Below, piece after piece: positions 1 to 64,000 of a stretch of 64,000 bases of DNA (within the stretch, counting starts at the first letter, position 1; the number at the start of each line of letters is the position of its first letter). Source of the stretch: an uncultured bacterium. GTDB lineage: Bacteria > Zhuqueibacterota > QNDG01 > DTFT01. The stretch is from contig CAVTNR010000012.1 of assembly GCA_963736115.1 (NCBI GenBank), forward strand, positions 92,147-156,146, read 5' to 3'. The notes below the pieces were generated by a model. The model worked only from the letters and a program-made list of their open reading frames with translations. It did no database searches and was not told where the DNA came from. The position numbers and the translations under genes are program-made.

Positions 1-1017
1 TCTTTGGAGAAATACATACGCGTGGCCGCGGAGGTGTCGCCCGACCACCCGGTTCTGGTCGACCGCTTCCTCGAGGACGCATTCGAATTCGACGTGGACG
101 CGGTGCGGGACGGCAAAAAAACCCTGATCTGCGGCCTCATGCAGCACATCGAAGAGGCGGGCATTCACTCCGGCGACAGTTCCTGCGTCCTGCCGCCGTA
201 CATGATCGACGCCGAGCAGAGGCGGATCATCATCGAGCAGACCAAACGCATGGCCGAGATGCTCGACGTGAAGGGCCTGATCAACGTGCAGTTCGCCATG
301 CGCGACGGCGAAGTTTTCGTGCTCGAGGTCAATCCCCGCGCTTCCCGGACCGTGCCCTTCGTGTCCAAGGCCACGGGCATTCCGTGGGCCAAGGTCGCGG
401 CCAAGGTGATTGTGGGGAAAACTTTCGAGGAACTGGGGATCCGGGAGGCGGAGGATTCGGGCCGGATTGCGGTCAAGACCCCGGTTTTTCCGTTCGTCAA
501 ATTCCCCGGCACGCGTACCTACCTGGGACCCGAGATGCGCTCCACGGGCGAGGTGATGGGCGTGGACAAGGCGTTCGGCGCGGCATTCGCCAAGGCCCAG
601 CTGGCCGCCGGCAACCGCCTGCCCGTCAAGGGCGGGGTGTTCATCAGCGTGAACGACAATGACAAGCCCGCGGCCGTGGCCATCGGCCGCCAGCTCTACG
701 AGTTGGGTTTAAAAATATTTGCCACGGAGGGAACCTATCGGGCCTTCCGGAAAGCCGGGATTCCGGCCAAGGCGCTCCACAAGGTTGAGGAAGGCCGGCC
801 GAACTCGGTGGACGGCATCATCAACCGCGAAATCGACCTCATTATCAACACGCCCCTCGGCAAGACGGCCCGGCACGATGAGTACAACATCGGACGCGTG
901 GCCATTGCCTACAACGTGCCCTTCCTGACCACGCTTTCCGCGGCCTGGGCGGCCGTGCAGGCCATACGCACGATGCAGTCCGGTGCGCTCGGCATACACG
1001 CGCTGCAGGACGGGTGA
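1..1017 (+). CDS. carB: carbamoyl-phosphate synthase large subunit, C-terminal part (oligomerisation + MGS-like domain); 5' truncated by window edge
   Basis: ORF 4..1017 in frame with position 1; conserved CarB C-terminal motifs (GIHSGDSSCVLPPY, MGS-like tail); ends with TGA. Confidence 0.85.
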   Translation, partial: SLEKYIRVAAEVSPDHPVLVDRFLEDAFEFDVDAVRDGKKTLICGLMQHIEEAGIHSGDSSCVLPPYMIDAEQRRIIIEQTKRMAEMLDVKGLINVQFAMRDGEVFVLEVNPRASRTVPFVSKATGIPWAKVAAKVIVGKTFEELGIREAEDSGRIAVKTPVFPFVKFPGTRTYLGPEMRSTGEVMGVDKAFGAAFAKAQLAAGNRLPVKGGVFISVNDNDKPAAVAIGRQLYELGLKIFATEGTYRAFRKAGIPAKALHKVEEGRPNSVDGIINREIDLIINTPLGKTARHDEYNIGRVAIAYNVPFLTTLSAAWAAVQAIRTMQSGALGIHALQDG

Positions 1018-1307
1018 TCGGCCCAACCCGTTCGCCCTGAGCGAAGCCTGCCCCGAGCATTGCCGAGGGGTCGAAGGGCGAAAGTCGGAACTCACAAGAG
1101 ATCGCGCCAGGGTCGTCCCCCGGCGCGATTTTTGTTTGACCGTGTCATTGCCTGATGACGGCATGGGAGACGGCACCCTGCTTCAAGAAGGCAACGGTTT
1201 CTCGTACCGTGCGCTTTCGGTCAATCATTCCGAATGAGCTTGACTTCATCTTCATATTTTATTAAATTACTTTGTATTTTAAAGACGACCCCAGACGGAG
1301 CGTTCCA

Positions 1308-1901
1308 ATGGATAAGAAACAAGCTTATCAGGAATTGACTTTCATTAAAAAGTTCATGGAAGACAGCCAGAAAGCGCTGATAGACAACGGCATTTTCATT
1401 ATCCTGATGAGTCTCTTCGCCCTTTTAGGCGTGGCACTGAAAATCTTTAAGGATTTCATCGGTCTTGAAATCGACAATCTTTTTATCTATATCCCGCTGA
1501 TTGCGGCAGGCGTCGTTTTCGCCGCCGTTTACAAGATCCGCCTGTACGCGAAATCAGGCGGAAAAACCTACGCCTCCAGGACCATCGACGGCATCTATAT
1601 GGCATTCGTCATTTCCGCCTCCACACTGGGAATTATCGGATATTCCAGCGGCGGAATACCGCCTTTTTCTGTGGCCCCGGTCATTTGCGTTCTATTCGGC
1701 TTCCATCAATACGTTTGCGGTCTTCTCTTGAATCATCGCCTGATTTCTGCCACTGCGTTTGGATGGTGGATTTCATCCATCGGCATGTTTCTATGGCCCG
1801 GGGAACATTCCGTCATCGGCGTCGGAATCCTGTTGATCCTTTTCCAGATTATTCCCGGCCTCTCTCTGTACCGTAACCGGAAAATACGGAAAAATGGCTG
1901 A
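1308..1901 (+). CDS. hypothetical multi-pass membrane protein
   Basis: ATG at 1308 preceded by GACGGAG RBS-like; hydrophobic segments; 8-nt overlap with downstream regulator suggests operon. Confidence 0.5.
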   Translation: MDKKQAYQELTFIKKFMEDSQKALIDNGIFIILMSLFALLGVALKIFKDFIGLEIDNLFIYIPLIAAGVVFAAVYKIRLYAKSGGKTYASRTIDGIYMAFVISASTLGIIGYSSGGIPPFSVAPVICVLFGFHQYVCGLLLNHRLISATAFGWWISSIGMFLWPGEHSVIGVGILLILFQIIPGLSLYRNRKIRKNG

Positions 1902-2187
1902 TTTCAATTACCAGCAATTGGATGAAATCATTCATTCCAGGATCCGGCTGGCAATCATGTCAATACTGGTCGGCATCGATCAGGCGGAATTTACGTTTTT
2001 GAAGGAACAGGTCAAAACGACGGACGGCAACCTGAGCATCCATCTGAAAAAACTGGAGGACGCCGGTTATATCGCCGCGACAAAACGGTTCCTCAACCGC
2101 AGGCCCGTTTCGAGCTACCGGATGACGCCGAAGGGGAAAACCGCGTTCGAGAAATATGTGGCAAAGATCGAAAAACTGATCCGGTGA
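1894..2187 (+). CDS. winged-helix (HTH_34-like) transcriptional regulator
   Basis: 97 aa; motif RLAIMSIL...DGNLSIHLKKLEDAGYI typical of small wHTH regulators. Confidence 0.6.
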   Translation: MADFNYQQLDEIIHSRIRLAIMSILVGIDQAEFTFLKEQVKTTDGNLSIHLKKLEDAGYIAATKRFLNRRPVSSYRMTPKGKTAFEKYVAKIEKLIR

Positions 2188-2243
2188 TTTTTTTTCGCTA
2201 CTTACTTTATTTTTCAAAGTACTCATTTGACCGGAGTTGCCCG

Positions 2244-2687
2244 ATGAAACATGTTCTGCGGCTGGATGTCCTGCTGATGCTCATTTGCCCGGTCCTATAT
2301 GCTCAGGATTCGCCTCGCACCGGCGATCTGACCGTCATCGTTTCCGGATTGAAAAGCGACAAGGGTGACCTCAAAATCGGACTGTTCAATTCAGCCGGAA
2401 GTTTTCAGGGGAAATCAACCAAATTCAGGGGATCCGCCCTTCCGATCACGGGCCGGCGGGCGCAATGGCTGATCGAGGACGTTCCACTCGGAGAATACGC
2501 GGTCAAGCTGTTTCATGATGAGGACATGGACGACCGGGTGGACCGGAATTTCATCGGCATGCCGTCCGAAGACATCGGTTTCTCGAACCATGCGAGAATC
2601 GGCCTGACCGGGCTCCCCGGTTTCAACAGGGCCAAATTTCGTCTCGATTCCGCGGAAATGACCATTGTGATCGAATTGAATCGGTAG
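2244..2687 (+). CDS. DUF2141-like secreted protein
   Basis: signal peptide; GDLKIGLFNSAGSF motif characteristic of DUF2141; RBS GGAG at 2233. Confidence 0.55.
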   Translation: MKHVLRLDVLLMLICPVLYAQDSPRTGDLTVIVSGLKSDKGDLKIGLFNSAGSFQGKSTKFRGSALPITGRRAQWLIEDVPLGEYAVKLFHDEDMDDRVDRNFIGMPSEDIGFSNHARIGLTGLPGFNRAKFRLDSAEMTIVIELNR

Positions 2688-2705
2688 CGGGAAAGGAGCC
2701 GCTTC

Positions 2706-3161
2706 ATGAATTTCAGAAGAATAATGTCAATCGGCATCGTGTCGGGGATCAGCATGACGCTCGGGCTTTTCATCGGAGGAGCCGCATTTGCCCGTCTCAT
2801 TTACGGGCCGCAATTCGTCCCGCCGGGCAAATTTGAAGCGGAACAAATCAATCCGTTCTATTTCTTCTGGACCAAGGCCGTGATCGGCGTTTTTTTCGGA
2901 ATCCTGTTCACGCTTTTTTATGAACTGCTTCCTCTGGCAAAAAGGATCCGGGGGGCGTTCCAGGGCCTGAAATACGGTTTTTTCTTCTGGCTGGTCCTGA
3001 CCGCATGGGATATCTCCCATCCCCTGGTGTATGATTCCATCCAGAACAAGGACCAGTTGTTCTGGACAGTCTATTCCCTGGTCGGATTTCTGGCGTACGG
3101 ATTCACGGCAGGCGGTCTGTATCAAAGGAAAAAAGGCGGCCGGCTTCCTGCGGCAGGTTGA
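2706..3161 (+). CDS. hypothetical membrane protein
   Basis: 151 aa, 4 predicted hydrophobic helices. Confidence 0.45.
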   Translation: MNFRRIMSIGIVSGISMTLGLFIGGAAFARLIYGPQFVPPGKFEAEQINPFYFFWTKAVIGVFFGILFTLFYELLPLAKRIRGAFQGLKYGFFFWLVLTAWDISHPLVYDSIQNKDQLFWTVYSLVGFLAYGFTAGGLYQRKKGGRLPAAG

Positions 3162-3274
3162 CCGATTGGACATCCGTCGAACCGGCCGGACGGGCGTTGC
3201 CTCTCATGGATTTCACCCTTCAGTGTTTCATTCCATGAACCCTACAGCCGCCCCGGGCGCCGCCCGGGCGGCTG

Positions 3275-6184
3275 TTATTTGATATACGCCATCCTCCCCG
3301 TCCGCACGCCGGTTCCGGCTTCCAACCGGTACAGATAAACCCCGCTCGATAGTGCATCCGGGCGCCATTCGACATGGACCACACCGGGCTCCATGACCCG
3401 GTCGAGCAACAGGCATACCTCCTGTCCTCTGAGATTATAGACGGCCAGCCGGACAGCCGTTTTGGACGGAATCCGAAAATGGATGATCGTTGCCGGATTG
3501 AACGGATTGGGATAATTCCCGGCCAGGATGAAATCCCGGCCCGCAGGCCCGGCCGGCTCCCGGATCCCGCTCACCGGTGTGACGCCCGGCACTCCCCCCA
3601 CGCGTAAAGTGGGATCTCCGAACAGCGTGTATTTGAAAGTCTGGTGAAACCGGGCGAGTGGCGTCCAGTCCCAGATATCCGCCGTTCCCGGAAAACCGGA
3701 AGTGTCCGTGTACTCATGGGGCGTAATCGCGTGAATGGCATGCTCTGCGGTATACGTGGAAACCGCGTATTTCCACATGTCGCCGGCCAGGCGGTACCCT
3801 TTTGTGAAGGCCTCGAAAAACCAGGTGCCGTGGTCCTCTCCGGGACTCTGCATGCCGGTATTGGCGCCGTAATAAACGATGGCGCCCCTGTCAGGGTGCC
3901 TGCAGATCAAGAATTCCGGGTACGATCCGTCCTTGTCCCCCGGCTGCAGCGGATCCGGAACCGGCGGGGAACCGTCGCTGTTTCTGGACATGTTCGTTCC
4001 GGTCCCCGTGCTCTCATACAGATATCCATTGTACCGGACGCCGTCCGATCCGGTGAAACCCTGGTGCAGGAGATTGGTCGGCGCATACTCGCCCGCGCCG
4101 CATCCCGCGTGGAAAACAACGGGCAGTTTCTCCCGGCACACGCGCCAGTCGTCGTGAGCGCCCATGCCCCAGGCGCCGTGCCCGTTGTAGAGCAGAAATC
4201 CCATGCCTTTCAGGGAGCCGTTCACGAATACCGCGGGATCGATCGGCGTGTCCGCCGGATGCTCCGCATGCGTTTCATTGAACCCCGCGGCGGTCATGAG
4301 GGCTGATGTTTTCCGGGCGGCCTCGACCCACGAGGTCCAGTCCTGGTTGGCCAGGGTGTAGGAATCATTGAACCACCAGGCGTGGAACGCCCTGGACTCG
4401 TACTGCAGAACCTTGTGGATGTAATTCTGCGCCTCCTGGACGTTCGAGCAGGGAATCCGGCCCACGGCCACTTCCGGATAGACATGGAGGTTTTCGGGAT
4501 TGATGTCGTTCTTGTACATCTCGGCAAAATACCCGTCTCCGTCCGCATCCCAGTCGTGGAACTTTCCGTCAGCGTCGTATAAATCCGCGTAATAGAGATC
4601 CGTGGCAAAATAATTCGGCAGAAACATCAGCATGGCTTCGGTGGTCGAGTCTCCGGCGCTCCAGTTCCATCCCCAGCCGGGCCTGTCCAGAAATTCCTCG
4701 GGGAAGAAGTCTCCGTTCTCATACCCCGAAAGCGTGAAACGGACGGGCAGGAGCTCGGAATCTCCGAACAGCATCACGTGGCGCACATTATAATACCGGT
4801 AGTAGAAGTCGATCCCCTTCTTGATGCTCTCAGCCGAATCTCGGCCGTCGGTCATCGTCTGTACGTCCACCACATAAGTCCGGATCCCGGTGCTGTTTTT
4901 CCAGTCCACCAAAGGCTGAAGGGTTTCGATGAAAGGGGCGGCGGTCACGATCAGCAGATTCGCCGAAGTGACGTTCCAGGGCGCGTCGAAATACAGGCCG
5001 TTCCGGTCCGCGCCGGCGAAAATCGCGCCCCCGCCGGACGACCAGTTGCCGGGGGAATACACCAGTTTGGGCGCCACGTCCTCGGGCCAGGACGTGATGT
5101 CCGAGTCATTCACCGCCGTTTTCCCGTGCCATTCCGCCGGATCCGCGGCCGACGCCCACTGCCAGTACAGCGTGCGGCTCCTGCCCTCGTCGTCCCGTAT
5201 GTACAGCAGGTTCACGTATTCATTTGGCGTTTCGCGGTAGTTCTCGATGTCTGAAACATATTCGTCCACATTCAGGGAATCGGCGATCCAGATCTCGGAC
5301 GGCAGGAACCCGCTGGTGACGCAATCCTCCACCAGGTCGACCTGGTGGTCCCCGCGGTCGATGTTGAACATCGTCCAGGCCGTCAGTTCGTCGATGTTTG
5401 CCGCCGCCACATGGGGATCGTAGCGCACTTCCGGCAGGCTGGTCGCGGTCGAGGCCGTCTCCCAGTCGCTCCCTCCGTTGGGGGATATCATCACGGTGGT
5501 GTGATATCCCGACTCCTCAAAACCGCAATACCCGAGGCAGAGAATATGCTTGGGATTGACATCAATACTCACCCGGGTGCCGGATCCGGCCCGCCAGCCG
5601 AAGGTCCGTTCATGGCAGACCGTCCAGGCATGCAGGGTCAAGAACGAGCACGTCGCGGCTCTCAGCCGCTTGGAAACCGCGTCGATTTCCTCGAGCCAGG
5701 CGGCGTAGTACAGGTCGTTCATCCGGCATGCGTCGAAGCTGTTCTCGATAACCGGCCTGTCGCTGACCGCCATGACCACCATTGCCGGGGCCGAGGCCCA
5801 GGTTCTGGCGTCCTCCCAGTTCAGCCTGAAACAGACCAGCTTGCCGGAAAAGGGCGAATTCGGATTGGGCTCGCGATAAAAAATGACGAGGTGTTTCTCC
5901 TCGTCATGCACGATCAGCTTGAATTTTTTGATGGAGTGATAACTGTTCATCCGGTACAGTTCGTTCCAGGAGTATCCCCGGTTGCGGGACTCGTAGACGA
6001 TGATTTCAGTTCCGTTCTCTGGCTGAAAGACGACGAACATCGTGCCGTCCATGGCGTAATCGGCATCGAAGGTGCGCACATCGCCTTCCGTCCATATCGG
6101 GATGTCCAGGCCCCAGGCGGCCACCTCTGCGGGAATGCATGCGGCGAGACACACGCAGAGCAGGATCGGAAAAGTCTTTTTCAT
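3275..6184 (-). CDS. secreted peptidase C25 (gingipain-like) family protein with T9SS C-terminal sorting domain
   Basis: signal peptide; region LLIVTAAPFIETLQPLVDWKNSTGIRTYVV...HVMLFGD resembles C25 propeptide/catalytic N-terminus; NGHG and HAGCG motifs; C-terminal YPNPFNPATII...GVYLYRL = Por secretion tail. Confidence 0.65.
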   Translation of the reverse strand: MKKTFPILLCVCLAACIPAEVAAWGLDIPIWTEGDVRTFDADYAMDGTMFVVFQPENGTEIIVYESRNRGYSWNELYRMNSYHSIKKFKLIVHDEEKHLVIFYREPNPNSPFSGKLVCFRLNWEDARTWASAPAMVVMAVSDRPVIENSFDACRMNDLYYAAWLEEIDAVSKRLRAATCSFLTLHAWTVCHERTFGWRAGSGTRVSIDVNPKHILCLGYCGFEESGYHTTVMISPNGGSDWETASTATSLPEVRYDPHVAAANIDELTAWTMFNIDRGDHQVDLVEDCVTSGFLPSEIWIADSLNVDEYVSDIENYRETPNEYVNLLYIRDDEGRSRTLYWQWASAADPAEWHGKTAVNDSDITSWPEDVAPKLVYSPGNWSSGGGAIFAGADRNGLYFDAPWNVTSANLLIVTAAPFIETLQPLVDWKNSTGIRTYVVDVQTMTDGRDSAESIKKGIDFYYRYYNVRHVMLFGDSELLPVRFTLSGYENGDFFPEEFLDRPGWGWNWSAGDSTTEAMLMFLPNYFATDLYYADLYDADGKFHDWDADGDGYFAEMYKNDINPENLHVYPEVAVGRIPCSNVQEAQNYIHKVLQYESRAFHAWWFNDSYTLANQDWTSWVEAARKTSALMTAAGFNETHAEHPADTPIDPAVFVNGSLKGMGFLLYNGHGAWGMGAHDDWRVCREKLPVVFHAGCGAGEYAPTNLLHQGFTGSDGVRYNGYLYESTGTGTNMSRNSDGSPPVPDPLQPGDKDGSYPEFLICRHPDRGAIVYYGANTGMQSPGEDHGTWFFEAFTKGYRLAGDMWKYAVSTYTAEHAIHAITPHEYTDTSGFPGTADIWDWTPLARFHQTFKYTLFGDPTLRVGGVPGVTPVSGIREPAGPAGRDFILAGNYPNPFNPATIIHFRIPSKTAVRLAVYNLRGQEVCLLLDRVMEPGVVHVEWRPDALSSGVYLYRLEAGTGVRTGRMAYIK

Positions 6185-6493
6185 GGCATCCTCCCTCCCG
6201 GTGAAGAGTTTTCATGCCGGAAAAATGCGGCTATCTGTTTGATTTTTTAAGCCTGGATAGATCAGCCTCCTGCGGGATTTCGGAGCGGGGGATTTGACCG
6301 ATGACTGAAATGTACCGATATTCTTGAGAAAAAGACAGCTATATTATCGAAAAACCCTGCCGCAAGTCGTGGAGTATCGCAAGAAACTTGGAGTAGGGTT
6401 GCCGCCCCGCTGCTCGGGACCAGGCTATTATAAGCCTTCTGGTGGAAGACAGGCCCTGTTGCGAAACACCCGGTGAAACATCGATGGATTATT

Positions 6494-7450
6494 TCATGGA
6501 TACCACTGTCCGATAAAATAAACACCGGCGTCCTCTTCCGAGAAAACGGCCTGACGGCATAGAAATTCAGGGGGGAAATAATCGGGCGTGATGTTCCGGT
6601 TATTCGACCCGTCCGCATCCATCATGTACATGTCGTACTTCCCCGCTCCGGAAACCGCCGCCACGATGTAGACGATCCGATCATCCGTGGCGGACCATTC
6701 GGGCAGGCCCTGGGTGCAGGCTGTATGTGTCAACCGCGACTCCTGAAACCCCGCCGAATCGACCTTGAAAATGTCATACCCGCCGTTGGCCTGGCCGGCG
6801 TCCACCAATCGTTCGAAAACGACCCTGCTTCCATCCGAATTGAACCTGGGATCGTAATCCCCGGCCGGCAGATTGGCGCTCCCCCATTCGCCGGCATTCG
6901 GCGGGTCGGTCAGCCGCCGCGGATCCGTTCCATCTTCGCGAATCGTCCAAAGTTGACTGTCCCGTGTAAAGACGATCCGGCCGCCGCTTCCCCAATTCAC
7001 GTCCGCGTCATGGGTTCCGGAATCATAAAACAGCCTCTGATGGCCGCCGTTCGAGTCCATCATGAACAGATCCAGTGTCGATTGCATCGAAAGATAGACG
7101 ACCCGGCCCCCGTCCGGTGCAAAACCGGGATACACGTCCATGGCGCCGTTCCGGGTCAGGCGGGTCAATCCGGATCCGTCCACGCCGATCGTCATGATTT
7201 CATAATGGATGTCCGCATCCCCTTCGGCTTTCTGCGCAAATGCCAGCTTCCGGTTGCGGCGGTCCAGAGACAGGCCCTGGATACTCCGATCGTCGTCGTG
7301 AATCAGCGTGACATTTTCGGAGGTCAAATCCAGGCGGTAGATGCCCCAGTCCGATTCATGCGTCACGCTTTTACGCTCCGGAGACGTGGCTTGCTTGCAG
7401 GAACACAGAACCACCAGACAAACGGCCGAGAGAAGGATCCTGATTTTCAT
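6494..7450 (-). CDS. TolB-like WD40/PD40 beta-propeller lipoprotein
   Basis: ATG 7450 with GGAGG RBS; lipobox LCSC; repeated PD40-like segments. Confidence 0.6.
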   Translation of the reverse strand: MKIRILLSAVCLVVLCSCKQATSPERKSVTHESDWGIYRLDLTSENVTLIHDDDRSIQGLSLDRRNRKLAFAQKAEGDADIHYEIMTIGVDGSGLTRLTRNGAMDVYPGFAPDGGRVVYLSMQSTLDLFMMDSNGGHQRLFYDSGTHDADVNWGSGGRIVFTRDSQLWTIREDGTDPRRLTDPPNAGEWGSANLPAGDYDPRFNSDGSRVVFERLVDAGQANGGYDIFKVDSAGFQESRLTHTACTQGLPEWSATDDRIVYIVAAVSGAGKYDMYMMDADGSNNRNITPDYFPPEFLCRQAVFSEEDAGVYFIGQWYP

Positions 7451-7613
7451 ACGTGCCTCCGGGTTGACCGGAAAAGACACAATCGTCCGGCATTTCCTTG
7501 TCCGGGCCTGAAACGGATCTGATCTCTCCGGTGGTTTTTCCGGGATCCACCGGCTGTAACGACCCCGGACACCAGAAGTCCGGGTCCATCAGGGCAACCC
7601 TCCGATCCCGCCC

Positions 7614-8207
7614 TTAAAAAAAATTCTGCGCCAGAAACGGGATCCAGGCGAATGCGACGAACACGCAGGCGCCGACGCACATTTTAATCGCTGGTTTCAG
7701 CTTTCGTGCTGCGGCGCCGGATACCAGGCAGAGAACCATCGCCAGGATCCAGGGGCCATAGGCTGTGTTCACCATTTTTTTCCTGCGATGCTGCCAGGTC
7801 TCTTTGAAGTTTTGCTCGGGGAACAGCACTCGCAACCGGCCGTTTTCCGGAACATCCGGGTTGTACAGCACGGCCAGGGTCTGGCCCACGTGGACCTGCG
7901 CTTCGAGATCCGCACGGGACTGCACGGGACCCTTGACGTAACCGCCCAGGCTGAACTCCTCTTTCCGGCCCTCGATGGTGACGACGGCATAATGCTCGTC
8001 ATAAGTCCGGTTTCTGCGCATTTCGCCTTTTGAAAAAAACAGCCGGTCCACCGTGCACACGGCCGGCCTGTACCCGTCCGCGTGTATCAGGATCGCCACG
8101 CTTTTCCCGACGAAAAAGGCCGTTAGCATGGCCGTCCACATCGAAAGGACAATGGCTGTCAGCCCGAACAGTTTTCTAAGACCATCGAACAGGCTTTGCG
8201 CTTTCAT
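7614..8207 (-). CDS. DUF3592-like membrane protein
   Basis: N- and C-terminal TM helices flanking a beta-rich domain resembling DUF3592. Confidence 0.45.
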   Translation of the reverse strand: MKAQSLFDGLRKLFGLTAIVLSMWTAMLTAFFVGKSVAILIHADGYRPAVCTVDRLFFSKGEMRRNRTYDEHYAVVTIEGRKEEFSLGGYVKGPVQSRADLEAQVHVGQTLAVLYNPDVPENGRLRVLFPEQNFKETWQHRRKKMVNTAYGPWILAMVLCLVSGAAARKLKPAIKMCVGACVFVAFAWIPFLAQNFF

Positions 8208-8340
8208 GCTTCCTTCCCGGTCGCTTCGCGATACCTGACGATTCGCGGAGAAATGAAGGCCCCCGGTTTACTCTCAATACGCAATCGTATGGCATTGAAA
8301 GCACCCTCTCCCTCAAAACGCCTTCCATGTGAAAGCCGCG

Positions 8341-9282
8341 TTATTCCCACCCGTTTTGAATGCCGTGTTTGGCGATGTACCCGATGGCCTCGATTTCATG
8401 AATTTGGCCGTTCCGTATCTTGAAAATATGAGCGGCCGGGAGATCGAAAGGGCCCCAGGTGTTGGCTCTTTCGGTGATTCCGGGAACGCCTGTGATTTTC
8501 ATGATCTTGGGCTCCCCGTCATGCCTGAAAATGGAAAACGCGAACACCAGCCCCATTTCCTCGTCCACGGCCAGCAGACGGCGGCTGTCGATATCGGTGA
8601 TATAGCTCATGACACCGGTGCTGAGCTGGTCGCTGCATGTCATTTTTCTGAACACCGAGAAATCGTCCTGTGCGGCTTCTTCCGGGGTCTGCGTCTGATC
8701 ATTGGCGCTGATTCCGCCGTTCTCCCGCCGCTGGCAGTCCTCCGCGAAAGGCGCGACTTTACCGTTGTCCTGGACAATGGCCTCATAATACGAATTCGCG
8801 ATTTTCAGCATCCGGTCGCGCGGGACGCGTTCGGAGGGTTTCACGGGCTCAAGCAATCCGGGCCGCGCTTTCGACATATTGGGATTCAAGGCGGGTCCGT
8901 AGGGAGGAATCACCAGGTGGTCGATTTCAGTGATTTGACCGCCCGCCACCTTCAGCCGGATGGCGACAATGGCCGGCTTTTGCCTGTCCTGGATGACTCC
9001 GATGAATCCGATTTGCCCTTCGACCGGATCAGCCACGACGATTTTGAATTCCGTCGGCCCTGCCGTGGCCGTTTCCCAGAGTCCCTTTCCGACCGGCGTG
9101 ACAACCGTGTTTTCCACGAGCTTGACGTCTCCCGCAAGCGGCACGCCGGCGGGATCGTGATTTGCGAGAGCCGCGAGATACTGATCCATGAGCGCGACCA
9201 GGGCCGGCCGATTCATTTTCCCGGAGCAGGCAAAGGACCCGAGCAGGATCATCAGGCACATCGCTTTAACGCATGGGTTCAC
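8341..9282 (-). CDS. hypothetical lipoprotein (NTF2/SnoaL-like fold?)
   Basis: signal peptide with lipobox FACSG; preferred over antisense ORF 8329..9324 on basis of signal peptide and composition. Confidence 0.45.
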   Translation of the reverse strand: MNPCVKAMCLMILLGSFACSGKMNRPALVALMDQYLAALANHDPAGVPLAGDVKLVENTVVTPVGKGLWETATAGPTEFKIVVADPVEGQIGFIGVIQDRQKPAIVAIRLKVAGGQITEIDHLVIPPYGPALNPNMSKARPGLLEPVKPSERVPRDRMLKIANSYYEAIVQDNGKVAPFAEDCQRRENGGISANDQTQTPEEAAQDDFSVFRKMTCSDQLSTGVMSYITDIDSRRLLAVDEEMGLVFAFSIFRHDGEPKIMKITGVPGITERANTWGPFDLPAAHIFKIRNGQIHEIEAIGYIAKHGIQNGWE

Positions 9283-9385
9283 AACTCCTCCTCTTCTGAA
9301 GAATCGATATCGCCGGTCCCCTGATCCCCGGAGGTTCCGGACCCGGCATTCTTCCCTCTGCGGAAGGGGGCGTTTTTACAGAAGA

Positions 9386-10759
9386 TCACCTCACGCCGCT
9401 TCCGGAAACCACCAGGGTCCCGAAGCTGAGAGGCGGCATGTGGACCCCGTAAACGGCTTTTCGGACCTGAATCCGGGTAAAAACGGGATCCGTTTTCCTG
9501 TTGTACAGCGTCACGACGACGGTACCGGAGGGATCCAGAAATGCGACCGCATCCGCTTCAGGGGACAGTCCCTCGGTTTCGACCATCCGCGAACCGGGCG
9601 GAACGAATTTCGAGAAACTGCCGATGGCCCCGAACAGGGGCGTGTACCGGACCTGCTTCGTCGCGGGATCGACCGTGATCATGGAATTCTGCGGCCAGGG
9701 CTTTTTCGAGTCTATGCTCATGCCGTCCGGCTGGAGAACCATGTTCCAAAGCTCGTACACGGTCACGCCCGCCTTGAGCCAGTCGCGTATCTTGTCCCAG
9801 GTGAAGCCGGCATAGTGGATGTCGTTCTGCGGCATGTCCGGGTCGTGGTTCGGCATCCAGAACCAGTTGCCGCAGTCGGTTTCGGTCTGCCACACGGTCA
9901 GCCCCGGCGCGAAGGCCCTCAATTGATCCATAAACCCGATGCTGAACCACTGCATGCCCGCCAGGGAAACGAACCGGCGCGCGGCCGGATCGAGAAGCAC
10001 GGCAAGCGCGTGCCGGACGTTCGCGGGCTGGTTGAAGGTGCCGAGCATGACCGCGTCAAGCAGGCCCTCCTTCTCGAAAAGCGGACCGAGGTGATCGCGG
10101 ATGAATGTGAGGAACTGGGGCGGCGTCCAGTCGCAGGACGGGTAATTCGTATTCGTTCCCGGTTCATTCTGAACCGCCACCGCCTCCATCGGCAGTCCCT
10201 CCTGCCTGTATGCCCGGATGAACTTGAGGAGGTACAGCGCATAGGCCCGGTACATCATGGGATCGTCGATGAAATTGCCCGAGTCGAATGATGCATTGTC
10301 CTTCATCCACGTCGGCGGCGTCCAGGCGGAACCCCACAGCCTGAGCTTCGGCTGTATGGCCAGGGCTTCCTGGATGTACGGGATGACGCGGATTCTATCA
10401 CGCTCTATCGAAAATTGCTTCATCTCGTAGTCCAGCGGGATCTCGTTCAGGGAATACCGCTCCACGGCGTAGTCGTTCGCACCGACCGGCACGCGGCAGA
10501 CCGTGAATCCGATTCCTTCGACCGGATCGAACATCCGCCGCATGACCGCCGCGCGCGCCTGCCTGCTCAGCACGGAGAGCGCCTCCCAGCCCTTTTCGTT
10601 GAAGCATCCGCCGAATCCTTCCACGGTCTGGCGGGTCTTTCCCGGATACACGACGATGTTCGGCATGCCGGATCCGGCGTCTCTGACCGGATGTTCGACA
10701 AAAAAGGAATCGGAGGTTGAAACAAAAAAGCCTGCAGGGCCGGAGGATGGCGCGTTCAT
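9386..10759 (-). CDS. glycoside hydrolase family 30 protein
   Basis: GFGGCF...VGANDY N-terminal motif, W.PP.WMK, NEP acid/base motif typical of GH30. Confidence 0.75.
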   Translation of the reverse strand: MNAPSSGPAGFFVSTSDSFFVEHPVRDAGSGMPNIVVYPGKTRQTVEGFGGCFNEKGWEALSVLSRQARAAVMRRMFDPVEGIGFTVCRVPVGANDYAVERYSLNEIPLDYEMKQFSIERDRIRVIPYIQEALAIQPKLRLWGSAWTPPTWMKDNASFDSGNFIDDPMMYRAYALYLLKFIRAYRQEGLPMEAVAVQNEPGTNTNYPSCDWTPPQFLTFIRDHLGPLFEKEGLLDAVMLGTFNQPANVRHALAVLLDPAARRFVSLAGMQWFSIGFMDQLRAFAPGLTVWQTETDCGNWFWMPNHDPDMPQNDIHYAGFTWDKIRDWLKAGVTVYELWNMVLQPDGMSIDSKKPWPQNSMITVDPATKQVRYTPLFGAIGSFSKFVPPGSRMVETEGLSPEADAVAFLDPSGTVVVTLYNRKTDPVFTRIQVRKAVYGVHMPPLSFGTLVVSGSGVR

Positions 10760-10853
10760 GGTTATGCCTTTCTTCTGTGATGCGATCCGACTTCCCTTGA
10801 GAGCATGGGTTTGTACCGGTCAGGCGTCCACGAGGGAGGAAGGCGCCGCTCGG

Positions 10854-11480
10854 TCACGTCACCGTGTCCCGAAGAGCCTTTCCCCCGAGATATATCCATA
10901 TGACGCCGACCATGGAAATCAGGTGATACACCCCGTTCTGGTCCAGAGAGCCGAAAAAGAGCATGCCGATCCTCTGGATCGCCGAGGCCCCGAACAGGAT
11001 GAGTACGCCCGCAATCATGTTTCGCAGGCCAGGGCTGTTTTTAACGTTCAAAAGGCACATCACCAGCAGGAACAGCATCACCGGAGCATAGTTGACAATG
11101 ACCACCAGAAAGTTAGTGACTTCGAGAATCGCGATCGTGTATGCGATCGATTGAACGATGCCGAATATCAGGAAATACCGCCGGACCGGACGCGAAAAGA
11201 ATTGCGCGGCAATGGTCATCAGCAGAAAGAAGGTCATCATCCCGAGAAGAATCCAGGTCAATAGTTGAATGAAAGTCCGGGGCAAACCCGGGCCCTGGAA
11301 GAAACCGTGGTCAATCCCTCCGGCGATCGTGGCCAGACCGAGAAACAGCATCATGCCGCTCCAGAACCAGGCGGCCGAAAACCTGGCCTTGGAAATTTGC
11401 GCCAGCATTCCCGCGAAGAAAAACACTTCGGCGGCGAGAATGAAGTTGGTAATCGAGGTGACGGCAAATGCATCCATCAT
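10854..11480 (-). CDS. hypothetical polytopic membrane protein
   Basis: 208 aa, about 6 hydrophobic helices. Confidence 0.5.
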   Translation of the reverse strand: MMDAFAVTSITNFILAAEVFFFAGMLAQISKARFSAAWFWSGMMLFLGLATIAGGIDHGFFQGPGLPRTFIQLLTWILLGMMTFFLLMTIAAQFFSRPVRRYFLIFGIVQSIAYTIAILEVTNFLVVIVNYAPVMLFLLVMCLLNVKNSPGLRNMIAGVLILFGASAIQRIGMLFFGSLDQNGVYHLISMVGVIWIYLGGKALRDTVT

Positions 11481-11850
11481 GGCTCTCTTTTCAATGTTAG
11501 GAGTCTATGGGGTTTGACGATGAAGTCCGCGAGCTCGCATGTCATCACGACAACCGCGGGCGTCCCGGTCACAGCCGCCTCGGCCAGCCCGTTGAACAGA
11601 AGGTTGTCCGCCACCGCAGACGTCATCGGCACCGTCAGGATCGCGCAAAGAATTCGGATGATGGTTTTCACGGGACCTCATCGATTTGGCGTGCCGGATG
11701 TCACAGGATAGTTATCGAGAATATAATCAATATTACGGAGTTTGGGAAATCAATTCTTTTTGTAAAAAAACGGTTACCTCCTTATGGAAGGTAACCGTTT
11801 TTCGCTTCTTTATTGGGATAATCCGGGGAGGCCGTAGAATCTTGCTGATT

Positions 11851-12804
11851 TCACTTTTCCAAAATCTCCCGCACCGGCCGGCCTTCGATATAACCCCGGT
11901 ACCCCTCTGGCGCCATCTGGAACCGCGGGCCATCGTCATCCGCCCATTCAAATCCGTACAGTTCGGGCTTGTACGTTTTCATCACGGTCCATAGGCTGTT
12001 AATGGCCTGTTCGAATTCCTCGTCCTTGAAAGGCGGACCCTGAAAAATCATCATCTTGCAGGGCCTGAGATCGATGCAGTCATAGCTTTCAGGAATCCGG
12101 CCGGAATAATCGGCCGGCACTTCCACGCCCTGGCAGTACTCGGAGGTGCCTTTGGGGGCCATGCGCTGCGGCAGCCATACACCGACCGGTTCGTATAGCG
12201 CCTCCTTGACGCTGACCAGCATGCCCCAGACGTCGCACCCGACTTCTTTGCAGTATTCGTAGTAGTCCGTGGCCGCAATGCCTCTCTTCAGGATCATCTT
12301 CCGGGCCGGCCGGTCGACGACCTGGACGAACACGGTTTGCATCACATCCTCTTTCCGCTTGTCCACATTCTTCGGGTCCATGGTCTTCTCCTCTTTGAAC
12401 AGGTGGGGATGGTTTTCCAGGATCCGGTAAGGGATGAAGAGGCCGACCGGGGGCTTGTGCTTCTTGTACGCCGCGGGATTGATTCCGAATTGCCTCGAAA
12501 ACGCCCGTGTGAATCCTTCGTGCGTATCAAAGACGAAATCAAAGGCCACGTCAATCACCTTGACCTTTTCATCCCTCAGTTTCAGCGCAGCCCGGGACAG
12601 TCTGCAGGCCCGGATGTAGTCGAACGGCGTCTTCCCGATATGCTCCTTGAAAATCCGCGACGCGTGCCAGGGTGAAAGCCCTGACACTTTCGCGAGATCA
12701 TACAGGGTGATCCGCTCGGTCATGCGGGACTGAATGTAATCATGCATTTTGCCGACTGCTCTGATCCGGTCTTCTTTCATCCGATCCTTCTCCGAACGGG
12801 ACAA
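11851..12804 (-). CDS. AraC family transcriptional regulator with C-terminal GyrI-like effector domain
   Basis: HTH_AraC signature (LYDLAKVSGLSPWHASRIFK...FSRQFGINPAAYKK) followed by about 170-aa domain. Confidence 0.75.
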   Translation of the reverse strand: MSRSEKDRMKEDRIRAVGKMHDYIQSRMTERITLYDLAKVSGLSPWHASRIFKEHIGKTPFDYIRACRLSRAALKLRDEKVKVIDVAFDFVFDTHEGFTRAFSRQFGINPAAYKKHKPPVGLFIPYRILENHPHLFKEEKTMDPKNVDKRKEDVMQTVFVQVVDRPARKMILKRGIAATDYYEYCKEVGCDVWGMLVSVKEALYEPVGVWLPQRMAPKGTSEYCQGVEVPADYSGRIPESYDCIDLRPCKMMIFQGPPFKDEEFEQAINSLWTVMKTYKPELYGFEWADDDGPRFQMAPEGYRGYIEGRPVREILEK

Positions 12805-13145
12805 GTTATCAAATCCGAAAGGGAATTTCTTGACTTCAATTGCTATATGGGTAAATTTTGGACTGAATGCAAAGGGATTTTCAGAAGAATAGAGTGAACG
12901 CGGTTCCAGAACGCTGTTTTTTTGGTTTTAAACCGCGCGCACCCCAAAATGGAGGAACCGTTTCAGGCGGATCTGTACTGATTGTTCTTTTACGGAGGAT
13001 TAATGATCCAGTCTTTTTATTGGAAGGATAAAGGGCGTTTTCTTTTTATAATCAATATATGCATTTTCGAATTTCTCCGGAAATTCTATCTCCTAAGCTG
13101 TCTTCAAATAGACGGATAGGAGTACCGCGGATACCGCCACTGCGG

Positions 13146-13670
13146 TCATGGCTGTTTATGCTCCGATTGCCTGAAAACAGCGGTTTTTTTGATGGCCCTG
13201 CCCGCTTTGAACAGAATAGAGATGGAGACCGCGATTAAAATCGCGAATGGAATGGAAATTATGAAGAACCTGTGCATGCCGAAATATCCGTTCTGGTATC
13301 CGACTTTCAGCAGCCAGCTGGTTGTCGGCGCCAGAAGCAGAACGCCTGTCAGAAGCCCCGGACAGTATTTTTTCAAAACGAAAGCAGCCGCCAGGTGCGG
13401 AACAAATACGTTGACGAGCATTCCGAAATTGAAGCCGAAGTACAGATAGCCGGGAATACTGCGCTTCCCTTTCATGTAGAACAGGGCGGTGATGACCGCG
13501 GCCAGCATGGTCAGGACAACCAGGGCGAATGAAAATTCGAAGGTCCCGACCGGCTTGTGAAATCGGCCGGCATTTTTCGAGAACTTCGGAAGCCACAGCG
13601 CTTCTTCGAGATTATGGATGGTCAACACGACCGGAAAAAGCCAGAAAAACCAGGGGATTGAAGCGTCCAT
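13146..13670 (-). CDS. HXXEE domain membrane protein
   Basis: TIHNLEE motif near N-terminus; 4 TM helices. Confidence 0.6.
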   Translation of the reverse strand: MDASIPWFFWLFPVVLTIHNLEEALWLPKFSKNAGRFHKPVGTFEFSFALVVLTMLAAVITALFYMKGKRSIPGYLYFGFNFGMLVNVFVPHLAAAFVLKKYCPGLLTGVLLLAPTTSWLLKVGYQNGYFGMHRFFIISIPFAILIAVSISILFKAGRAIKKTAVFRQSEHKQP

Positions 13671-13725
13671 CGGTTGCCGGCATCCTTCTTTAAAAACATT
13701 GTATGAGTGCGGGACGGGATCCGAC

Positions 13726-14220
13726 TCACGGTTTTAGAGAAGATTGGCGTTTCCGCATGCTCGTCTTCCCGCCTGCAAGTTGCTTTCCTTTCGGCTTCCG
13801 CTTCAGAACGAGCAGTCGCTCGATGTCTGCCACGACCTTTTTGGAGTCAACCGGAATGGCGACCCACTTGCCATCATGAAACGTGGCAGCCTTTTGATAA
13901 TCTTCCCGAACATGAGTCGTCAGTTTCGGCAGAATCGCATCGACCTTCTCCCGTTCTTCCGCTCCGAAGACCAGGAGGAACAGGAACCGTCCCTTCTCCG
14001 GAATCAGGTTGCAGAACGACTTGGATTTTTTGTACCTGAGGGACCAGCCCCATTTTCTGCCGCCGAACCACCAGTCTGGTTCGAATACATCCGGGTACTG
14101 CGCATCGATGAACCCGGTGAGTTCATTCCAGAGCGTATTGGCCCTGGCGCCGATCCACTTATTCACTTGTTCCGGTTCGGGCGGCTTCCCGGCTTCAAGC
14201 ATGCGGCTATGTTCGGTCAC
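13726..14220 (-). CDS. hypothetical protein (DUF3788-like)
   Basis: 164-aa soluble ORF with good coding composition; no recognised catalytic motif. Confidence 0.45.
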   Translation of the reverse strand: MTEHSRMLEAGKPPEPEQVNKWIGARANTLWNELTGFIDAQYPDVFEPDWWFGGRKWGWSLRYKKSKSFCNLIPEKGRFLFLLVFGAEEREKVDAILPKLTTHVREDYQKAATFHDGKWVAIPVDSKKVVADIERLLVLKRKPKGKQLAGGKTSMRKRQSSLKP

Positions 14221-14265
14221 GCTGATCTCTCCTTTAATAAGTCCGTCAACAGCGCCTGCCGCCGC

Positions 14266-15027
14266 TCACGTATCGGACAAGCACGCCATCAGCCGGCGGC
14301 ACAGAAAGGCGTGCGCCTCGCCGGCCGGGTCGAGATACTCCATGTGCCCCATGCCCGGCAATTCAATCAGCTCAATGGTATCACCCGCTCCGGCGGCCGC
14401 GGCCGAGTACCTGCGCGACAGGTCAACGGGCATGGTCTCGTCCGCCGTACCGTGGAGGAGGATCTGCCGGACGCCCAATGGCAGCAATTCCATCGGTGAG
14501 GCGGATTCATACCGCTCCGGGACCTGATCCGGAAGTCCGCCGATCAGTTCTGCAACGACATCCCCGCCGATTCCGCGATGGCAGGCATCCGCGAGGTCCG
14601 TTATCGGCGCAAGCCCGATCACTGCCCGGATGCGAATCCGTTTCGTATGAAGCGTGCCGTCTCGCCGTTTACCCGCGGCCCAGAGTGCCAGGTGCCCGCC
14701 CGCGGAATGACCCACCGTCACGACGCGACCAAGGTCGAGATCAACGCCCTCGAGTTCGAGCTGTTCGAGATAGTCTATGCCGGCCGCCGCGTCTTCCATT
14801 GTGGTTGGCCATCCGGCCCCGGCGCTTCCCAGCCTGCGGTATTCCAGGTTCCAGACCGCGAAACCGCGGGAGGCCAGGTCCTCCGCGATTGCGGTCATCT
14901 GATCACGGCCATAGTACATTTTCCAGAATCCCCCATGCAGCAGACAGATAACGGGCGGCCGTTTCCTTTTGGGGAGGCGCAGGTCGGCTTCCTGGTCTTC
15001 AGCCGGACCGTAATGGAAGGTTTGCAT
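14266..15027 (-). CDS. alpha/beta hydrolase (esterase/lipase family)
   Basis: HGGFW oxyanion motif and GHSAGG nucleophile elbow. Confidence 0.75.
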   Translation of the reverse strand: MQTFHYGPAEDQEADLRLPKRKRPPVICLLHGGFWKMYYGRDQMTAIAEDLASRGFAVWNLEYRRLGSAGAGWPTTMEDAAAGIDYLEQLELEGVDLDLGRVVTVGHSAGGHLALWAAGKRRDGTLHTKRIRIRAVIGLAPITDLADACHRGIGGDVVAELIGGLPDQVPERYESASPMELLPLGVRQILLHGTADETMPVDLSRRYSAAAAGAGDTIELIELPGMGHMEYLDPAGEAHAFLCRRLMACLSDT

Positions 15028-15085
15028 GTTTGACTTTCAAGAAAGTCGGCCACCTTCTCCATGAAGGTAAGCGATGTTCACATTC

Positions 15086-15445
15086 CTACTTCAGAACCAG
15101 CATTTTTCGGGTTTCCACACCTGAATGGCCCGCATTCAGTTGAATAAAATACGCGCCGCTCGGCAGGTTGTCTGCGTAGAACCGGATGGAATGTGTTCCT
15201 GCGGTCTGAATCTCATTCATCAGAGTCCGTATGTCTTTTCCGTATAGGTCGACTATTTTCAATCGGACCGGCCCTGTTTTCTGCAGATCGTATGTGATTA
15301 TGGTTTCAGAATTGAATGGATTGTGATGATTGGGATGCAGTCTGAATGAATTGCCCGCTTCGGAGGCTCGTTCGTAATCCCACTGTTGATCGAGTGTCCG
15401 AAGGCGACCAGTTAGAGCCAGGCGGTTCCATCCAGACTCGACCAC
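15086..15445 (-). pseudogene. remnant 3' end of a T9SS cargo gene (isolated C-terminal sorting domain)
   Basis: HPNHHNPFNSETII...GAYFIQL = Por secretion tail with only about 35 codons upstream; adjacent DNA upstream (15520 onward) switches to low GC. Confidence 0.5.
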
Positions 15446-15691
15446 GGGACGGCCCAGATTCCGGCCATGGCGCCCGGATCATCGTTGTAACGCGGAACCA
15501 TCCCATGCTTATTGATTAATTTGTGTGTCGTTGGTCTCAGCGATTACATCGCGCATCTTTCACATTCGTTGGTCGTAACCATCCACCTCTTTCCGATTCC
15601 GATAATCGGCGTGGATCTGAATTATTTCATCATACTGCAATGGATGGGGCAAATATATCATTCCTTTTACCGCCGGGTAAAATGAGCAAGA

Positions 15692-16366
15692 TCATGGTCT
15701 CGGTTTTTTTGGTAAAATGAAAGATGTTTTCGATTTGTACGTTCGATATGCCTCGCCAAATCGAAGCTCCAATTCCCGCTCCTCATACACTTTTAGAAAG
15801 ACGAGCCATGCCGGTGTCACTAAAATCAATATCCAAATTATAAAAAACGTTGACTGCAGCCACAAACCCAACGCCACAAGACAGGACAGCAAGGCCAAGG
15901 CCATCGGATTCCGTGTCCAGGAATATAACCAATCTGTTGCGAGTCGACGACTGAGAGATATGGCAAATGGCGCTCCCAGTCCTCGCAGGGCAAGATTGAC
16001 CACCGTGAGCAGTAAAAAAGCTCCTGTAATTAAAAACAGGGTTATCCCAAGAGTATGTGAAATCGGAATGGCAACTCCCTGCCAGGTGTCGTTCGTTTTG
16101 ATCGCCATTATAATCCCGGTCCCAAATAACAACATCAAGCCTGCATGTACAAATGAAGTTATATATTCGACTCGGTGTAACGACGGTCTCCTGTCGAGAA
16201 GTTGGCGACCGATCACGACTGTCGGGAATGTGGCAAATATAGTTCCGACAATACAAACAAGATTCACCATGGTCGAAAATGATTGCTGAAGGATCCAACT
16301 CCAAAATATCAGGGTACATGCAAAAGTGACAACTTGTATCAGGGTTTGAGTCGTTTTATGCATCAT
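15692..16366 (-). CDS. isoprenylcysteine carboxyl methyltransferase (ICMT/PEMT) family membrane protein
   Basis: C-terminal EERELELRFGEAYRTYKSKT motif (EE..L..FG..Y..Y) typical of ICMT family. Confidence 0.6.
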   Translation of the reverse strand: MMHKTTQTLIQVVTFACTLIFWSWILQQSFSTMVNLVCIVGTIFATFPTVVIGRQLLDRRPSLHRVEYITSFVHAGLMLLFGTGIIMAIKTNDTWQGVAIPISHTLGITLFLITGAFLLLTVVNLALRGLGAPFAISLSRRLATDWLYSWTRNPMALALLSCLVALGLWLQSTFFIIWILILVTPAWLVFLKVYEERELELRFGEAYRTYKSKTSFILPKKPRP

Positions 16367-16475
16367 CGATCTCCAAGATACAGATCAAGGTTCGGCACTT
16401 TGGTTATCACCCAAGATGGCCGATAACGACGCGGTTTTATCTTCCAGTGGAAGGCTTTTTTTAGAATTTCTCCGG

Positions 16476-17165
16476 TTATTTCTTTTCACTTCCAATCAGT
16501 CGATAGATAACAGCACCAAGCATACCGCCGATGATAGGGGCCACCCAGAAAAGCCAAAGTTGTGAAATCGCCCAATCGCCGGCAAACAGGGCGACGCCGG
16601 TACTGCGCGCAGGATTCACCGAGGTGTTTGTAACCGGGATGCTGATCAAATGAATGAGAGTCAGGCAGAATCCGATGGCGATGGGCGCGAAACCCTCTTG
16701 TGCACGTTTATCAGTGGCGCCCATGATGACAAGGAGAAACATCATGGTCATGACCACTTCAGTGATCAGGGCAGCAGGCAAACTGTAACCGCCGGGCGAA
16801 TGAGTACCGTAGCCATTTGAGGCAAAGCCGGTGGATAAATCAAAACCTGCCGTACCCGAAGCAATCAGATACAGAACGCCGCCTGCGGCCAATCCGCCCA
16901 GAACCTGCGAAACGATGTAAGGCAGCAGCTCTTTTGCCGGGAAAGGACCGCCGGCCCAAAGGCCTAATGAAACGGCCGGGTTGAGGTGACAGCCTGATAT
17001 ATGCCCGATGGCGAAAGCCATCGTGAGCACGGTCAAACCAAATGCCAGGGAAACTCCGAGTAGACCGATACCGACATCCGGAAACGCAGCAGCTAATACG
17101 GCGCTTCCGCAGCCACCAAGAATCAGTCAGAATGTTCCAAAAAACTCCGCGCCATATTTCTTCAT
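16476..17165 (-). pseudogene. aqpZ: aquaporin Z with in-frame TGA at conserved Trp codon 13 (pseudogene, sequencing error or readthrough)
   Basis: two NPA motifs (NPAVS, NPARS); N-terminus [20 protein letters not shown] matches AqpZ ECFGTFWLVFGGCGS with TGA (17129..17127) replacing TGG; RBS GGAGATAA before ATG 17165. Confidence 0.7.
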
Positions 17166-17196
17166 GATTATCTCCTTTTTAATATTAATTATTATG

Positions 17197-17290
17197 CTCA
17201 ACCGGCAGGCTGAGCGGGCGGGCATGATCGGTTTCGGATTGCTTGCCCCTCCCGGAAGTGATAACTGAGTACCGTCCGCCCTACTGTCAT
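17197..17290 (-). repeat. attC-like imperfect palindromic repeat A
   Basis: shares 28-bp identical core gcgggcgggcatgatcggtttcggattg with repeat B; inverted gggcgg/ccgccc arms. Confidence 0.5.
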
Positions 17291-17315
17291 ATCATATTTG
17301 CTTAATCCCATCTTA

Positions 17316-17422
17316 CACATAACTGCAAATGTGCGGGCGGGCATGATCGGTTTCGGATTGTTCGCTTCTCAGAGAAGTCAAGACTGATTAGGGCACCGTC
17401 TGCACTATTTTTGGGTTAGGCG
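17316..17422 (-). repeat. attC-like repeat B (R'' GCCTAAC on minus strand, R' GTTATGT)
   Basis: starts caTAAC, ends GGTTAGGC on + strand; immediately downstream of cassette ORF 17440..17820. Confidence 0.55.
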
Positions 17423-17439
17423 ATTGTCTCAAATCTCCC

Positions 17440-17820
17440 CTAACAATTCGCGGTTTTGATGAATAGAAAAAATGCATAACTAATCGCTAGGAGACCATAC
17501 AAGGCCAAACTAAACCAGCCAAAAATATTCACAGTTCCGGTAAACTGAAACTCAATCGATGCAATACACCCGATTACGTCCTGAATTAAGAGAGCGATAG
17601 CGATTGCTCTACGCGTATCAACAGATGTAACTCTCTTTCCGTAATACATGAGAGTCGCTAAACCTAGAATCGACCCACCTACTAAGCGAGCTGTCCAAAT
17701 GGCTGCGTCATCGGGAGCAAGACCATACAATTTGAAAACCCAATGAGGAAAAAGAGAACACGATCCGCCAAAGAATATGGCAAAAAATATATTTATAGAG
17801 AAAAGATGACGCAATTTCAT
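17440..17820 (-). CDS. cassette-encoded small membrane protein
   Basis: ATG 17820 with GGAGGTAAT RBS; 4 hydrophobic helices; low GC. Confidence 0.5.
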   Translation of the reverse strand: MKLRHLFSINIFFAIFFGGSCSLFPHWVFKLYGLAPDDAAIWTARLVGGSILGLATLMYYGKRVTSVDTRRAIAIALLIQDVIGCIASIEFQFTGTVNIFGWFSLALYGLLAISYAFFLFIKTANC

Positions 17821-17904
17821 ATTACCTCCGTATAATTTCAGCATAAACCGATAATAAATTGTCGTTTGTACTAACAATGTCTTCTAAATATCTTCCCGAC
17901 ATCC

Positions 17905-18028
17905 GCCTAACATAATCATCCCGGGGTGGACATTATCGGTAACGGATTGCACATCCTTTAAAAAGCCACAACTGAGTATGGGCACCGTCCGCCCGAGATG
18001 CAGGGCAGCGAATTTTAAAAAGTTAGTA
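17905..18028 (-). repeat. attC-like repeat C (R' GTTAGGC canonical core on minus strand)
   Basis: GCCTAAC at 17905..17911 and GTTAGTA at 18022..18028 abutting stop of ORF ending at 18015. Confidence 0.55.
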
Positions 18029-18349
18029 TTTTTTCTGACCATTCGATCATTTTAACACAATCTACCATTGTTGATAGCGGGCATGCATCAGTACCATCTT
18101 TATTGCGAGTTTTAAAACATGTCCCACATGCAAGGATATTTCCACCTAGTTCGATGAATTTTATGAGTTGTTCATTTACATTATACTTATCATGAGTCAA
18201 TCCTTCACATTCAACAGCCTCCCCCATAAGAAATATTTTCAGTGTATGTCCTTCTATAATTGCTGTAACCCCGAATCGAAAAGCATTCCAAGCTTTTCAT
18301 ATTCCTTAGTTTCTAAAATAATTCCAATTTTAATTTGATTGCCTTTCAT
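18015..18349 (-). pseudogene. DsrE/DsrF-like (DsrE_2) family gene, frameshifted
   Basis: N-terminal MKGNQIKIGIILETKEYEKLGMLFDSGLQ in one frame, continuation AIIEGHTLKIFLMGEAV...ACGTCFKTRNKDGTDACP in another; break near 18265. Confidence 0.45.
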
Positions 18350-18387
18350 TAAGAATCTTAACTGTATTCATAATCTAAATGATCTAT

Positions 18388-18495
18388 GCCCAACGATGCG
18401 CATGACCGGCGGGCCGCTTTAGGTTACGATTTGCAGGGCCTTCCCGAATTAACTACTGAGCAGGGACACCGTCCGCTCGATGCGCTGGGTTAGCC
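18388..18495 (-). repeat. attC-like repeat D (R'' GGCTAAC, R' GTTGGGC on minus strand)
   Basis: cccAACgatgcgcatgac ... cgctcgatgcgctggGTTAGCC; abuts stop at 18500. Confidence 0.55.
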
Positions 18496-18499
18496 AAAT

Positions 18500-19920
18500 T
18501 TATCTAAAAATACCCTGTATATAACCAAAAACTTCCTTGGGTTGATTAAAAAGTTGATCGAATAATAACTTTATTGAGAAATTCGGATATTTTCTCACGA
18601 GTCTCCAAATTCTTGAACTATTCTTGAATATTTTAAATGCAATTTCATCTCTTAATTTTTCAAGATCGTCTGCTGTTAGGTGATTTGTCTTCACATTTGC
18701 ATGAAACAGGTCATATCTTGAATAGTCGTATTTATTGGTAATTAATTCGCACTTTAATAGTTCTTCGCGAATTTCAGTTTTAGGAAATGGTGTCAGTATT
18801 AGAAAAAGCGGAATATCTACATCAATTTTGTTGGCATAATAAAAATTTTCATAAACACTTTCACGCGTATCATCCGGGTTCCCAATTATAAACGATCCAA
18901 TGACTGTGATACCATAGCCCTGTAACTCATTGATAATATCTTTAGTCTCGGAATGTTGGATTTTTTTTGCATCTAAAAAATCAATATTTTTAGTACTGAC
19001 ATTTTCAATCCCAAGAAAACATATATTTACACCTGCCTCAGACATTAGCTTCAGCAAACCTGGTGCTCGTTTTAGACCAGGAATGCTTGCCTGCACAGCA
19101 TACTTTATATCATTCAACTTATTATTGAATAATTTCCTTACAAAGGTTTTCAAAACGAATAGCATCCACTGTAATATTATCATCAACAATGAGAATTGCT
19201 TGAGCTCCATGATTACGAGCATCCATAATATCTTCGATAACTCGTTCAATCTTATATTTTCTAAATGTTGTACCGTACATTTGACGGATACTACAGAACT
19301 TGCAATGATTTACACATCCTCGCGATGTTTCAATAACATCAGCAGGAGTTCCTAAAATATGAAATCCCTTTTTTGAAAACACGATTTGATCTATCGGGAA
19401 TTTTTACATGATCCAGATCAAGAATTTTACCTTGTGGATTATGGATAATAGTGTCCTTTTTTATATATGAGAGGGATGGAATATCCTCATATTTTCCATC
19501 ACTTTGAATTTGTTCTATCAATAGGTTGAATGTGATTTCACCTTCATTCCTTATAATGAAATCGATGTTCTGTCCGTGGGGGCCAAGAAATAGATTTTCA
19601 AACTCGACCGTGGCATGATAGCCGCCCCAAATAATTTTTATTTGTGGGTTATATTCTCTAACCACTGTGGCAAGTTTCATCGTATCTTCATATTGAAAGG
19701 TCATACAACTGAATCCGACAACATCCGGATCATAGACTTTGAGATAATTTAATAAATATTGACTTGGTTCATTTTTTGCCAAAACCAGATCCAATATCTT
19801 TACATAGTTATTTTCACCAGAAATATTAGCAGCAATAGAATTCAAACCCAGATTGGGAAGTTTTGTAACTCTATCGAATCCAATAATTGTTTTAGGGCTA
19901 CTTAAGAGTAATATTCGCAT
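18500..19920 (-). pseudogene. B12-binding domain radical SAM protein, broken into three ORFs by two frameshifts
   Basis: ORF 19339..19920 = B12-binding domain; 19122..19382 carries CVNHCKFC (CxxxCxxC) radical SAM core; 18500..19249 = remainder; junctions lie in A/T homopolymer runs. Confidence 0.6.
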
Positions 19921-19948
19921 GGTGATTTCGATTTAAATTAATTTTTAT

Positions 19949-20055
19949 GGCTAACGATGCGTTTGAGCGTGCGGGCATGACTGCTATCGGCCTGAAGATC
20001 CTTCAAGAAGCCACAACTGTGTAGGGCACCGTCCGCTCAAGGTGGGGTTAATGGC
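19949..20055 (-). repeat. attC-like repeat E (R' GTTAGCC on minus strand)
   Basis: GGCTAACgatgcgtttgagcgtgcgggcatgac ... ggcaccgtccgctcaaggtggggttaatgg; arms are reverse complements. Confidence 0.55.
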
Positions 20056-20093
20056 TTTGCAGTTTCTTTCATTATAATTTTAATCAGTAATTT

Positions 20094-20786
20094 CTACAAA
20101 ATTTGATAACAAATCGATAGATATGGATATATTTGATCAATTTTCATGAAACCATATATGTTTGGATCATTTATGGGGTCAACCGGATTGATATCTTTTT
20201 GTGCTCTCAGGCTTTTTATGTCCTGTTTTTTTAATGAATATCTTATCCCAATAGGAATACTTAATCTATTCGATATTTTGAATTTAATCTCTCCGTAAAA
20301 ACAGCCAGTCCGCTTTTTTAAATTATTTGTTTCTGTATTTGTTGAAAATCCCAAATTTGTTGGCAAATAATTGGATTTCAATTCATATCCATTGAAAATG
20401 ATTGATCCACCAAATTTTAATTTGAAAATAGTGTTTAAGTCACTCTCAAAATAAATCGCAGGCTGAAATTGATAAATGGATAACTTTTTATCGAGACTCC
20501 GTACGTCGGAGAAAGAAAGTTTTTGAATAGATGATAATGGTAAATAATCAATTCGAAAGCCGAAACCAATTTGATCATGATTATTCGTATAGATACTTTT
20601 ATTTATTTCAATTCCAAAATATAGTTTATTCCAAGTCACCTTGATATCTTTGGGCTGTTCCATGTTGAATTTTGGCTCTGTCGATAATCCATTAACTCTA
20701 TTTAACAGAAAGCCAACATTTATACTATTTGAAAATGCTTGATGATATAAAATCACTAAAATGATCAGAAAAGTCTTTTTATACAT
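20094..20786 (-). CDS. cassette-encoded secreted beta-rich protein, unknown function
   Basis: ATG 20786 with GGAGGGATAAT RBS; signal peptide MYKKTFLIILVILYHQAFS; Asn/Tyr/Phe-rich alternating pattern. Confidence 0.5.
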   Translation of the reverse strand: MYKKTFLIILVILYHQAFSNSINVGFLLNRVNGLSTEPKFNMEQPKDIKVTWNKLYFGIEINKSIYTNNHDQIGFGFRIDYLPLSSIQKLSFSDVRSLDKKLSIYQFQPAIYFESDLNTIFKLKFGGSIIFNGYELKSNYLPTNLGFSTNTETNNLKKRTGCFYGEIKFKISNRLSIPIGIRYSLKKQDIKSLRAQKDINPVDPINDPNIYGFMKIDQIYPYLSICYQIL

Positions 20787-20805
20787 ATTATCCCTCCATT
20801 CATTG

Positions 20806-20913
20806 CCATAACGGTCTGCGCATGAGCGGCGGACGACGTTAACCAACGGCTTGCAGAAAATCAAAGAAGCCTATGCAAAGCAGGTTTCCGTCCGCTCAAT
20901 GCGCGGGTTCGGC
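20806..20913 (-). repeat. attC-like repeat F (R'' GCCGAAC on minus strand)
   Basis: TAACggtctgcgcatgagcgg ... ccgctcaatgcgcggGTTCGGC; arms complementary with one bulged A, as in attC extrahelical bases. Confidence 0.55.
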
Positions 20914-20944
20914 AAAAATCAATGTGTTTATTTGTATTGTTACT

Positions 20945-21220
20945 TTAGATATTCTGACGCGTATGAATTACAGCTAGAATATCGATTTGGTCAGGTTTAA
21001 CAAAGTAGATGATACGGTATAATCCTTCAAATACTTCTCGGATTTGTTCCATTTCATATTCAGGAACTTTTCTGCCAGATAATGGAAAATCAGCTATTTG
21101 AATGGATCGTCTAGTAATTCGGTCGACCGTCTGTTTTGCGTATTCTGGGGAATCAAGAGATATATATGAGTAAATGGCATCGAGATGGTTCTCCGCCGTT
21201 TCTGTCCAGAAGACTTTCAT
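20945..21220 (-). CDS. ParE/RelE family type II toxin
   Basis: 92-aa ORF with plasmid-stabilisation ParE/RelE fold motifs; overlaps upstream antitoxin by 4 nt. Confidence 0.7.
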   Translation of the reverse strand: MKVFWTETAENHLDAIYSYISLDSPEYAKQTVDRITRRSIQIADFPLSGRKVPEYEMEQIREVFEGLYRIIYFVKPDQIDILAVIHTRQNI

Positions 21221-21405
21221 CACGTTAAACCATATTTATCTCTTAATTCACTTACATCTTTTACTTTTCCCGATTTACTGTCTGAGAGACCTTTTTCGAT
21301 TACTTGACGCACATAAATTTCGTAGATAAGATCATCCCATGTTGAATTATCCGGCATCTTATCTATAAGTTTATGGGCGTCATCTTTAATAATTGAAGTT
21401 GGCAT
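21220..21405 (-). CDS. putative addiction module antitoxin component (TIGR02574-like)
   Basis: 61-aa ORF immediately upstream of toxin with 4-nt overlap. Confidence 0.55.
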   Translation of the reverse strand: MPTSIIKDDAHKLIDKMPDNSTWDDLIYEIYVRQVIEKGLSDSKSGKVKDVSELRDKYGLT

Positions 21406-21627
21406 ATTATCCTCTCATTTGAATTCTATAATAATATACAGCTATTATTTTGAATTTTCAATATTTAATAGCCGAACCTATTATTATACGGCCAATTCCC
21501 CAACAAACCACATTTCTTGATACAGGTATTTCTTGGCCTCTGGAGGAAGAAAAAACTGAAATGGCTGATACAAGGCCTTTAATGTTTCTCTATGCATACA
21601 TTTTCCTGAAAGAGGCTATATCCAGTA

Positions 21628-22065
21628 TCAGTCATGTTTTTCAACTATCCGCATTTCAAGCCCCAATGACCTGACCTCGCTCAGCGGGACCATCCATACT
21701 TGCCTGTCCGGATCCCACTTTCCGCCCGCGCATTTCACCAGTATTCTGAGGTATTTCTCTCCAAATCCGATCCGAAGAGCGACCCTATTATTCGGCGGAG
21801 GTGCAGACGATTTCGGCGCCCAGGCCTGTTTATCAATCAGGATTTCAACCGTTTTCGTCTTTTCCCCGGTCTCTGAATCGTACCGATACCGTACGCAGAT
21901 CAGGCGATCGCCGTACTCGCGCAGTTGTTTCTTCGATCCCGGGCGGCCGGGCAGTATTTTTTTCGTGAACCGCATGGAATTACCGATAGGATTGCGGGAG
22001 TTTCCGCGTGCCGGAAAACCGGAAATCGAAGGCCGGGGAGACCGCGCGTTGCGGTTTCTTCGCAA
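21628..22065 (-). CDS. hypothetical protein with DUF5710-like C-terminal motif (AGGKWDP..QVWMVP)
   Basis: high-GC ORF at island edge; motif resembles C-terminal domain found on plasmid primases; weak. Confidence 0.3.
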   Translation of the reverse strand: MRRNRNARSPRPSISGFPARGNSRNPIGNSMRFTKKILPGRPGSKKQLREYGDRLICVRYRYDSETGEKTKTVEILIDKQAWAPKSSAPPPNNRVALRIGFGEKYLRILVKCAGGKWDPDRQVWMVPLSEVRSLGLEMRIVEKHD

Positions 22066-22375
22066 AGGAACGTCCGGACGGGATGGTTTCCGCTGGACAT
22101 GGGCTCCCCCCTTCCGTTGAAGTGCGTGATGGATAACAGAAGGACTTTATTGAACTTGGAATATTATACAAATTGATACTTATAAAAACAAGATAAATTT
22201 TGATATTCAGGAGCGATTCTCAAGGGAAGACGGATCGCCGCAATAAGGTCCTTCGGGTGTAAAGCATGGGAGCGGCGCTCAGGACGACGAGAAATGGCCC
22301 GCCTCTTGTCAACTCCCTGGCTGAGTTCTGGTAAAACCAGAACTCAGCCGTCCCCCTTTCAGGGGGACATATCAT

Positions 22376-22407
22376 AAAAAAGCCCGTCCCTTTTCAGGAA
22401 CGGGCAG
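22376..22407 (-). terminator. rho-independent terminator for the TIG-lipoprotein operon
   Basis: minus-strand gcccgttcc-tgaaaag-ggacgggc followed by TTTTTT. Confidence 0.6.
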
Positions 22408-22446
22408 GACATCAGAGTATAGGATTGGGAAAAACCGGTAAAATCC

Positions 22447-23640
22447 TTACCATCTCCCGTAATACGGCGCGCCGGGCTCGCCCATGTCGATTCTGTGGAC
22501 GTTTCCGGCCCCGTTGATGAGCATCATGGCATACAGATAATTCCCGGTTCCCCAGACGGTCTTTTCGATCCCGGTTGTCAGAATGCCTTTGTAAAAGGCC
22601 TCCTGGGTTCCATCCGGGTTCAGGACAAAGACCGGGTTCACGTTGTCCGTGGAGATGAAAATCTGGCCGTCCACGGAAAAGGCCATGTCCTTGAATGCGG
22701 CCGTGTTGTACGGCGCGATGGCGTTGGCCTTGTCGAGCACCAGCTCGCGTTCGCCCAGGGTGCCGATCGCGTCCATGATCGGGTGCCGCCAGATCGCGGT
22801 CTGGGTTTTGGTTTCAACCCAGACATAGACGAATCCGTTGAAAACGCGGACGTCCTTGACATCATCGCTGGCGTACAACCCGATGGCCGCATTGGAGCCG
22901 TCCGGCTGGACGACGAAGAGATCGGCCGACTTGCCGGACATGTACAGAATGCCGTTCGAATCAAAGTCGCCCACCGAGATTTTCTTCTTCATGGTCAGCC
23001 ATTTGGCTTCGGTCCCATCCGCGGGGTTCCACTTCGCGACCGCCGTGCTGTTCGCGAACACCACGATGGTGTTGTCCGGCGCCAATACCGCGTCCGTCAG
23101 AACCTTGGTCACGGTCCCGGCCGCCGTCTTTTCTCCGGACGGCGTGACCCGGACCACGCTCAAATCGGCGAAAAAGGCATAGAGGTTCTCTTGGCTGTCC
23201 AGCGCGATCGCCTTGATTACCGTGCCCTCGAGGAACTGGCCGTACTCGGCTTTCACCGGGTCGGTGGTGAATAGCAACGGGGCCACAGCCATGGACAAGG
23301 CGTCATACGAAACGACCTTAATCGATACCGTTCCGGTCACGGACGGCCGCCGGACCGTCAGGCTGGTCGGCGACGCGGCGATCAGGTCGGCCTCGCTGGA
23401 GCCGAAATAAACCTTGTTCCGGTCTATCGTCGCCCCGAAGTTCCGGCCCTGCAGGACGATCGTGTTCACGCCCGCGGTCGCGCGGTCCGGAACCACGGCC
23501 GTGACGGCCGGAGCCGCGGGAATCGTGACTGAATCGTCGTATCTTGGCTCGGCCACGTTGTATTCGCATCCCGCCGCGGCGAGCAGAAGGACCGCGCAGG
23601 CCGATGCCGGCAGGATCCAGCCGTATTGAAAGCGTTTCAT
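22447..23640 (-). CDS. IPT/TIG domain plus beta-propeller lipoprotein (copy 1)
   Basis: lipoprotein signal LLLAAAGCEY; IPT/TIG-like segment then repeated propeller blades. Confidence 0.6.
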   Translation of the reverse strand: MKRFQYGWILPASACAVLLLAAAGCEYNVAEPRYDDSVTIPAAPAVTAVVPDRATAGVNTIVLQGRNFGATIDRNKVYFGSSEADLIAASPTSLTVRRPSVTGTVSIKVVSYDALSMAVAPLLFTTDPVKAEYGQFLEGTVIKAIALDSQENLYAFFADLSVVRVTPSGEKTAAGTVTKVLTDAVLAPDNTIVVFANSTAVAKWNPADGTEAKWLTMKKKISVGDFDSNGILYMSGKSADLFVVQPDGSNAAIGLYASDDVKDVRVFNGFVYVWVETKTQTAIWRHPIMDAIGTLGERELVLDKANAIAPYNTAAFKDMAFSVDGQIFISTDNVNPVFVLNPDGTQEAFYKGILTTGIEKTVWGTGNYLYAMMLINGAGNVHRIDMGEPGAPYYGRW

Positions 23641-23655
23641 CTCATTCTCCTTGCC

Positions 23656-24672
23656 TTAGAGGGAAAAGCGCGCCGTCATGCGCTGGACCTTGTCAAACAC
23701 CCCGAACGGCGTCATCGCGTAGTCGAACGACGCCCCGTAGCGCCGCACGCCCAGGCCGAACGTGAATCCGTCCTCGACGTTGTTCGACACGTAACCGCCG
23801 CGCACCAGAAGCGTCTTCAGAAGACCGTATTCCACCCCCACCTTCAACTGCTCCGGGTGGTCCCGGTGATGGCTCGCGTCCACGCTCACCAGAAGGCTCT
23901 GGTCCAGAGGCAGGTCCTCCACCAGGTCCAGAACGTCCATCGAGATCCCCAGGTTGAACACCAGCGGAAGCTGGAATCCCTCCTCCACGTACTCGATCTC
24001 CGTCGAAAAGTTCCGAACCGACATGCCGAACACCAGGCTCTTGAAGCCCGTCTTGAACTGCGTCCCGAAGTCAAACGCCATCGGCGTCAGGCTGTTTTTC
24101 ACCGTCACCGCCGTCGTATCCAGCGCCGCAGAAACCCGGGGCACCACGCTCTCGCCCAGGTCCTGGTGAACCCAGCGGACCTGGCCGCCCACGCTGAAAC
24201 GGTCCGTCAGACGCTTCGCGTATCCCACGCCCGCCGCCCACGCGCTCAGCTGGAACTTCCCCGTGTCACGGAATCCGTCCGGAGCGGTCTTGTCCACCAC
24301 CGTCCCGTAAAAATCCCCGTAGTCCACGTTCTGGAAGCTCACGCCCAGCACCCCCCACTCCCCCTTCGCCGGGCTCAGCGTCAACGCCACCGCGTTGTGC
24401 TTGATGTCCGCGATCCACGTGTTCTGGCTCGCGCTCACGTCCACGAACACGCCCTGGTTCGCCATGCCCGCGGGGTTGAAGAACAATGACGAAGACCCCG
24501 CCTCCAGGCTCGTCAGCGCCTCGGCCATAGCCGCGCCGCGCGCGTCCGACACCACGCTCAAAAACTGAAATCCCGTCTGCGCCAGCTTCTTGTTCCCCGC
24601 CTCCGCTCCGGACCCGAAACCAAGCACGCCCAGGCAGAGAACGCAGATTCCGATTTGATTGCTCTTGTTCAT
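23656..24672 (-). CDS. PorV/PorQ family T9SS-associated outer-membrane beta-barrel protein (copy 1)
   Basis: N-terminal FQFLSVVSDARGAAMAEAL...FFNPAGMA resembles PorV signature PFLLISPDARSGGMGD...WNPA; alternating beta-strand pattern; C-terminal F. Confidence 0.6.
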   Translation of the reverse strand: MNKSNQIGICVLCLGVLGFGSGAEAGNKKLAQTGFQFLSVVSDARGAAMAEALTSLEAGSSSLFFNPAGMANQGVFVDVSASQNTWIADIKHNAVALTLSPAKGEWGVLGVSFQNVDYGDFYGTVVDKTAPDGFRDTGKFQLSAWAAGVGYAKRLTDRFSVGGQVRWVHQDLGESVVPRVSAALDTTAVTVKNSLTPMAFDFGTQFKTGFKSLVFGMSVRNFSTEIEYVEEGFQLPLVFNLGISMDVLDLVEDLPLDQSLLVSVDASHHRDHPEQLKVGVEYGLLKTLLVRGGYVSNNVEDGFTFGLGVRRYGASFDYAMTPFGVFDKVQRMTARFSL

Positions 24673-24688
24673 CTCTCGTCTCCTTGCC

Positions 24689-26842
24689 TTAGCGTATGAC
24701 CACGAACTTCCGGATCACCGATTCCCCTTTACTGAACCCCGCCCCGTCCTCCGTCACCTCCACGTACAGCAGGTAGATGCCGCTCACGATGATCTGGCGC
24801 GACGATGTCATCGAATCCCACAGCTCGTCGCCCGCGCCGTTCGTGTGCTCTTTTGACCAGACCAGGTCGCCCCGCTCCGTGTACACCCGCACCTTGCACC
24901 GCGGCGGCAGGCCGTAGAACGCGATGCGGTCGTACTGCGACTCGTCCCCGAACTGGAACATCCGCGACCGCAGGTCGTAGGGGTTCGGCACCACGCGGAC
25001 CTGCGAGAGGCTCGTGCCCGCGGGTTTCAGCAGGTTGGCGGGCCGGCTCGTCAGGGTCCAGAACAGGCCGCTCAGCAGAGTGCGGTTCTCCTGCGTGCCG
25101 TCGTCCTTCGATTGAATCGCGTAGTAGTAGTCGAATCCGCGCGTGGCGGTCGTGTCGTTCCATTCGTTCACCGCGTCGGCCGCGCCGCACTCGAACACTG
25201 TCTCGTACCGCGAATCAACGCCGAGCACCGTGCCCACGGCCCGGCTGATCACGTAACCGCCGAAATGCGGGTCAGACTCGGCGTTGTCGGCCCAGGTGAG
25301 CTGGATACGGTCGCCGCCCGAACGGACCGTGAACCACTTCGGCGGCGGCGGCGGCTGGGGCAGAGACCAGCCGGATTCATAGTTCCTCACCGCGTTCCGG
25401 TACATGGCCAGCACGGAGTCCACGCCCGTGAACACCCACGCCTTTTTGTACGCGTTGTGGTCCGCCGTCTCGGAACCATCGGGCATCACGAGGCTGGGCG
25501 AGGCCGTGTTGTTGCGCCACTGCAGCCAGTTCCAACCCACTTCGCGGTTCTTCTCGCGCCCGATGCCGTTCACGCCCTCGGCGAACACGATGCGGACGCT
25601 GTCGCCTGGCGCCAATGTATAGGGCCCAAAGCCCTGGCCCTGGCTGGTGCCGCCTCCGCCCTGGCGACGGGCGTCGGTCAGGGTCATGGCGTAGTTGTTG
25701 CCGATCAGTTCGTCATGCGCCTGGGACGCATGGCCCTCGCTCATAACGCCGTAGCGGATGCCCATATAACTTTCATCATACTGGCTGACATTGGCGCTCA
25801 TGCCCACGATGTCGCCGTCCGAGGCGATGTACCAGGTGGTCTTCGGCTGGGTCGCATCGTCGTCTTGATTGGACGGCGACTTGTCCGCGTGCAAGGTGAC
25901 GGAGCCCGCGAACTTGGCCGAACCCATGAGCCCGTCCTCGTTCTCGTTCGGGCATCCCCAGTCCTCATTGTAACTGACATTCTGCCGGTCGTCCTCGGGC
26001 CCGTAATAGGAGTAATAGCCGCGCATGCCGAAGGTCGGCGAGGACGGATTGGTGAAGGACGCGGCCGCGGGATCCCAGTTGAAGGCATGGTTCAGCGTGC
26101 CTTCTCCCCAGACCGTGTTGAACGCGCCCCAGCCCAGGCCGAACCCGGGGCAGGCTTCACCCGCGAAGGCGTAGCGGACCGTGAAATACACCCAGAGGTC
26201 CTGCAGCGTCTGCGGATAGACCGTGCCCTCGCGGTCGATGATGCCCGTGTTCTTGAATACATAATCGTGGACATAGTAATCGTCCTGGTCGGGACTGGTG
26301 AAGGCCATCACCTTCTTGGTGACGGACACGCCGATCGACGTGTTGAACCGGACAAGCACCATGCGGTCGCAGGGCAGGTTCTCGTCCAGGCTGTCGAGTA
26401 CGTCGTAGGTATCCAGCACCGTGGCCAGGTTGTCGTCCACCGACACCACCGGGTGATAGTCCTTTCCGATCAGCTTGATCTCCTTCTCGAAGATCATGTT
26501 GACCCGCTCTTCGGGATTGCGGGGGCCGGATCCGATCACCTTGACGCTGAGCGTGCGGCCCAGACGGGACTCATGAAAGTTCTTCGCCCCGATCCAGAGT
26601 CCTTTCTGGCGCACCGTGTTCTGCTCGATGCCGTACTGGGCGGGCCAGGAGAAATGGTTCGTGTTGCCGACCTGGGATTCACTCTCGTACTCCGAGCCCA
26701 CCTCGTTGACGAAAGACTGAAGCTGCCCGACGCGGAGCCACCGGACATCCTGGGAGAAACCGGCGCCGGCGAAGACTGTCAGGGCCAGCGCCGCCGTCCC
26801 GATCCAGAGGCCACGGCCGAACTTTGTTTGTTGCGATTTCAT
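24689..26842 (-). CDS. secreted surface protein: novel N-terminal domain + poly-Pro linker + FN3-like + T9SS-type C-terminal domain (copy 1)
   Basis: start chosen at MKSQQTKF (26842) with signal peptide, 20 nt after TBDR stop; C-terminal VPNPYD...SGIYLLYVEVT matches Por tail pattern. Confidence 0.6.
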   Translation of the reverse strand: MKSQQTKFGRGLWIGTAALALTVFAGAGFSQDVRWLRVGQLQSFVNEVGSEYESESQVGNTNHFSWPAQYGIEQNTVRQKGLWIGAKNFHESRLGRTLSVKVIGSGPRNPEERVNMIFEKEIKLIGKDYHPVVSVDDNLATVLDTYDVLDSLDENLPCDRMVLVRFNTSIGVSVTKKVMAFTSPDQDDYYVHDYVFKNTGIIDREGTVYPQTLQDLWVYFTVRYAFAGEACPGFGLGWGAFNTVWGEGTLNHAFNWDPAAASFTNPSSPTFGMRGYYSYYGPEDDRQNVSYNEDWGCPNENEDGLMGSAKFAGSVTLHADKSPSNQDDDATQPKTTWYIASDGDIVGMSANVSQYDESYMGIRYGVMSEGHASQAHDELIGNNYAMTLTDARRQGGGGTSQGQGFGPYTLAPGDSVRIVFAEGVNGIGREKNREVGWNWLQWRNNTASPSLVMPDGSETADHNAYKKAWVFTGVDSVLAMYRNAVRNYESGWSLPQPPPPPKWFTVRSGGDRIQLTWADNAESDPHFGGYVISRAVGTVLGVDSRYETVFECGAADAVNEWNDTTATRGFDYYYAIQSKDDGTQENRTLLSGLFWTLTSRPANLLKPAGTSLSQVRVVPNPYDLRSRMFQFGDESQYDRIAFYGLPPRCKVRVYTERGDLVWSKEHTNGAGDELWDSMTSSRQIIVSGIYLLYVEVTEDGAGFSKGESVIRKFVVIR

Positions 26843-26862
26843 GTGACACCTCTGTGTGTTGG

Positions 26863-29800
26863 TCAACGGGTTAGGTCGAAGGACAGCCGGGCGCCGTAGT
26901 AGAAGTGCCTGGGATTCAGGAACCAGAAGGTGGATGCGTTCGGCATGTCGATATAGGCCTTGTCCTTCAGCACGCGGTCGATCCGTTTTTTGGCCACCTC
27001 GGACCAAGCTCCTCCGGCGTATTCCCAGTACAGGCCCGTCGAACCCTCGAAATAGATGGCCCGCGGCTTGCCGGACGAGGCCGGGTCGATCGTGCCCTGG
27101 TATTCCATCGGCTGGAACTCGACGCCGGGCTTCCGATAGTCCCCGACCCGGTCGTTCCCCGGAATGTTGTTGTAGGCCTTGTTCTTCGGCAGGTGAAGCG
27201 ACAGCATGTAGTCGCGGTCTCCGGTGTCCCACAGCCGCTTGGTGTTCAGCACATTGTCCACATCCATCATGATCTGCACGCTGGCCCGGCCCAGGCGGAG
27301 CGTCTTGGAGAGCCGCAGGGTGGTGTTGAAATAATCCAGGGTCCGTACGTTATATGAAATGGACGGCACGTTCCGCGGGTTCCAGGTCACCCAGTTGCTG
27401 GCCTGCCAGTTCAGGAGCATGTTGAGCATCCATCCGCCCAGGGGCGCGTGGCCGAACACGGCCGGCCCCATGTCTCCGGGAGTGTACAGGCTGAGGTCGG
27501 CCCGTGCGTACGGCCGCGGCATCGGCCGGTCCTGGTACATGTTGATCGTGGCTTCGTCCCACTTTTTCTGCTCGGACGGATCCTGATACTGCCGGGCGCT
27601 GTTGAAGTGGCCGGACGTGCTGACCTGGTAGGTGTAGTTCGCGAACCCGGACCACCAGCGGCCCGTACTTTTGCGCAGGGTCAGCTCGAAGCCGCGGATA
27701 TCCTCGTACCGGTTGCTCGTGGTGAGCCCGTACGAATAGCCGGCGACCGAGTAGTAAGTGGTGTAGTCCTGCTGATCCGAGATGTCGCGGTAGAATGCGG
27801 TGACCTGCAGGAGAAAGCTCCTCGGGAGCAGGTGGTCGTAGCCCAGTTCGTAGGAGATGGTTTTGGCCAGGATCATGCTGGGATCGCCGATGCTGGTCAG
27901 ATAGCGTTCCGCGTTGCGCTGAACCCGGAACAGAGTCTCATACTGCGGCATCTGCTTGAAATGGCCGTAGTTGAAAAACAGCTTGGAGTTTTCGGTGATG
28001 GGATGCGAGATGCCGAGCCTGGGGCTGAGCTGCCACTGCGGCTTTGATTCCTTCATGGCGTACTCGGCGGCCGGCTTGTACTTGGACGAATAGAAGGCGT
28101 TGTCGTAGTGTTCGATGTTCCACCATTCAGTGCGGGAATCGCTGTAGTCGAGCCGCAGGCCCGCGTTCATCGTGAATCCCTTGGTTTCGAGCTTGTCCTG
28201 CAGATAGAGGCCGGCCCGGACCGGGAACACGCGCATCTGAACGCGGTTGGCGTAGGTCTTGCCGGCGGTGGCGGACGCGATGGTGCCGTAGTCGAAATCC
28301 AGATCGTTGTACACGAGTTCCGCGCCGGCCTTGACCAGGTTGTTGTAGTCGACCTGGCTGGTGTAGTCGGCCTTCAGCGTGGTGGAGCCGACTTTGGAGA
28401 AGTCGCGGGCTTTGGCGACGTGGGAACCGCCGATGATGATCACGCCGTTCACCTCGGACGGCCAGTATCCCAGGGGGTTGGAATCCTCGTAGAATCCGGG
28501 CACGACCTCGGTAAGGGCCGATGTGTCGCGCAGGGCCCTCGGCCGCACGTTGTAGTCGCGCCGGAACTGCTCCAGAGTGATTTCATAGAACGTCTTCGAG
28601 CTGACCGTGTGGGTGAGCTTGGCGGCCAATGACCGGTGCCCGATGTCGGCCAGGCAGAAGTTGTAGTCGGAGAACATGTTCACCAGGTCGAAGGTGCTCG
28701 CGACGTTCAGCGCGACGCCCGCGATCTCGTTCGGGTACCGCGGGTAGTAATAGGTGCCCGTGCCGTCCCAGTTGTGCCGTATGGTGAACTGCTTGCCGGC
28801 GAGCGCGGACAGACGCAGTTTCATGGTCTTGGTGATATCGGCATTCAGCTGGAGGGTCCAGTCATAGTCTTTGTAATCGGGACGGGACAGCGGCCAGACC
28901 AGCATGTCGCGATGCTGACGGAACGAACCAAAGAACCGCAGATCGCCCAGTGCCTTTCCGATCACCGGAACCGGCCCGCCGAAGCCCGCGTCAATGTCGT
29001 AATCCGCCTGGTCGTTGATCTGCCGCTTGCGGATCTCGTACTCGAACGCGCGACGGGCGGCCAGGGGCGTCAGGTCGTTGTTCGGATTATTGTCCGTGCA
29101 CAGGGACTGTGAGATGGCGTTCCATCCGACGAATTCCATGTACTGCTTGCGTGTGTACTCGTCCCACGCGCCGCTGGCCGTGCCCGTCCAGCACACGGCG
29201 TCGTCGTAAAACGGACGCATGACATAGGAGTCCGGGTCATGCACGTCCACGATGCCCGTGCCCCGCCAGTACTTCGGCGCGGCCGGGCTGAGCCGCGTTT
29301 GGACGCTTCCGAAATAGCCCTGGCGGCTGCCCTCCTGGGTGACCACGTTGACGATGCCCGACTGCACCTGGCCGTATTCGGCGTTGAATCCGCCGCGCTC
29401 AACCGAAATCTCCTTGATGGCGGACAGTGCCAGCTTGGTGATGGGCTGGTTGTTGCGGGGATCACGCAGGGTGACGCCATCCATCATGAACAGGGCCGCA
29501 TCGGCCATGCCGCCGCGGATGCTCAGGCCCTGCATGCCGGCCTGCATGCCCAGCACGCCCTCGATGTTGGCCACGGGCAGGTCCTGAATTTCCTTGTCCG
29601 TCACGGAAACGACGCTGGTGGCCACGTCCGTTTTCACGAGCTCGCGCTTGGCGGCCACGACCACGGTTTCGCCCTGGAGGACTTCGTCGGCCAACCGCAC
29701 GTCCACATGCGCGGTCTGGTCGATGAGCACGCGTATGGACTGCACCGTCACCCGGCCGTACCCGAGCATGGAGAGCTGGACCGAATGGGTGCCGGGCGGC

Positions 29801-30012
29801 ACTTCGAGAATCGTATACGTGCCGTCCAAGTCCGTGACGCCGCCGAGCGCGGTGCCCGCGACCATCACATTGACGCCCGGCAGGGGCGTTCCTGTTTTCT
29901 GGTCCGTGACCTGTCCCCTTATCTTTCCGGTCGTGCCCGCCCAAAGCGGGGTGCCGAGAATCAGGACCAGAAGCAGCGTCTGGCCGAGGGCCCGCGTGAA
30001 AATGCTTTTCAT
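26863..30012 (-). CDS. SusC/RagA-like TonB-dependent receptor (copy 1)
   Basis: ATG 30012 with GGAGGATGG RBS; signal peptide; carboxypeptidase-regulatory-like domain; TonB plug; long beta-barrel. Confidence 0.8.
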   Translation of the reverse strand: MKSIFTRALGQTLLLVLILGTPLWAGTTGKIRGQVTDQKTGTPLPGVNVMVAGTALGGVTDLDGTYTILEVPPGTHSVQLSMLGYGRVTVQSIRVLIDQTAHVDVRLADEVLQGETVVVAAKRELVKTDVATSVVSVTDKEIQDLPVANIEGVLGMQAGMQGLSIRGGMADAALFMMDGVTLRDPRNNQPITKLALSAIKEISVERGGFNAEYGQVQSGIVNVVTQEGSRQGYFGSVQTRLSPAAPKYWRGTGIVDVHDPDSYVMRPFYDDAVCWTGTASGAWDEYTRKQYMEFVGWNAISQSLCTDNNPNNDLTPLAARRAFEYEIRKRQINDQADYDIDAGFGGPVPVIGKALGDLRFFGSFRQHRDMLVWPLSRPDYKDYDWTLQLNADITKTMKLRLSALAGKQFTIRHNWDGTGTYYYPRYPNEIAGVALNVASTFDLVNMFSDYNFCLADIGHRSLAAKLTHTVSSKTFYEITLEQFRRDYNVRPRALRDTSALTEVVPGFYEDSNPLGYWPSEVNGVIIIGGSHVAKARDFSKVGSTTLKADYTSQVDYNNLVKAGAELVYNDLDFDYGTIASATAGKTYANRVQMRVFPVRAGLYLQDKLETKGFTMNAGLRLDYSDSRTEWWNIEHYDNAFYSSKYKPAAEYAMKESKPQWQLSPRLGISHPITENSKLFFNYGHFKQMPQYETLFRVQRNAERYLTSIGDPSMILAKTISYELGYDHLLPRSFLLQVTAFYRDISDQQDYTTYYSVAGYSYGLTTSNRYEDIRGFELTLRKSTGRWWSGFANYTYQVSTSGHFNSARQYQDPSEQKKWDEATINMYQDRPMPRPYARADLSLYTPGDMGPAVFGHAPLGGWMLNMLLNWQASNWVTWNPRNVPSISYNVRTLDYFNTTLRLSKTLRLGRASVQIMMDVDNVLNTKRLWDTGDRDYMLSLHLPKNKAYNNIPGNDRVGDYRKPGVEFQPMEYQGTIDPASSGKPRAIYFEGSTGLYWEYAGGAWSEVAKKRIDRVLKDKAYIDMPNASTFWFLNPRHFYYGARLSFDLTR

Positions 30013-30307
30013 ACCATCCTCCAAGAAATGAGATGGGACTGCCGTGAAAATGCCGGGAATCTGATGAAATACGTTAATACGGAATGTGCCGTTTACTTAA
30101 TCGTTTTAGCCAAACCATACAAAAACCTTGCTCAATCGAGCCTATTTCCTTAACAACTATTTATAATAATATTATGAAGTTAGGAGTCGACCGGAAACGT
30201 TTCCAATAATATACAAAAAATCCCCTTTTCCGCAAGCACTTTTTAAACTGAACCGCCCGGGGTTGCGAAGCCTCGGGCGATCAAAATCGGAACATATACA
30301 GGGGGGT

Positions 30308-30820
30308 TCACGGAGCGACCTGAACCGGCACCTCCTTTTGATCCCAGAGCCGGCCCTTATCCGCGTAGTTGAAACAATGCCGCCGGACCAACTGGTGGTT
30401 CGCGGGGGAATATTCGAAATAGACGCTCCAGGTCCCGTTCCCCTGGCTCGAATGATCCGCGGCAGGCACATAAGCGATCACGGTCGCGGTCCATTCGCCC
30501 GGAATCGCGGGCAGCCACCGGATCCAGCGGCCCTGATTGAAAGTGCCGGATGCATTGGCCTTTTCGATGATCCCGGAATCATCCGAAGTGCTTCCCAGTG
30601 CCAGGTCCCAATGGTAATTGAGGCCGTCCGGGTATTCCGTCTCGCATGTGAGACGGACCGTATCTCCGGGAGATACATCGGTGCGATCCACGGTGACCCG
30701 GGTGATTTCGACCGGAACGGTATTGTTCGCATCGGAGTCGTTCGATTCAGTGGCGCTCTTCTTGCATGAAAGAAAAGTTAAAACTGAAAGGACGCAAATC
30801 ACCCCATTTAAAAATTTCAT
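30308..30820 (-). CDS. small lipoprotein, unknown function
   Basis: lipobox LSCKKS; 170 aa between the two duplicated loci. Confidence 0.5.
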   Translation of the reverse strand: MKFLNGVICVLSVLTFLSCKKSATESNDSDANNTVPVEITRVTVDRTDVSPGDTVRLTCETEYPDGLNYHWDLALGSTSDDSGIIEKANASGTFNQGRWIRWLPAIPGEWTATVIAYVPAADHSSQGNGTWSVYFEYSPANHQLVRRHCFNYADKGRLWDQKEVPVQVAP

Positions 30821-30927
30821 TGAACTGCCTCCGGATCTGAAATGGAGCGGAGATCCTCGCCCAGGGCATTGAGGCTCCGGGGGATCATGTGATCAGCCTG
30901 ACCCCGAAATCGGTTCGGGGACCGCTT

Positions 30928-32148
30928 TTATCTGAACATCCCGACCGGCGGCGGCGCCGGGCCGAAATCCGGTCCCATATCGATCCGGATCAGGTCTCCC
31001 TTGGTCCCGACGAGTTGGAGCATGTACGCATAGCGGCTGTTTCCCCGGACCAGCCGCTCCGCGCTCCCCTTGATGATGCCCTTGTACCAGGTGTCCAGTG
31101 TCCCGTCCGCCTTCATCAGCAGGATGGGGTCGGCCGCGTCCGTGGCCACGTACATGTCGCCCGAGGCCGAGAACATCACGTCCTTGAACGCAGCGGCTGA
31201 AAATACGCCTGAAGCGGCTCGGTCCAGCACCGTTTCCCTCGGCCCGAGCGTTCCGGCCGCGTCGAGTATCGCGTGGCGGTACACGGCCGCCTTCGGCTCA
31301 ACGGTGGCGTGCTCCGCCACCACGTACACATAATTTCCATTCACCCGTATCTTCTTCACATCGTGAGTGGCATAAACTCCGAGCGCCGCTGAAAACGTCC
31401 CGTCCGGATACGACACGTACAGGTCGGTGTTCTTGGCGGCCATATAAATGTTGCCGTTCGCGTCCGCGTCCCCGACCGTGAAGCGTTTCGGCGCCTTCGC
31501 GACCCATTCCGTTTCCACGCCGTCCACCGGGTTCACCTTCGAGATCTTCGCATTGTTGCTCAGCAGAACCAGGCTTTGGTCCGCGGCCGGAATCACGTCC
31601 GTCACGCCCCGGAGCGTCGATTCCATGAAAACACTCTGCGTGCCGTCCGAAGCCACCTTGAACGCCTTCATCAGGCCGGTTCGGAAAATGTAGATGTTCT
31701 CCGCCGCGTCTACCAGGATCGCGTTGTTGGCCGCGCCGTCGATGAAGCCGCCGTAGGGCTCCGCCACGACGTCGACCGGGTATCCTTCGAAGCTTCCGAC
31801 CTCCAGCGCGCCCAGGGTCACCACTTTCAGATTCAGCGTCCCGGATACCGCCGGCCGCCGGATCAGAAGGGAGGTGGCGGTCGCGGAAATGATCTCCGTC
31901 TTCGCGCCGTTGAAATACACCCGGTTGCTGTCCGGCACGGGCGAAAAACGGTCGCCGCGTATCGTGACGGTATTCACGCCTGCCGTTGCCCGGGCGGGTT
32001 CCAGACCGGTCACCGACGGCCCCAGTTTCGCGGCATGGTCCTGGTACCACATGGGCACGGGCGAGTCGTATTCGCATCCCGCCGCGGCGAGCAGAAGGAC
32101 CGCGCAGGCCGATGCCGGCAGGATCCAGCCGTATTGAAAGCGTTTCAT
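30928..32148 (-). CDS. IPT/TIG domain plus beta-propeller lipoprotein (copy 2)
   Basis: first 27 aa identical to copy 1, remainder paralogous. Confidence 0.6.
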   Translation of the reverse strand: MKRFQYGWILPASACAVLLLAAAGCEYDSPVPMWYQDHAAKLGPSVTGLEPARATAGVNTVTIRGDRFSPVPDSNRVYFNGAKTEIISATATSLLIRRPAVSGTLNLKVVTLGALEVGSFEGYPVDVVAEPYGGFIDGAANNAILVDAAENIYIFRTGLMKAFKVASDGTQSVFMESTLRGVTDVIPAADQSLVLLSNNAKISKVNPVDGVETEWVAKAPKRFTVGDADANGNIYMAAKNTDLYVSYPDGTFSAALGVYATHDVKKIRVNGNYVYVVAEHATVEPKAAVYRHAILDAAGTLGPRETVLDRAASGVFSAAAFKDVMFSASGDMYVATDAADPILLMKADGTLDTWYKGIIKGSAERLVRGNSRYAYMLQLVGTKGDLIRIDMGPDFGPAPPPVGMFR

Positions 32149-32163
32149 CTCATTCTCCTTGCC

Positions 32164-33180
32164 TTAGAGGGAAAAGCGCGCCGTCATGCGCTGGACCTTG
32201 TCAAACACCCCGAACGGCGTCATCGCGTAGTCGAACGACGCCCCGTAGCGCCGCACGCCCAGGCCGAACGTGAATCCGTCCTCGACGTTGTTCGACACGT
32301 AACCGCCGCGCACCAGAAGCGTCTTCAGAAGACCGTATTCCACCCCCACCTTCAACTGCTCCGGGTGGTCCCGGTGATGGCTCGCGTCCACGCTCACCAG
32401 AAGGCTCTGGTCCAGAGGCAGGTCCTCCACCAGGTCCAGAACGTCCATCGAGATCCCCAGGTTGAACACCAGCGGAAGCTGGAATCCCTCCTCCACGTAC
32501 TCGATCTCCGTCGAAAAGTTCCGAACCGACATGCCGAACACCAGGCTCTTGAAGCCCGTCTTGAACTGCGTCCCGAAGTCAAACGCCATCGGCGTCAGGC
32601 TGTTTTTCACCGTCACCGCCGTCGTATCCAGCGCCGCAGAAACCCGGGGCACCACGCTCTCGCCCAGGTCCTGGTGAACCCAGCGGACCTGGCCGCCCAC
32701 GCTGAAACGGTCCGTCAGACGCTTCGCGTATCCCACGCCCGCCGCCCACGCGCTCAGCTGGAACTTCCCCGTGTCACGGAATCCGTCCGGAGCGGTCTTG
32801 TCCACCACCGTCCCGTAAAAATCCCCGTAGTCCACGTTCTGGAAGCTCACGCCCAGCACCCCCCACTCCCCCTTCGCCGGGCTCAGCGTCAACGCCACCG
32901 CGTTGTGCTTGATGTCCGCGATCCACGTGTTCTGGCTCGCGCTCACGTCCACGAACACGCCCTGGTTCGCCATGCCCGCGGGGTTGAAGAACAATGACGA
33001 AGACCCCGCCTCCAGGCTCGTCAGCGCCTCGGCCATAGCCGCGCCGCGCGCGTCCGACACCACGCTCAAAAACTGAAATCCCGTCTGCGCCAGCTTCTTG
33101 TTCCCCGCCTCCGCTCCGGACCCGAAACCAAGCACGCCCAGGCAGAGAACGCAGATTCCGATTTGATTGCTCTTGTTCAT
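32164..33180 (-). CDS. PorV/PorQ family protein (copy 2, 100% identical to copy 1)
   Basis: identical 338-aa ORF. Confidence 0.6.
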   Translation of the reverse strand: MNKSNQIGICVLCLGVLGFGSGAEAGNKKLAQTGFQFLSVVSDARGAAMAEALTSLEAGSSSLFFNPAGMANQGVFVDVSASQNTWIADIKHNAVALTLSPAKGEWGVLGVSFQNVDYGDFYGTVVDKTAPDGFRDTGKFQLSAWAAGVGYAKRLTDRFSVGGQVRWVHQDLGESVVPRVSAALDTTAVTVKNSLTPMAFDFGTQFKTGFKSLVFGMSVRNFSTEIEYVEEGFQLPLVFNLGISMDVLDLVEDLPLDQSLLVSVDASHHRDHPEQLKVGVEYGLLKTLLVRGGYVSNNVEDGFTFGLGVRRYGASFDYAMTPFGVFDKVQRMTARFSL

Positions 33181-33196
33181 CTCTCGTCTCCTTGCC

Positions 33197-35383
33197 TTAG
33201 CGTATGACCACGAACTTCCGGATCACCGATTCCCCTTTACTGAACCCCGCCCCGTCCTCCGTCACCTCCACGTACAGCAGGTAGATGCCGCTCACGATGA
33301 TCTGGCGCGACGATGTCATCGAATCCCACAGCTCGTCGCCCGCGCCGTTCGTGTGCTCTTTTGACCAGACCAGGTCGCCCCGCTCCGTGTACACCCGCAC
33401 CTTGCACCGCGGCGGCAGGCCGTAGAACGCGATGCGGTCGTACTGCGACTCGTCCCCGAACTGGAACATCCGCGACCGCAGGTCGTAGGGGTTCGGCACC
33501 ACGCGCACGCCTTCGAGGCTGGTGCCCGCCGGTCTTCGGAGGTTCGCGGGCACATTCGTGAGGGTCCAGAACAGGCCGCTCAGCAGCGGCTGGCCGGGCT
33601 GCACGTCGTTCTGGGTTCCGTCGTCCTTTGACTGAACGGCGTAGAAGTAGTCGAATCCGCGGACCGCGGTCGTATCATCCCAGGTATGAACCGCGTCGCC
33701 GGCTCCGCACTCGAACACCTTCTCGTACACGGCCTTCGGATCCATCACGTTTCCCTGGGACCGGATCACGACGTATCCGCCGAAATGGGGATCGGCCGCG
33801 GCATTGCCGTTCCACGACAGCCGGATGCGGTCGCCGCCCGACTCCACCTTGAACCACGACGGCGGGGGCGGCGGCTGGGGAATCGCGTACCCGGACAGGA
33901 AGGCCGTCCGGGCGCGCTGGAAGGTCTGCAGGAGGGAATCGCGGCCCGTCTGCACCCAGGCGCGCTTGTACGCGGTGTGGTCGGTAGTCGACGCGCCGTC
34001 GGGCATGACGAGCGCCGGCGCCCCCGTTCCCTTGTAGACCTGCAGCCAGTTGCCGCCGACCTCGCGGTTCTTCTCGCGGCTCAGACCCGCGACCCCCTGG
34101 ACCAGAACGACGCGGATGCTGTCCCCGTCGTTCAGGTCGTACGGACCGAAGCCCTGGGTGTTGGCGTACCCGCCGACGCCGCTGCCCCATTCGTTGGCCG
34201 GCGTTCCGGATTCTTCGATGTCCTGCGCCTGCGTCTTCTCGGCGTGCCCCTTGATCATGAAGGCATAGCGCTTGGCCATGAACGTCTCGTCGTAAATGGA
34301 CTGGGAAGTCGTGCGCTGGGAGATGTCCTCGTCGCTGTTGACATAATGAGTGGTCCGGGGCTGGGTCGGGTCGTCCGCCGGATTGCCGGGCGCCGTGTCG
34401 ACGTGCAGGGCCGCCTGGCCGACGTACCGGGCCGCGGCCATGATGCCGGTGCCCTGTTCGTCCGGACAGCCCCAGTCATCCTCGAGGGACACGGGCCTCT
34501 CCGAATGCGGGCCGTACCAGGCGATATTGGCGCGCATGCGGTACGCCAGGGAATTCGGATCATTGAACGCATCGGCTTCGGGGTTCGTGCCGATCACGTC
34601 ATTCACCAGGTTGCGTCCGTAGCTCGAGTTCCCCACGCCCCAGGTCCGGTCGGTCGAATTCTCCGGAACGGATTCGCCGGCCAGGGCGTAGCGGTTGAGC
34701 AGCATGAACCAGAATCCCTTCACCGGCTGTTTGACCACCGTTCCGGCGCCGTCGATGACGCCGGTGTTCTTCAGGGTGTAGTCGTATATGTAGTAATTGT
34801 CGTTGTACTGCTGGGTGTAGACGTAGACCTTCTTCGTGACCGTCACGCCGACCGGCGTGTGGTTCTTCACGACCAGCATCCGGTCCGCATTCAGGTCCGG
34901 GTCGATCTCGTCCAGCACGTCGTACAGGTTGTTGTGGTTGGCGAGCTGGTCGTCGACGGACACGACGGGGTGGTCGAAGCGGCCCACCAGCCGGAAGTCG
35001 ACGGCATTTGGGATCGGCCGGCCCGCGGGATATTCGTTCGGCTTCATCCCGATGTTCGTGACGGCGTAGGCGAACACCTTGTCGACGGGCGCCTCGTAGT
35101 AGTCTGCACATCCCAGCCACATGCCGCGCGCGCGCAGGGTCGCCTGCACCAGGCCGTACTGCGCGGGCCAGGAGAAACGGTTGTTGTACTGGTTGTCGCC
35201 GCCGGTCTCCGGCTCGCATCCGTGCTCGGAGAAATAGCCGTGCAGCGCGTTGACGCGCAGCCATTTCATCTGCTGGGACCAGCCGATATACTGGCCGCCC
35301 TGTCCGAGCAGGGGGCGGAACGGCAGGAGCAGGGCCGCCGCGGTCAGGGCGGGGATTATCCGGTGGATGTTCATGTTCTTCAT
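33197..35383 (-). CDS. secreted surface protein with T9SS-type C-terminal domain (copy 2)
   Basis: signal peptide MKNMNIHRIIPALTAAALLL; conserved NRFSWPAQYG block; last 105 aa identical to copy 1. Confidence 0.6.
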   Translation of the reverse strand: MKNMNIHRIIPALTAAALLLPFRPLLGQGGQYIGWSQQMKWLRVNALHGYFSEHGCEPETGGDNQYNNRFSWPAQYGLVQATLRARGMWLGCADYYEAPVDKVFAYAVTNIGMKPNEYPAGRPIPNAVDFRLVGRFDHPVVSVDDQLANHNNLYDVLDEIDPDLNADRMLVVKNHTPVGVTVTKKVYVYTQQYNDNYYIYDYTLKNTGVIDGAGTVVKQPVKGFWFMLLNRYALAGESVPENSTDRTWGVGNSSYGRNLVNDVIGTNPEADAFNDPNSLAYRMRANIAWYGPHSERPVSLEDDWGCPDEQGTGIMAAARYVGQAALHVDTAPGNPADDPTQPRTTHYVNSDEDISQRTTSQSIYDETFMAKRYAFMIKGHAEKTQAQDIEESGTPANEWGSGVGGYANTQGFGPYDLNDGDSIRVVLVQGVAGLSREKNREVGGNWLQVYKGTGAPALVMPDGASTTDHTAYKRAWVQTGRDSLLQTFQRARTAFLSGYAIPQPPPPPSWFKVESGGDRIRLSWNGNAAADPHFGGYVVIRSQGNVMDPKAVYEKVFECGAGDAVHTWDDTTAVRGFDYFYAVQSKDDGTQNDVQPGQPLLSGLFWTLTNVPANLRRPAGTSLEGVRVVPNPYDLRSRMFQFGDESQYDRIAFYGLPPRCKVRVYTERGDLVWSKEHTNGAGDELWDSMTSSRQIIVSGIYLLYVEVTEDGAGFSKGESVIRKFVVIR

Positions 35384-35408
35384 GATCGGCCTCACGGTCG
35401 TTTGGGGA

Positions 35409-38400
35409 TTATCGCAGGTCCAGGGTCATCCGCACGCCGAAAAAGACCTGTCGCGGATTCAGGAACGTGAACGACGTCACGGCCGGCATGTCGATGTAGG
35501 CCTTGTCGTCCAGTATCCGGTTCAGGCGGCTCTGGCCGACATCGGCCCATGCGCCACCGGCGTACTCGACGGTCCGCCCGGTGCTCCGGTCGTAATAGAT
35601 GACCCCGGGATCTCCCGTGTCGGAGGCGTAGTTGATCGTTCCGCGTCCGAACATCGGCTGGTACGCCACGCCCCGTCTCCGGTATTCCCCGATACGGTCG
35701 TTGCCCGGAATGTTGTCATAGGCCTTGCTCTTCGGCAGGTGCAGGCTGTTGTAGTACAGGTCTCGGTCGCTCGCCTTGCCCCCGAAGTTCGCGAGCGACA
35801 TGCGCTTCAGGTTGAACAGGTTCTCGACGTCCGCGAAGGCTTCCATGCGCACGCTCCCGAACCGGACGCTCTTGCTCAGCCGGAGAACCGACGTATAGAC
35901 GGCCTTCCTCTGCACGTTGTAGGAGAGGGACCGGATCTGCTTGGGGTTCCAGGTCTCCCACGCCCCCGCCTGCCATCCGAGCAGGACATTGGCCAGAAAG
36001 CCGCTCATCGGGTGGCCGCCCAGCAGGCGCGGGCCGAATCCGGACGGCGAGACCAGCGAGACATTGACCCGCGCGTAGGGACGGGGCGTCGGCCTGTCCT
36101 GGTAGAGGTTGACCGTGGACTCGTCGTACTCCCGCTGCAGGGACGGATCCTCGTAGATCTGTTCGCGGCCGAAGTGCCCGGATGTGGTCACCTGGTATGT
36201 GTAATTGCCGAAGAAGGTCCACCACCGCCCCCGGTTCTTCCGGAGCGTGAGCTCAAAGCCGCGGATGTCCTCGTAGCTGTTGCTCGTGGACCGCTGGTAG
36301 GAAACGCCGCCGACCGACAGGTACTGGGTGGCGTTCTGCTGGTCGCTGATGTCGTGGTAGAAGGCGGCGACCTGGGCCAGCAGCGCGTTGTCCAGAAGCG
36401 CGTAATCGAATCCGAGTTCGTACGAGATCGTCCTGGCGAGAATCAGGTCCGGGTCGCCGAACAGGGTCAGCATGTGGTCGTTGGAACGGCCGATCCGGAA
36501 AAGTGATTCATAGGACGGCATCTGCTTGAAGTGGCCGTAATTGAAGAACAGTTTGGAATTCTCCGTGATGGGATGCGAGATCCCGAGCCTGGGGCTGAGC
36601 TGCCACTGGGCCCGCGTCTTCTTCATGGGAAATTCCATGTCCTCGCTGTACAGCCGCGTGAAGAAGGTCGCGTTGTACGGGTCCACGTTCCACCACTCGG
36701 CGTTCGAGTTGCTGACATCGAGCCGGAGTCCCGCGTTCATGATGAAGCCCTTGGTTTCGAGCTTGTCCTGCACGTAGGCGGCGGCGCGGTAGGGAAACTG
36801 ATTCATCCGGACGCGCACGTCGTATGAATCGGCGAAATAATTGGAAACGGTGCCGTAGTCGAACCGCAGGTCATTGTACGTGAATTCGACGCCCGCCTTG
36901 ACCAGGTTGGCGAAATTGACCTGGCTGGTCATGTCGGCCTTCAGCGTGGTGGAGGCGGTGCGGGTGTTGTCGCGCTGTTTGCAGGTGAACCCCCCGAACA
37001 CCATGCCCGATATGCCGAGCTGGTCGTCCGGGTTGTACCCGAACGGCGCCTCGTCCACGAAATAGCCCGGTACGATCTCGGTTGTCCTCGACGTGTCGCG
37101 CAGTGTGCCTTTCCGGGCCCAGTAGTTGCGGGCGAAACGCTCCAGGGAAACCTCGTAGAACGTTTTCGGATTCAGCGCGTGCGTGAACTTGGCGGACAGG
37201 TTCTGATGGCTGATGTCGGTCGGGCTGAAAATGCCCGTCCCGAACAGGGAGGAGTGGCTGTTGCCGATCACCGAGGCGATCGTGGCGGCGTCGCGGACGT
37301 AAAAGGGCGCCCAGTTCTGCATCATGGTGTACTGCTTGCCGATCAGCCCGGTGACCACCAGGTGCATGGCGGGAGACAGGTCCGTCGTGAGCTTCATGGA
37401 CCAGTCGTAGTCGACATAATCGGGCCGGCTCAGGGGCACCACGAGCATGCTGCGGTTCCGGCGGTAGGAGGTGAAGAAGCGGAGATTGCCCAGCGGCCTG
37501 CCGATGAGCGGAATCAGCCCCCCGAAACCCGCGTCGATGTTGTAATCCTGCTGGTCGTACACCGGCTTCTTGCGGGTCTCCCACATGTACACGCGCTGGG
37601 CGCCGAACGGCGACAGGTCGTTGGTCGGGTCGGAATCGCTCATCAGCCGTTCCGAGATGGCGTTCCATCCCTCGAAATCGGGGTACTGGAGGCGGGTGTA
37701 CTTGTCCCATCCCGTCCACCGGCCGTCCCCGTTCATGTCGGTGTAGGTTTCGCCGGCCTGCCAGTTCGCGTCGCCGTTCCCGTCCGTGAAAGGCTCGCCC
37801 GCGGTTCCCATCCAGCAGACCTCGTCGTCGAAATACGGCTTGAGGAAGAAGCCGTTCCGGTCGAACGGCGAGATTCCGAAGTTCTTCATGCCCGGCGGCG
37901 AGATCTTGAATTCCACGCTTCCCTGGTATCCCGATTTGCCGCCCTCCCGAGTGACCACGTTCACGATGCCCGAGCGGACCTGGCCGTACTCGGCGTTGAA
38001 TCCGCCGCGCTCGATCGAGATCTCCTTGATGGCGGACAGCGGGATGCTGGACACGGGCGAGTTGTTCCGCGGGTCGCGCAGGGTGATGCCGTCCATGAGA
38101 ATGAGGGCCTCATCCGCGCCGGCGCCGCGGATCTGGAATCCGCCCTGGATGCCGGCCTGGAGGGACACCACGTTCTCGACGTTCGAGACCGGCAGTTCCC
38201 GCACTTCCTCAGCGGACACGGCCGTGACGCTGGTCGCGACGTCCGGCCGGACGGCCTCGCGCTTCGCGGCCACGGTGACGGCCTCTCCCTTGAGCACCTC
38301 CTGCTTCATCTTCAGATCCACGCGCGCGGTCTGGTCGATCAGGACCCGGACGTCCTCCACGGAAGTCCGGGCGTATCCCATGAGCGAGATGACCACGGTG

Positions 38401-38627
38401 ACCGTTCCCGGCGGCACTTCCAGAATCGTGTAATTGCCGTCCAGGTCCGTCGCCGCTCCGAGAGCCAGACCCTGAACCATCACATTGGCCCCGGGCAGGG
38501 GAGCTCCGGTTTTTCCGTCGACAATGGTTCCTGCGATTTTTCCCCGGGTGCCGGAGACGGCCGGAACCGACAGGACGGCCGCGCAGAACAGGATCCATCC
38601 CAAGATCCGGTGTTCAGCAGTTTTCAT
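35409..38627 (-). CDS. SusC/RagA-like TonB-dependent receptor (copy 2)
   Basis: ATG 38627 with GGAGG RBS; same domain order as copy 1, roughly 55-60% identical by eye. Confidence 0.8.
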   Translation of the reverse strand: MKTAEHRILGWILFCAAVLSVPAVSGTRGKIAGTIVDGKTGAPLPGANVMVQGLALGAATDLDGNYTILEVPPGTVTVVISLMGYARTSVEDVRVLIDQTARVDLKMKQEVLKGEAVTVAAKREAVRPDVATSVTAVSAEEVRELPVSNVENVVSLQAGIQGGFQIRGAGADEALILMDGITLRDPRNNSPVSSIPLSAIKEISIERGGFNAEYGQVRSGIVNVVTREGGKSGYQGSVEFKISPPGMKNFGISPFDRNGFFLKPYFDDEVCWMGTAGEPFTDGNGDANWQAGETYTDMNGDGRWTGWDKYTRLQYPDFEGWNAISERLMSDSDPTNDLSPFGAQRVYMWETRKKPVYDQQDYNIDAGFGGLIPLIGRPLGNLRFFTSYRRNRSMLVVPLSRPDYVDYDWSMKLTTDLSPAMHLVVTGLIGKQYTMMQNWAPFYVRDAATIASVIGNSHSSLFGTGIFSPTDISHQNLSAKFTHALNPKTFYEVSLERFARNYWARKGTLRDTSRTTEIVPGYFVDEAPFGYNPDDQLGISGMVFGGFTCKQRDNTRTASTTLKADMTSQVNFANLVKAGVEFTYNDLRFDYGTVSNYFADSYDVRVRMNQFPYRAAAYVQDKLETKGFIMNAGLRLDVSNSNAEWWNVDPYNATFFTRLYSEDMEFPMKKTRAQWQLSPRLGISHPITENSKLFFNYGHFKQMPSYESLFRIGRSNDHMLTLFGDPDLILARTISYELGFDYALLDNALLAQVAAFYHDISDQQNATQYLSVGGVSYQRSTSNSYEDIRGFELTLRKNRGRWWTFFGNYTYQVTTSGHFGREQIYEDPSLQREYDESTVNLYQDRPTPRPYARVNVSLVSPSGFGPRLLGGHPMSGFLANVLLGWQAGAWETWNPKQIRSLSYNVQRKAVYTSVLRLSKSVRFGSVRMEAFADVENLFNLKRMSLANFGGKASDRDLYYNSLHLPKSKAYDNIPGNDRIGEYRRRGVAYQPMFGRGTINYASDTGDPGVIYYDRSTGRTVEYAGGAWADVGQSRLNRILDDKAYIDMPAVTSFTFLNPRQVFFGVRMTLDLR

Positions 38628-39517
38628 GTCAACCTCCAGACAAAATGCGTCCACGGTATTGCTTGTTCATTGAAAAGACGAATGGTTGTATCCGTCTGTG
38701 ACTGACTCTCTCGCGTAAGTCGATCTACCGACAGAATACGCTCAAGGCGCTCCTCTGTCATGATTATTTCCGATAATGAATGAAATAACTGCGCTGGACA
38801 GGATACGAAAGATAATTTGTACGGAATTTTTGAAAATCAGGAACCGAAATACGGTCTTCGGGAATGTCGCGACCCTCAGCAATCCAACAGTTTGTTTCCA
38901 TTCGCATGGGTTCTCCGGATGCCGGGTGCAGATGAATGGAACTCGTCCTATTACAGTAAACGTTAACGATAACGCCGAAAACCGGTTCTTCAGGCGTCCG
39001 GATCAGAGATGAATATGTGTTTCGCTATTTATCGAAAGGAATGGTTCGAATAAGATACAACTTTTTATCCCGAATGCAAGTTGTTTTCATTTTTTACTAA
39101 ACCGCTCCATCAGCCGGATCCTGAAAACGCGAAAATGACCGGAAATCGGCCATGCCCGGACATCCCATTCATGCTTCTACGGCGCGTTCATTCCGCACCT
39201 GTCTTATCCGTTGGTCCGGCAGCAGGGCTGTTGCATTTCCCAGCTAAGAGTATTCACCCCCCAAATGACAAACCTTTCAATCGGGCGGCCAGAAGCCTGG
39301 TCATTCCGGTTCCAGTTTTTCTGAATGATCGGAGATTGGGCTTCTGGCCGCTCCGACGGGTCGGCTTCTCGGCCTCTTTCGGGGTCCATCATCCAAGTTT
39401 CTTGCGATACTCCGCTGCTGACGGCAGGGTCCTTCAATATTTTATAGTGGCATTTTTTTGAAATTTGTTTTAACTTGAAATAGCGAAGAATCCCTCTTCC
39501 CTCAAAGGAGCCGCCCG

Positions 39518-41959
39518 ATGAAATCCCGGCCTGTCCTGAAGACAATTCCCATCCTGACCCTTCTGCTCATCACCGCTTGCCCGTTGCTGGATATAGCCGC
39601 AGGCGCCGCTTCTCCCCGAAAAGAGGATAATTTCAACGGGGATTGGAGATTCAAGCTTGGCGAAGTCTCGGACGGCCAAGCGGCCGGCCTGGACGATTCC
39701 GGATGGAGAAGCCTGACTCTTCCCCACGACTGGAGCATAGAAGGTGAATTCAGCGAATCGCACCCCGCCTCTCCGGGTGGCGGCGCCCTGCCGGGCGGCA
39801 TCGGATGGTACCGCAGGACATTCAGCATCAGCGATGCGGACCGGGGGGGGCTGGTTTTCGCGGATTTCGACGGTATCTATCGAAACGCCGAAGTCTGGAT
39901 CAACGGCAAATCCCTGGGCCTGCGGCCCTCTGGATACAGCTCCTTCAGGCTGGAGCTGACCCCATTCCTCAATTACGGCGATATTCCGAACGTGCTGGCC
40001 GTGCGCGTGGACAACTCGGCACAGCCCAATTCCAGATGGTACTCGGGGTCCGGCATATACCGGAACGTCCGGCTCGTGACCACGGGCCGGATTTTTACGG
40101 ACCTCTGGGGCGTTTTCATCACCACGCCCGAGACAGGCACTGAAAGGGCATCGGTCCGCGCTGAAATCCGTCTCCGGAACCGGACCCGGTCCGACCGGAC
40201 GGTCACGGTCTCAACCCTTTTCCGCGACGACCGCGGCGCATCGGCCGCGGAAGCCTCGGCCGATGTTCTCGTACCCGCGGATTCCTACGCGTCCGTGGTC
40301 CTGAACGCGGAGATCCGGAACCCCGGACTGTGGTCCGTCGACTCGCCCCGGCTGTACACGGCCGAGACCGCGATTCGTGACGGAGCCGAAACCCTCGATG
40401 CCGTGACCACGCCTTTCGGCATACGGAGTTTCGTTTTCGACCGGGAGAAGGGATTCCTCCTCAACGGCAGGCCGGTGAAGATACTCGGCGTGTGCAACCA
40501 CCACGACCTCGGCTGTCTCGGCGCGGCCGTGAACCGGCGGGCCCTGGAGCGCCAGCTCGAAATCCTCAAAGACATGGGCTGCAACGCCATCCGCACGTCC
40601 CACAACCCGCCCGCGCCGGAACTGCTGGACCTCTGCGACCGCATGGGATTTCTCGTCATGGACGAGGCCTTTGACATGTGGCGGAAGAAGAAAACCGAAT
40701 TCGATTATTCCGCGGACTTCGACGCCTGGCACCGCCGCGACCTCGAGGCCATGGTCCTCCGCGACCGGAACCACCCGTCCGTGTTCGCCTGGAGCATCGG
40801 GAACGAGATTCTGGAACAGTGGGACAGCACGGGCACGCCCCTGGCGGTCGAACTGGCCGGCATCGTGCGGTCCCTGGATCCGACGCGGCCCGTCACTTCG
40901 GCCTGCAATGACCCGAAGCCCGGGAACGCAATCCTCCTCTCCGGAGCTCTCGATCTGATCGGATACAACTACCACCACGACACGTTCGCCGATTTCCTCC
41001 GGACCTTCCCGGAGGGCGCGTTCATCGGCGCCGAGACGACCTCGGCCCTGGCCACGCGCGGCCGCTATGACATGCCGTCCGACAGCATCCGGCGCTGGCC
41101 GGTTGCGTGGGACAAGCCTTTCACGGATGGGAACCCGGACCACACCTGTTCCGCTTATGACAACTGCTCCGCGCCCTGGGGATCCACGCACGAGGAGACC
41201 TGGCGGATCATTCGAAAATATCCGTTCCTGTCGGGCCTCTTCATCTGGACGGGATTCGACTATCTGGGCGAGCCCACTCCCTACGGCTGGCCCGCGCGCT
41301 CCTCCTATTTCGGCATCTGCGACCTGGCCGGATTCCCCAAGGACGCGTACTACCTGTACCGGAGCGAGTGGACGGACGAGCCAGTGTTGCACGTGTTCCC
41401 CCACTGGAACTGGAAGGCCGGGGACACGGTGGACGTCTGGGCCTACACGAATTTCAGGACCGTGGAGCTCTTTCTCAACGGAAAATCGCTCGGGAAGAAG
41501 GAAAAAGCCGGGGATCTCCTGCGCCTCCAGTGGCGCGTGGCCTGGCAGCCGGGCGTTCTCAAAGCCGTGGGTACGAAACCCGGATGGAAAAACGCGGTCC
41601 GTGAAGTGCGCACGGCGGGGCCGCCCAGCCGCCTGGTTCTGGAGCCGGACCGCCGCCGCATCAGCGCGGACGGAGAGGATCTGTCCTTTGTCACCGTGCG
41701 CGTCACGGATGCGGACGGAATCATCGTGCCCCATGCCGCAAACCGCGTCGATTTCACCGTGACCGGGCCCGGAATCCTGGCCGGCACGGACAACGGCGAC
41801 CCGACCGACCACGATTCCTTTCAGTCCTCGTCCCGCAGGGCCATGGCCGGGCTGTGCCTGGCCGTCATCCGGTCCGCGGGCAGGCCGGGGACCGTGATCG
41901 TGCGGGCCAGAAGCGAGGGGCTTCAGCAGGCCGCGGCCGCGATCCGCGCCGAGGAATAA
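39518..41959 (+). CDS. glycoside hydrolase family 2 (beta-galactosidase/beta-glucuronidase-like)
   Basis: GH2 sugar-binding N-terminal domain (DWRF...WRSLTLPHDW), NHHD/NEP motifs in TIM barrel; signal peptide; RBS AAGGAG. Confidence 0.8.
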   Translation: MKSRPVLKTIPILTLLLITACPLLDIAAGAASPRKEDNFNGDWRFKLGEVSDGQAAGLDDSGWRSLTLPHDWSIEGEFSESHPASPGGGALPGGIGWYRRTFSISDADRGGLVFADFDGIYRNAEVWINGKSLGLRPSGYSSFRLELTPFLNYGDIPNVLAVRVDNSAQPNSRWYSGSGIYRNVRLVTTGRIFTDLWGVFITTPETGTERASVRAEIRLRNRTRSDRTVTVSTLFRDDRGASAAEASADVLVPADSYASVVLNAEIRNPGLWSVDSPRLYTAETAIRDGAETLDAVTTPFGIRSFVFDREKGFLLNGRPVKILGVCNHHDLGCLGAAVNRRALERQLEILKDMGCNAIRTSHNPPAPELLDLCDRMGFLVMDEAFDMWRKKKTEFDYSADFDAWHRRDLEAMVLRDRNHPSVFAWSIGNEILEQWDSTGTPLAVELAGIVRSLDPTRPVTSACNDPKPGNAILLSGALDLIGYNYHHDTFADFLRTFPEGAFIGAETTSALATRGRYDMPSDSIRRWPVAWDKPFTDGNPDHTCSAYDNCSAPWGSTHEETWRIIRKYPFLSGLFIWTGFDYLGEPTPYGWPARSSYFGICDLAGFPKDAYYLYRSEWTDEPVLHVFPHWNWKAGDTVDVWAYTNFRTVELFLNGKSLGKKEKAGDLLRLQWRVAWQPGVLKAVGTKPGWKNAVREVRTAGPPSRLVLEPDRRRISADGEDLSFVTVRVTDADGIIVPHAANRVDFTVTGPGILAGTDNGDPTDHDSFQSSSRRAMAGLCLAVIRSAGRPGTVIVRARSEGLQQAAAAIRAEE

Positions 41960-42194
41960 CGCACAGCGCACGGGGCAAAGCGCAGAGTATCTTTCTCGTT
42001 CCAACGGTCCCCGTGGGAACGCCTGCGATCGGCGCTCCACGCCATGCGTCATGTCCTTCCCGCAGTGCGCCGTGCCCCATGCGCTCTGCGCCGTGCAATC
42101 TTATTCTCCGGCCTGGGGCTCCCGCCCCTGGGCGGCTGATGCGCTTTGCCCTGTACGCCATCATTGGATCACTAAATAAAAGGAAGGACATCCG

Positions 42195-43496
42195 ATGCGA
42201 ACATTAAAAATGATACGGTTTGCCCGTCCGCTGAACGGGATTCTGGCTCTCGCCTTCCTCCTCCCCGCCGTCTCCTCGCAAGGCCAGATCGCCGCGGGAA
42301 AGGACAAGTTTCTCGGCAACATCATCGCGAACGGCTACAGCCCGCCGGCGCGGTTCGACACGTACTGGAACCAGGTGACCCCGGAGAACAGCGGCAAATG
42401 GGGATCCGTGGAGGGAACGCGGGATCAGATGAACTGGGGCAGCCTGGACAAGATCTACGAATACGCGAAACATCGCGAAATTCCATTCAGGATGCACACG
42501 CTGGTCTGGGGCCAGCAGCAGCCCGGCTGGATCGCCTCTCTTTCCCGGGAAGAACAGCTCGCGGAAGTCGAGGAGTGGATCGCCGAGTTCGGCGACCGGT
42601 ACCCTGAGACGGATTTCATCGACGTGGTCAACGAGCCCCTTCACGCGCCTCCGTCCTACATGAACGCCCTCGGCGGAAGCGGAAGCACGGGGTGGGACTG
42701 GGTGATCCGCGCGTTCGAGCTGGCGCGGGCCGCCTGCCCGGACGCCAAACTGCACCTGAACGACTACGGCATTCTGAACGACGCCGGGTCCACGACGCGC
42801 TACCTCGCCATCGTCAACCTGCTGAAGGACCGCGGCCTGATCGACGGAATCTGTGAACAGGGCCATTTCTTCGAATCGACGCCCATACAGACCCTCACCT
42901 CCAATCTCAACCGGTTCGCGGCCGTCGGCCTGCCGGTCTTCATCACGGAACACGACGTGAACATCGCGGACGACACGGCGCAGCTGAACCGGTACAAGCA
43001 GCTCTTTCCCGTTTTCTGGGGCCACTCCGCCGTTCAGGGGATGACCCTCTGGGGCTACATTCAGAGTCAGATCTGGCGGACCGACGCCTGGCTGATCAAC
43101 AGCAAGGGCGTCGAAAGGCCGGCGATGGAATGGCTCAAGGATTACGTGGCGAATGCGACGGCCGTCGATGCCGGACCGGCCGGGCCCGGCTCCGCGCCGG
43201 GAAGCTTCCGCCTGCACCCGAACTCGCCCAATCCGTTCAATCCGTCCACCCGGATCGCGTATGAACTCACCGAACCGGCGCATGTGCGGATCGAAGTGTT
43301 CGATCTGAAGGGCCGGAGGATCGCGGTTCCGGTGGACAGCCGGACCGCAGCCGGCTTTCATGAAACCGGGTGGGAGGCCCGCGACCGGTCGGGCCGAAGC
43401 CTGCCCGGAGGCGTGTATGTATATCGGATGACCGTCGCGGATGGGAGCGGCCGGGTGCGCCCCGTGCAATCCAGGACCATGCTCCTGCTGAAGTGA
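42195..43496 (+). CDS. GH10-like endo-1,4-beta-xylanase with T9SS C-terminal sorting domain
   Basis: YWNQVTPENSGKW, HTLVWGQQQPGW, VVNEP acid/base, ITEHDV nucleophile region; C-terminal NSPNPFNPSTRIAYEL...GVYVYRM. Confidence 0.75.
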   Translation: MRTLKMIRFARPLNGILALAFLLPAVSSQGQIAAGKDKFLGNIIANGYSPPARFDTYWNQVTPENSGKWGSVEGTRDQMNWGSLDKIYEYAKHREIPFRMHTLVWGQQQPGWIASLSREEQLAEVEEWIAEFGDRYPETDFIDVVNEPLHAPPSYMNALGGSGSTGWDWVIRAFELARAACPDAKLHLNDYGILNDAGSTTRYLAIVNLLKDRGLIDGICEQGHFFESTPIQTLTSNLNRFAAVGLPVFITEHDVNIADDTAQLNRYKQLFPVFWGHSAVQGMTLWGYIQSQIWRTDAWLINSKGVERPAMEWLKDYVANATAVDAGPAGPGSAPGSFRLHPNSPNPFNPSTRIAYELTEPAHVRIEVFDLKGRRIAVPVDSRTAAGFHETGWEARDRSGRSLPGGVYVYRMTVADGSGRVRPVQSRTMLLLK

Positions 43497-43658
43497 AAAC
43501 GCCGGGGGCACGGGGCAAAACGCAGGGGGGCAGTAAAATTTATCGTTCCCACGGTCCCCGTGGGGACGCCCGCTCCCGGCGCTCCGCGACGTGACTTTTT
43601 CGCTGTACGCTTTGCTGTTCTCGACAATCCATTCATTCAACAAAAAAAGGACCGCCTC

Positions 43659-44930
43659 ATGCGTCGTCTCGCGACATGTCTGTTCCTCATCGCCCTCCTG
43701 CTTCCGGCCGCCTCTTCGCGGAGCCAGTTCATGAGCGGCAGGGACAAATTCCTCGGATGCATCATCCAGGGCGGCTCGTCCATCCCCAGATCCTGGCCCA
43801 CCTACTGGAATCAGGTGACGCCCGAAAACGCAAGCAAGTGGGGCTCCGTCGAGTACAGCCGCGACTCGTACAACTGGGCCAACCTGGACCAGGCGTACAA
43901 TTACGCCAAGACGAACGGATACCCGTTCCGGTTTCACTGTCTCGTCTGGGGCAAACAGCAGCCCGGGTGGATCGCGGATCTCGATTCCGCGCAGCAGATC
44001 GAGGAGATCGAGGAGTGGTTCACCCTGGCCGGCGAGCGGTACCCGGAGGCCGATTACGTCGAAGTGGTCAACGAAGCCATTGAATGGCCCCCGTACGACT
44101 ACTATCCGAGCTACCGCAACGCGCTCGGCGGCGCCGGCGCCACGGGCTGGGATTGGGTGATCAAAGCATTTGAAATGGCGCGGCAGGCATTTCCGGATTC
44201 GAAGCTCCTGCTGAACGAATACCAGCTCTTCGGCGGCAACAAGTCCATGACCACCTGGCTCACAATCGTCAACCTGCTGAAGGAGCGGAACCTCATCGAC
44301 GGCGTTTGCGAGCAGGGGCACTTTCTCGAAAGCGCCGGCGCCGCGGGCATCAAGAGCCGTCTGGACCAGATGGCCGCGACCGGACTGCCCATTCAGATCA
44401 CCGAATTCGACCTGAACTTCGCGGACGACACCCAGCAGTTGAACAAGTACAAGGCTATATTCCCCGCCCTGTGGGAGCATCCGGCGGTCGAGGGCATCAC
44501 GTTCTGGGGGTACATCCAGGGTACGATGTGGCGGACCGATGGATGGCTGCTCTCCAGCAGGGGCGTCGAGCGTTCGGCCCTGGTGTGGCTCAAGGAATAC
44601 ATCGCGAACTGGACGTCCGCCGTTTCCGGACCCGCTGAAGCCCCGGGTCCGGAAGGCTACAGCCTTCTGCCGAACTTTCCGAATCCGTTCAACCCCTCCA
44701 CGTCCATCCGCTTCACTTTGCCGGCGGCGGGCCGGGCGGACGTGTGCATTCTCGACGTGTCCGGCCGGACCGTGGCCTTGCTGGCCTCCGGCTTCAGGTC
44801 CGCGGGCCTGCACACCGTGCAGTGGAACGGTCTGGACGACACGGGCGCCGCGGTTCCGGCAGGCGTGTATTTCTGCCGGATGAACGCCGGTCCTTTCACT
44901 GAAACCCGCAAGCTGACGCTGGTCAAATGA
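43659..44930 (+). CDS. GH10-like endo-1,4-beta-xylanase paralog with T9SS C-terminal sorting domain
   Basis: same motifs as upstream gene; C-terminal FPNPFNPSTSIRFTL...GVYFCRM. Confidence 0.75.
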   Translation: MRRLATCLFLIALLLPAASSRSQFMSGRDKFLGCIIQGGSSIPRSWPTYWNQVTPENASKWGSVEYSRDSYNWANLDQAYNYAKTNGYPFRFHCLVWGKQQPGWIADLDSAQQIEEIEEWFTLAGERYPEADYVEVVNEAIEWPPYDYYPSYRNALGGAGATGWDWVIKAFEMARQAFPDSKLLLNEYQLFGGNKSMTTWLTIVNLLKERNLIDGVCEQGHFLESAGAAGIKSRLDQMAATGLPIQITEFDLNFADDTQQLNKYKAIFPALWEHPAVEGITFWGYIQGTMWRTDGWLLSSRGVERSALVWLKEYIANWTSAVSGPAEAPGPEGYSLLPNFPNPFNPSTSIRFTLPAAGRADVCILDVSGRTVALLASGFRSAGLHTVQWNGLDDTGAAVPAGVYFCRMNAGPFTETRKLTLVK

Positions 44931-46630
44931 GACGCATCCTCATGCTCGCGGCCTTGGCAATCGCACTTGCGATCGGCCTTCACGCGGACGAGCCCCAGGG
45001 ATTCTTCATGGACGGCTTCGTCCAGCGGCACGCCGCGGTTCCGGCGCACATCCCGGAAAAACCGCCCCGGGGAAAACCCGATGTCACGGTCACGCTGCAT
45101 GCCGGCGACGTCCGGGGCCGCGTCTCCCCACTGCTGCGGGGGGACAATGCCAATGTCTACATGGGACAGATCGTCTCAGAGCCGGTTCTGCTCGGCCATC
45201 TGAAAACGCTCGCGCCCGCCGTGCTCCGGTATCCGGGCGGCAACCTGTCCAACCAGTTCTTCTGGAACGCGGCGCCGGGCGACACCCCGCGGGACGCGCC
45301 CGACTCCCTGATCTTTCAGGGCGCCCGCAAGCCGGCCGGATACTGGTCCGGCCGGAGCGAAGACACGCTCCATCTGTCCGTGGACAATTATTACCGGGTG
45401 CTGGCGGCGACAGGCGCCGCGGGCCTGATCTGCGTCAATTACGGGTATGCCCGGTATGAAACCGGCCCTGATCCCGTGCCCGCGGCCGCCGGACTTGCCG
45501 CGGACTGGGTGCGGACCGACAACGGCCGCACCCGTTACTGGGAGATCGGCAACGAGAACTTCGGGCCCTGGCAGGCGGGGTTCGAGATCGACTCCGCATC
45601 CTGCGGAGACGGCCGGCCGCGCATCATCTCCGGAGCCGAGTACGGCCGGCATTTCCTCGTGTTCGCCGATTCGATGCGGGCCGCGGCCCGGAGCGTCGGA
45701 ACGGACATCCGGATCGGCGCGGTCATGGTCGAAGTCGACAAGGGCCCGGACTGGTACAATCCCGTGGAGGCGGACTGGAACCGTCAGGTGCTCGAAGCCG
45801 CGGGCGGGGCCATGGACTTCTTCTCCATCCACAGCTACTTCACCCCGTACAATGAGAATTCAAGCCCGGAGGTCATTCTCGCATCCGCCGGCACGGAGCT
45901 GGACCGCATGATGCGGCACATGGAGAATCTATGCGCCGCCCATGGCATTCCCGTGAAACCGGCCGCCCTGACCGAATGGAACATCTTCGCGACCGGCTCG
46001 GGCCAGCAGACTTCTTTCATCAATGCGCTGCACGCGAGTCTGGTGCTCGGCCACCTGGCGGATCAGCGGTTCGGCCTGTCGGCCCGCTGGGATCTCGTGA
46101 ACCGGTGGGACAACGGCAATGACCACGGGCTTTTCAATTACGGGGATGAACCCGGAGCGGCCAGATGGAACCCGCGTCCCGCGTATTTCCCGATCTATTA
46201 TTTCGGAAAATATTTCGGAGACCGCATGATCCGATCCACGGTCTCACGGCCGGAAACGCCGCTTTGGGACGCCTCCGCTTCATCGCCGCATCCGGCCGGA
46301 GACGTTCAGGCTTTCGCCTCGCTGTTCAGTTCCGGCGAGGCCGGGCTGATGCTGGTGAACACAGGCGTCCGGGACAGGACGGTTCGGATAGAAGCGGACG
46401 GTTTCCGTGCCTCGGGCCGGTACTACCGGGTTTCTCTGACCGGCGGAGACGACACCGCGCCCTTTTCGCGCATGATTTTCGTGAACGGCCGCGGACCGGA
46501 AGGCCCGTCCGGGGGCCCGATCGGGGAACTGAAGCGCATTCCCGCCTGGTCGCGGAAAATACGGGGACCTTTCGCGGTTCCTTTGCAGGCCCGGTCCGTT
46601 CAATTCATCCTGATCGAAGGGAAACGCTGA
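44927..46630 (+). CDS. clan GH-A glycoside hydrolase (GH51/GH39-like, possible alpha-L-arabinofuranosidase)
   Basis: RYPGGNLSNQFFW, WEIGNENFGPWQ (acid/base), LTEWNIF (nucleophile) pattern. Confidence 0.5.
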   Translation: MRRILMLAALAIALAIGLHADEPQGFFMDGFVQRHAAVPAHIPEKPPRGKPDVTVTLHAGDVRGRVSPLLRGDNANVYMGQIVSEPVLLGHLKTLAPAVLRYPGGNLSNQFFWNAAPGDTPRDAPDSLIFQGARKPAGYWSGRSEDTLHLSVDNYYRVLAATGAAGLICVNYGYARYETGPDPVPAAAGLAADWVRTDNGRTRYWEIGNENFGPWQAGFEIDSASCGDGRPRIISGAEYGRHFLVFADSMRAAARSVGTDIRIGAVMVEVDKGPDWYNPVEADWNRQVLEAAGGAMDFFSIHSYFTPYNENSSPEVILASAGTELDRMMRHMENLCAAHGIPVKPAALTEWNIFATGSGQQTSFINALHASLVLGHLADQRFGLSARWDLVNRWDNGNDHGLFNYGDEPGAARWNPRPAYFPIYYFGKYFGDRMIRSTVSRPETPLWDASASSPHPAGDVQAFASLFSSGEAGLMLVNTGVRDRTVRIEADGFRASGRYYRVSLTGGDDTAPFSRMIFVNGRGPEGPSGGPIGELKRIPAWSRKIRGPFAVPLQARSVQFILIEGKR

Positions 46631-46809
46631 AAACCTCCCTTTCCCGCGCAGACTGACGGAGGATCCATGACGCTTCTGCTTCCCCTCTTCCTCGCATGGC
46701 TCAATCCGATCTCCGGCACGGCCGTCGATCCCGCGGCCGTGGTTGCCGTGCGGGTGGACGTCCGCCTCCGGAACGAGCATTCGTCCGGGATCCTGGAATG
46801 GGCGGTGGA

Positions 46810-49800
46810 ATGAGACGGGCTTCCCGCCGGCCGGGGGCGCGTCCGGCCGCCGCCGTTCTGGCGGCGCTCCTTTTCGTCTCGGAACTGGCGGGCCAGCCGA
46901 AACGCCTCCAGTTCCGGCAGCTGACCCCGGATGAGGGGCTCTCGTCATCGACGGTGACCTGCATTCTGCAGGACTCTCGCGGCTTCATGTGGATCGGCAC
47001 GTACAACGGCCTGAACCGCTATGACGGATCGCGCTTCACCGTGTTCCGCTACAATTCCCTCGATTCCACGTCCGTTCCGCACAACCTGATCTGGCAGATA
47101 TTCGAGGACCGCGCCGGAACTCTGTGGATCGCCACCGCGGCCGGCCTGTCGCGTTTCGACTGGGAACGGGACCGTTTCGTCCGCATGAAGACCAGCGCGT
47201 CCATCGCGGCGCCCGGCTTGAGCTACGGTGTGCAGAGCGTGGCGGAGGATTCGTCGGGTGAACTCTGGCTCGGCACGACCGTCGGTGTGGTGAAGTTCGA
47301 TCCGTCGGACGGACGGACCACCGTCTATCGGCATGATCCCGGAAATCCCGGGAGCCTCAGCCAGGATTACGTCGAATGCGTCGCCGTTGACAGCCGGAAC
47401 CGCTTGTGGGTCAGCACGCGGAACGGCCTGAACCGCTTTTCCCCCGAAACCGGAACGTTCCGCCGGTTCATGACCGACCCCCGCGTACCCGGGGAGCCTT
47501 CGACCCGCGCCTACTTCCAGGACATCGTGGAGGACCGGACCGGCACGCTCTGGATCGGCTCGCTCGGCATGGGACTTTTCTCGATGCCGATGGACGCGCC
47601 GTCCGAGAAGACGATGGTCAATTACCGGCGCCATCCCGGGGATCCCCGGAGCCTTTCCGGCGACCGCGTGCTCTGCCTGTACGTCGATTCGCGGGACCAG
47701 CTCTGGGTCGGCACGGAAAACGCGGGCCTCAACCTCTGGGACCGGACCCGTCGCTCGTTCTGGCGTTACGAGCCCGACCTGTACAATCCCTCGAGCCTGA
47801 GCAACAATTCCATCCACGCGGTGTTCCAGGACCGCACGGGCAATTTCTGGATCGGCACTTTCGCGGGCGGAGTCAATGTCTCGAAATTCAACGGCGACGC
47901 CATTGTCCATTACCAGTCCATCCCCGGCGTGACCGGCAGCCTGAGCAACAACGTGGTGACGTCTTTCGCCGAGGACCCGCTCGGCCGGATCTGGATCGGC
48001 ACGGACGGCGGCGGATTGAACCGTTTCGACTCCGAACGGGAGCGGTTCCGGAGCTGGCGGACGGGCAACAGCAATCTTAAAAGCGACGCCGTCATCTCGG
48101 TGTGCGTCGACTCCAGGCGGCGGCTTTGGGCGGGCACCTGGGGCGCCGGCCTGAACCGTTTCGACCCGGAACGGGGCGTGTTCACCGCCTTCACCACGGC
48201 CAACAGCGGTATTCCCGAGAACAACATCCTGGTCGTGAAGGAAGGCCGAGACGGCCGGCTCTGGCTCGGCAGTTTCCAGAGCGGCCTCATCCGGTTCGAT
48301 CCCGCCAACGGGAGCTTCACTTCATTCTCGACGCGGAACAGCGGGCTCAGCAATGAGATGATCTCCGACATCGAGACAGGTCCGGGCGACGTTCTGTTCG
48401 TCGGCACGTACTTCGGATTCAACGTGTTCGATATTTCGACCGGTCAGTGCACCGTGTATCACCACGAACCGGGGAACCCCGCAAGCCTCAGCGACGACAC
48501 CGTCATGGACCTGATGGCCGTCGGCGACACAACCGTGTGGGTGGGGACAATGGACGGCCTGAACCGTTTCAATCTGCGGACCCGTACCTTCACGCGCTTC
48601 TCACACGGGGACGGTCTGCCGGACAACGTCATCAAGGGCATCGTGCAGGATCCCGCAGGAAAGGACCTCTGGGTCACCACCGAAAAAGGCGTCTGCCGGT
48701 TCAATCCCCTCCAGCGCCGCGGCCGTACATTCACGCGGGAGGACGGCCTCGAGAGCAATGAAAGCGCCCAGCGGAGCGTGCTGGCGACCCGCGACGGCCG
48801 CATCCTCTGCGGAGGCGCCAAGGGGTTCAACGTCGTCTACCCGGATCGGATCGGCGAGAACCGGATTCTGCCCCGTCTGATCTTCACCAATTTTCTGATG
48901 GCCAACCGGCCGGTGCCGGTCGGCGTGAAGGATTCCCCCCTGCCGGCCCACATCTCCGGCCTCCGGGAGATCACCCTCCCCTACCGGACGCCGGGCTTCA
49001 CCATCACGTTCGCGGTCATGGATTTCACGATTCCGGAGAAGAACCAGTACGCCTACCGGATGGACGGATTCGACCGCGGCTGGATCGAGGCGGGAACCCA
49101 GTCCGCCGCCACCTATGCCGGCCTCGGGCCCGGCCGCTATGTCTTCCGCGTAAAAGGGGCGAACAACGACGGGCTGTGGAACGAGAACGGCGCCTCCCTG
49201 CGCATCCGCATCAGGCCGCCCTGGTGGAGGACAGGCTGGTTTCTCGGCGCCGCGTTCGTCGGCCTGTCCGCGCTCCTGTTCGCCGGCATCCGCCTGCGGC
49301 TCCGCGGCGAACGCCGCCGGAACGCCGAGCTCGAGAAGCGCATCCGCGAGCGCACCGCGGCGCTCGAGCGCTCGAATCGGGACCTCGAAGCCTTCAGTTA
49401 TTCCGTTTCGCATGACCTGCGGGCCCCCCTGCGCAGTCTGAACGGATTCAGCAAGTCCCTGATCGACGACTGGGGGGACCGTCTGGACGAGACGGGACGC
49501 GATTACCTGAACCGGATCCGCAAAGCCAGCGAGCGCATGGGGCTCCTGATCGACGAACTGCTGAAACTGTCTCGTCTCACGCGCAAAGGCACGGCGTTCC
49601 GCGAGGTGGAGCTCGGCCTTCTGGCCCGGTCCGTCATGGACGAGATCGCCCGTCTTCATCCGGAACACCGGCCGGACCTCGTCTGCGCGGACGGCTGCAG
49701 GGTACAGGGGGATAAACCGCTTCTCGCCGTCCTGCTCCGGAACCTGATCGACAATGCGTGGAAATTCAGCTCCCGCCGGACCGATGCGCGCATCGAATTC

Positions 49801-50067
49801 GGCCGCGTCGAAAACGGCGGCGGGCCGGTGTATTTCGTCCGCGACAACGGTGTCGGCTTTGACATGGCCTATTCGAAAAACCTGTTCGACACTTTCGAGC
49901 GCCAGCATCCGGATTTCGACGGCACGGGCATCGGCCTGGCCATGGTCAAGCGCATCGTGGACCGGCACGGCGGGAGCGTCTGGGCCGAAGGACAGGTCGG
50001 CGTGGGCGCAACCTTCTATTTCACGATCGGCCGCAGGTCGGCGCCCGGCGGAACGGCCGCCGGATGA
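46810..50067 (+). CDS. sensor histidine kinase with periplasmic two-component-regulator propeller repeats and Y_Y_Y domain (HTCS-like but lacking REC/AraC)
   Basis: many Reg_prop-like repeats (WIGT..GL.RFD), Y_Y_Y, single TM, HisKA (SHDLRAPLR) and HATPase_c motifs. Confidence 0.75.
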   Translation: MRRASRRPGARPAAAVLAALLFVSELAGQPKRLQFRQLTPDEGLSSSTVTCILQDSRGFMWIGTYNGLNRYDGSRFTVFRYNSLDSTSVPHNLIWQIFEDRAGTLWIATAAGLSRFDWERDRFVRMKTSASIAAPGLSYGVQSVAEDSSGELWLGTTVGVVKFDPSDGRTTVYRHDPGNPGSLSQDYVECVAVDSRNRLWVSTRNGLNRFSPETGTFRRFMTDPRVPGEPSTRAYFQDIVEDRTGTLWIGSLGMGLFSMPMDAPSEKTMVNYRRHPGDPRSLSGDRVLCLYVDSRDQLWVGTENAGLNLWDRTRRSFWRYEPDLYNPSSLSNNSIHAVFQDRTGNFWIGTFAGGVNVSKFNGDAIVHYQSIPGVTGSLSNNVVTSFAEDPLGRIWIGTDGGGLNRFDSERERFRSWRTGNSNLKSDAVISVCVDSRRRLWAGTWGAGLNRFDPERGVFTAFTTANSGIPENNILVVKEGRDGRLWLGSFQSGLIRFDPANGSFTSFSTRNSGLSNEMISDIETGPGDVLFVGTYFGFNVFDISTGQCTVYHHEPGNPASLSDDTVMDLMAVGDTTVWVGTMDGLNRFNLRTRTFTRFSHGDGLPDNVIKGIVQDPAGKDLWVTTEKGVCRFNPLQRRGRTFTREDGLESNESAQRSVLATRDGRILCGGAKGFNVVYPDRIGENRILPRLIFTNFLMANRPVPVGVKDSPLPAHISGLREITLPYRTPGFTITFAVMDFTIPEKNQYAYRMDGFDRGWIEAGTQSAATYAGLGPGRYVFRVKGANNDGLWNENGASLRIRIRPPWWRTGWFLGAAFVGLSALLFAGIRLRLRGERRRNAELEKRIRERTAALERSNRDLEAFSYSVSHDLRAPLRSLNGFSKSLIDDWGDRLDETGRDYLNRIRKASERMGLLIDELLKLSRLTRKGTAFREVELGLLARSVMDEIARLHPEHRPDLVCADGCRVQGDKPLLAVLLRNLIDNAWKFSSRRTDARIEFGRVENGGGPVYFVRDNGVGFDMAYSKNLFDTFERQHPDFDGTGIGLAMVKRIVDRHGGSVWAEGQVGVGATFYFTIGRRSAPGGTAAG

Positions 50068-61325: not shown

Positions 61326-61524
61326 AGAAGTTCATAGTTGAGAGTTCATGGTTCATAGAAAGACAAGTTTTTATGGGCTTTCTGCGCTTTTACGAACTAT
61401 GAACAATACACTCTGAATTGGGTGAATGGTAAAACGGGAACTTTCCGAAAAAAGGTTCCCGTCTTTTTATTCTCCCGGGTCCATCCGCTTCTATTCGACG
61501 GCATGCCGCCGCGTTTCGGAGTGA

Positions 61525-63600
61525 TCAGCCATCCTCCAGTTCCACCGCCAGGCATCCCGGTTCCGACATGCCCTGTTCATCGTAAATCGCTGAATTCCCT
61601 TTGTACTCCTCCCAATCGGCCATATGCCGGACCACCCTGGCTCTGAACACCTCCGCGGAGTCCGGATGGAACACGCAGAACGGGCACACCCAGTTTCCGC
61701 TGACCATGTTGTGAACCGAGACTTCGAAACGTCCCAACGTGCTGTCCCAGGTGCCGGGATTTCCGAGTACGGTTCCCGGCGAGACCATGTCGCCCGTTTC
61801 GACGCGCGGGTTCCGGACATGGTCGTAGCATACCGTCCAAAGGGGATTTCGAACGGACCGGACCAGAATTTCATAATCCTGCATTTCGCTCTGGTAGTTG
61901 AATTGCTCAACCCGGCCTTCGGCTATGGCGGTGACAAGAGCATCCTTGACGATCTTGTACTCAAAGGTGTTCAGCACCTTCGTCTGGCCGCCTCCGGCCG
62001 GCACGACATCGCCGAACTCGCTGAAGAGTTTCAGTTCACCCGACTTGAAAAGGAAGTCGCCGGCCCGGTTGGTCGAACGGTTCCATGGAGCGAAACGAAC
62101 TCCAAGTCCATGGATGAAGAATGCGGGAACCAATTCCGGAATTTCCGCGTGGTTTACGACTTCCGCGGCGCAGCCGGGCATCGCCTGCGCCGACTCGTCG
62201 TAAACCGCCGGGTCCCCCTTGAACACTTCCCAATCGGACATCAATCGCGCCGCCTTTGCCTTGACCGCGTCGACCGTGACGGGATCGAACAGGCTGAACG
62301 GGCAATGCGAGAATCGGTTCGTCGTGTTGATGATCATGAACTGGAACCGTCCGAGATCATCGTCCCAGTCTCCCGGATTGCCCAGGACGACGCCCGCGGG
62401 AATCGTGTCGTTGAGAGTGACCGCCGGATTCCGTATGTGCCCGTAATAAACGTCCCATTGAGGATCCACGGCCGAACGGACGGTGATGCCGTAATCCTGT
62501 GTGTCCTCCCGAAAATCCATCTGAACGACTCGGCCCGAAGCTACGCTTCTAACGGACGCATTTTTCAAGACACGGCATTCGAAAGCGGGAAAATCCCGGG
62601 CCGCGCCGGTTGCATCCGTCACCCGGGCCCCGAATTCCACGAATACCCTGTCTTCCCCGGTTTTGAACAGAAAGTCACCCGCCCGGTTTGTGGATGGATT
62701 CCAGGGGCCGAATTCAACGCCGAGATTACGGACCAGGAACTCGGTCTCCTCGGCCGGAACCGGATCCGGATCGGGGCCCGGGTCAGGATTCGGATCTTCT
62801 CCGGGATCCGGATCCGGTATTGCGATATCCGCTTCCGTATCGCTCAGGGACAGAATTCGGCAACCGGTCGTCTCCTGGCCTTCCTGGTTATAGATCGCCG
62901 CATCTTTCTTGAATGCCTCCCAATCGGCCATATGCCGGGCCAGCTTCGCACCGATGGATTCCACGTCGGATGAATCGAGGAAGCTCAACGGGCAGTACGA
63001 ATACCGGTCTGTCGTATTGACGACCATGATCTGAAATCGCCCGAGATCGTCGCTCCATCGCCCGGCGATTCCCAGACGGCTCCCCGCGAAAACCGTGTCC
63101 CCGACAGCGACTTCCGGCTCCCGGACATGACTGTAGCATACGTCCCAACGGGGATCCGCGATCGATCGGGTCAGTATCCGGTATTCCCCGGTTTGACTCC
63201 GGATATTCAACTCCACAACACGGCTCTTGGCCACAGCATGAACGGGCGTATTCCGGACGATTCTGTACTCGAAAGCCGGGAACGCCTTAACCCGGCCATC
63301 CGAGGTTGTTTCCCTCGACCCGAATTCAATGAATACTTTGCGTTCTCCGGATTTGAACAGAAAGTCGCCCGCCCGGTTGGTGACCCGGTTCCAAGGGCCG
63401 AATTCCACGCCAAGCCCGCGGAGAACGAAAATGGAGTCCTCAACCGGCAATGGGTCCGGCACCGTGTTTCCGTCCATATTGTTATTTTCGGGTTCGGTGC
63501 TCTTCTGGCAGAAAAGAAGAAACAGGAGGCCCGTCAGAGCCAGTGTGGTTCCCAGGCTCCATGAGGTCACAAATGCCGGATGTCGAAGCGGGGATCGCAT
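61525..63600 (-). CDS. lipoprotein with three tandem roughly 230-aa repeats resembling degenerate (catalytically dead) M23/LytM domains
   Basis: RBS GGAGG; lipobox; triple repeat GDFLFK..GE..F.EFG ... Y.H.R.P.V..GD.V..G..LG..G..LGRFQ; PDPDPGEDPNPDPGPDPDP linker. Confidence 0.5.
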   Translation of the reverse strand: MRSPLRHPAFVTSWSLGTTLALTGLLFLLFCQKSTEPENNNMDGNTVPDPLPVEDSIFVLRGLGVEFGPWNRVTNRAGDFLFKSGERKVFIEFGSRETTSDGRVKAFPAFEYRIVRNTPVHAVAKSRVVELNIRSQTGEYRILTRSIADPRWDVCYSHVREPEVAVGDTVFAGSRLGIAGRWSDDLGRFQIMVVNTTDRYSYCPLSFLDSSDVESIGAKLARHMADWEAFKKDAAIYNQEGQETTGCRILSLSDTEADIAIPDPDPGEDPNPDPGPDPDPVPAEETEFLVRNLGVEFGPWNPSTNRAGDFLFKTGEDRVFVEFGARVTDATGAARDFPAFECRVLKNASVRSVASGRVVQMDFREDTQDYGITVRSAVDPQWDVYYGHIRNPAVTLNDTIPAGVVLGNPGDWDDDLGRFQFMIINTTNRFSHCPFSLFDPVTVDAVKAKAARLMSDWEVFKGDPAVYDESAQAMPGCAAEVVNHAEIPELVPAFFIHGLGVRFAPWNRSTNRAGDFLFKSGELKLFSEFGDVVPAGGGQTKVLNTFEYKIVKDALVTAIAEGRVEQFNYQSEMQDYEILVRSVRNPLWTVCYDHVRNPRVETGDMVSPGTVLGNPGTWDSTLGRFEVSVHNMVSGNWVCPFCVFHPDSAEVFRARVVRHMADWEEYKGNSAIYDEQGMSEPGCLAVELEDG

Positions 63601-63683
63601 TGTAGTTTCCTCCCGGTTTGCCGCACCGACCGCGCAGTATGCGAACCTCCCGAAGGCTGAAAGTCTTCGGGAGGTCCGGCTAG

Positions 63684-64000
63684 CTAGTATGCATCCGCGA
63701 TGATCTCCATCCACTTCCCTGCCTCCGCCTGCATCGCCGCGGGCTCCTGGATTTTCCGGCACACAGCCGATCCGCAGAAAATCCCCTCCCGGTCGTAGGC
63801 GGCCAACTCCTTCAGATTGTCCATGGAAATGCCGCCCGTGTAGACCATCCGGAGGCCTTTGTACGCGCTTTTGTACTGTTTGGACAGCGAATAAAAGCGC
63901 GTATGCTCCGTAACCGCGGGGAAAAGCTTGTACACCCATTGGTGGGGATGCTTCTCCCGCAATTCCTCCAGCTCGCATTTGTACAGGTCCGCCTTCTGAA
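63684..64000 (-). CDS. eda: KDPG/KHG aldolase, C-terminal part (5' beyond window)
   Basis: LFPA...TGGISMDNLKELAA...FCGSAV pattern matches Eda C-terminus. Confidence 0.55.
   Translation of the reverse strand, partial: QKADLYKCELEELREKHPHQWVYKLFPAVTEHTRFYSLSKQYKSAYKGLRMVYTGGISMDNLKELAAYDREGIFCGSAVCRKIQEPAAMQAEAGKWMEIIADAY

Follow-up and report, generated by a model that had tools for sequence, protein, structure and literature searches.

A probable chromosomal integron cassette array that keeps its attI site but has no adjoining integrase gene, in an uncultured FCB-group bacterium

We conclude, with a probability of about 0.92, that the low-GC island between 15 and 22 kb of the DNA analysed here (a stretch of 64 kb, hereafter the window) is the cassette array of a chromosomal integron without an adjoining integrase gene, that is, a CALIN. 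The host is a high-GC, uncultured bacterium of the FCB group that bears a type IX secretion system (T9SS). GC content is 33-49% across 15-22 kb and 58-66% on both flanks, as would be expected from the preliminary description of a low-GC island in high-GC DNA; the central cassettes stand at 33-35% and the aqpZ and PEMT genes at about 49%, against 62% for the host. Read along the minus strand, a promoter-like site is followed by a 115-aa gene (ORF115), an attI, six cassettes each closed by an attC, and two cassette-like genes that are without one. The array is not a bare cluster of attC sites, as it retains an attI and a conserved gene that in other lineages flanks the integrase. Arrays without an integrase are already known and occur fairly commonly, and the present one is ordinary in kind; as a call it is routine, adding one more such array from a poorly known uncultured lineage. 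The earlier identification of an integrase-less integron cassette array is supported by the layout of the attC sites, their covariation and single orientation, the linkage of a related site to an integron integrase (IntI) in another lineage, and homology breakpoints that fall at GTT.

Six attC sites and their fold

An attC site is a foldable imperfect palindrome, conserved by structure more than by sequence, that on its top strand begins with an inverse core RYYYAAC (R'') and ends with a core GTTRRRY (R'). In place of the IntegronFinder attC model we used R1, a covariance model built from the repeat family found here. Across the 64 kb it gave only six matches (45-91 bits, E <= 2e-9), all on the minus strand, the best remaining match having 11 bits (E = 2); within the window there are no copies outside 17.2-20.9 kb on either strand. 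These six are the imperfect palindromes of about 100 nt that had been reported before, with coordinates that were right to within a few bases and terminal heptamers that are correct on inspection. In the order of transcription they are attC F (20806-20913, 84 bits, GCCGAAC...GTTATGG), attC E (19949-20053, 53 bits, CATTAAC...GTTAGCC), attC D (18388-18495, 60 bits, GGCTAAC...GTTGGGC), which is the most canonical copy, attC C (17905-18010, 51 bits), attC B (17317-17421, 91 bits, GCCTAAC...GTTATGT) and attC A (17196-17297, 45 bits). The AAC...GTT termini of B, D, E and F are complementary at 4-6 of 7 positions, and these pairs are maintained in 13-15 of the 17 family members in the alignment, while C and A retain R' only: attC A (R' GTTGAGC) is missing R'' together with roughly 5 nt from the 5' arm, and attC C pairs a good R' (GTTAGGC) with an R'' so degenerate (TGC for AAC) that the copy is probably inactive. 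Pairwise identity among the six is 41-64% (mean 56%), so that their description as nearly identical was overstated; a 28-nt core is common to A and B only. Two further degenerate candidates that had been suggested at 16380-16475 and 15555-15610 did not hold up, since neither has an R1 match and both form only small local hairpins (z -0.6 to -1.8). An Rfam scan of the window gave no match. Ad hoc scans for AAC...GTT palindromes, by arm alignment or by constrained folding, were discarded as non-discriminating in DNA of 62% GC, where the true attCs were not the top-ranked hits.

The repeats have the layout R''-L''...L'-R', with a short unpaired spacer of 2-3 nt on one side versus 3-5 nt on the other in all six sites. 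In the shared hairpin 79% of cells are paired, compared with 33-40% in slid-partner controls, and double (compensatory) changes are found in 13 of 20 pairs, a count reached by none of 500 shuffles. The pairing of the hairpin is therefore backed by covariation, and together these observations support the arm layout of an attC that had been proposed. It is the 5' arm of the minus strand, the strand of the ORFs, that carries the extra bases, which would thus be extrahelical on the bottom strand. The top strand of attC D carries a bulged C, 6 bp and a bulged A (seen both in the fold and in alignment A4) and attC F has the pattern T-6 bp-A; clean extrahelical bases are confined to these two sites, B and E being mismatched at the second position. 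In either strand attC F folds as a long bulged hairpin (z = -3.2 and -2.4).

In the attC of aadA7 the top-strand extra bases are C followed by A, which on the bottom strand become G and T. This site is the structural reference established in the Bouvier/MacDonald/Mazel work, and the present sites resemble it in having a 7-bp R box and an unpaired spacer and, in attC D, an L box whose top strand bears two extra bases separated by 6 bp. They differ from it in length (about 105 nt with a conserved central part, against 60 nt), in the shorter spacer (2-3 nt on the top arm) and in that clean bulges are not seen in every copy. In integrons generally, an attC acts when extruded as a single-stranded hairpin of its bottom strand, in which IntI recognises the R and L boxes and the extrahelical bases; cassettes are excised by attC x attC recombination and inserted at attI by attI x attC recombination. 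For the present sites the bottom strand would be the plus strand of the window.

Cassettes and the distal edge of the island

All six attCs have the same orientation, one to each cassette, and the earlier observation of minus-strand ORFs with a repeat on their 3' side is upheld for five of the six repeats: attC F, E, D, C and B each follow an ORF, and attC A follows none. Cassette 1 (20812-21476, minus strand like all that follow), closed by attC F, holds two genes: a putative antitoxin of 61 aa (21220..21405), which has no family match and whose ORF overlaps the start of the second gene, a ParE/RelE-family toxin (20945..21223; PF05016, 62 bits). A consensus scan places a promoter-like site (TTGAAA-17-TATATT) at 21461-21433, upstream of the putative antitoxin. 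Cassette 2 (19955-20811) encodes a 230-aa protein (20094..20786) with a signal-peptide-like N-terminus and a weak, sub-threshold match to TonB_dep_Rec_b-barrel (E = 0.0046). Cassette 3 (18394-19954) contains a pseudogene for a B12-binding radical SAM protein (18500..19920; PF02310, PF04055), split over three frames (ORFs 19339-19920, 19122-19382 and 18500-19249). A 70-aa gene remnant (18015..18227) occupies cassette 4 (17911-18393), where its ORF overlaps attC C; there are stops in the upstream frame, and the match to YedF-like proteins is weak (E = 0.0034). The 126-aa hydrophobic protein of cassette 5 (17440..17820 within 17323-17910) has no family match and is read from its sequence as a putative membrane protein. 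Cassette 6 (17202-17322) is formed by attC A and is without an ORF.

Beyond attC A lie two genes that look cassette-derived though neither has a recognisable attC, which leaves it uncertain where the array ends distally. The first is an aqpZ pseudogene (16476..17165, minus strand; NF003838, 327 bits) with an in-frame TGA at codon 13, which starts 30 nt beyond the R' of attC A in the fashion of a cassette gene; on its 3' side (16367-16475) there is neither an R1 match nor an attC-like fold. The second encodes a methyltransferase of the PEMT/ICMT family (15692..16366, minus strand; PF04191). Its identity to locus L094 (76% nt) is confined to the coding sequence, and in L094 two attC-like repeats, 85% identical to each other, stand on either side of the gene. 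A truncated gene on the minus strand (15086..15445), a 119-aa ORF with a lone T9SS C-terminal sorting domain (PF18962, residues 42-116), marks where the island ends distally. In a related metagenome lineage, L004, a 1014-aa gene comes after the array; the possibility that the sorting-domain fragment is the terminal part of this gene was rejected, no similarity being detected there. The radical SAM gene, the 70-aa remnant, aqpZ, attC A and attC C all appear to be decayed, so that at least the distal part of the array would be a fossil.

The VCR arrays of Vibrio cholerae are sedentary chromosomal integrons with homogeneous attC sites. The present array is likewise chromosomal, with a single attC family, a toxin-antitoxin cassette and cargo mostly of unknown function. 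Unlike those arrays, however, it has only six attCs, its integrase is absent and several of its cassettes are decayed, and at 41-64% identity its sites are far less alike than VCRs, which makes the comparison with a near-identical, VCR-like array too strong.

The attI platform and the missing integrase

The head of the array is a single attI, judged by where a conserved platform meets variable cassettes, at G/TT. The attI region (21471..21627, minus strand) has its core, GTTCGGC, at 21477-21471, and the crossover is placed between G21477 and T21476. The window and L004 share 88% nt identity up to 21475 and are unrelated beyond it, and their alignment ends within GTTCGGC in the window versus GTTATGC in L004. 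At the equivalent site downstream of intI in L003, a MAG from Zodletone, the sequence is ...TAATAATAG/TTATGC. A promoter-like site (22163..22191, minus strand; TTGTTT-17 nt-TATAAT) lies upstream of the 115-aa gene and reads toward attI and the cassettes, and comparable arrangements are present in L004, L014 and L003. It matches the -35 hexamer at 3 of 6 positions only and is omitted by a consensus promoter scan. From its position and sequence it is a possible cassette promoter, and transcription starting there may run through ORF115 into the array.

No tyrosine recombinase is encoded in the 64-kb window, which is part of a source contig listed at 446 kb and where the best tblastn hit with IntI has an E-value of 0.059; the preliminary description was right that no integrase is in view. 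The interval between ORF115 and the TIG gene upstream contains nothing but a terminator and some 250 nt in which no remnant of an integrase is seen. With no intI adjoining the attI and cassettes the element is not a complete integron; lacking a tyrosine recombinase in the window it is a CALIN, defined for IntegronFinder as a cluster of attC sites lacking an integron-integrase (Cury et al. 2016, PMC4889954). Like others of this class it has two or more attCs that share a strand and cargo of the cassette type, and it lacks intI within 4 kb (here within 64 kb). It differs from a CALIN that is a detached piece of an array in that its attI can still be recognised and its conserved platform gene is retained, and is in effect an integron minus its integrase. 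An IntI would have placed its cassettes, one that has since been lost from the locus or is encoded elsewhere.

Related arrays and the origin of the cassettes

The strongest external link is to L003, whose IntI is genuine (TIGR02249, 455 bits against a cut-off of 265) and is followed on one strand by, in turn, a relative of ORF115, a region resembling attI, one cassette and an attC. This attC, beside an IntI gene, is 92% identical to attC E over 95 nt. In L013, similarly, intI is followed by an ORF114 relative and then by cassettes with an attC family of their own, beginning GCCTAAC. A rival proposal is that the repeats are a dispersed family of the REP or MITE kind, or terminators, in an acquired island unrelated to integrons. 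The repeats are indeed GC-rich, intergenic imperfect palindromes as REPs are, and no integrase is in view; they are, however, confined within the 64 kb to the island, in a single orientation with one copy per ORF 3' end, they are not followed by a T-tract, their termini fit the motifs of integron cores and inverse cores, an array adjoining a genuine IntI contains a near-identical copy, and homology to L004 breaks exactly at GTT. We consider this proposal highly improbable and retain the reading of the island as a cassette array.

L004 has a TIG gene, ORF115 and attI that match those of the window, and then nine different cassette genes. The 3' part of the ParE cassette together with attC F is 83% identical to L004 6458-6733, at another position in that array, and this shared homology ends in the R' of the attC, at GTT. 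Attachment sites of one orientation at ORF 3' ends, with cassette content that differs at a fixed platform, identify the island on sequence grounds as a gene-cassette array. The integrase-less arrangement of TIG gene, terminator, promoter, ORF115 and attI is common to three lineages, namely the window, L004-L010 and L014. The TIG protein of the window is 72% identical to that of L004 and 91.5% identical to that of L014, while for ORF115 the values are 93% and 79%.

One refinement of the cassette-array reading supposes continuing activity: the attI and the attCs would be served in trans by an IntI whose gene lies elsewhere in the genome or on a visiting element, and cassettes would go on being exchanged. 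We hold this to be possible, at somewhat less than even odds. It is favoured by the first cassettes of the window and L004, which differ yet join exactly at GTT, by the sharing of an integrase-less platform among three lineages, by the good conservation of attI and ORF115, and by the finding that half of all CALINs occur in genomes that encode IntI (PMC4889954). Against it, many of the cassettes here are decayed, and platform and flank disagree in their degree of similarity between lineages, as the TIG and ORF115 values show for L004 and L014. This incongruence suggests that whole platforms may be swapped by homologous recombination, in which case differing arrays could be explained without local IntI activity. 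An integrase-less attI platform common to three lineages with different cassettes would be relevant to the question of whether a CALIN is a dead remnant or is still served by an integrase acting in trans.

It is also conceivable that the whole 6-kb block came in at once from a donor of low GC, for instance through homologous replacement of platform and array together, with no one-by-one insertion in the host. The gap in GC between the central cassettes and the host and the incongruent phylogenies of platform and flank are in keeping with such an event; however, the cassettes are unlike one another in GC, and the ORF115 platform is host-like (GC3 0.60). We think it unlikely. The identity of the element as a cassette array is unaffected either way.

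The ORF115 gene family is the only possibly new item of the element. The gene (21628..21975, minus strand) is conserved and lies directly upstream of attI, and its product is identical to P0001 and 40% identical to the L003 relative, ORF166, which is located between intI and attI. Relatives are encoded on at least 584 metagenome contigs, and at 24 of 58 informative loci IntI is directly upstream on the same strand. A profile search gave only a weak match to DUF5710, and the AF2 model (pLDDT 85.8) had no fold match. We found no description of a gene between intI and attI in the literature searched. The chromosomal integrons of Treponema denticola and its relatives also have intI and cassettes in the same direction ('reverse' integrons; PMC3607928); the present family differs in the conserved gene of about 110 aa between intI and attI and in its host lineages (the FCB group and other uncultured bacteria). 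We propose, tentatively and as less likely than not, that the ORF115 family is a constant feature of a large clade of same-direction integrons, placed between their intI and attI, possibly as an accessory factor, regulator or promoter carrier, and that ORF115-attI platforms could persist and exchange cassettes without a resident integrase. A small gene wedged in this position in many environmental same-direction integrons would be an unstudied component of the platform. At 80 other ORF115 loci R1 gave one weak match only, which suggests that other lineages use other attC families.

A unidirectional attC family in a low-GC island

GC content falls to 33-49% at 15-22 kb, against 58-66% on either side, as the preliminary description of this DNA had noticed, and within this island repeat finding and alignment recovered the six imperfect palindromes of about 100 nt (A-F) that it had reported. 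A covariance model for the family (R1) was trained on eight clean copies, and relatives were gathered from other contigs. With every filter off, R1 matched just six places in the 64 kb, all on the minus strand (45-91 bits, E ≤ 2e-9), and the next best match reached 11 bits (E = 2). The repeat family is therefore real, unidirectional and, within these 64 kb, restricted to the island; the possibility of copies scattered outside cassettes had been raised, and none was found off the island in the window. An Rfam scan found no family covering the repeats. Two 'degenerate' attC sites that had been proposed in addition are rejected, being silent with R1 and folding only into small local hairpins.

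The minus strand is also the strand of all ORFs and, read on it, the repeats carry the inverse core at their start and the core at their end: GCCTAAC...GTTATGT in B (17317-17421), GGCTAAC...GTTGGGC in D (18388-18495), CATTAAC...GTTAGCC in E (19949-20053) and GCCGAAC...GTTATGG in F (20806-20913). Repeat A (17196-17297), which keeps an R' of GTTGAGC, has lost R'' and has a 5' arm shortened by about 5 nt, while C (17905-18010) keeps GTTAGGC and has TGC in place of AAC. Inside the R box an unpaired spacer of 2-3 nt faces one of 3-5 nt, and inward of this two 6-bp helices are separated by one unpaired top-strand base, the second helix being followed by an unpaired A and then by three further pairs. 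The pattern is clean in D, where the bulged bases are C and A, 6 bp apart, and in F, where they are T and A at the same distance; B and E carry mismatches where the second bulge would be. An unpaired base in the top strand's 5' arm implies an extrahelical one in the bottom strand's 3' arm. The same arrangement is found in attC aadA7, which has C and A on the top strand and G and T below. In 17 members of the family, drawn from five contigs, pairs form in 79% of cells, against 33-40% in controls with a slid partner column, and both sides have changed in 13 of 20 pairs; none of 500 shuffles matched the observed values. Covariation supports the pairing in the attC-like architecture originally proposed. 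To call the repeats 'nearly identical', however, was too strong, since the six copies share 41-64% pairwise identity.

An attI without an integrase

Scanning species-representative genomes with a pattern derived from the repeats led to three contigs. In a Zodletone MAG (L003), a 337-aa protein scores 455 bits against TIGR02249 (cut-off 265) and is an integron integrase. Its gene is followed on the same strand by a 166-aa ORF (872-1372), an AT-rich region ending in ...TAATAATAG/TTATGC, a cassette, and an attC that is 92% identical to E. The same attC family occurs in two further arrays (L001 and L002).

Seven JGI metagenome contigs from one related lineage (L004-L010) have a platform in common with the window, consisting of the 115-aa gene ORF115 (93% aa identity) with a TIG-domain gene (77% nt) upstream and a non-coding stretch (88% nt) downstream. 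Beyond the platform lie nine unrelated cassette genes, among them DUF6326, a metallo-beta-lactamase fold protein, a methyltransferase and HigB/HTH. An attC comes after every one of these genes, and R1 detects several of the attCs. The alignment of the window with L004 ends at 21475, within GTTCGGC in the former and GTTATGC in the latter. Conservation of the platform up to G|TT, with variable cassettes beyond, is the signature of an attI, and on this comparison we place an attI at the head of the array, with its boundary at G|TT. A second breakpoint has the same form: the 3' part of parE together with attC F matches, at 83% identity, a truncated ParE cassette located elsewhere in L004, and the homology stops within the R' GTTA.

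The integrase itself is missing from the window, as first noted: tblastn with the L003 IntI gave a best E of 0.059, remote from the array. The interval separating ORF115 from the TIG gene holds nothing but the TIG terminator and some 250 nt free of recombinase remnants, and a third lineage (L014; TIG 91.5% aa) has an equally integrase-less arrangement. An attC array lacking an integrase is a CALIN as that category is used in PMC4889954, yet this one retains its attI. Apart from the two extra sites and the near-identity, the observation and interpretation of the preliminary description hold, the one-way attCs, the IntI-linked family in L003 and the attI breakpoint all supporting a cassette array without integrase. 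The element is of a known kind, a CALIN or degraded chromosomal integron, and its variant platform deserves a note.

A gene family between intI and attI

ORF115 (21628-21975, minus strand), which immediately precedes the first cassette, is 40% identical to the ORF between intI and attI in L003. Both belong to a conserved family of about 110 aa with the signature YGDRLICVRYRYD, whose members include L003 872-1372, L013 1669-2013 and genes in L014-L093. Profile searches matched ORF115 to no curated family; the C-terminal half weakly matched DUF5710 in 11 of 21 relatives. Its AlphaFold model is confident (pLDDT 85.8), with two small alpha/beta domains, and no similar structures were found in the PDB.

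Relatives occur on at least 584 metagenome contigs, of which 80 were examined and 58 were informative. An IntI-like gene, 55-65% identical to the L003 IntI, lies directly upstream on the same strand (gap 3-173 nt) at 24 of these 58 loci. There is a divergent recombinase upstream at six, a weak (30%) recombinase match downstream only at three, and no recombinase at 25. The complete layout is present in L013: intI, an ORF115 relative, direct repeats, and cassettes with their own attC family. Judged by gene order, many same-direction integrons, a type with a precedent in Treponema (PMC3607928), have a member of this family in the interval from intI to attI. A non-exhaustive literature search did not turn up any report of a conserved gene placed there. 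Upstream of ORF115 is a promoter-like TTGTTT-17-TATAAT, kept in four lineages, which might drive cassette transcription.

Small same-strand genes follow ORF115 relatives in L012 (3185-5078) and L011 (3071-3132), where no intI is adjacent. R1 matches there are weak (E 0.25-0.9) but coincide exactly with the gaps between genes, and the two loci may be further integrase-less platforms. One of the two contigs encodes a protein attributed by NCBI to Pelobacter propionicus.

Cassette content, recent activity and host

One coding unit precedes each of attCs F to B on the minus strand. The first cassette encodes a 61-aa putative antitoxin and a ParE/RelE toxin, followed by F, and has its own sigma-70-like promoter match (TTGAAA-17-TATATT, 21433-21461, minus strand), as is common for toxin-antitoxin cassettes of chromosomal integrons. 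E closes the second cassette, whose 230-aa product has a signal-peptide-like N-terminus. In the third, before D, a B12-binding radical SAM gene is split into three frames; the fourth, before C, has a gene remnant of 70 aa; the fifth, before B, encodes a hydrophobic protein of 126 aa, interpreted as a membrane protein; and the sixth, ORF-less, is A alone. The aqpZ gene (16476-17165, minus strand) begins 30 nt past the R' of A, a spacing as for a cassette gene, and its codon 13 is an in-frame TGA at the position of a conserved AqpZ Trp; it is most simply read as a TGG>TGA pseudogene. Neither R1 nor folding revealed an attC 3' of aqpZ or of the gene after it, which encodes a PEMT/ICMT-family methyltransferase. 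This methyltransferase gene shares 76% nt identity, over the coding sequence only, with a gene in L094 that sits between two attC-like repeats (mutually 85% identical), a setting that marks it as a cassette gene in another array. The L094 repeats (4815-5100 and 6698-6921) form a distinct, longer (~230 nt) attC-like family flanking the PEMT gene and a 159-aa gene; in its L'' part (CCCAGCGCATGAACCGGACGG) this family is similar to the one in the window. The island ends in a lone T9SS C-terminal sorting domain (15086-15445, minus strand) without the N-terminal part of the protein. A full 1014-aa T9SS substrate gene follows the array in L004, with no detectable orthology between the two.

Except for the displaced ParE unit, all cassettes differ between the window and L004. 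An IntI supplied in trans could act on the integrase-less platform, which is common to three lineages and yet bears different cassettes in the window and L004. Against this, platform and flank similarities disagree: relative to L004 the window has 72% aa identity in TIG and 93% in ORF115, whereas relative to L014 the values are 91.5% and 79%. Such incongruence suggests that homologous exchange may have carried entire platforms from one lineage to another. Decay in many of the cassettes and the defects of two attCs likewise argue for limited recent activity.

The host is an FCB-group bacterium. For the CarB fragment with which the window opens, identity to the best-scoring matches bearing an organism name (Bacteroidota, Ignavibacteriales, Gemmatimonadota) is only 58-60%, and T9SS components are also encoded in the window. 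Elsewhere in the window, a 2.1-kb segment that includes a PorV-like gene is duplicated at 90% identity (23546-25637 and 32054-34157), and after the duplicated stretch come paralogous TonB-dependent receptor genes (26.9-29.9 and 35.4-38.5 kb; 67-73% identity).

Follow-up and report, generated by a model that had tools for sequence, protein, structure and literature searches.

A putative SusD-independent glycan-uptake cassette with a PorV/PorQ-family barrel, present in tandem in an uncultured FCB-group bacterium

The window, i.e., the whole stretch of 64 kb of DNA that was analysed, comes from an uncultured member of the FCB group, with candidate division KSB1/Zhuqueibacterota as its nearest named relatives, and carries two paralogous units of four genes on the minus strand (22447-38654). 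Each unit is formed by a TonB-dependent receptor (TBDR), a protein of approx. 720 residues here called protein X, an outer-membrane barrel of the PorV/PorQ family and a TIG lipoprotein, in this order and with intergenic gaps of 13-16 nt. It is probable that each unit is a PUL-type cassette for the capture and import of glycans that is independent of SusD and uses an anchor similar to that of PorQ and PorZ; in this proposal, binding, anchoring and substrate are what we infer. If true, this would be an undescribed way of building a polysaccharide-uptake machine without SusD. A literature search found no published description of the cassette, in agreement with an earlier note on this DNA that had not recognised the gene order as a described system. 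The two units and the single small lipoprotein gene between them were confirmed, with all nine genes at the positions first reported:

35409-38654, minus strand: unit A TBDR, 1081 aa, probably starting at the ATG at 38627 and composed of an N-terminal CarboxypepD_reg-like extension, a plug and a large barrel (Pfam PF13620/PF13715, PF07715 and PF00593)
33197-35395, minus strand: unit A protein X, 732 aa, with a Sec signal peptide without lipobox, a beta-supersandwich head (approx. 40-505), an FN3 stalk (approx. 506-625) and a PorZ-type CTD (631-732, corresponding to 33200-33505)
32164-33180, minus strand: outer-membrane barrel of unit A, PorV/PorQ family, specific to the cassette, 338 aa
30928-32148, minus strand: unit A IPT/TIG and beta-propeller lipoprotein, 406 aa (PF01833, 32.3 bits)
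30308-30820, minus strand: small lipoprotein between units A and B, 170 aa, lipobox LSC
26863-30024, minus strand: unit B TBDR, 1053 aa (likely start, ATG at 30012), domains as in unit A
24689-26842, minus strand: unit B protein X, 717 aa
23656-24672, minus strand: unit B PorV/PorQ-family barrel, 338 aa, identical in sequence to that of unit A
22447-23640, minus strand: unit B IPT/TIG and beta-propeller lipoprotein, 397 aa (PF01833, 30.6 bits)
22382-22405, minus strand: strong terminator-like hairpin with a 10-bp stem and a T run, immediately after unit B

Protein X of unit B starts with the signal-peptide ATG at 26842, though the mechanical ORF extends to 27232. The small lipoprotein showed no family match in Pfam or NCBIfam, tblastn against the 82 related loci described below found no counterpart, and the gene lies outside the conserved cassette.

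The conservation of this arrangement was evaluated with 84 X genes in 82 related loci, from MAGs named KSB1/Zhuqueibacter, Calditrichia, Ignavibacteria/Melioribacteraceae and Neomarinimicrobiota; the synteny counts include only loci whose contig extends far enough. A TBDR was found upstream of X in 70 of 72 loci, the barrel gene downstream in 50 of 52, and the TIG gene next after the barrel in 42 of 45. In the remaining two of the 52 (L019 and L022) the downstream sequence is sufficient and the barrel gene is absent after X; xylA/xylB take its place in L019. The TBDR/X/barrel order, for which the earlier note had proposed a genomic-context comparison, occurs in hundreds of genomes, and the X family comprises 275 representatives (clusters at 50% identity) at E<=1e-30. 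Carriers have several cassettes per genome, with tandem duplicates also in L001, L015 and L020. The four genes are a conserved operon-like unit in several FCB lineages; since the order is kept in 50-70 independent loci, the arrangement is not due to chance.

In both TBDRs the CarboxypepD_reg (PF13715/PF13620), Plug (PF07715) and TonB_dep_Rec barrel (PF00593) domains were detected above cutoff, and the two proteins are 56% identical. They had been described as SusC/RagA-like, and this holds for the N-terminal extension and the plug, which are all that they have in common with SusC; it does not hold for family membership, given that the SusC/RagA model TIGR04056, with its cutoff of 368 bits, gave 81.5 for unit A and 66.6 for unit B, the match being confined to positions 2-183 of 981, i.e., the N-terminal 180 residues or so. 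The lack of a SusD-like lipoprotein after the TBDR was borne out, with no SusD family match (Pfam, NCBIfam) in the genes of the window, in the annotated loci L001, L003, L004, L083 and L084, or among the 25 most frequent families listed for 85 neighbouring ORFs from 36 loci. The cassette resembles the SusC/SusD PULs ("utilisomes") of Bacteroidota in that the operon is headed by a large TBDR with a CarboxypepD_reg-like extension, followed by genes for surface accessory proteins including an Ig/TIG-domain lipoprotein, with CAZymes and Reg_prop/Y_Y_Y sensors alongside. It differs from them in the absence of a SusD-like gene, in a TBDR that fails the SusC/RagA model, and in its second gene, whose product is not a lipoprotein and joins a supersandwich head to a T9SS-type CTD, as well as in the third, which encodes a PorV/PorQ-family barrel. 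A PUL is defined by the susCD tandem (PMC5753385), which the cassette does not have.

Protein X as a whole belongs to no Pfam or NCBIfam family. A search for remote homology of its N-terminal domain, suggested in the earlier note, revealed a supersandwich of a non-catalytic, carbohydrate-binding type without beta-propellers; X as a SusD-like protein or a member of a known enzyme family was rejected on these grounds. The heads of units A and B are 43% identical, and many of their polar residues are invariant across cassettes adjoining different CAZyme sets. A binding site would account for such residues, but a catalytic site or a conserved site for a partner would do so equally well. The invariance is thus also compatible with X being a surface enzyme, i.e., an unrecognised glycoside hydrolase, lyase or epimerase with a galactose-mutarotase-like fold, likewise anchored, which would cut or convert glycans just outside the TBDR. 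We consider this a real possibility, although clearly less probable than a binding function.

Another relevant feature of X is its C-terminal region, reported earlier as a Por-type tail. By its fold and its similarity to the PorZ HMM, this tail is a T9SS-type CTD; it goes undetected by the type A Por_Secre_tail models (TIGR04183 / PF18962), with no match for X of either unit. The C-terminus is a compact seven-strand Ig-like beta-sandwich that resembles solved CTDs, as expected for the structural class, and is closest to the PorZ and PorU CTDs; with Foldseek, PorZ was the sole match at E<=0.001. Likewise, the PorZ HMM (NF052228, T9SS_PorZ) matched 36 of the 56 X-family members searched, with a best whole-protein E of 2e-8, and residues 612-696 of X from unit B (E 0.0025); these matches showed no sign of the beta-propeller region of PorZ. 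X as PorZ itself was rejected, given a score of 16.3 bits against a cutoff of 260, a match limited to the CTD region and a head that is not formed by twin beta-propellers. The uncleaved CTDs of PorZ and PorU have 96 and 108 residues, and cleaved CTDs 67-88 (PMC11285876); the CTD of X, with 102 residues, falls within the former range and outside the latter, and is therefore likened to the uncleaved class. Comparison with the type A CTDs of the window using hhalign was weak (P 0.039), with the PNP, GxY and terminal basic motifs in register.

The presence of a PorV/PorQ-like barrel in each unit was corroborated, since the protein scored 173.4 bits with NF033709 (cutoff 90), over positions 1-325 of 326, and 54 of 54 cassette barrels match this family; an unrelated FadL/OmpP1 porin was discarded for this reason. 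The scores with the equivalog models for PorV (NF033710, 72.0 bits) and PorQ (NF033711, 66.5 bits) are below the cutoffs of 250 and 220, the cassette barrel being a separate subfamily equally distant from PorV and PorQ. A weak match to PorV from F. johnsoniae (6h3i_F) was also observed. The outcomes that the earlier note had named as contrary to its proposal did not occur: X is not a SusD-like protein and does not come from a known enzyme family, its CTD is genuine, the barrel is not a FadL porin and the gene order is recurrent.

In the attachment complex of the Porphyromonas gingivalis T9SS, a long uncleaved CTD protein is held by a PorV/PorQ-family barrel, PorZ being anchored by PorQ and PorU by PorV (PMC12365241, PMC10202324, PMC10947112), and it has been proposed that cognate PorV-like barrels shield CTDs from cleavage (PMC10202324). 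The cassette is similar in that its barrel belongs to the same NCBIfam family and the CTD of X, presumably retained, is closest to those of PorZ and PorU. It is different in that X lacks the twin beta-propellers, the barrel is below both equivalog cutoffs, and the pair is multi-copy and located in nutrient-uptake operons, outside the secretion machine. The cassette also recalls type B cargo such as SprB-SprF and PG1035-PorP, where the cargo gene is directly followed by that of its own barrel and the surface anchor is non-covalent (PMC9143113); weak matches to the type B domain CHU_C (PF13585) were found in 26 of 56 X-family members, at 17.4 and 18.7 bits for the two X proteins and below the cutoff of 27. 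Nevertheless, the cassette barrel belongs to the PorV/PorQ family and not to PorP/SprF (TIGR03519 gave no match at E<=0.01 for the window barrel and weak matches in 9 of 54), and the type B systems described so far are devoted to gliding adhesins and not to TonB-dependent import.

The earlier note had drawn on PorV as the shuttle that binds CTD cargo. A permanent anchor, as formed by PorQ with the uncleaved CTD of PorZ, is the better analogy (PMC12365241, PMC10202324), and this view replaces the former. It seems rather unlikely that the barrel is a private shuttle from the T9SS translocon, with the CTD cleaved afterwards, or else a BamG-like platform or FadL-type channel packed on the TBDR, in the service of the TIG lipoprotein or of a hydrophobic ligand. 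PorV is reported to shuttle CTD cargo (PMC5562754), and the PorV and PorQ models give equal scores for the cassette barrels. As for a platform, BamG from the BAM complex of Bacteroidota is a FadL/PorV-like 14-strand barrel on the back of BamA that carries a surface lipoprotein, BamH (PMC12578637), and shows by example that a PorV-like barrel can partner a larger one structurally and support surface-exposed proteins. However, the BamG model barely matches (E 0.0047 for the window barrel; marginal matches in 2 of 54), BamH is a lipoprotein and not a CTD protein, and the function differs. Against both versions, the CTD of X is nearer to the uncleaved CTDs of PorZ and PorU than to cleaved ones in similarity and length (PMC11285876), and there is a single barrel gene per cassette, strictly tied to the X-type CTD and absent beside type A versions.

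The permanent-anchor reading also draws on a perfect repeat shared by the two units:

32068-33505: 1438-nt block, copy 1, 100% identical to 23560-24997
23560-24997: 1438-nt block, copy 2, 100% identical to 32068-33505

The block runs exactly from the CTD of X (its final 102 codons, 100% identical) through the entire barrel gene to codon 27 of the TIG gene, which takes in the signal peptide and lipobox of the latter, and mismatches are dense just beyond both borders. The fact that it spans CTD and barrel, together with the TIG signal peptide, in units whose TBDRs and X heads have diverged as described above, suggests that CTD and barrel are coupled; the inclusion of the TIG signal peptide also fits a shuttle or platform. 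A tandem pair in L001 shows the same mosaic (identities of 0.89 for the CTD, 0.99 for the barrel and 0.58 for the TBDR). An 8.5-kb spacing of perfect copies is a feature that assemblers mishandle, and an assembly or polishing artefact is possible in principle; that the adjacency or the duplication arose by artefact or chance is extremely unlikely, given the order kept in independent loci, the pair in L001, a genome with an X of only 63% identity, the differing repeat flanks and the intact state of each unit. In addition, the barrel gene is missing downstream of those X relatives whose CTD is of canonical type A (0 of 5 versus 50 of 52; Fisher p 5e-6), and four of these five also lack a TBDR, so that the head has a function of its own and is not an obligate receptor lid. 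In 11 of 14 truncated X genes the MAG contig ends 132-209 nt past the start of the CTD, at equal distances within a genome, which is likewise in line with the coupling. The correlation of pairwise identities did not single out the CTD-barrel pair (Spearman 0.50 versus 0.75 for TBDR-CTD).

As noted earlier, an IPT/TIG propeller lipoprotein ends each unit: PF01833 is above its cutoff of 20.9 bits in both, the unit A protein has propeller-like PDB matches, and the lipobox AAAGC, read in the sequence, precedes E-Y-D in unit A and E-Y-N-V-A-E in unit B. The two proteins are 44% identical. The surface-export signal of Bacteroidota relies on acidic residues (PMC12578637); the conserved C-E-Y-D, with acidic residues after the lipid Cys in unit A, resembles it, and a LES-like motif is present in 26 of 37 homologues, so surface exposure is predicted.

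Taken with the anchor proposed above, X would be exported in two steps, first through Sec and next through the type IX system, and its uncleaved CTD would stay on the barrel of its own cassette, like PorZ on PorQ and PorU on PorV, tethering the head at the cell surface next to the TBDR. Oligosaccharides released by T9SS-secreted enzymes could then be bound by X and the surface-exposed TIG-propeller lipoprotein and handed to the TBDR for TonB-driven uptake, X and the TIG protein standing in for SusD and for SusE/F-like binding proteins. In this scheme the constant anchoring module would be the CTD-barrel pair, with the TBDR, the X head and the TIG protein as the substrate-specific parts.

The Reg_prop/Y_Y_Y/HisKA/HATPase architecture is the sensor type of Bacteroidota PULs. 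Two such kinases are encoded beyond unit A, downstream of divergent CAZyme genes:

39518-46630, plus strand: divergent CAZyme genes, starting beyond unit A
39518-41959, plus strand: GH2
42195-43496 and 43560-44930, plus strand: two GH10 xylanases, each with a T9SS type A sorting domain
44927-46630, plus strand: arabinofuranosidase-like gene
46696-50067 and 50627-53335 (46696-53335), plus strand: two Reg_prop/Y_Y_Y/HisKA/HATPase sensor kinases

The window also encodes a GH30, a BD-FAE esterase and an AraC regulator, and by predicted family its neighbours form a xylan set (two GH10, GH2, GH30 and esterase). Among the 85 neighbouring ORFs mentioned above there were 11 Por_Secre_tail, 9 GH31, 9 LacI, 5 GDSL, 4 GH20 and 3 FGGY kinases; the cassette of L003 has GH31, GH2 and a full hybrid two-component system beside it, that of L084 has GH31 and GH13 nearby, and that of L019 xylA and xylB. 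The cassette thus sits among CAZyme, sugar-catabolism and sugar-regulator genes, and CAZymes with a dedicated sensor or regulator alongside, another mark of PULs, were found in the window and in related loci. That the cassette imports peptides, a metal chelate or a cofactor, with the CAZymes as incidental neighbours, is very unlikely: the TBDRs fail the SusC model and show weak partial matches, via the plug, to siderophore and B12 receptors, and a C25 peptidase is encoded in the window, but CAZyme, LacI, sugar-kinase and xylA genes are found next to the cassette time and again in independent lineages, PUL-type sensors are adjacent, the X head is of carbohydrate-binding type, and an Rfam search of the window found no riboswitch or other Rfam family.

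No core T9SS genes were seen within the 64-kb window, and its C25 peptidase reaches only 50 bits on the PorU model, whose cutoff is 420. Type A cargo of the T9SS is present in the window along with the cassette: the second GH10 and the C25 peptidase are above the TIGR04183 cutoff, and a 119-aa ORF (15086-15445) is above that of PF18962.

Nine co-directional genes occupy positions 22447-38654 of the minus strand, where two units of four genes lie in series, the genes within a unit being separated by gaps of 13-16 nt. Each unit encodes a TonB-dependent receptor (TBDR), a protein of about 720 residues referred to here as X, an outer-membrane barrel, and a lipoprotein that combines an IPT/TIG domain with a beta-propeller.

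35409-38654, minus: TBDR of unit A, with CarboxypepD_reg, Plug and TonB-dependent barrel domains
33197-35395, minus: X of unit A, without a family; the CHU_C match is sub-threshold
32164-33180, minus: barrel of unit A, PorV/PorQ family (NF033709)
30928-32148, minus: TIG lipoprotein of unit A, with a TIG domain above cutoff and a lipobox
30308-30820, minus: gene of a 170-aa lipoprotein between the units, with no family in domain searches
26863-30024, minus: TBDR of unit B, with CarboxypepD_reg, Plug and TonB-dependent barrel domains
24689-26842, minus: X of unit B, with the ATG preceding the signal peptide at 26842; also without a family and with a sub-threshold CHU_C match
23656-24672, minus: barrel of unit B, PorV/PorQ family (NF033709)
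22447-23640, minus: TIG lipoprotein of unit B, with a TIG domain above cutoff and a lipobox
22405-22382, minus: strong terminator-like hairpin 3' of unit B

Two units with this gene content had been described in an earlier note; the coordinates and the domain matches agree, and the observation is therefore confirmed. The note had also called the receptors SusC-like. Both have the three domains listed, but the SusC/RagA model covers just their first ~180 residues, with 81 bits for one receptor and 67 for the other where the cutoff is 368. The third gene was correctly taken for a PorV/PorQ-like barrel: in domain searches the window barrel reaches 173 bits with NF033709 (cutoff 90) and stays below the equivalog cutoffs of PorV (72 of 250 bits) and PorQ (66.5 of 220 bits), and 54 of 54 barrels from such units belong to the family, with equal scores on the PorV and PorQ models and barely any on those of PorP/SprF or BamG. 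The possibility that this barrel is the general PorV of the organism was rejected, as every cassette has its own copy, a genome contains several of them, and none reaches the equivalog cutoff. An exact-sequence look-up with the window barrel protein returned no record. The small lipoprotein gene at 30308-30820 has a GC3 of 0.66 versus 0.82-0.89 in its neighbours, and a counterpart in none of 82 related loci.

A first search with X yielded 159 close homologues, every one labelled hypothetical, those named coming from KSB1, Ignavibacteriales and 'Bacteroidota' MAGs. More than 552 relatives were found in a scan of GTDB species representatives; the loci of the best 78 of these belong to KSB1/Zhuqueibacter, Calditrichia, Ignavibacteria/Melioribacteraceae, Neomarinimicrobiota and other MAGs, frequently with several per genome. 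Among 1.84 billion cluster representatives the X family has 275 members at E<=1e-30 (HMMER), and a search from a Melioribacteraceae homologue matched MAG and metagenome proteins only. Synteny was counted by tblastn with the window proteins at the 82 loci, and each count is limited to loci with a sufficiently long contig. The TBDR lies immediately 5' of X in 70/72 loci, the barrel immediately 3' of X in 50/52, and the TIG gene follows the barrel in 42/45; the genomic-context search that the earlier note had called for thus finds the triad recurring. The four-gene order is a conserved cassette and not a chance adjacency, and an origin of the arrangement by artefact or accident is scarcely credible beside these counts. 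Tandem cassette pairs are likewise present at L001, L015 and L020.

Several loci depart from this scheme. An additional lipoprotein gene of about 244 codons lies between X and the barrel at L066 (12110-12844), and also at L044, L060, L062, L064, L070, L074, L076 and L080. At L019 (10007-16329), L021 and L022 the TIG gene is placed ahead of the TBDR; the barrel gene is absent after X at L019 and L022, while the L021 contig is too short past X, and X proteins of the L019/L022 type would need a barrel encoded elsewhere. At L019, X is followed by genes for xylose isomerase (xylA), xylulokinase (xylB) and aldose 1-epimerase. An added CBM_5_12 module (PF02839) is present in many of the X homologues that are 800-880 aa long, as recorded for P0017, P0045, P0051, P0085, P0088, P0108 and within P0280-P0342; a dockerin occurs in P0098, and an N-terminal propeller of the BNR/sortilin type in P0238.

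X is composed of a beta-supersandwich head, an FN3 domain and a C-terminal domain (CTD), and its AF2 model is of high confidence, with a pLDDT of 88.6 and a pTM of 0.86. A divergent SusD was ruled out as its identity, X being all-beta and the SusD fold alpha-helical and TPR-like. The earlier note had assigned to X a Por-type secretion tail. Models of the canonical type A sorting domain (TIGR04183/PF18962) do not match X, whereas they do match, above cutoff, the second GH10 xylanase of the window, a C25 peptidase and a 119-aa ORF (15086-15445); what stands is a CTD that resembles the one of PorZ. The C-terminal sandwich modelled alone (pLDDT 87.5) had PorZ as its sole Foldseek match at E<=0.001, the NCBIfam PorZ model is matched by 36 of 56 family members (best E 2e-8), and X of unit B weakly matches the C-terminal part of this model; CHU_C, i.e., the type B domain, is weakly matched by 26/56. 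Against PDB sequences, phmmer with the CTD alone gave only noise, and the full-length X profile retrieved an FN3 protein and nothing else. The hhalign comparison of the X CTD with the four type A CTDs of the window was weak (P 0.039, probability 1.3%), and the motif register in this sequence alignment is suggestive. PorZ and PorU are T9SS proteins with uncleaved CTDs that are held by PorQ and PorV; these CTDs have 96 and 108 residues versus 67-88 in those that are cleaved (PMC11285876, PMC12365241), and it was proposed in a review that cognate PorV-like barrels shield such CTDs against cleavage (PMC10202324).

A linkage between CTD and barrel is seen within the window. Units A and B share 56% identity in their TBDRs, 43% in the X heads, 68% in the FN3 domains and 44% in the TIG proteins, and they also contain a block of 1438 nt that is 100% identical (23560-24997 and 32068-33505), whose borders coincide exactly with the first codon of the CTD and with TIG codon 27, just beyond the lipobox. 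The independent tandem pair of L001 shows the same mosaic, with identities of 0.89 for the CTD, 0.99 for the barrel and 0.58 for the TBDR; it is partly seen in L015, and is absent from L020 and from pairs located on different contigs. Among X genes cut by a contig end that retain the CTD start, 11 of 14 contigs end 132-209 nt past it, and contigs of one genome end at the same distance (136/136, 132/132, 201/201). The contigs ending in the X CTD are L005, L006, L007, L009, L013, L014, L025, L032, L036, L048 and L052. De Bruijn assemblers stop contigs where a repeat starts; thus, shared CTD-barrel repeats break short-read assemblies systematically, which explains breaks exactly at these loci. 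In five X relatives a canonical type A CTD takes the place of the X-type one; two of them, of ~700 aa, have it cleanly swapped, and three, of 1350-1530 aa, contain extra beta-helix repeats. A barrel gene follows in 0/5 of these versus 50/52 of the X-type (Fisher p 5e-6), and the TBDR is absent 5' in 4/5. In a mirror-tree style correlation of pairwise identities all modules correlate, without the CTD-barrel pair (0.50) standing out, and this analysis was left out of the linkage evidence. These observations make it probable that the CTD anchors X to the barrel. A PorV-like barrel can also serve as the structural partner of another barrel, as in BamG-BamH (PMC12578637); nonetheless, with scores on the BamG model this low and a barrel that accompanies the X-type CTD, it is distinctly unlikely that the cassette barrel, instead of being an anchor, acts as a shuttle or as a platform like BamG.

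The surroundings of the cassettes are rich in carbohydrate-related genes. Divergently upstream of the window cassettes there are genes for a GH2, for two GH10 xylanases with type A sorting domains of the T9SS, for an arabinofuranosidase-like protein and for two sensor kinases of the Reg_prop/Y_Y_Y type; on the downstream side, a GH30 and a BD-FAE esterase are encoded together with an AraC regulator. The L003 cassette is flanked by GH31, GH2 and a hybrid two-component system that is complete, and at L084 the genes after the cassette encode GH31, a CTD protein and GH13. A census of 85 ORFs within 5 kb of the cassettes at 36 loci gave as commonest families Por_Secre_tail (11), GH31 (9), LacI (9), GDSL esterases (5), GH20 (4) and FGGY kinases (3), with no SusD family among the top 25. 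Neighbour families vary by locus, therefore the enzyme sets differ per cassette, as in polysaccharide utilization loci (PULs). A role in glycan import, taken by itself, is quite likely in this setting, and a substrate other than glycan very improbable.

The mechanism that we propose starts from what was observed, i.e., gene content, conservation, carbohydrate context, folds and the CTD-barrel linkage. X, which has a signal peptide without a lipobox, would cross the inner membrane via Sec and the outer membrane via the type IX system, and an uncleaved PorZ-type CTD would keep it on the barrel of its own cassette, so that its head, of a carbohydrate-binding type, would be displayed near the TBDR on an FN3 stalk. 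The TIG-propeller lipoprotein would likewise be at the surface; the conserved C-E-Y-D of these lipoproteins resembles the Bacteroidota surface-export signal (PMC12578637). Both proteins could then capture oligosaccharides released by enzymes that the T9SS secretes (in this window, the GH10 xylanases) and pass them to the TBDR, with periplasmic enzymes and sensor kinases completing the system. The CTD-barrel pair would be the constant module, and the TBDR, X head and TIG protein the variable, substrate-specific ones. Considered as a whole, i.e., capture, PorZ-type anchoring and TonB-dependent import, this is the explanation that we favour on balance. A specific role of X as a SusD-like lid or feeder is rated lower, as a possibility somewhat short of even, because X heads also occur on free-standing type A cargo. 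A reading of X as a surface enzyme is unlikely. More tentative than the lid role is the full proposal that a retained PorZ-type CTD and a PorQ-like cassette barrel form a portable anchor, whose copies in one genome gene conversion keeps alike, and that this anchor mounts X as a SusD-analogous glycan-binding lid or feeder on TonB-dependent transporters in several FCB phyla outside the Bacteroidia (KSB1/Zhuqueibacterota, Calditrichota, Ignavibacteria and Marinimicrobia).

The cassette would act like a PUL, yet it is not one of the SusCD kind: it lacks SusD and its TBDR fails the SusC model. Its anchoring would be like that of PorQ-PorZ and PorV-PorU, but X is not PorZ and the barrel is neither PorV nor PorQ; it would also be like the pairing of PorP/SprF-like barrels with cargo that has a type B CTD (PMC9143113), but the barrel is not PorP. 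Unlike the cassette, none of these pairs is linked to a TonB-dependent importer. No description of a TBDR, CTD protein, PorV-like and TIG cassette was found in the open-access literature, a scope in which absence is not proof, and genome papers on Caldithrix and Zhuqueibacterota do not mention it. The cassette is thus a real and widespread variant assembled from known parts, apparently undescribed so far. SusC/SusD pairs are the defining search feature for PULs, so cassettes of the present kind escape PUL prediction, even though several copies per genome occur in sediment, hot-spring and marine lineages that are abundant, uncultured and regarded as polymer degraders. If the proposal is correct, a function would be given to a large family of "hypothetical proteins" (at least 275 clusters at 50% identity), surface glycan capture would have a second, independent route, and type IX anchoring and TonB-dependent import would be linked for the first time. 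The uses of T9SS-type CTDs and PorV-like barrels would widen from secretion and gliding to nutrient import, and the cassettes would provide a natural system for CTD retention versus cleavage, in which sharp recombination borders part constant from variable modules.

Other features of the window were also recorded. Immediately past the unit B terminator there is a low-GC island (17000-22000; GC 0.35-0.38 versus ~0.6 in the flanks), probably acquired horizontally; it includes an ORF with a B12-binding domain (19339-19920) and a fragment of a radical-SAM gene (18500-19249), apparently the two pieces of a single B12-radical-SAM gene that was split, and other ORFs without a family. No tRNA was found near the island, and no tRNA or Rfam element in the window. 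The C25 peptidase (gingipain/PorU clan; 969 aa, 3275-6184, minus) has a type A domain (TIGR04183, 32 bits, cutoff 23) and is not clearly PorU, because the PorU sortase model gives 50 bits against a cutoff of 420. The 119-aa ORF (15086-15445, minus) consists almost solely of Por_Secre_tail (PF18962, 30.7 bits) and may be what is left of a T9SS cargo gene after truncation. The first gene of the window (4-1017, plus), cut by the window's edge, encodes the large subunit of carbamoyl-phosphate synthase; at L001 this gene (2955-6206) lies immediately 5' of the tandem cassettes, so part of the synteny outlasts a rearrangement. Finally, positions 56737-59133 (minus) encode a 798-aa fusion of a patatin-like phospholipase and an Omp85-family barrel.

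Follow-up and report, generated by a model that had tools for sequence, protein, structure and literature searches.

How can two neighboring operons, most of whose genes diverged long ago, share a long stretch of DNA without a single difference? The question arises in the 64,000-nucleotide stretch of DNA analyzed here (the window), which carries two tandem paralogous four-gene operons on the minus strand. In both operons, the gene order is TonB-dependent receptor (TBDR), secreted protein of about 720 amino acids with a sorting-like C-terminal domain, or CTD (the CTD protein), PorV/PorQ-family barrel, and TIG lipoprotein. Paralogy is old for the receptor, for the TIG lipoprotein, and for that part of the CTD protein which faces the substrate, with 43–56% amino acid identity and saturated synonymous divergence (dS): the two TBDRs are 53% identical, with a dS of 0.86, and the two TIG lipoproteins 43% identical. 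A first, sequence-only reading of this DNA had described the flanking genes as diverged, and these values, along with 55% for the CTD proteins, bear this out.

The twin operons are adjoined by GH2, GH10, and GH30 genes and by genes for propeller-type sensor kinases, surroundings which look like a hemicellulose-utilization region. The organism is an uncultured member of the Fibrobacterota-Chlorobiota-Bacteroidota (FCB) group, and its closest named relatives belong to candidate division KSB1. The exact TIG2 protein is on record on a public contig of 446,460 bp. A tRNA was looked for beside the low-GC island, and none was found adjoining it. Secreted protein 1 probably starts at the ATG at 26842, after the TBDR1 stop codon, and the terminator-like hairpin beyond the TIG1 gene marks the end of operon 1. 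The features are as follows (all on the minus strand).

22382..22405, minus: terminator-like hairpin and T-run after the TIG1 stop codon (10-bp stem, 7 GC pairs, TTTTTT tail)
22447..23640, minus: IPT/TIG-domain lipoprotein 1, 397 aa (lipobox LAAAGC; only the first 27 codons in the block)
23560..24997, minus: identical block, copy 1, locus 1 (1438/1438 identity; dS 0 inside, 0.74–1.0 just outside)
23656..24672, minus: PorV/PorQ-family barrel gene, copy 1, 338 aa (NF033709, 173.4 bits; best structural match PorV, 8gl6_F)
24689..24997, minus: CTD of protein 1, 102 codons and stop, in the block (AF2 strands 631–730 in the paralogue)
24689..26842, minus: secreted protein 1 of about 717 aa, the putative cargo (Sec signal peptide; no Pfam domain)
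26863..30024, minus: TonB-dependent receptor 1, first gene of operon 1 (CarboxypepD_reg, Plug, and barrel; Pfam)
30928..32148, minus: IPT/TIG-domain lipoprotein 2, 406 aa (Pfam; only the first 27 codons in the block)
32068..33505, minus: identical block, copy 2, locus 2 (1438/1438 identity; 127/1305 sites differ from the L001 block)
32164..33180, minus: PorV/PorQ-family barrel gene, copy 2 (100% identical to copy 1)
33197..33505, minus: CTD of protein 2, in the block (block boundary mapping, profile searches)
33197..35395, minus: secreted protein 2 of about 730 aa, the putative cargo (N-terminal beta-rich domain, FN3-like domain, CTD; AF2 pLDDT 88.7)
35409..38654, minus: TonB-dependent receptor 2, first gene of operon 2 (Pfam; L001 orthologue 93% identical in nucleotides, dS 0.27)

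Extent and Content of the Identical Block

In a pairwise comparison, positions 23560–24997 and 32068–33505 of the window, which are offset by 8508 bp, were found to match at 1438 of 1438 bases, confirming the block of 1.44 kb and 100% identity reported in the first reading; this identity is that of the assembled sequence, where the popping of De Bruijn-graph bubbles may hide a few true differences between the copies, both here and in the relative L001 described below. The run is exact: the alignment of the two loci that had been suggested for mapping the exact boundaries gave sharp edges that cannot be extended by even one base. Outside the block, at the same offset, the identity is 55–66% over the 260 nt before it and 70% over the 100 nt after it, and then falls to background. 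No third copy was found within the 64-kb window. An exact match of 1.4 kb within 64 kb cannot have arisen by chance.

In the direction of transcription, the block consists of the last 102 codons and the stop codon of the CTD-protein gene, which make up the whole CTD (residues 631–732 of the 732-aa copy), a 16-nt spacer, the complete PorV/PorQ-family gene (338 codons and stop), a 15-nt spacer, and exactly 27 codons of the TIG gene, which encode the lipoprotein signal peptide up to the lipobox cysteine plus two residues. The content previously described (the first 27 codons of the TIG gene, the whole PorV-like gene, and the CTD) was therefore correct, apart from the length of the CTD part, given as 105 codons instead of 102 and a stop. 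Both spacers and every synonymous site are identical between the two copies. Along the CTD protein, the dS between the window paralogues is 0.74–1.0 up to about residue 618, then 0.15, then 0; it is thus saturated within 60 codons of the block boundary, versus 0 inside. The similarity shoulder upstream of the block was considered as a possible older conversion tract and ruled out, since dS is saturated there, and the shoulder therefore reflects protein constraint. The edges of the tract coincide with domain boundaries: one lies at the first CTD strand, the other where the lipoprotein signal peptide ends.

The Block Groups by Genome and the Flanks by Orthology

The relative L001 (ENA ERZ2931798 NODE_45) carries all eight genes of the twin operons, arranged as in the window. 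Its own two blocks are identical to each other over 1305 nt (L001 9741–11045 and 17676–18980), with ends differing slightly from those of the window block, whereas 127 of these 1305 sites (9.7%) differ between the window and L001. The dS of the barrel gene is accordingly 0 within the window, 0 within L001, and 0.369 between them. The informative sites in the block split 127:0:0 in favor of the within-genome grouping (W1,W2)(LA,LB), while those in the flanks split 691:30:32 and 238:9:9 in favor of orthology. The comparison between orthologous loci recommended in the first reading therefore supports the recent gene conversion proposed there, and even allows it to be stated more strongly, since the L001 copies are likewise identical and lie 9.7% from those of the window. 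The presence of zero differences in 1438 nt places the last homogenization within about the last 2% of the window–L001 divergence time, and the same holds in L001.

Purifying selection alone might be thought to keep the copies identical, as the barrel is very conserved (60–73% amino acid identity across phyla). However, synonymous sites and both spacers are identical within each genome, and yet dS reaches 0.37 between genomes; this contrast already refutes the explanation, to which we give practically no weight. On the sequences compared, at least one recent conversion event is needed in each of the two lineages, the window's and that of L001. We consider it very probable that the block reflects concerted evolution by recurrent gene conversion between the tandem operons.

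Whether the conversion was recurrent can be questioned, since the window alone is explicable by one event, in which a patch of this genome was recently converted or replaced without any ongoing concerted evolution, and since the paralogous barrels in distant genomes are not homogenized. L001 is in the same state with a block sequence of its own, however, and if the two genomes owed this to independent single events, a uniform model would put the probability that both happened within the last ~2% of the divergence time at ~5e-4; in two further lineages, moreover, the assembly breaks at the block. A single event of this kind is therefore improbable. The two block copies are present on one contig in two genomes only, the window and L001, the other lineages, those of L101 and L107, giving indirect support through their contig ends. 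Where tandem cassettes occur in the distant genomes, identity between the barrel copies amounts to just 55–80%, which indicates that the homogenization is specific to this clade and not general to the cassette. In scans of genome and metagenome contig collections with the barrel, all relatives stood at 73% or less. A 90% patch seemed to be present in L011 but was absent from the global alignment and was dropped.

The flanks tell more about L001. The segment between the blocks is available from a further relative, L107 (NCBI MAG GCA_030372965.1), the ends of which lie 124 and 136 nt into the block. Locus 1 of L107 is 89% identical to that of the window and 69.6% identical to that of L001, and its TIG2 is 91.5% identical to that of L001. 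This comparison shows that locus 1 of L001 is a divergent allele still carrying the block of L001 itself. Between the window and L001, dS is 0.74–0.99 at locus 1 and 0.27–0.48 at locus 2, and the divergent stretch of L001 flanks the block on both sides, covering TBDR1 and the N-terminal part of the CTD protein upstream, and TIG1 and at least 0.8 kb downstream. L001 thus shows a divergent locus-1 allele refitted with the resident module. The edge sites that might give the direction of donation in the window are ambiguous (6:7 and 5:11), and are uninformative because locus 1 of L001 is an allele of foreign type, as shown by L107.

The strong divergence of locus 1 in L001 around a resident block, together with the higher between-genome dS at locus 1 than at locus 2, could also be expected if the block served as a recombination anchor, that is, if divergent receptor, CTD-protein, and TIG alleles arrived horizontally with crossovers in the block, and the resident block survived without any intragenomic conversion. 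Since the divergence extends on both sides of the block, this would require that two replacements took place separately and that both stopped exactly at the block. The identity in the window, where locus 1 is ordinary (89% identical to that of L107), would also be left unexplained. We judge this account slightly less probable still than that of a single event, and recurrent conversion remains the preferred reading.

Assembly of the Repeat

The hazard that the block poses for assembly, pointed out in the first reading, is real. The block is an exact repeat of 1.3–1.4 kb, and short-read assemblies of this clade demonstrably break there, as independent assemblies of relatives show: L002 (Logan SRR5183019) is a 1305-bp contig coextensive with the block, its ends being exactly those of the L001 block with one mismatch, the 1255-bp contig of L101, a 95% relative, falls wholly inside the block, and L107 ends in the block twice. 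The data sets of L001 and L002 are perhaps only partly independent of each other. Because assemblies break at the block, the barrel gene may be lost from short-read bins.

These cases, in which the assemblies of relatives break at the block or collapse it, give substance to the idea that the identity itself is an artifact, either of a near-identical repeat collapsed to a consensus written twice, or of a single locus artificially duplicated or chimeric; in addition, L001 is a short-read SPAdes contig with a coverage of about 10x. On the other hand, the tandem arrangement, including the unique junction between TIG2 and TBDR1, recurs in L001 and L107, the window belongs to a 446-kb contig, and two loci with fully different flanks cannot be one duplicated locus. 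Even if some differences had been masked, copies similar enough to collapse would still require conversion, given that the flanks are about 60% identical and the divergence between genomes is about 10%. An assembly artifact therefore seems unlikely, to much the same degree as a one-off event.

The Barrel and the C-Terminal Domain

The barrel scored 173.4 bits against the PorV/PorQ family model NF033709 of NCBIfam (cut-off 90), the match covering residues 32–337 of 338. It remained below the cut-offs of the PorV and PorQ equivalogs (NF033710/NF033711; 72 versus 250 bits for PorV and 66.5 versus 220 bits for PorQ) and below that of the Pfam PorV model (25.5 versus 27). The AF2 model (pLDDT 72) shows a FadL-like outer-membrane beta-barrel fold closest to that of PorV: the top Foldseek matches were 8gl6_F (F. 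johnsoniae PorV, E 1.5e-13) and 6h3i_F (PorV, E 2.8e-11), with TM scores of 0.61–0.66 to PorV structures, and FadL and TodX ranked next. Among cultivable bacteria, Rosettibacter and Melioribacter have PorV/PorQ-family proteins that share 60–63% identity with the barrel of the window.

The CTD is a C-terminal beta-sandwich of about 100 residues, with strands at 631–730 in the AF2 model of the paralogue. It scored below the curated thresholds of the sorting domains of type A (TIGR04183/PF18962) and type B (CHU_C 17–21 bits, cut-off 27), and a sequence search of the PDB with it returned nothing. A weak match to the PorZ tail was obtained (E 0.003), and the only structural matches of protein 2 were to FN3/PorZ (5m11) and, weakly, to a GH94-type structure. 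Homology with the type A tails was rejected, as a cassette-CTD HMM reached the GH10 tail in the window itself only at E 0.19. The family of CTD proteins is conserved in more than 100 metagenomic proteins. In P0233 and P0196, which carry a Por_Secre_tail at 629–704 and 745–822, respectively, the homology to the cassette protein stops at about residue 620–638, and the cassette CTD thus occupies the position where these proteins carry the canonical sorting domain.

Across more than 50 loci belonging to several phyla, conservation within the cassette is highest in the barrel gene and the CTD. In most loci with enough upstream DNA, again in several phyla, the barrel gene is preceded by one whose product ends in a CTD of the cassette type. 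The variants with a canonical T9SS tail, of which there are two independent cases only, have no barrel, receptor, or TIG neighbors. The first reading had seen in the block a co-evolution of shuttle and signal, and these two observations, the high conservation of both parts and the lack of a barrel beside the canonical-tail relatives, make a co-adaptation of barrel and CTD plausible at the level of sequence. The single tract covers two adjacent, highly conserved segments, however, so that selection for matching between barrel and CTD is unnecessary as an explanation: adjacency and high conservation could alone account for one tract spanning both. A role of the barrel as an anchor is at least as likely as that of a shuttle.

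A Proposed Model and its Relation to Known Systems

The 1.44-kb stretch would be kept identical by recurrent non-reciprocal homologous recombination, presumably RecA-type conversion, between direct repeats 8.5 kb apart, so that the CTD, the barrel, the spacers, and the TIG signal peptide would evolve in concert in each genome and diverge between genomes. The tracts may stop at the block edges because no other part of the cassette is as conserved as the block, which would hence be the best substrate for pairing, and conversion of the specificity-determining flanks might be blocked by mismatches or selected against. Both operons would then most likely share a single barrel-plus-CTD pair, which would serve as the plug and socket in surface display or export, and differ in the parts that face the substrate. 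The block is a clean and well-bounded case, in an uncultured lineage, of concerted evolution below the level of the operon. It identifies barrel and CTD as a single unit of evolution, which is indirect genetic evidence of joint function.

The process itself is already well known, and what is new is the homogenized module. The classic cases of concerted evolution are tufA/tufB, the rRNA operons, and the copies of the amo operon. As in bacterial concerted evolution generally, the paralogues are closer than the orthologues, the pattern recurs in separate lineages, and the genes may belong to one complex; the products of concertedly evolving bacterial genes tend to belong to a common complex or pathway (Wang and Chen, 2018, PMC6053082). 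Here, however, the unit is not a gene but a sub-operon module, which takes in one whole gene and cuts into two others, at the CTD and the signal peptide, the rest of the operons are about 50% diverged, and the time depth is shallow, with two species-level lineages about 10% apart. In our literature searches, no case of concerted evolution involving TonB-dependent receptor loci was found.

Segmental gene conversion among outer-membrane paralogues occurs in Helicobacter pylori at babA/babB, sabA/sabB, and homA/homB. There too, membrane-anchoring segments are homogenized and exposed, ligand-facing segments diverged, but these are dispersed single genes of a pathogen that are involved in adhesin and antigen variation, in contrast to the tandem operons and the three-gene block of an environmental bacterium.

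In the T9SS, PorV, which belongs to the translocon and the attachment complex, is paired with PorU, and PorQ with PorZ. The predicted fold of the barrel matches PorV best, 8gl6 being a substrate-CTD-bound complex containing PorV, and the C-terminal part of the CTD protein resembles PorZ weakly in both sequence and structure (5m11). Unlike PorV and PorQ, the barrel scores far below the equivalog cut-offs and is present in two copies per genome, each tied to a receptor operon. A further T9SS-related arrangement, in which an outer-membrane barrel gene likewise stands beside a CTD-protein gene, is that of the PorP/SprF-like barrel genes adjoining the genes of their type B CTD proteins, for which surface anchorage via the CTD has been proposed (Gorasia et al., 2022, PMC9143113). 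It differs from the present one in that the barrel here belongs to the PorV/PorQ family, the CTD lies below the thresholds of both types, and the operon includes a TonB-dependent receptor.

The block points to an uncharacterized receptor-associated cassette conserved across several phyla, no description of which was found in the literature searches. It can be suggested tentatively, at odds clearly below even, that this four-gene cassette serves in a SusD-independent capture of glycans, in which a dedicated barrel permanently holds the uncleaved CTD of the surface protein of about 720 amino acids beside the receptor. The block would then be a shared plug-and-socket kept interchangeable by conversion, while the parts conferring specificity diverge or are swapped in, as at locus 1 of L001. 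Under this suggestion, the cassette may be spread over the non-Bacteroidota phyla of the FCB group (KSB1, Calditrichota, Marinimicrobia, and Ignavibacteriota).

The tandem SusC/SusD polysaccharide utilization loci of Bacteroidota share several features with the region, namely receptors with CarboxypepD_reg at the N-terminus, glycoside hydrolases, propeller-type sensors, and two adjacent receptor cassettes. The operons in the window contain no SusD homologue, and the two receptors score 66.6 and 81.5 bits against the SusC/RagA model TIGR04056, below its cut-off of 368. The CTD protein, which is mostly beta and has no Pfam domain, the barrel, and the TIG lipoprotein stand here in the place of SusD.

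Organization of the two tandem operons

Two tandem four-gene units, all on the minus strand and with gaps of 13-25 nt between the genes, encode the same series of proteins, here called a cassette. The coordinates of the first and second operon are as follows:

26863-30024 and 35409-38654, minus strand: TonB-dependent receptor (CarboxypepD_reg N-terminus, Plug, barrel)
24689-26842 (start corrected) and 33197-35395, minus strand: secreted protein of about 720 aa, without Pfam domain, ending in a C-terminal sorting-like domain (CTD)
23656-24672 and 32164-33180, minus strand: PorV/PorQ-family outer-membrane protein (the barrel), 338 aa
22447-23640 and 30928-32148, minus strand: IPT/TIG-domain lipoprotein (TIG)

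A strong terminator-like hairpin lies 3' of TIG1. Protein identity between the paralogues is 53% for the receptor, 55% for the secreted protein, 43% for TIG and 100% for the barrel. TIG2 and receptor 1 are about 900 nt apart, and this spacer also carries a gene for a 170-aa predicted lipoprotein (30308-30820, minus strand; lipobox FLSC, weak Ig-like match). In two contigs of relatives, L001 (ENA ERZ2931798) and L107 (JAUCQC010000078.1, from the NCBI MAG GCA_030372965.1), this spacer measures 386-395 nt and lacks the 30308-30820 stretch, so that the gene was inserted specifically in the lineage of the window.

Extent and content of the identical block

When the window was compared with itself, 23560-24997 matched 32068-33505 at 1,438 of 1,438 positions (offset 8,508 bases), exactly the coordinates proposed in the sequence-only reading. 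Not one further base matches at either end of this exact run; at the same offset, the adjoining 260 nt at one end show 55-66% identity and the adjoining 100 nt at the other end 70%, beyond which identity falls to background. No third copy was found within the 64-kb window. The block starts at the first CTD codon (R631 of the 732-aa copy, motif R-V-V-P-N-P-Y), which in the AlphaFold model opens the first strand of a seven-strand beta-sandwich. It contains, in order:

102 CTD codons and the stop codon (105 codons had been claimed)
a 16-nt spacer
the entire barrel gene
a 15-nt spacer with a ribosome-binding site
27 TIG codons, namely the signal peptide, the lipobox Cys and two residues beyond

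The block is an unusually clean sub-operon tract with its edges at domain boundaries.

Concerted evolution in two lineages

The closest homologues of the barrel are metagenomic (87-93% aa identity), and one of them is carried by L001, a 32-kb contig on which all eight genes recur in unchanged order. The two block copies of L001 are mutually identical over 1,305 nt (9741-11045 and 17676-18980), a stretch nested in the block of the window, beginning 65 nt later and finishing 68 nt earlier; between the two genomes, 127 of these 1,305 sites differ. The comparison with orthologous loci recommended from the sequence alone therefore shows the internal identity repeated in L001 with a block sequence of its own. 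Between the genomes, the barrel gene shows a dS of 0.369 and a dN of 0.055, whereas within either genome both values are 0; this contrast in dS excludes purifying selection alone as what keeps the copies identical.

In the four-sequence alignment of the window and L001 copies, the informative sites of the block support grouping by genome at 127:0:0, while those of the flanks favour orthology (691:30:32 upstream and 238:9:9 downstream), which bears out the recent gene conversion suspected initially. In the secreted-protein paralogues, dS is 0.74-1.0 as far as residue 618 or so, beyond which it drops to 0.15 and 0, so that the higher nucleotide similarity just outside the block reflects protein constraint; an older conversion tract was rejected as the origin of this shoulder because of the high dS there. 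The 0 differences in 1,438 nt date the last homogenisation to the most recent 2% or so of the time since the window and L001 diverged (about 2.4% in L001), and the joint chance of both recent identities arising from single random events is about 5e-4. A one-off conversion event is unlikely, since two lineages show the same state. Judging from these alignments, the pattern is the standard signature of concerted evolution, pointing to at least one recent conversion per lineage.

A divergent locus 1 carrying the resident block

Locus 2 of the window and that of L001 show ordinary orthology (about 91% nt identity, dS 0.27-0.48); the corresponding values for locus 1 are about 68% and 0.74-0.99:

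L001 12414-21012 versus window 30245-21505 and L107: receptor, N-terminal part of the CTD protein, TIG1 and downstream, 68-70% identical

L107, which holds the inter-block segment (TIG2, receptor 1 and the N-terminal part of protein 1), has a locus 1 that is 89% identical to that of the window and 69.6% to that of L001, and a TIG2 that shares 91.5% identity with that of L001 as against 85.8% with that of the window. Locus 1 of L001 is therefore a divergent and probably imported allele, which covers the stretch between the spacer preceding the receptor and a point 0.8 kb or more past TIG1; it looks like an allelic replacement of the whole cassette in one lineage. The fact that this locus carries L001's own block is most simply read as conversion from locus 2 into the newcomer. 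If the block were merely an anchor for cassette exchange, two replacements would be required, each stopping exactly at the block.

Assembly of the repeat

The warning that the repeat might be an assembly hazard was justified, as three contigs of relatives break at or inside the block. L002 (Logan, SRR5183019; 1,305 bp) ends exactly at the L001 block ends, with one mismatch; L101 (SRR8925730; 1,255 bp) ends 43 nt and 7 nt inside them and is 95% identical to the block of L001 and 90.7% to that of the window. The ends of L107 lie 124 nt and 136 nt inside a window-type block and are the expected product of a k-mer assembler at an exact repeat. Taken together, the three contigs demonstrate that genuine branch points exist in other data sets. 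A purely artificial duplication of one locus is excluded, because the flanks differ and the tandem junction recurs in L001 and L107. True SNPs between the copies may have been masked by assembler bubble-popping, in which case the conclusion would stand regardless.

Proposed mechanism

Recurrent RecA-type gene conversion between direct repeats 8.5 kb apart, with tracts restricted to the most conserved stretch, is the best and a very probable explanation of these data. Selection for matching between the barrel and the CTD is plausible, yet the data do not call for it, since the two segments adjoin and are both highly conserved. Concerted evolution is known for the outer-membrane protein families of H. 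pylori. Bacterial paralogues evolving in concert, including genes of one complex, are well documented (PMC6053082). The process is therefore a known one; what is new here is a module within an uncharacterised cassette.

The barrel and the C-terminal domain

The barrel scores above the cut-off of the PorV/PorQ family model (173 bits versus 90) and below those of both equivalog models (PorV, 72 versus 250; PorQ, 66.5 versus 220). Its predicted structure (pLDDT 72) best matches F. johnsoniae PorV (8gl6_F, E 1.5e-13, TM 0.61-0.66; 6h3i_F), followed by FadL-type barrels. No curated model recognises the CTD above threshold (CHU_C, 17-21 bits versus 27); weak matches were obtained with the PorZ tail (E 0.003) and between an HMM of the cassette CTDs and a GH10 tail (E 0.19). 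In two relatives of the secreted protein, a canonical Por_Secre_tail takes exactly the place of the CTD (P0233, 629-704; P0196, 745-822). In the loci fetched (L103-L106), their genes stand alone among glycoside hydrolase genes, with neither a barrel nor a receptor nor a TIG gene next to them. Other relatives contain CBM_5_12 or dockerin inserts.

The conserved adjacency of barrel and CTD, and the lack of a barrel beside the canonical-tail variants, support a specific partnership between the two. PorQ-PorZ and PorV-PorU are barrel-partner pairs, which this putative partnership resembles. It is likewise similar to that of the PorP/SprF barrels, which anchor type B CTD proteins (PMC9143113). Anchoring of the partner beside the receptor, a plug-and-socket reading of the cassette, is favoured over shuttling as the putative role of the barrel.

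Distribution of the cassette

Many of the loci fetched (L004-L100) share the gene order of receptor, CTD protein, barrel and TIG, often as two tandem copies and without a SusD homologue; they come from KSB1, Calditrichota, Marinimicrobia/Fidelibacterota and Ignavibacteriota, as well as from unclassified MAGs and others of the FCB group. Relative to the locus-2 proteins of the window, conservation is highest in the barrel (45-73% aa) and in the CTD (40-74%), intermediate in the whole CTD protein (31-57%) and the receptor (33-64%), and lowest in TIG (23-40%). Named relatives of the cassette proteins belong mostly to candidate division KSB1 (about 60-66% identity), and no description of the cassette was found in the searchable literature. 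Between two neighbouring cassettes of one distant genome, the nucleotide identity of the barrel genes amounts to only 55-80%, which makes homogenisation a feature of this clade and not of the cassette.

Genomic surroundings

The neighbouring genes encode a GH2, two GH10 with FlgD_ig-type tails, a GH30, a BD-FAE esterase and two propeller/Y_Y_Y sensor kinases, a setting that fits a T9SS-bearing bacterium using hemicellulose. A C25-family peptidase (3275-6184, minus strand, 969 aa) has a sorting domain of bona fide T9SS type A (TIGR04183, 32 bits versus a cut-off of 23), which shows that type A signals are in use by the organism. The peptidase matches the PorU-sortase model weakly (50 bits versus 420) and is no bona fide PorU.

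Just downstream of operon 1, a low-GC island (17400-21500; 31-39% GC, GC3 about 0.3, genome about 63% GC) harbors two ORFs that are parts of a split B12-binding radical SAM gene (19339-19920, model positions 1-174; 18500-19249, model positions 260-439), a RelE/StbE-like toxin ORF (20945-21223) and unassigned ORFs. The island, next to which no tRNA was found, was probably acquired recently, with one of its genes disrupted.

A 55-nt element with the palindrome CCCACGG..CCGTGGG (41992-42046 and 43539-43593, copies 82% identical) sits upstream of each paralogous GH10 gene (42195-43496 and 43560-44930) and may be a shared operator or terminator. A 53-nt inverted repeat (6340-6392 and 39392-39444, 81% complementary) lies upstream of both the C25 peptidase gene and the GH2 gene, oriented alike with respect to the two, which may have a promoter or leader element in common. 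The paralogous propeller/Y_Y_Y histidine kinases (46696-50067 and 50627-53335) are of the glycan-sensing type found in hybrid two-component systems. Homogenisation of their 3' ends (49318-50047 and 52589-53318) was rejected, the 76-79% nucleotide identity being ordinary paralogue similarity. Lastly, a 798-aa protein (56737-59133, minus strand) consists of a patatin-like phospholipase domain fused to an Omp85-type barrel.
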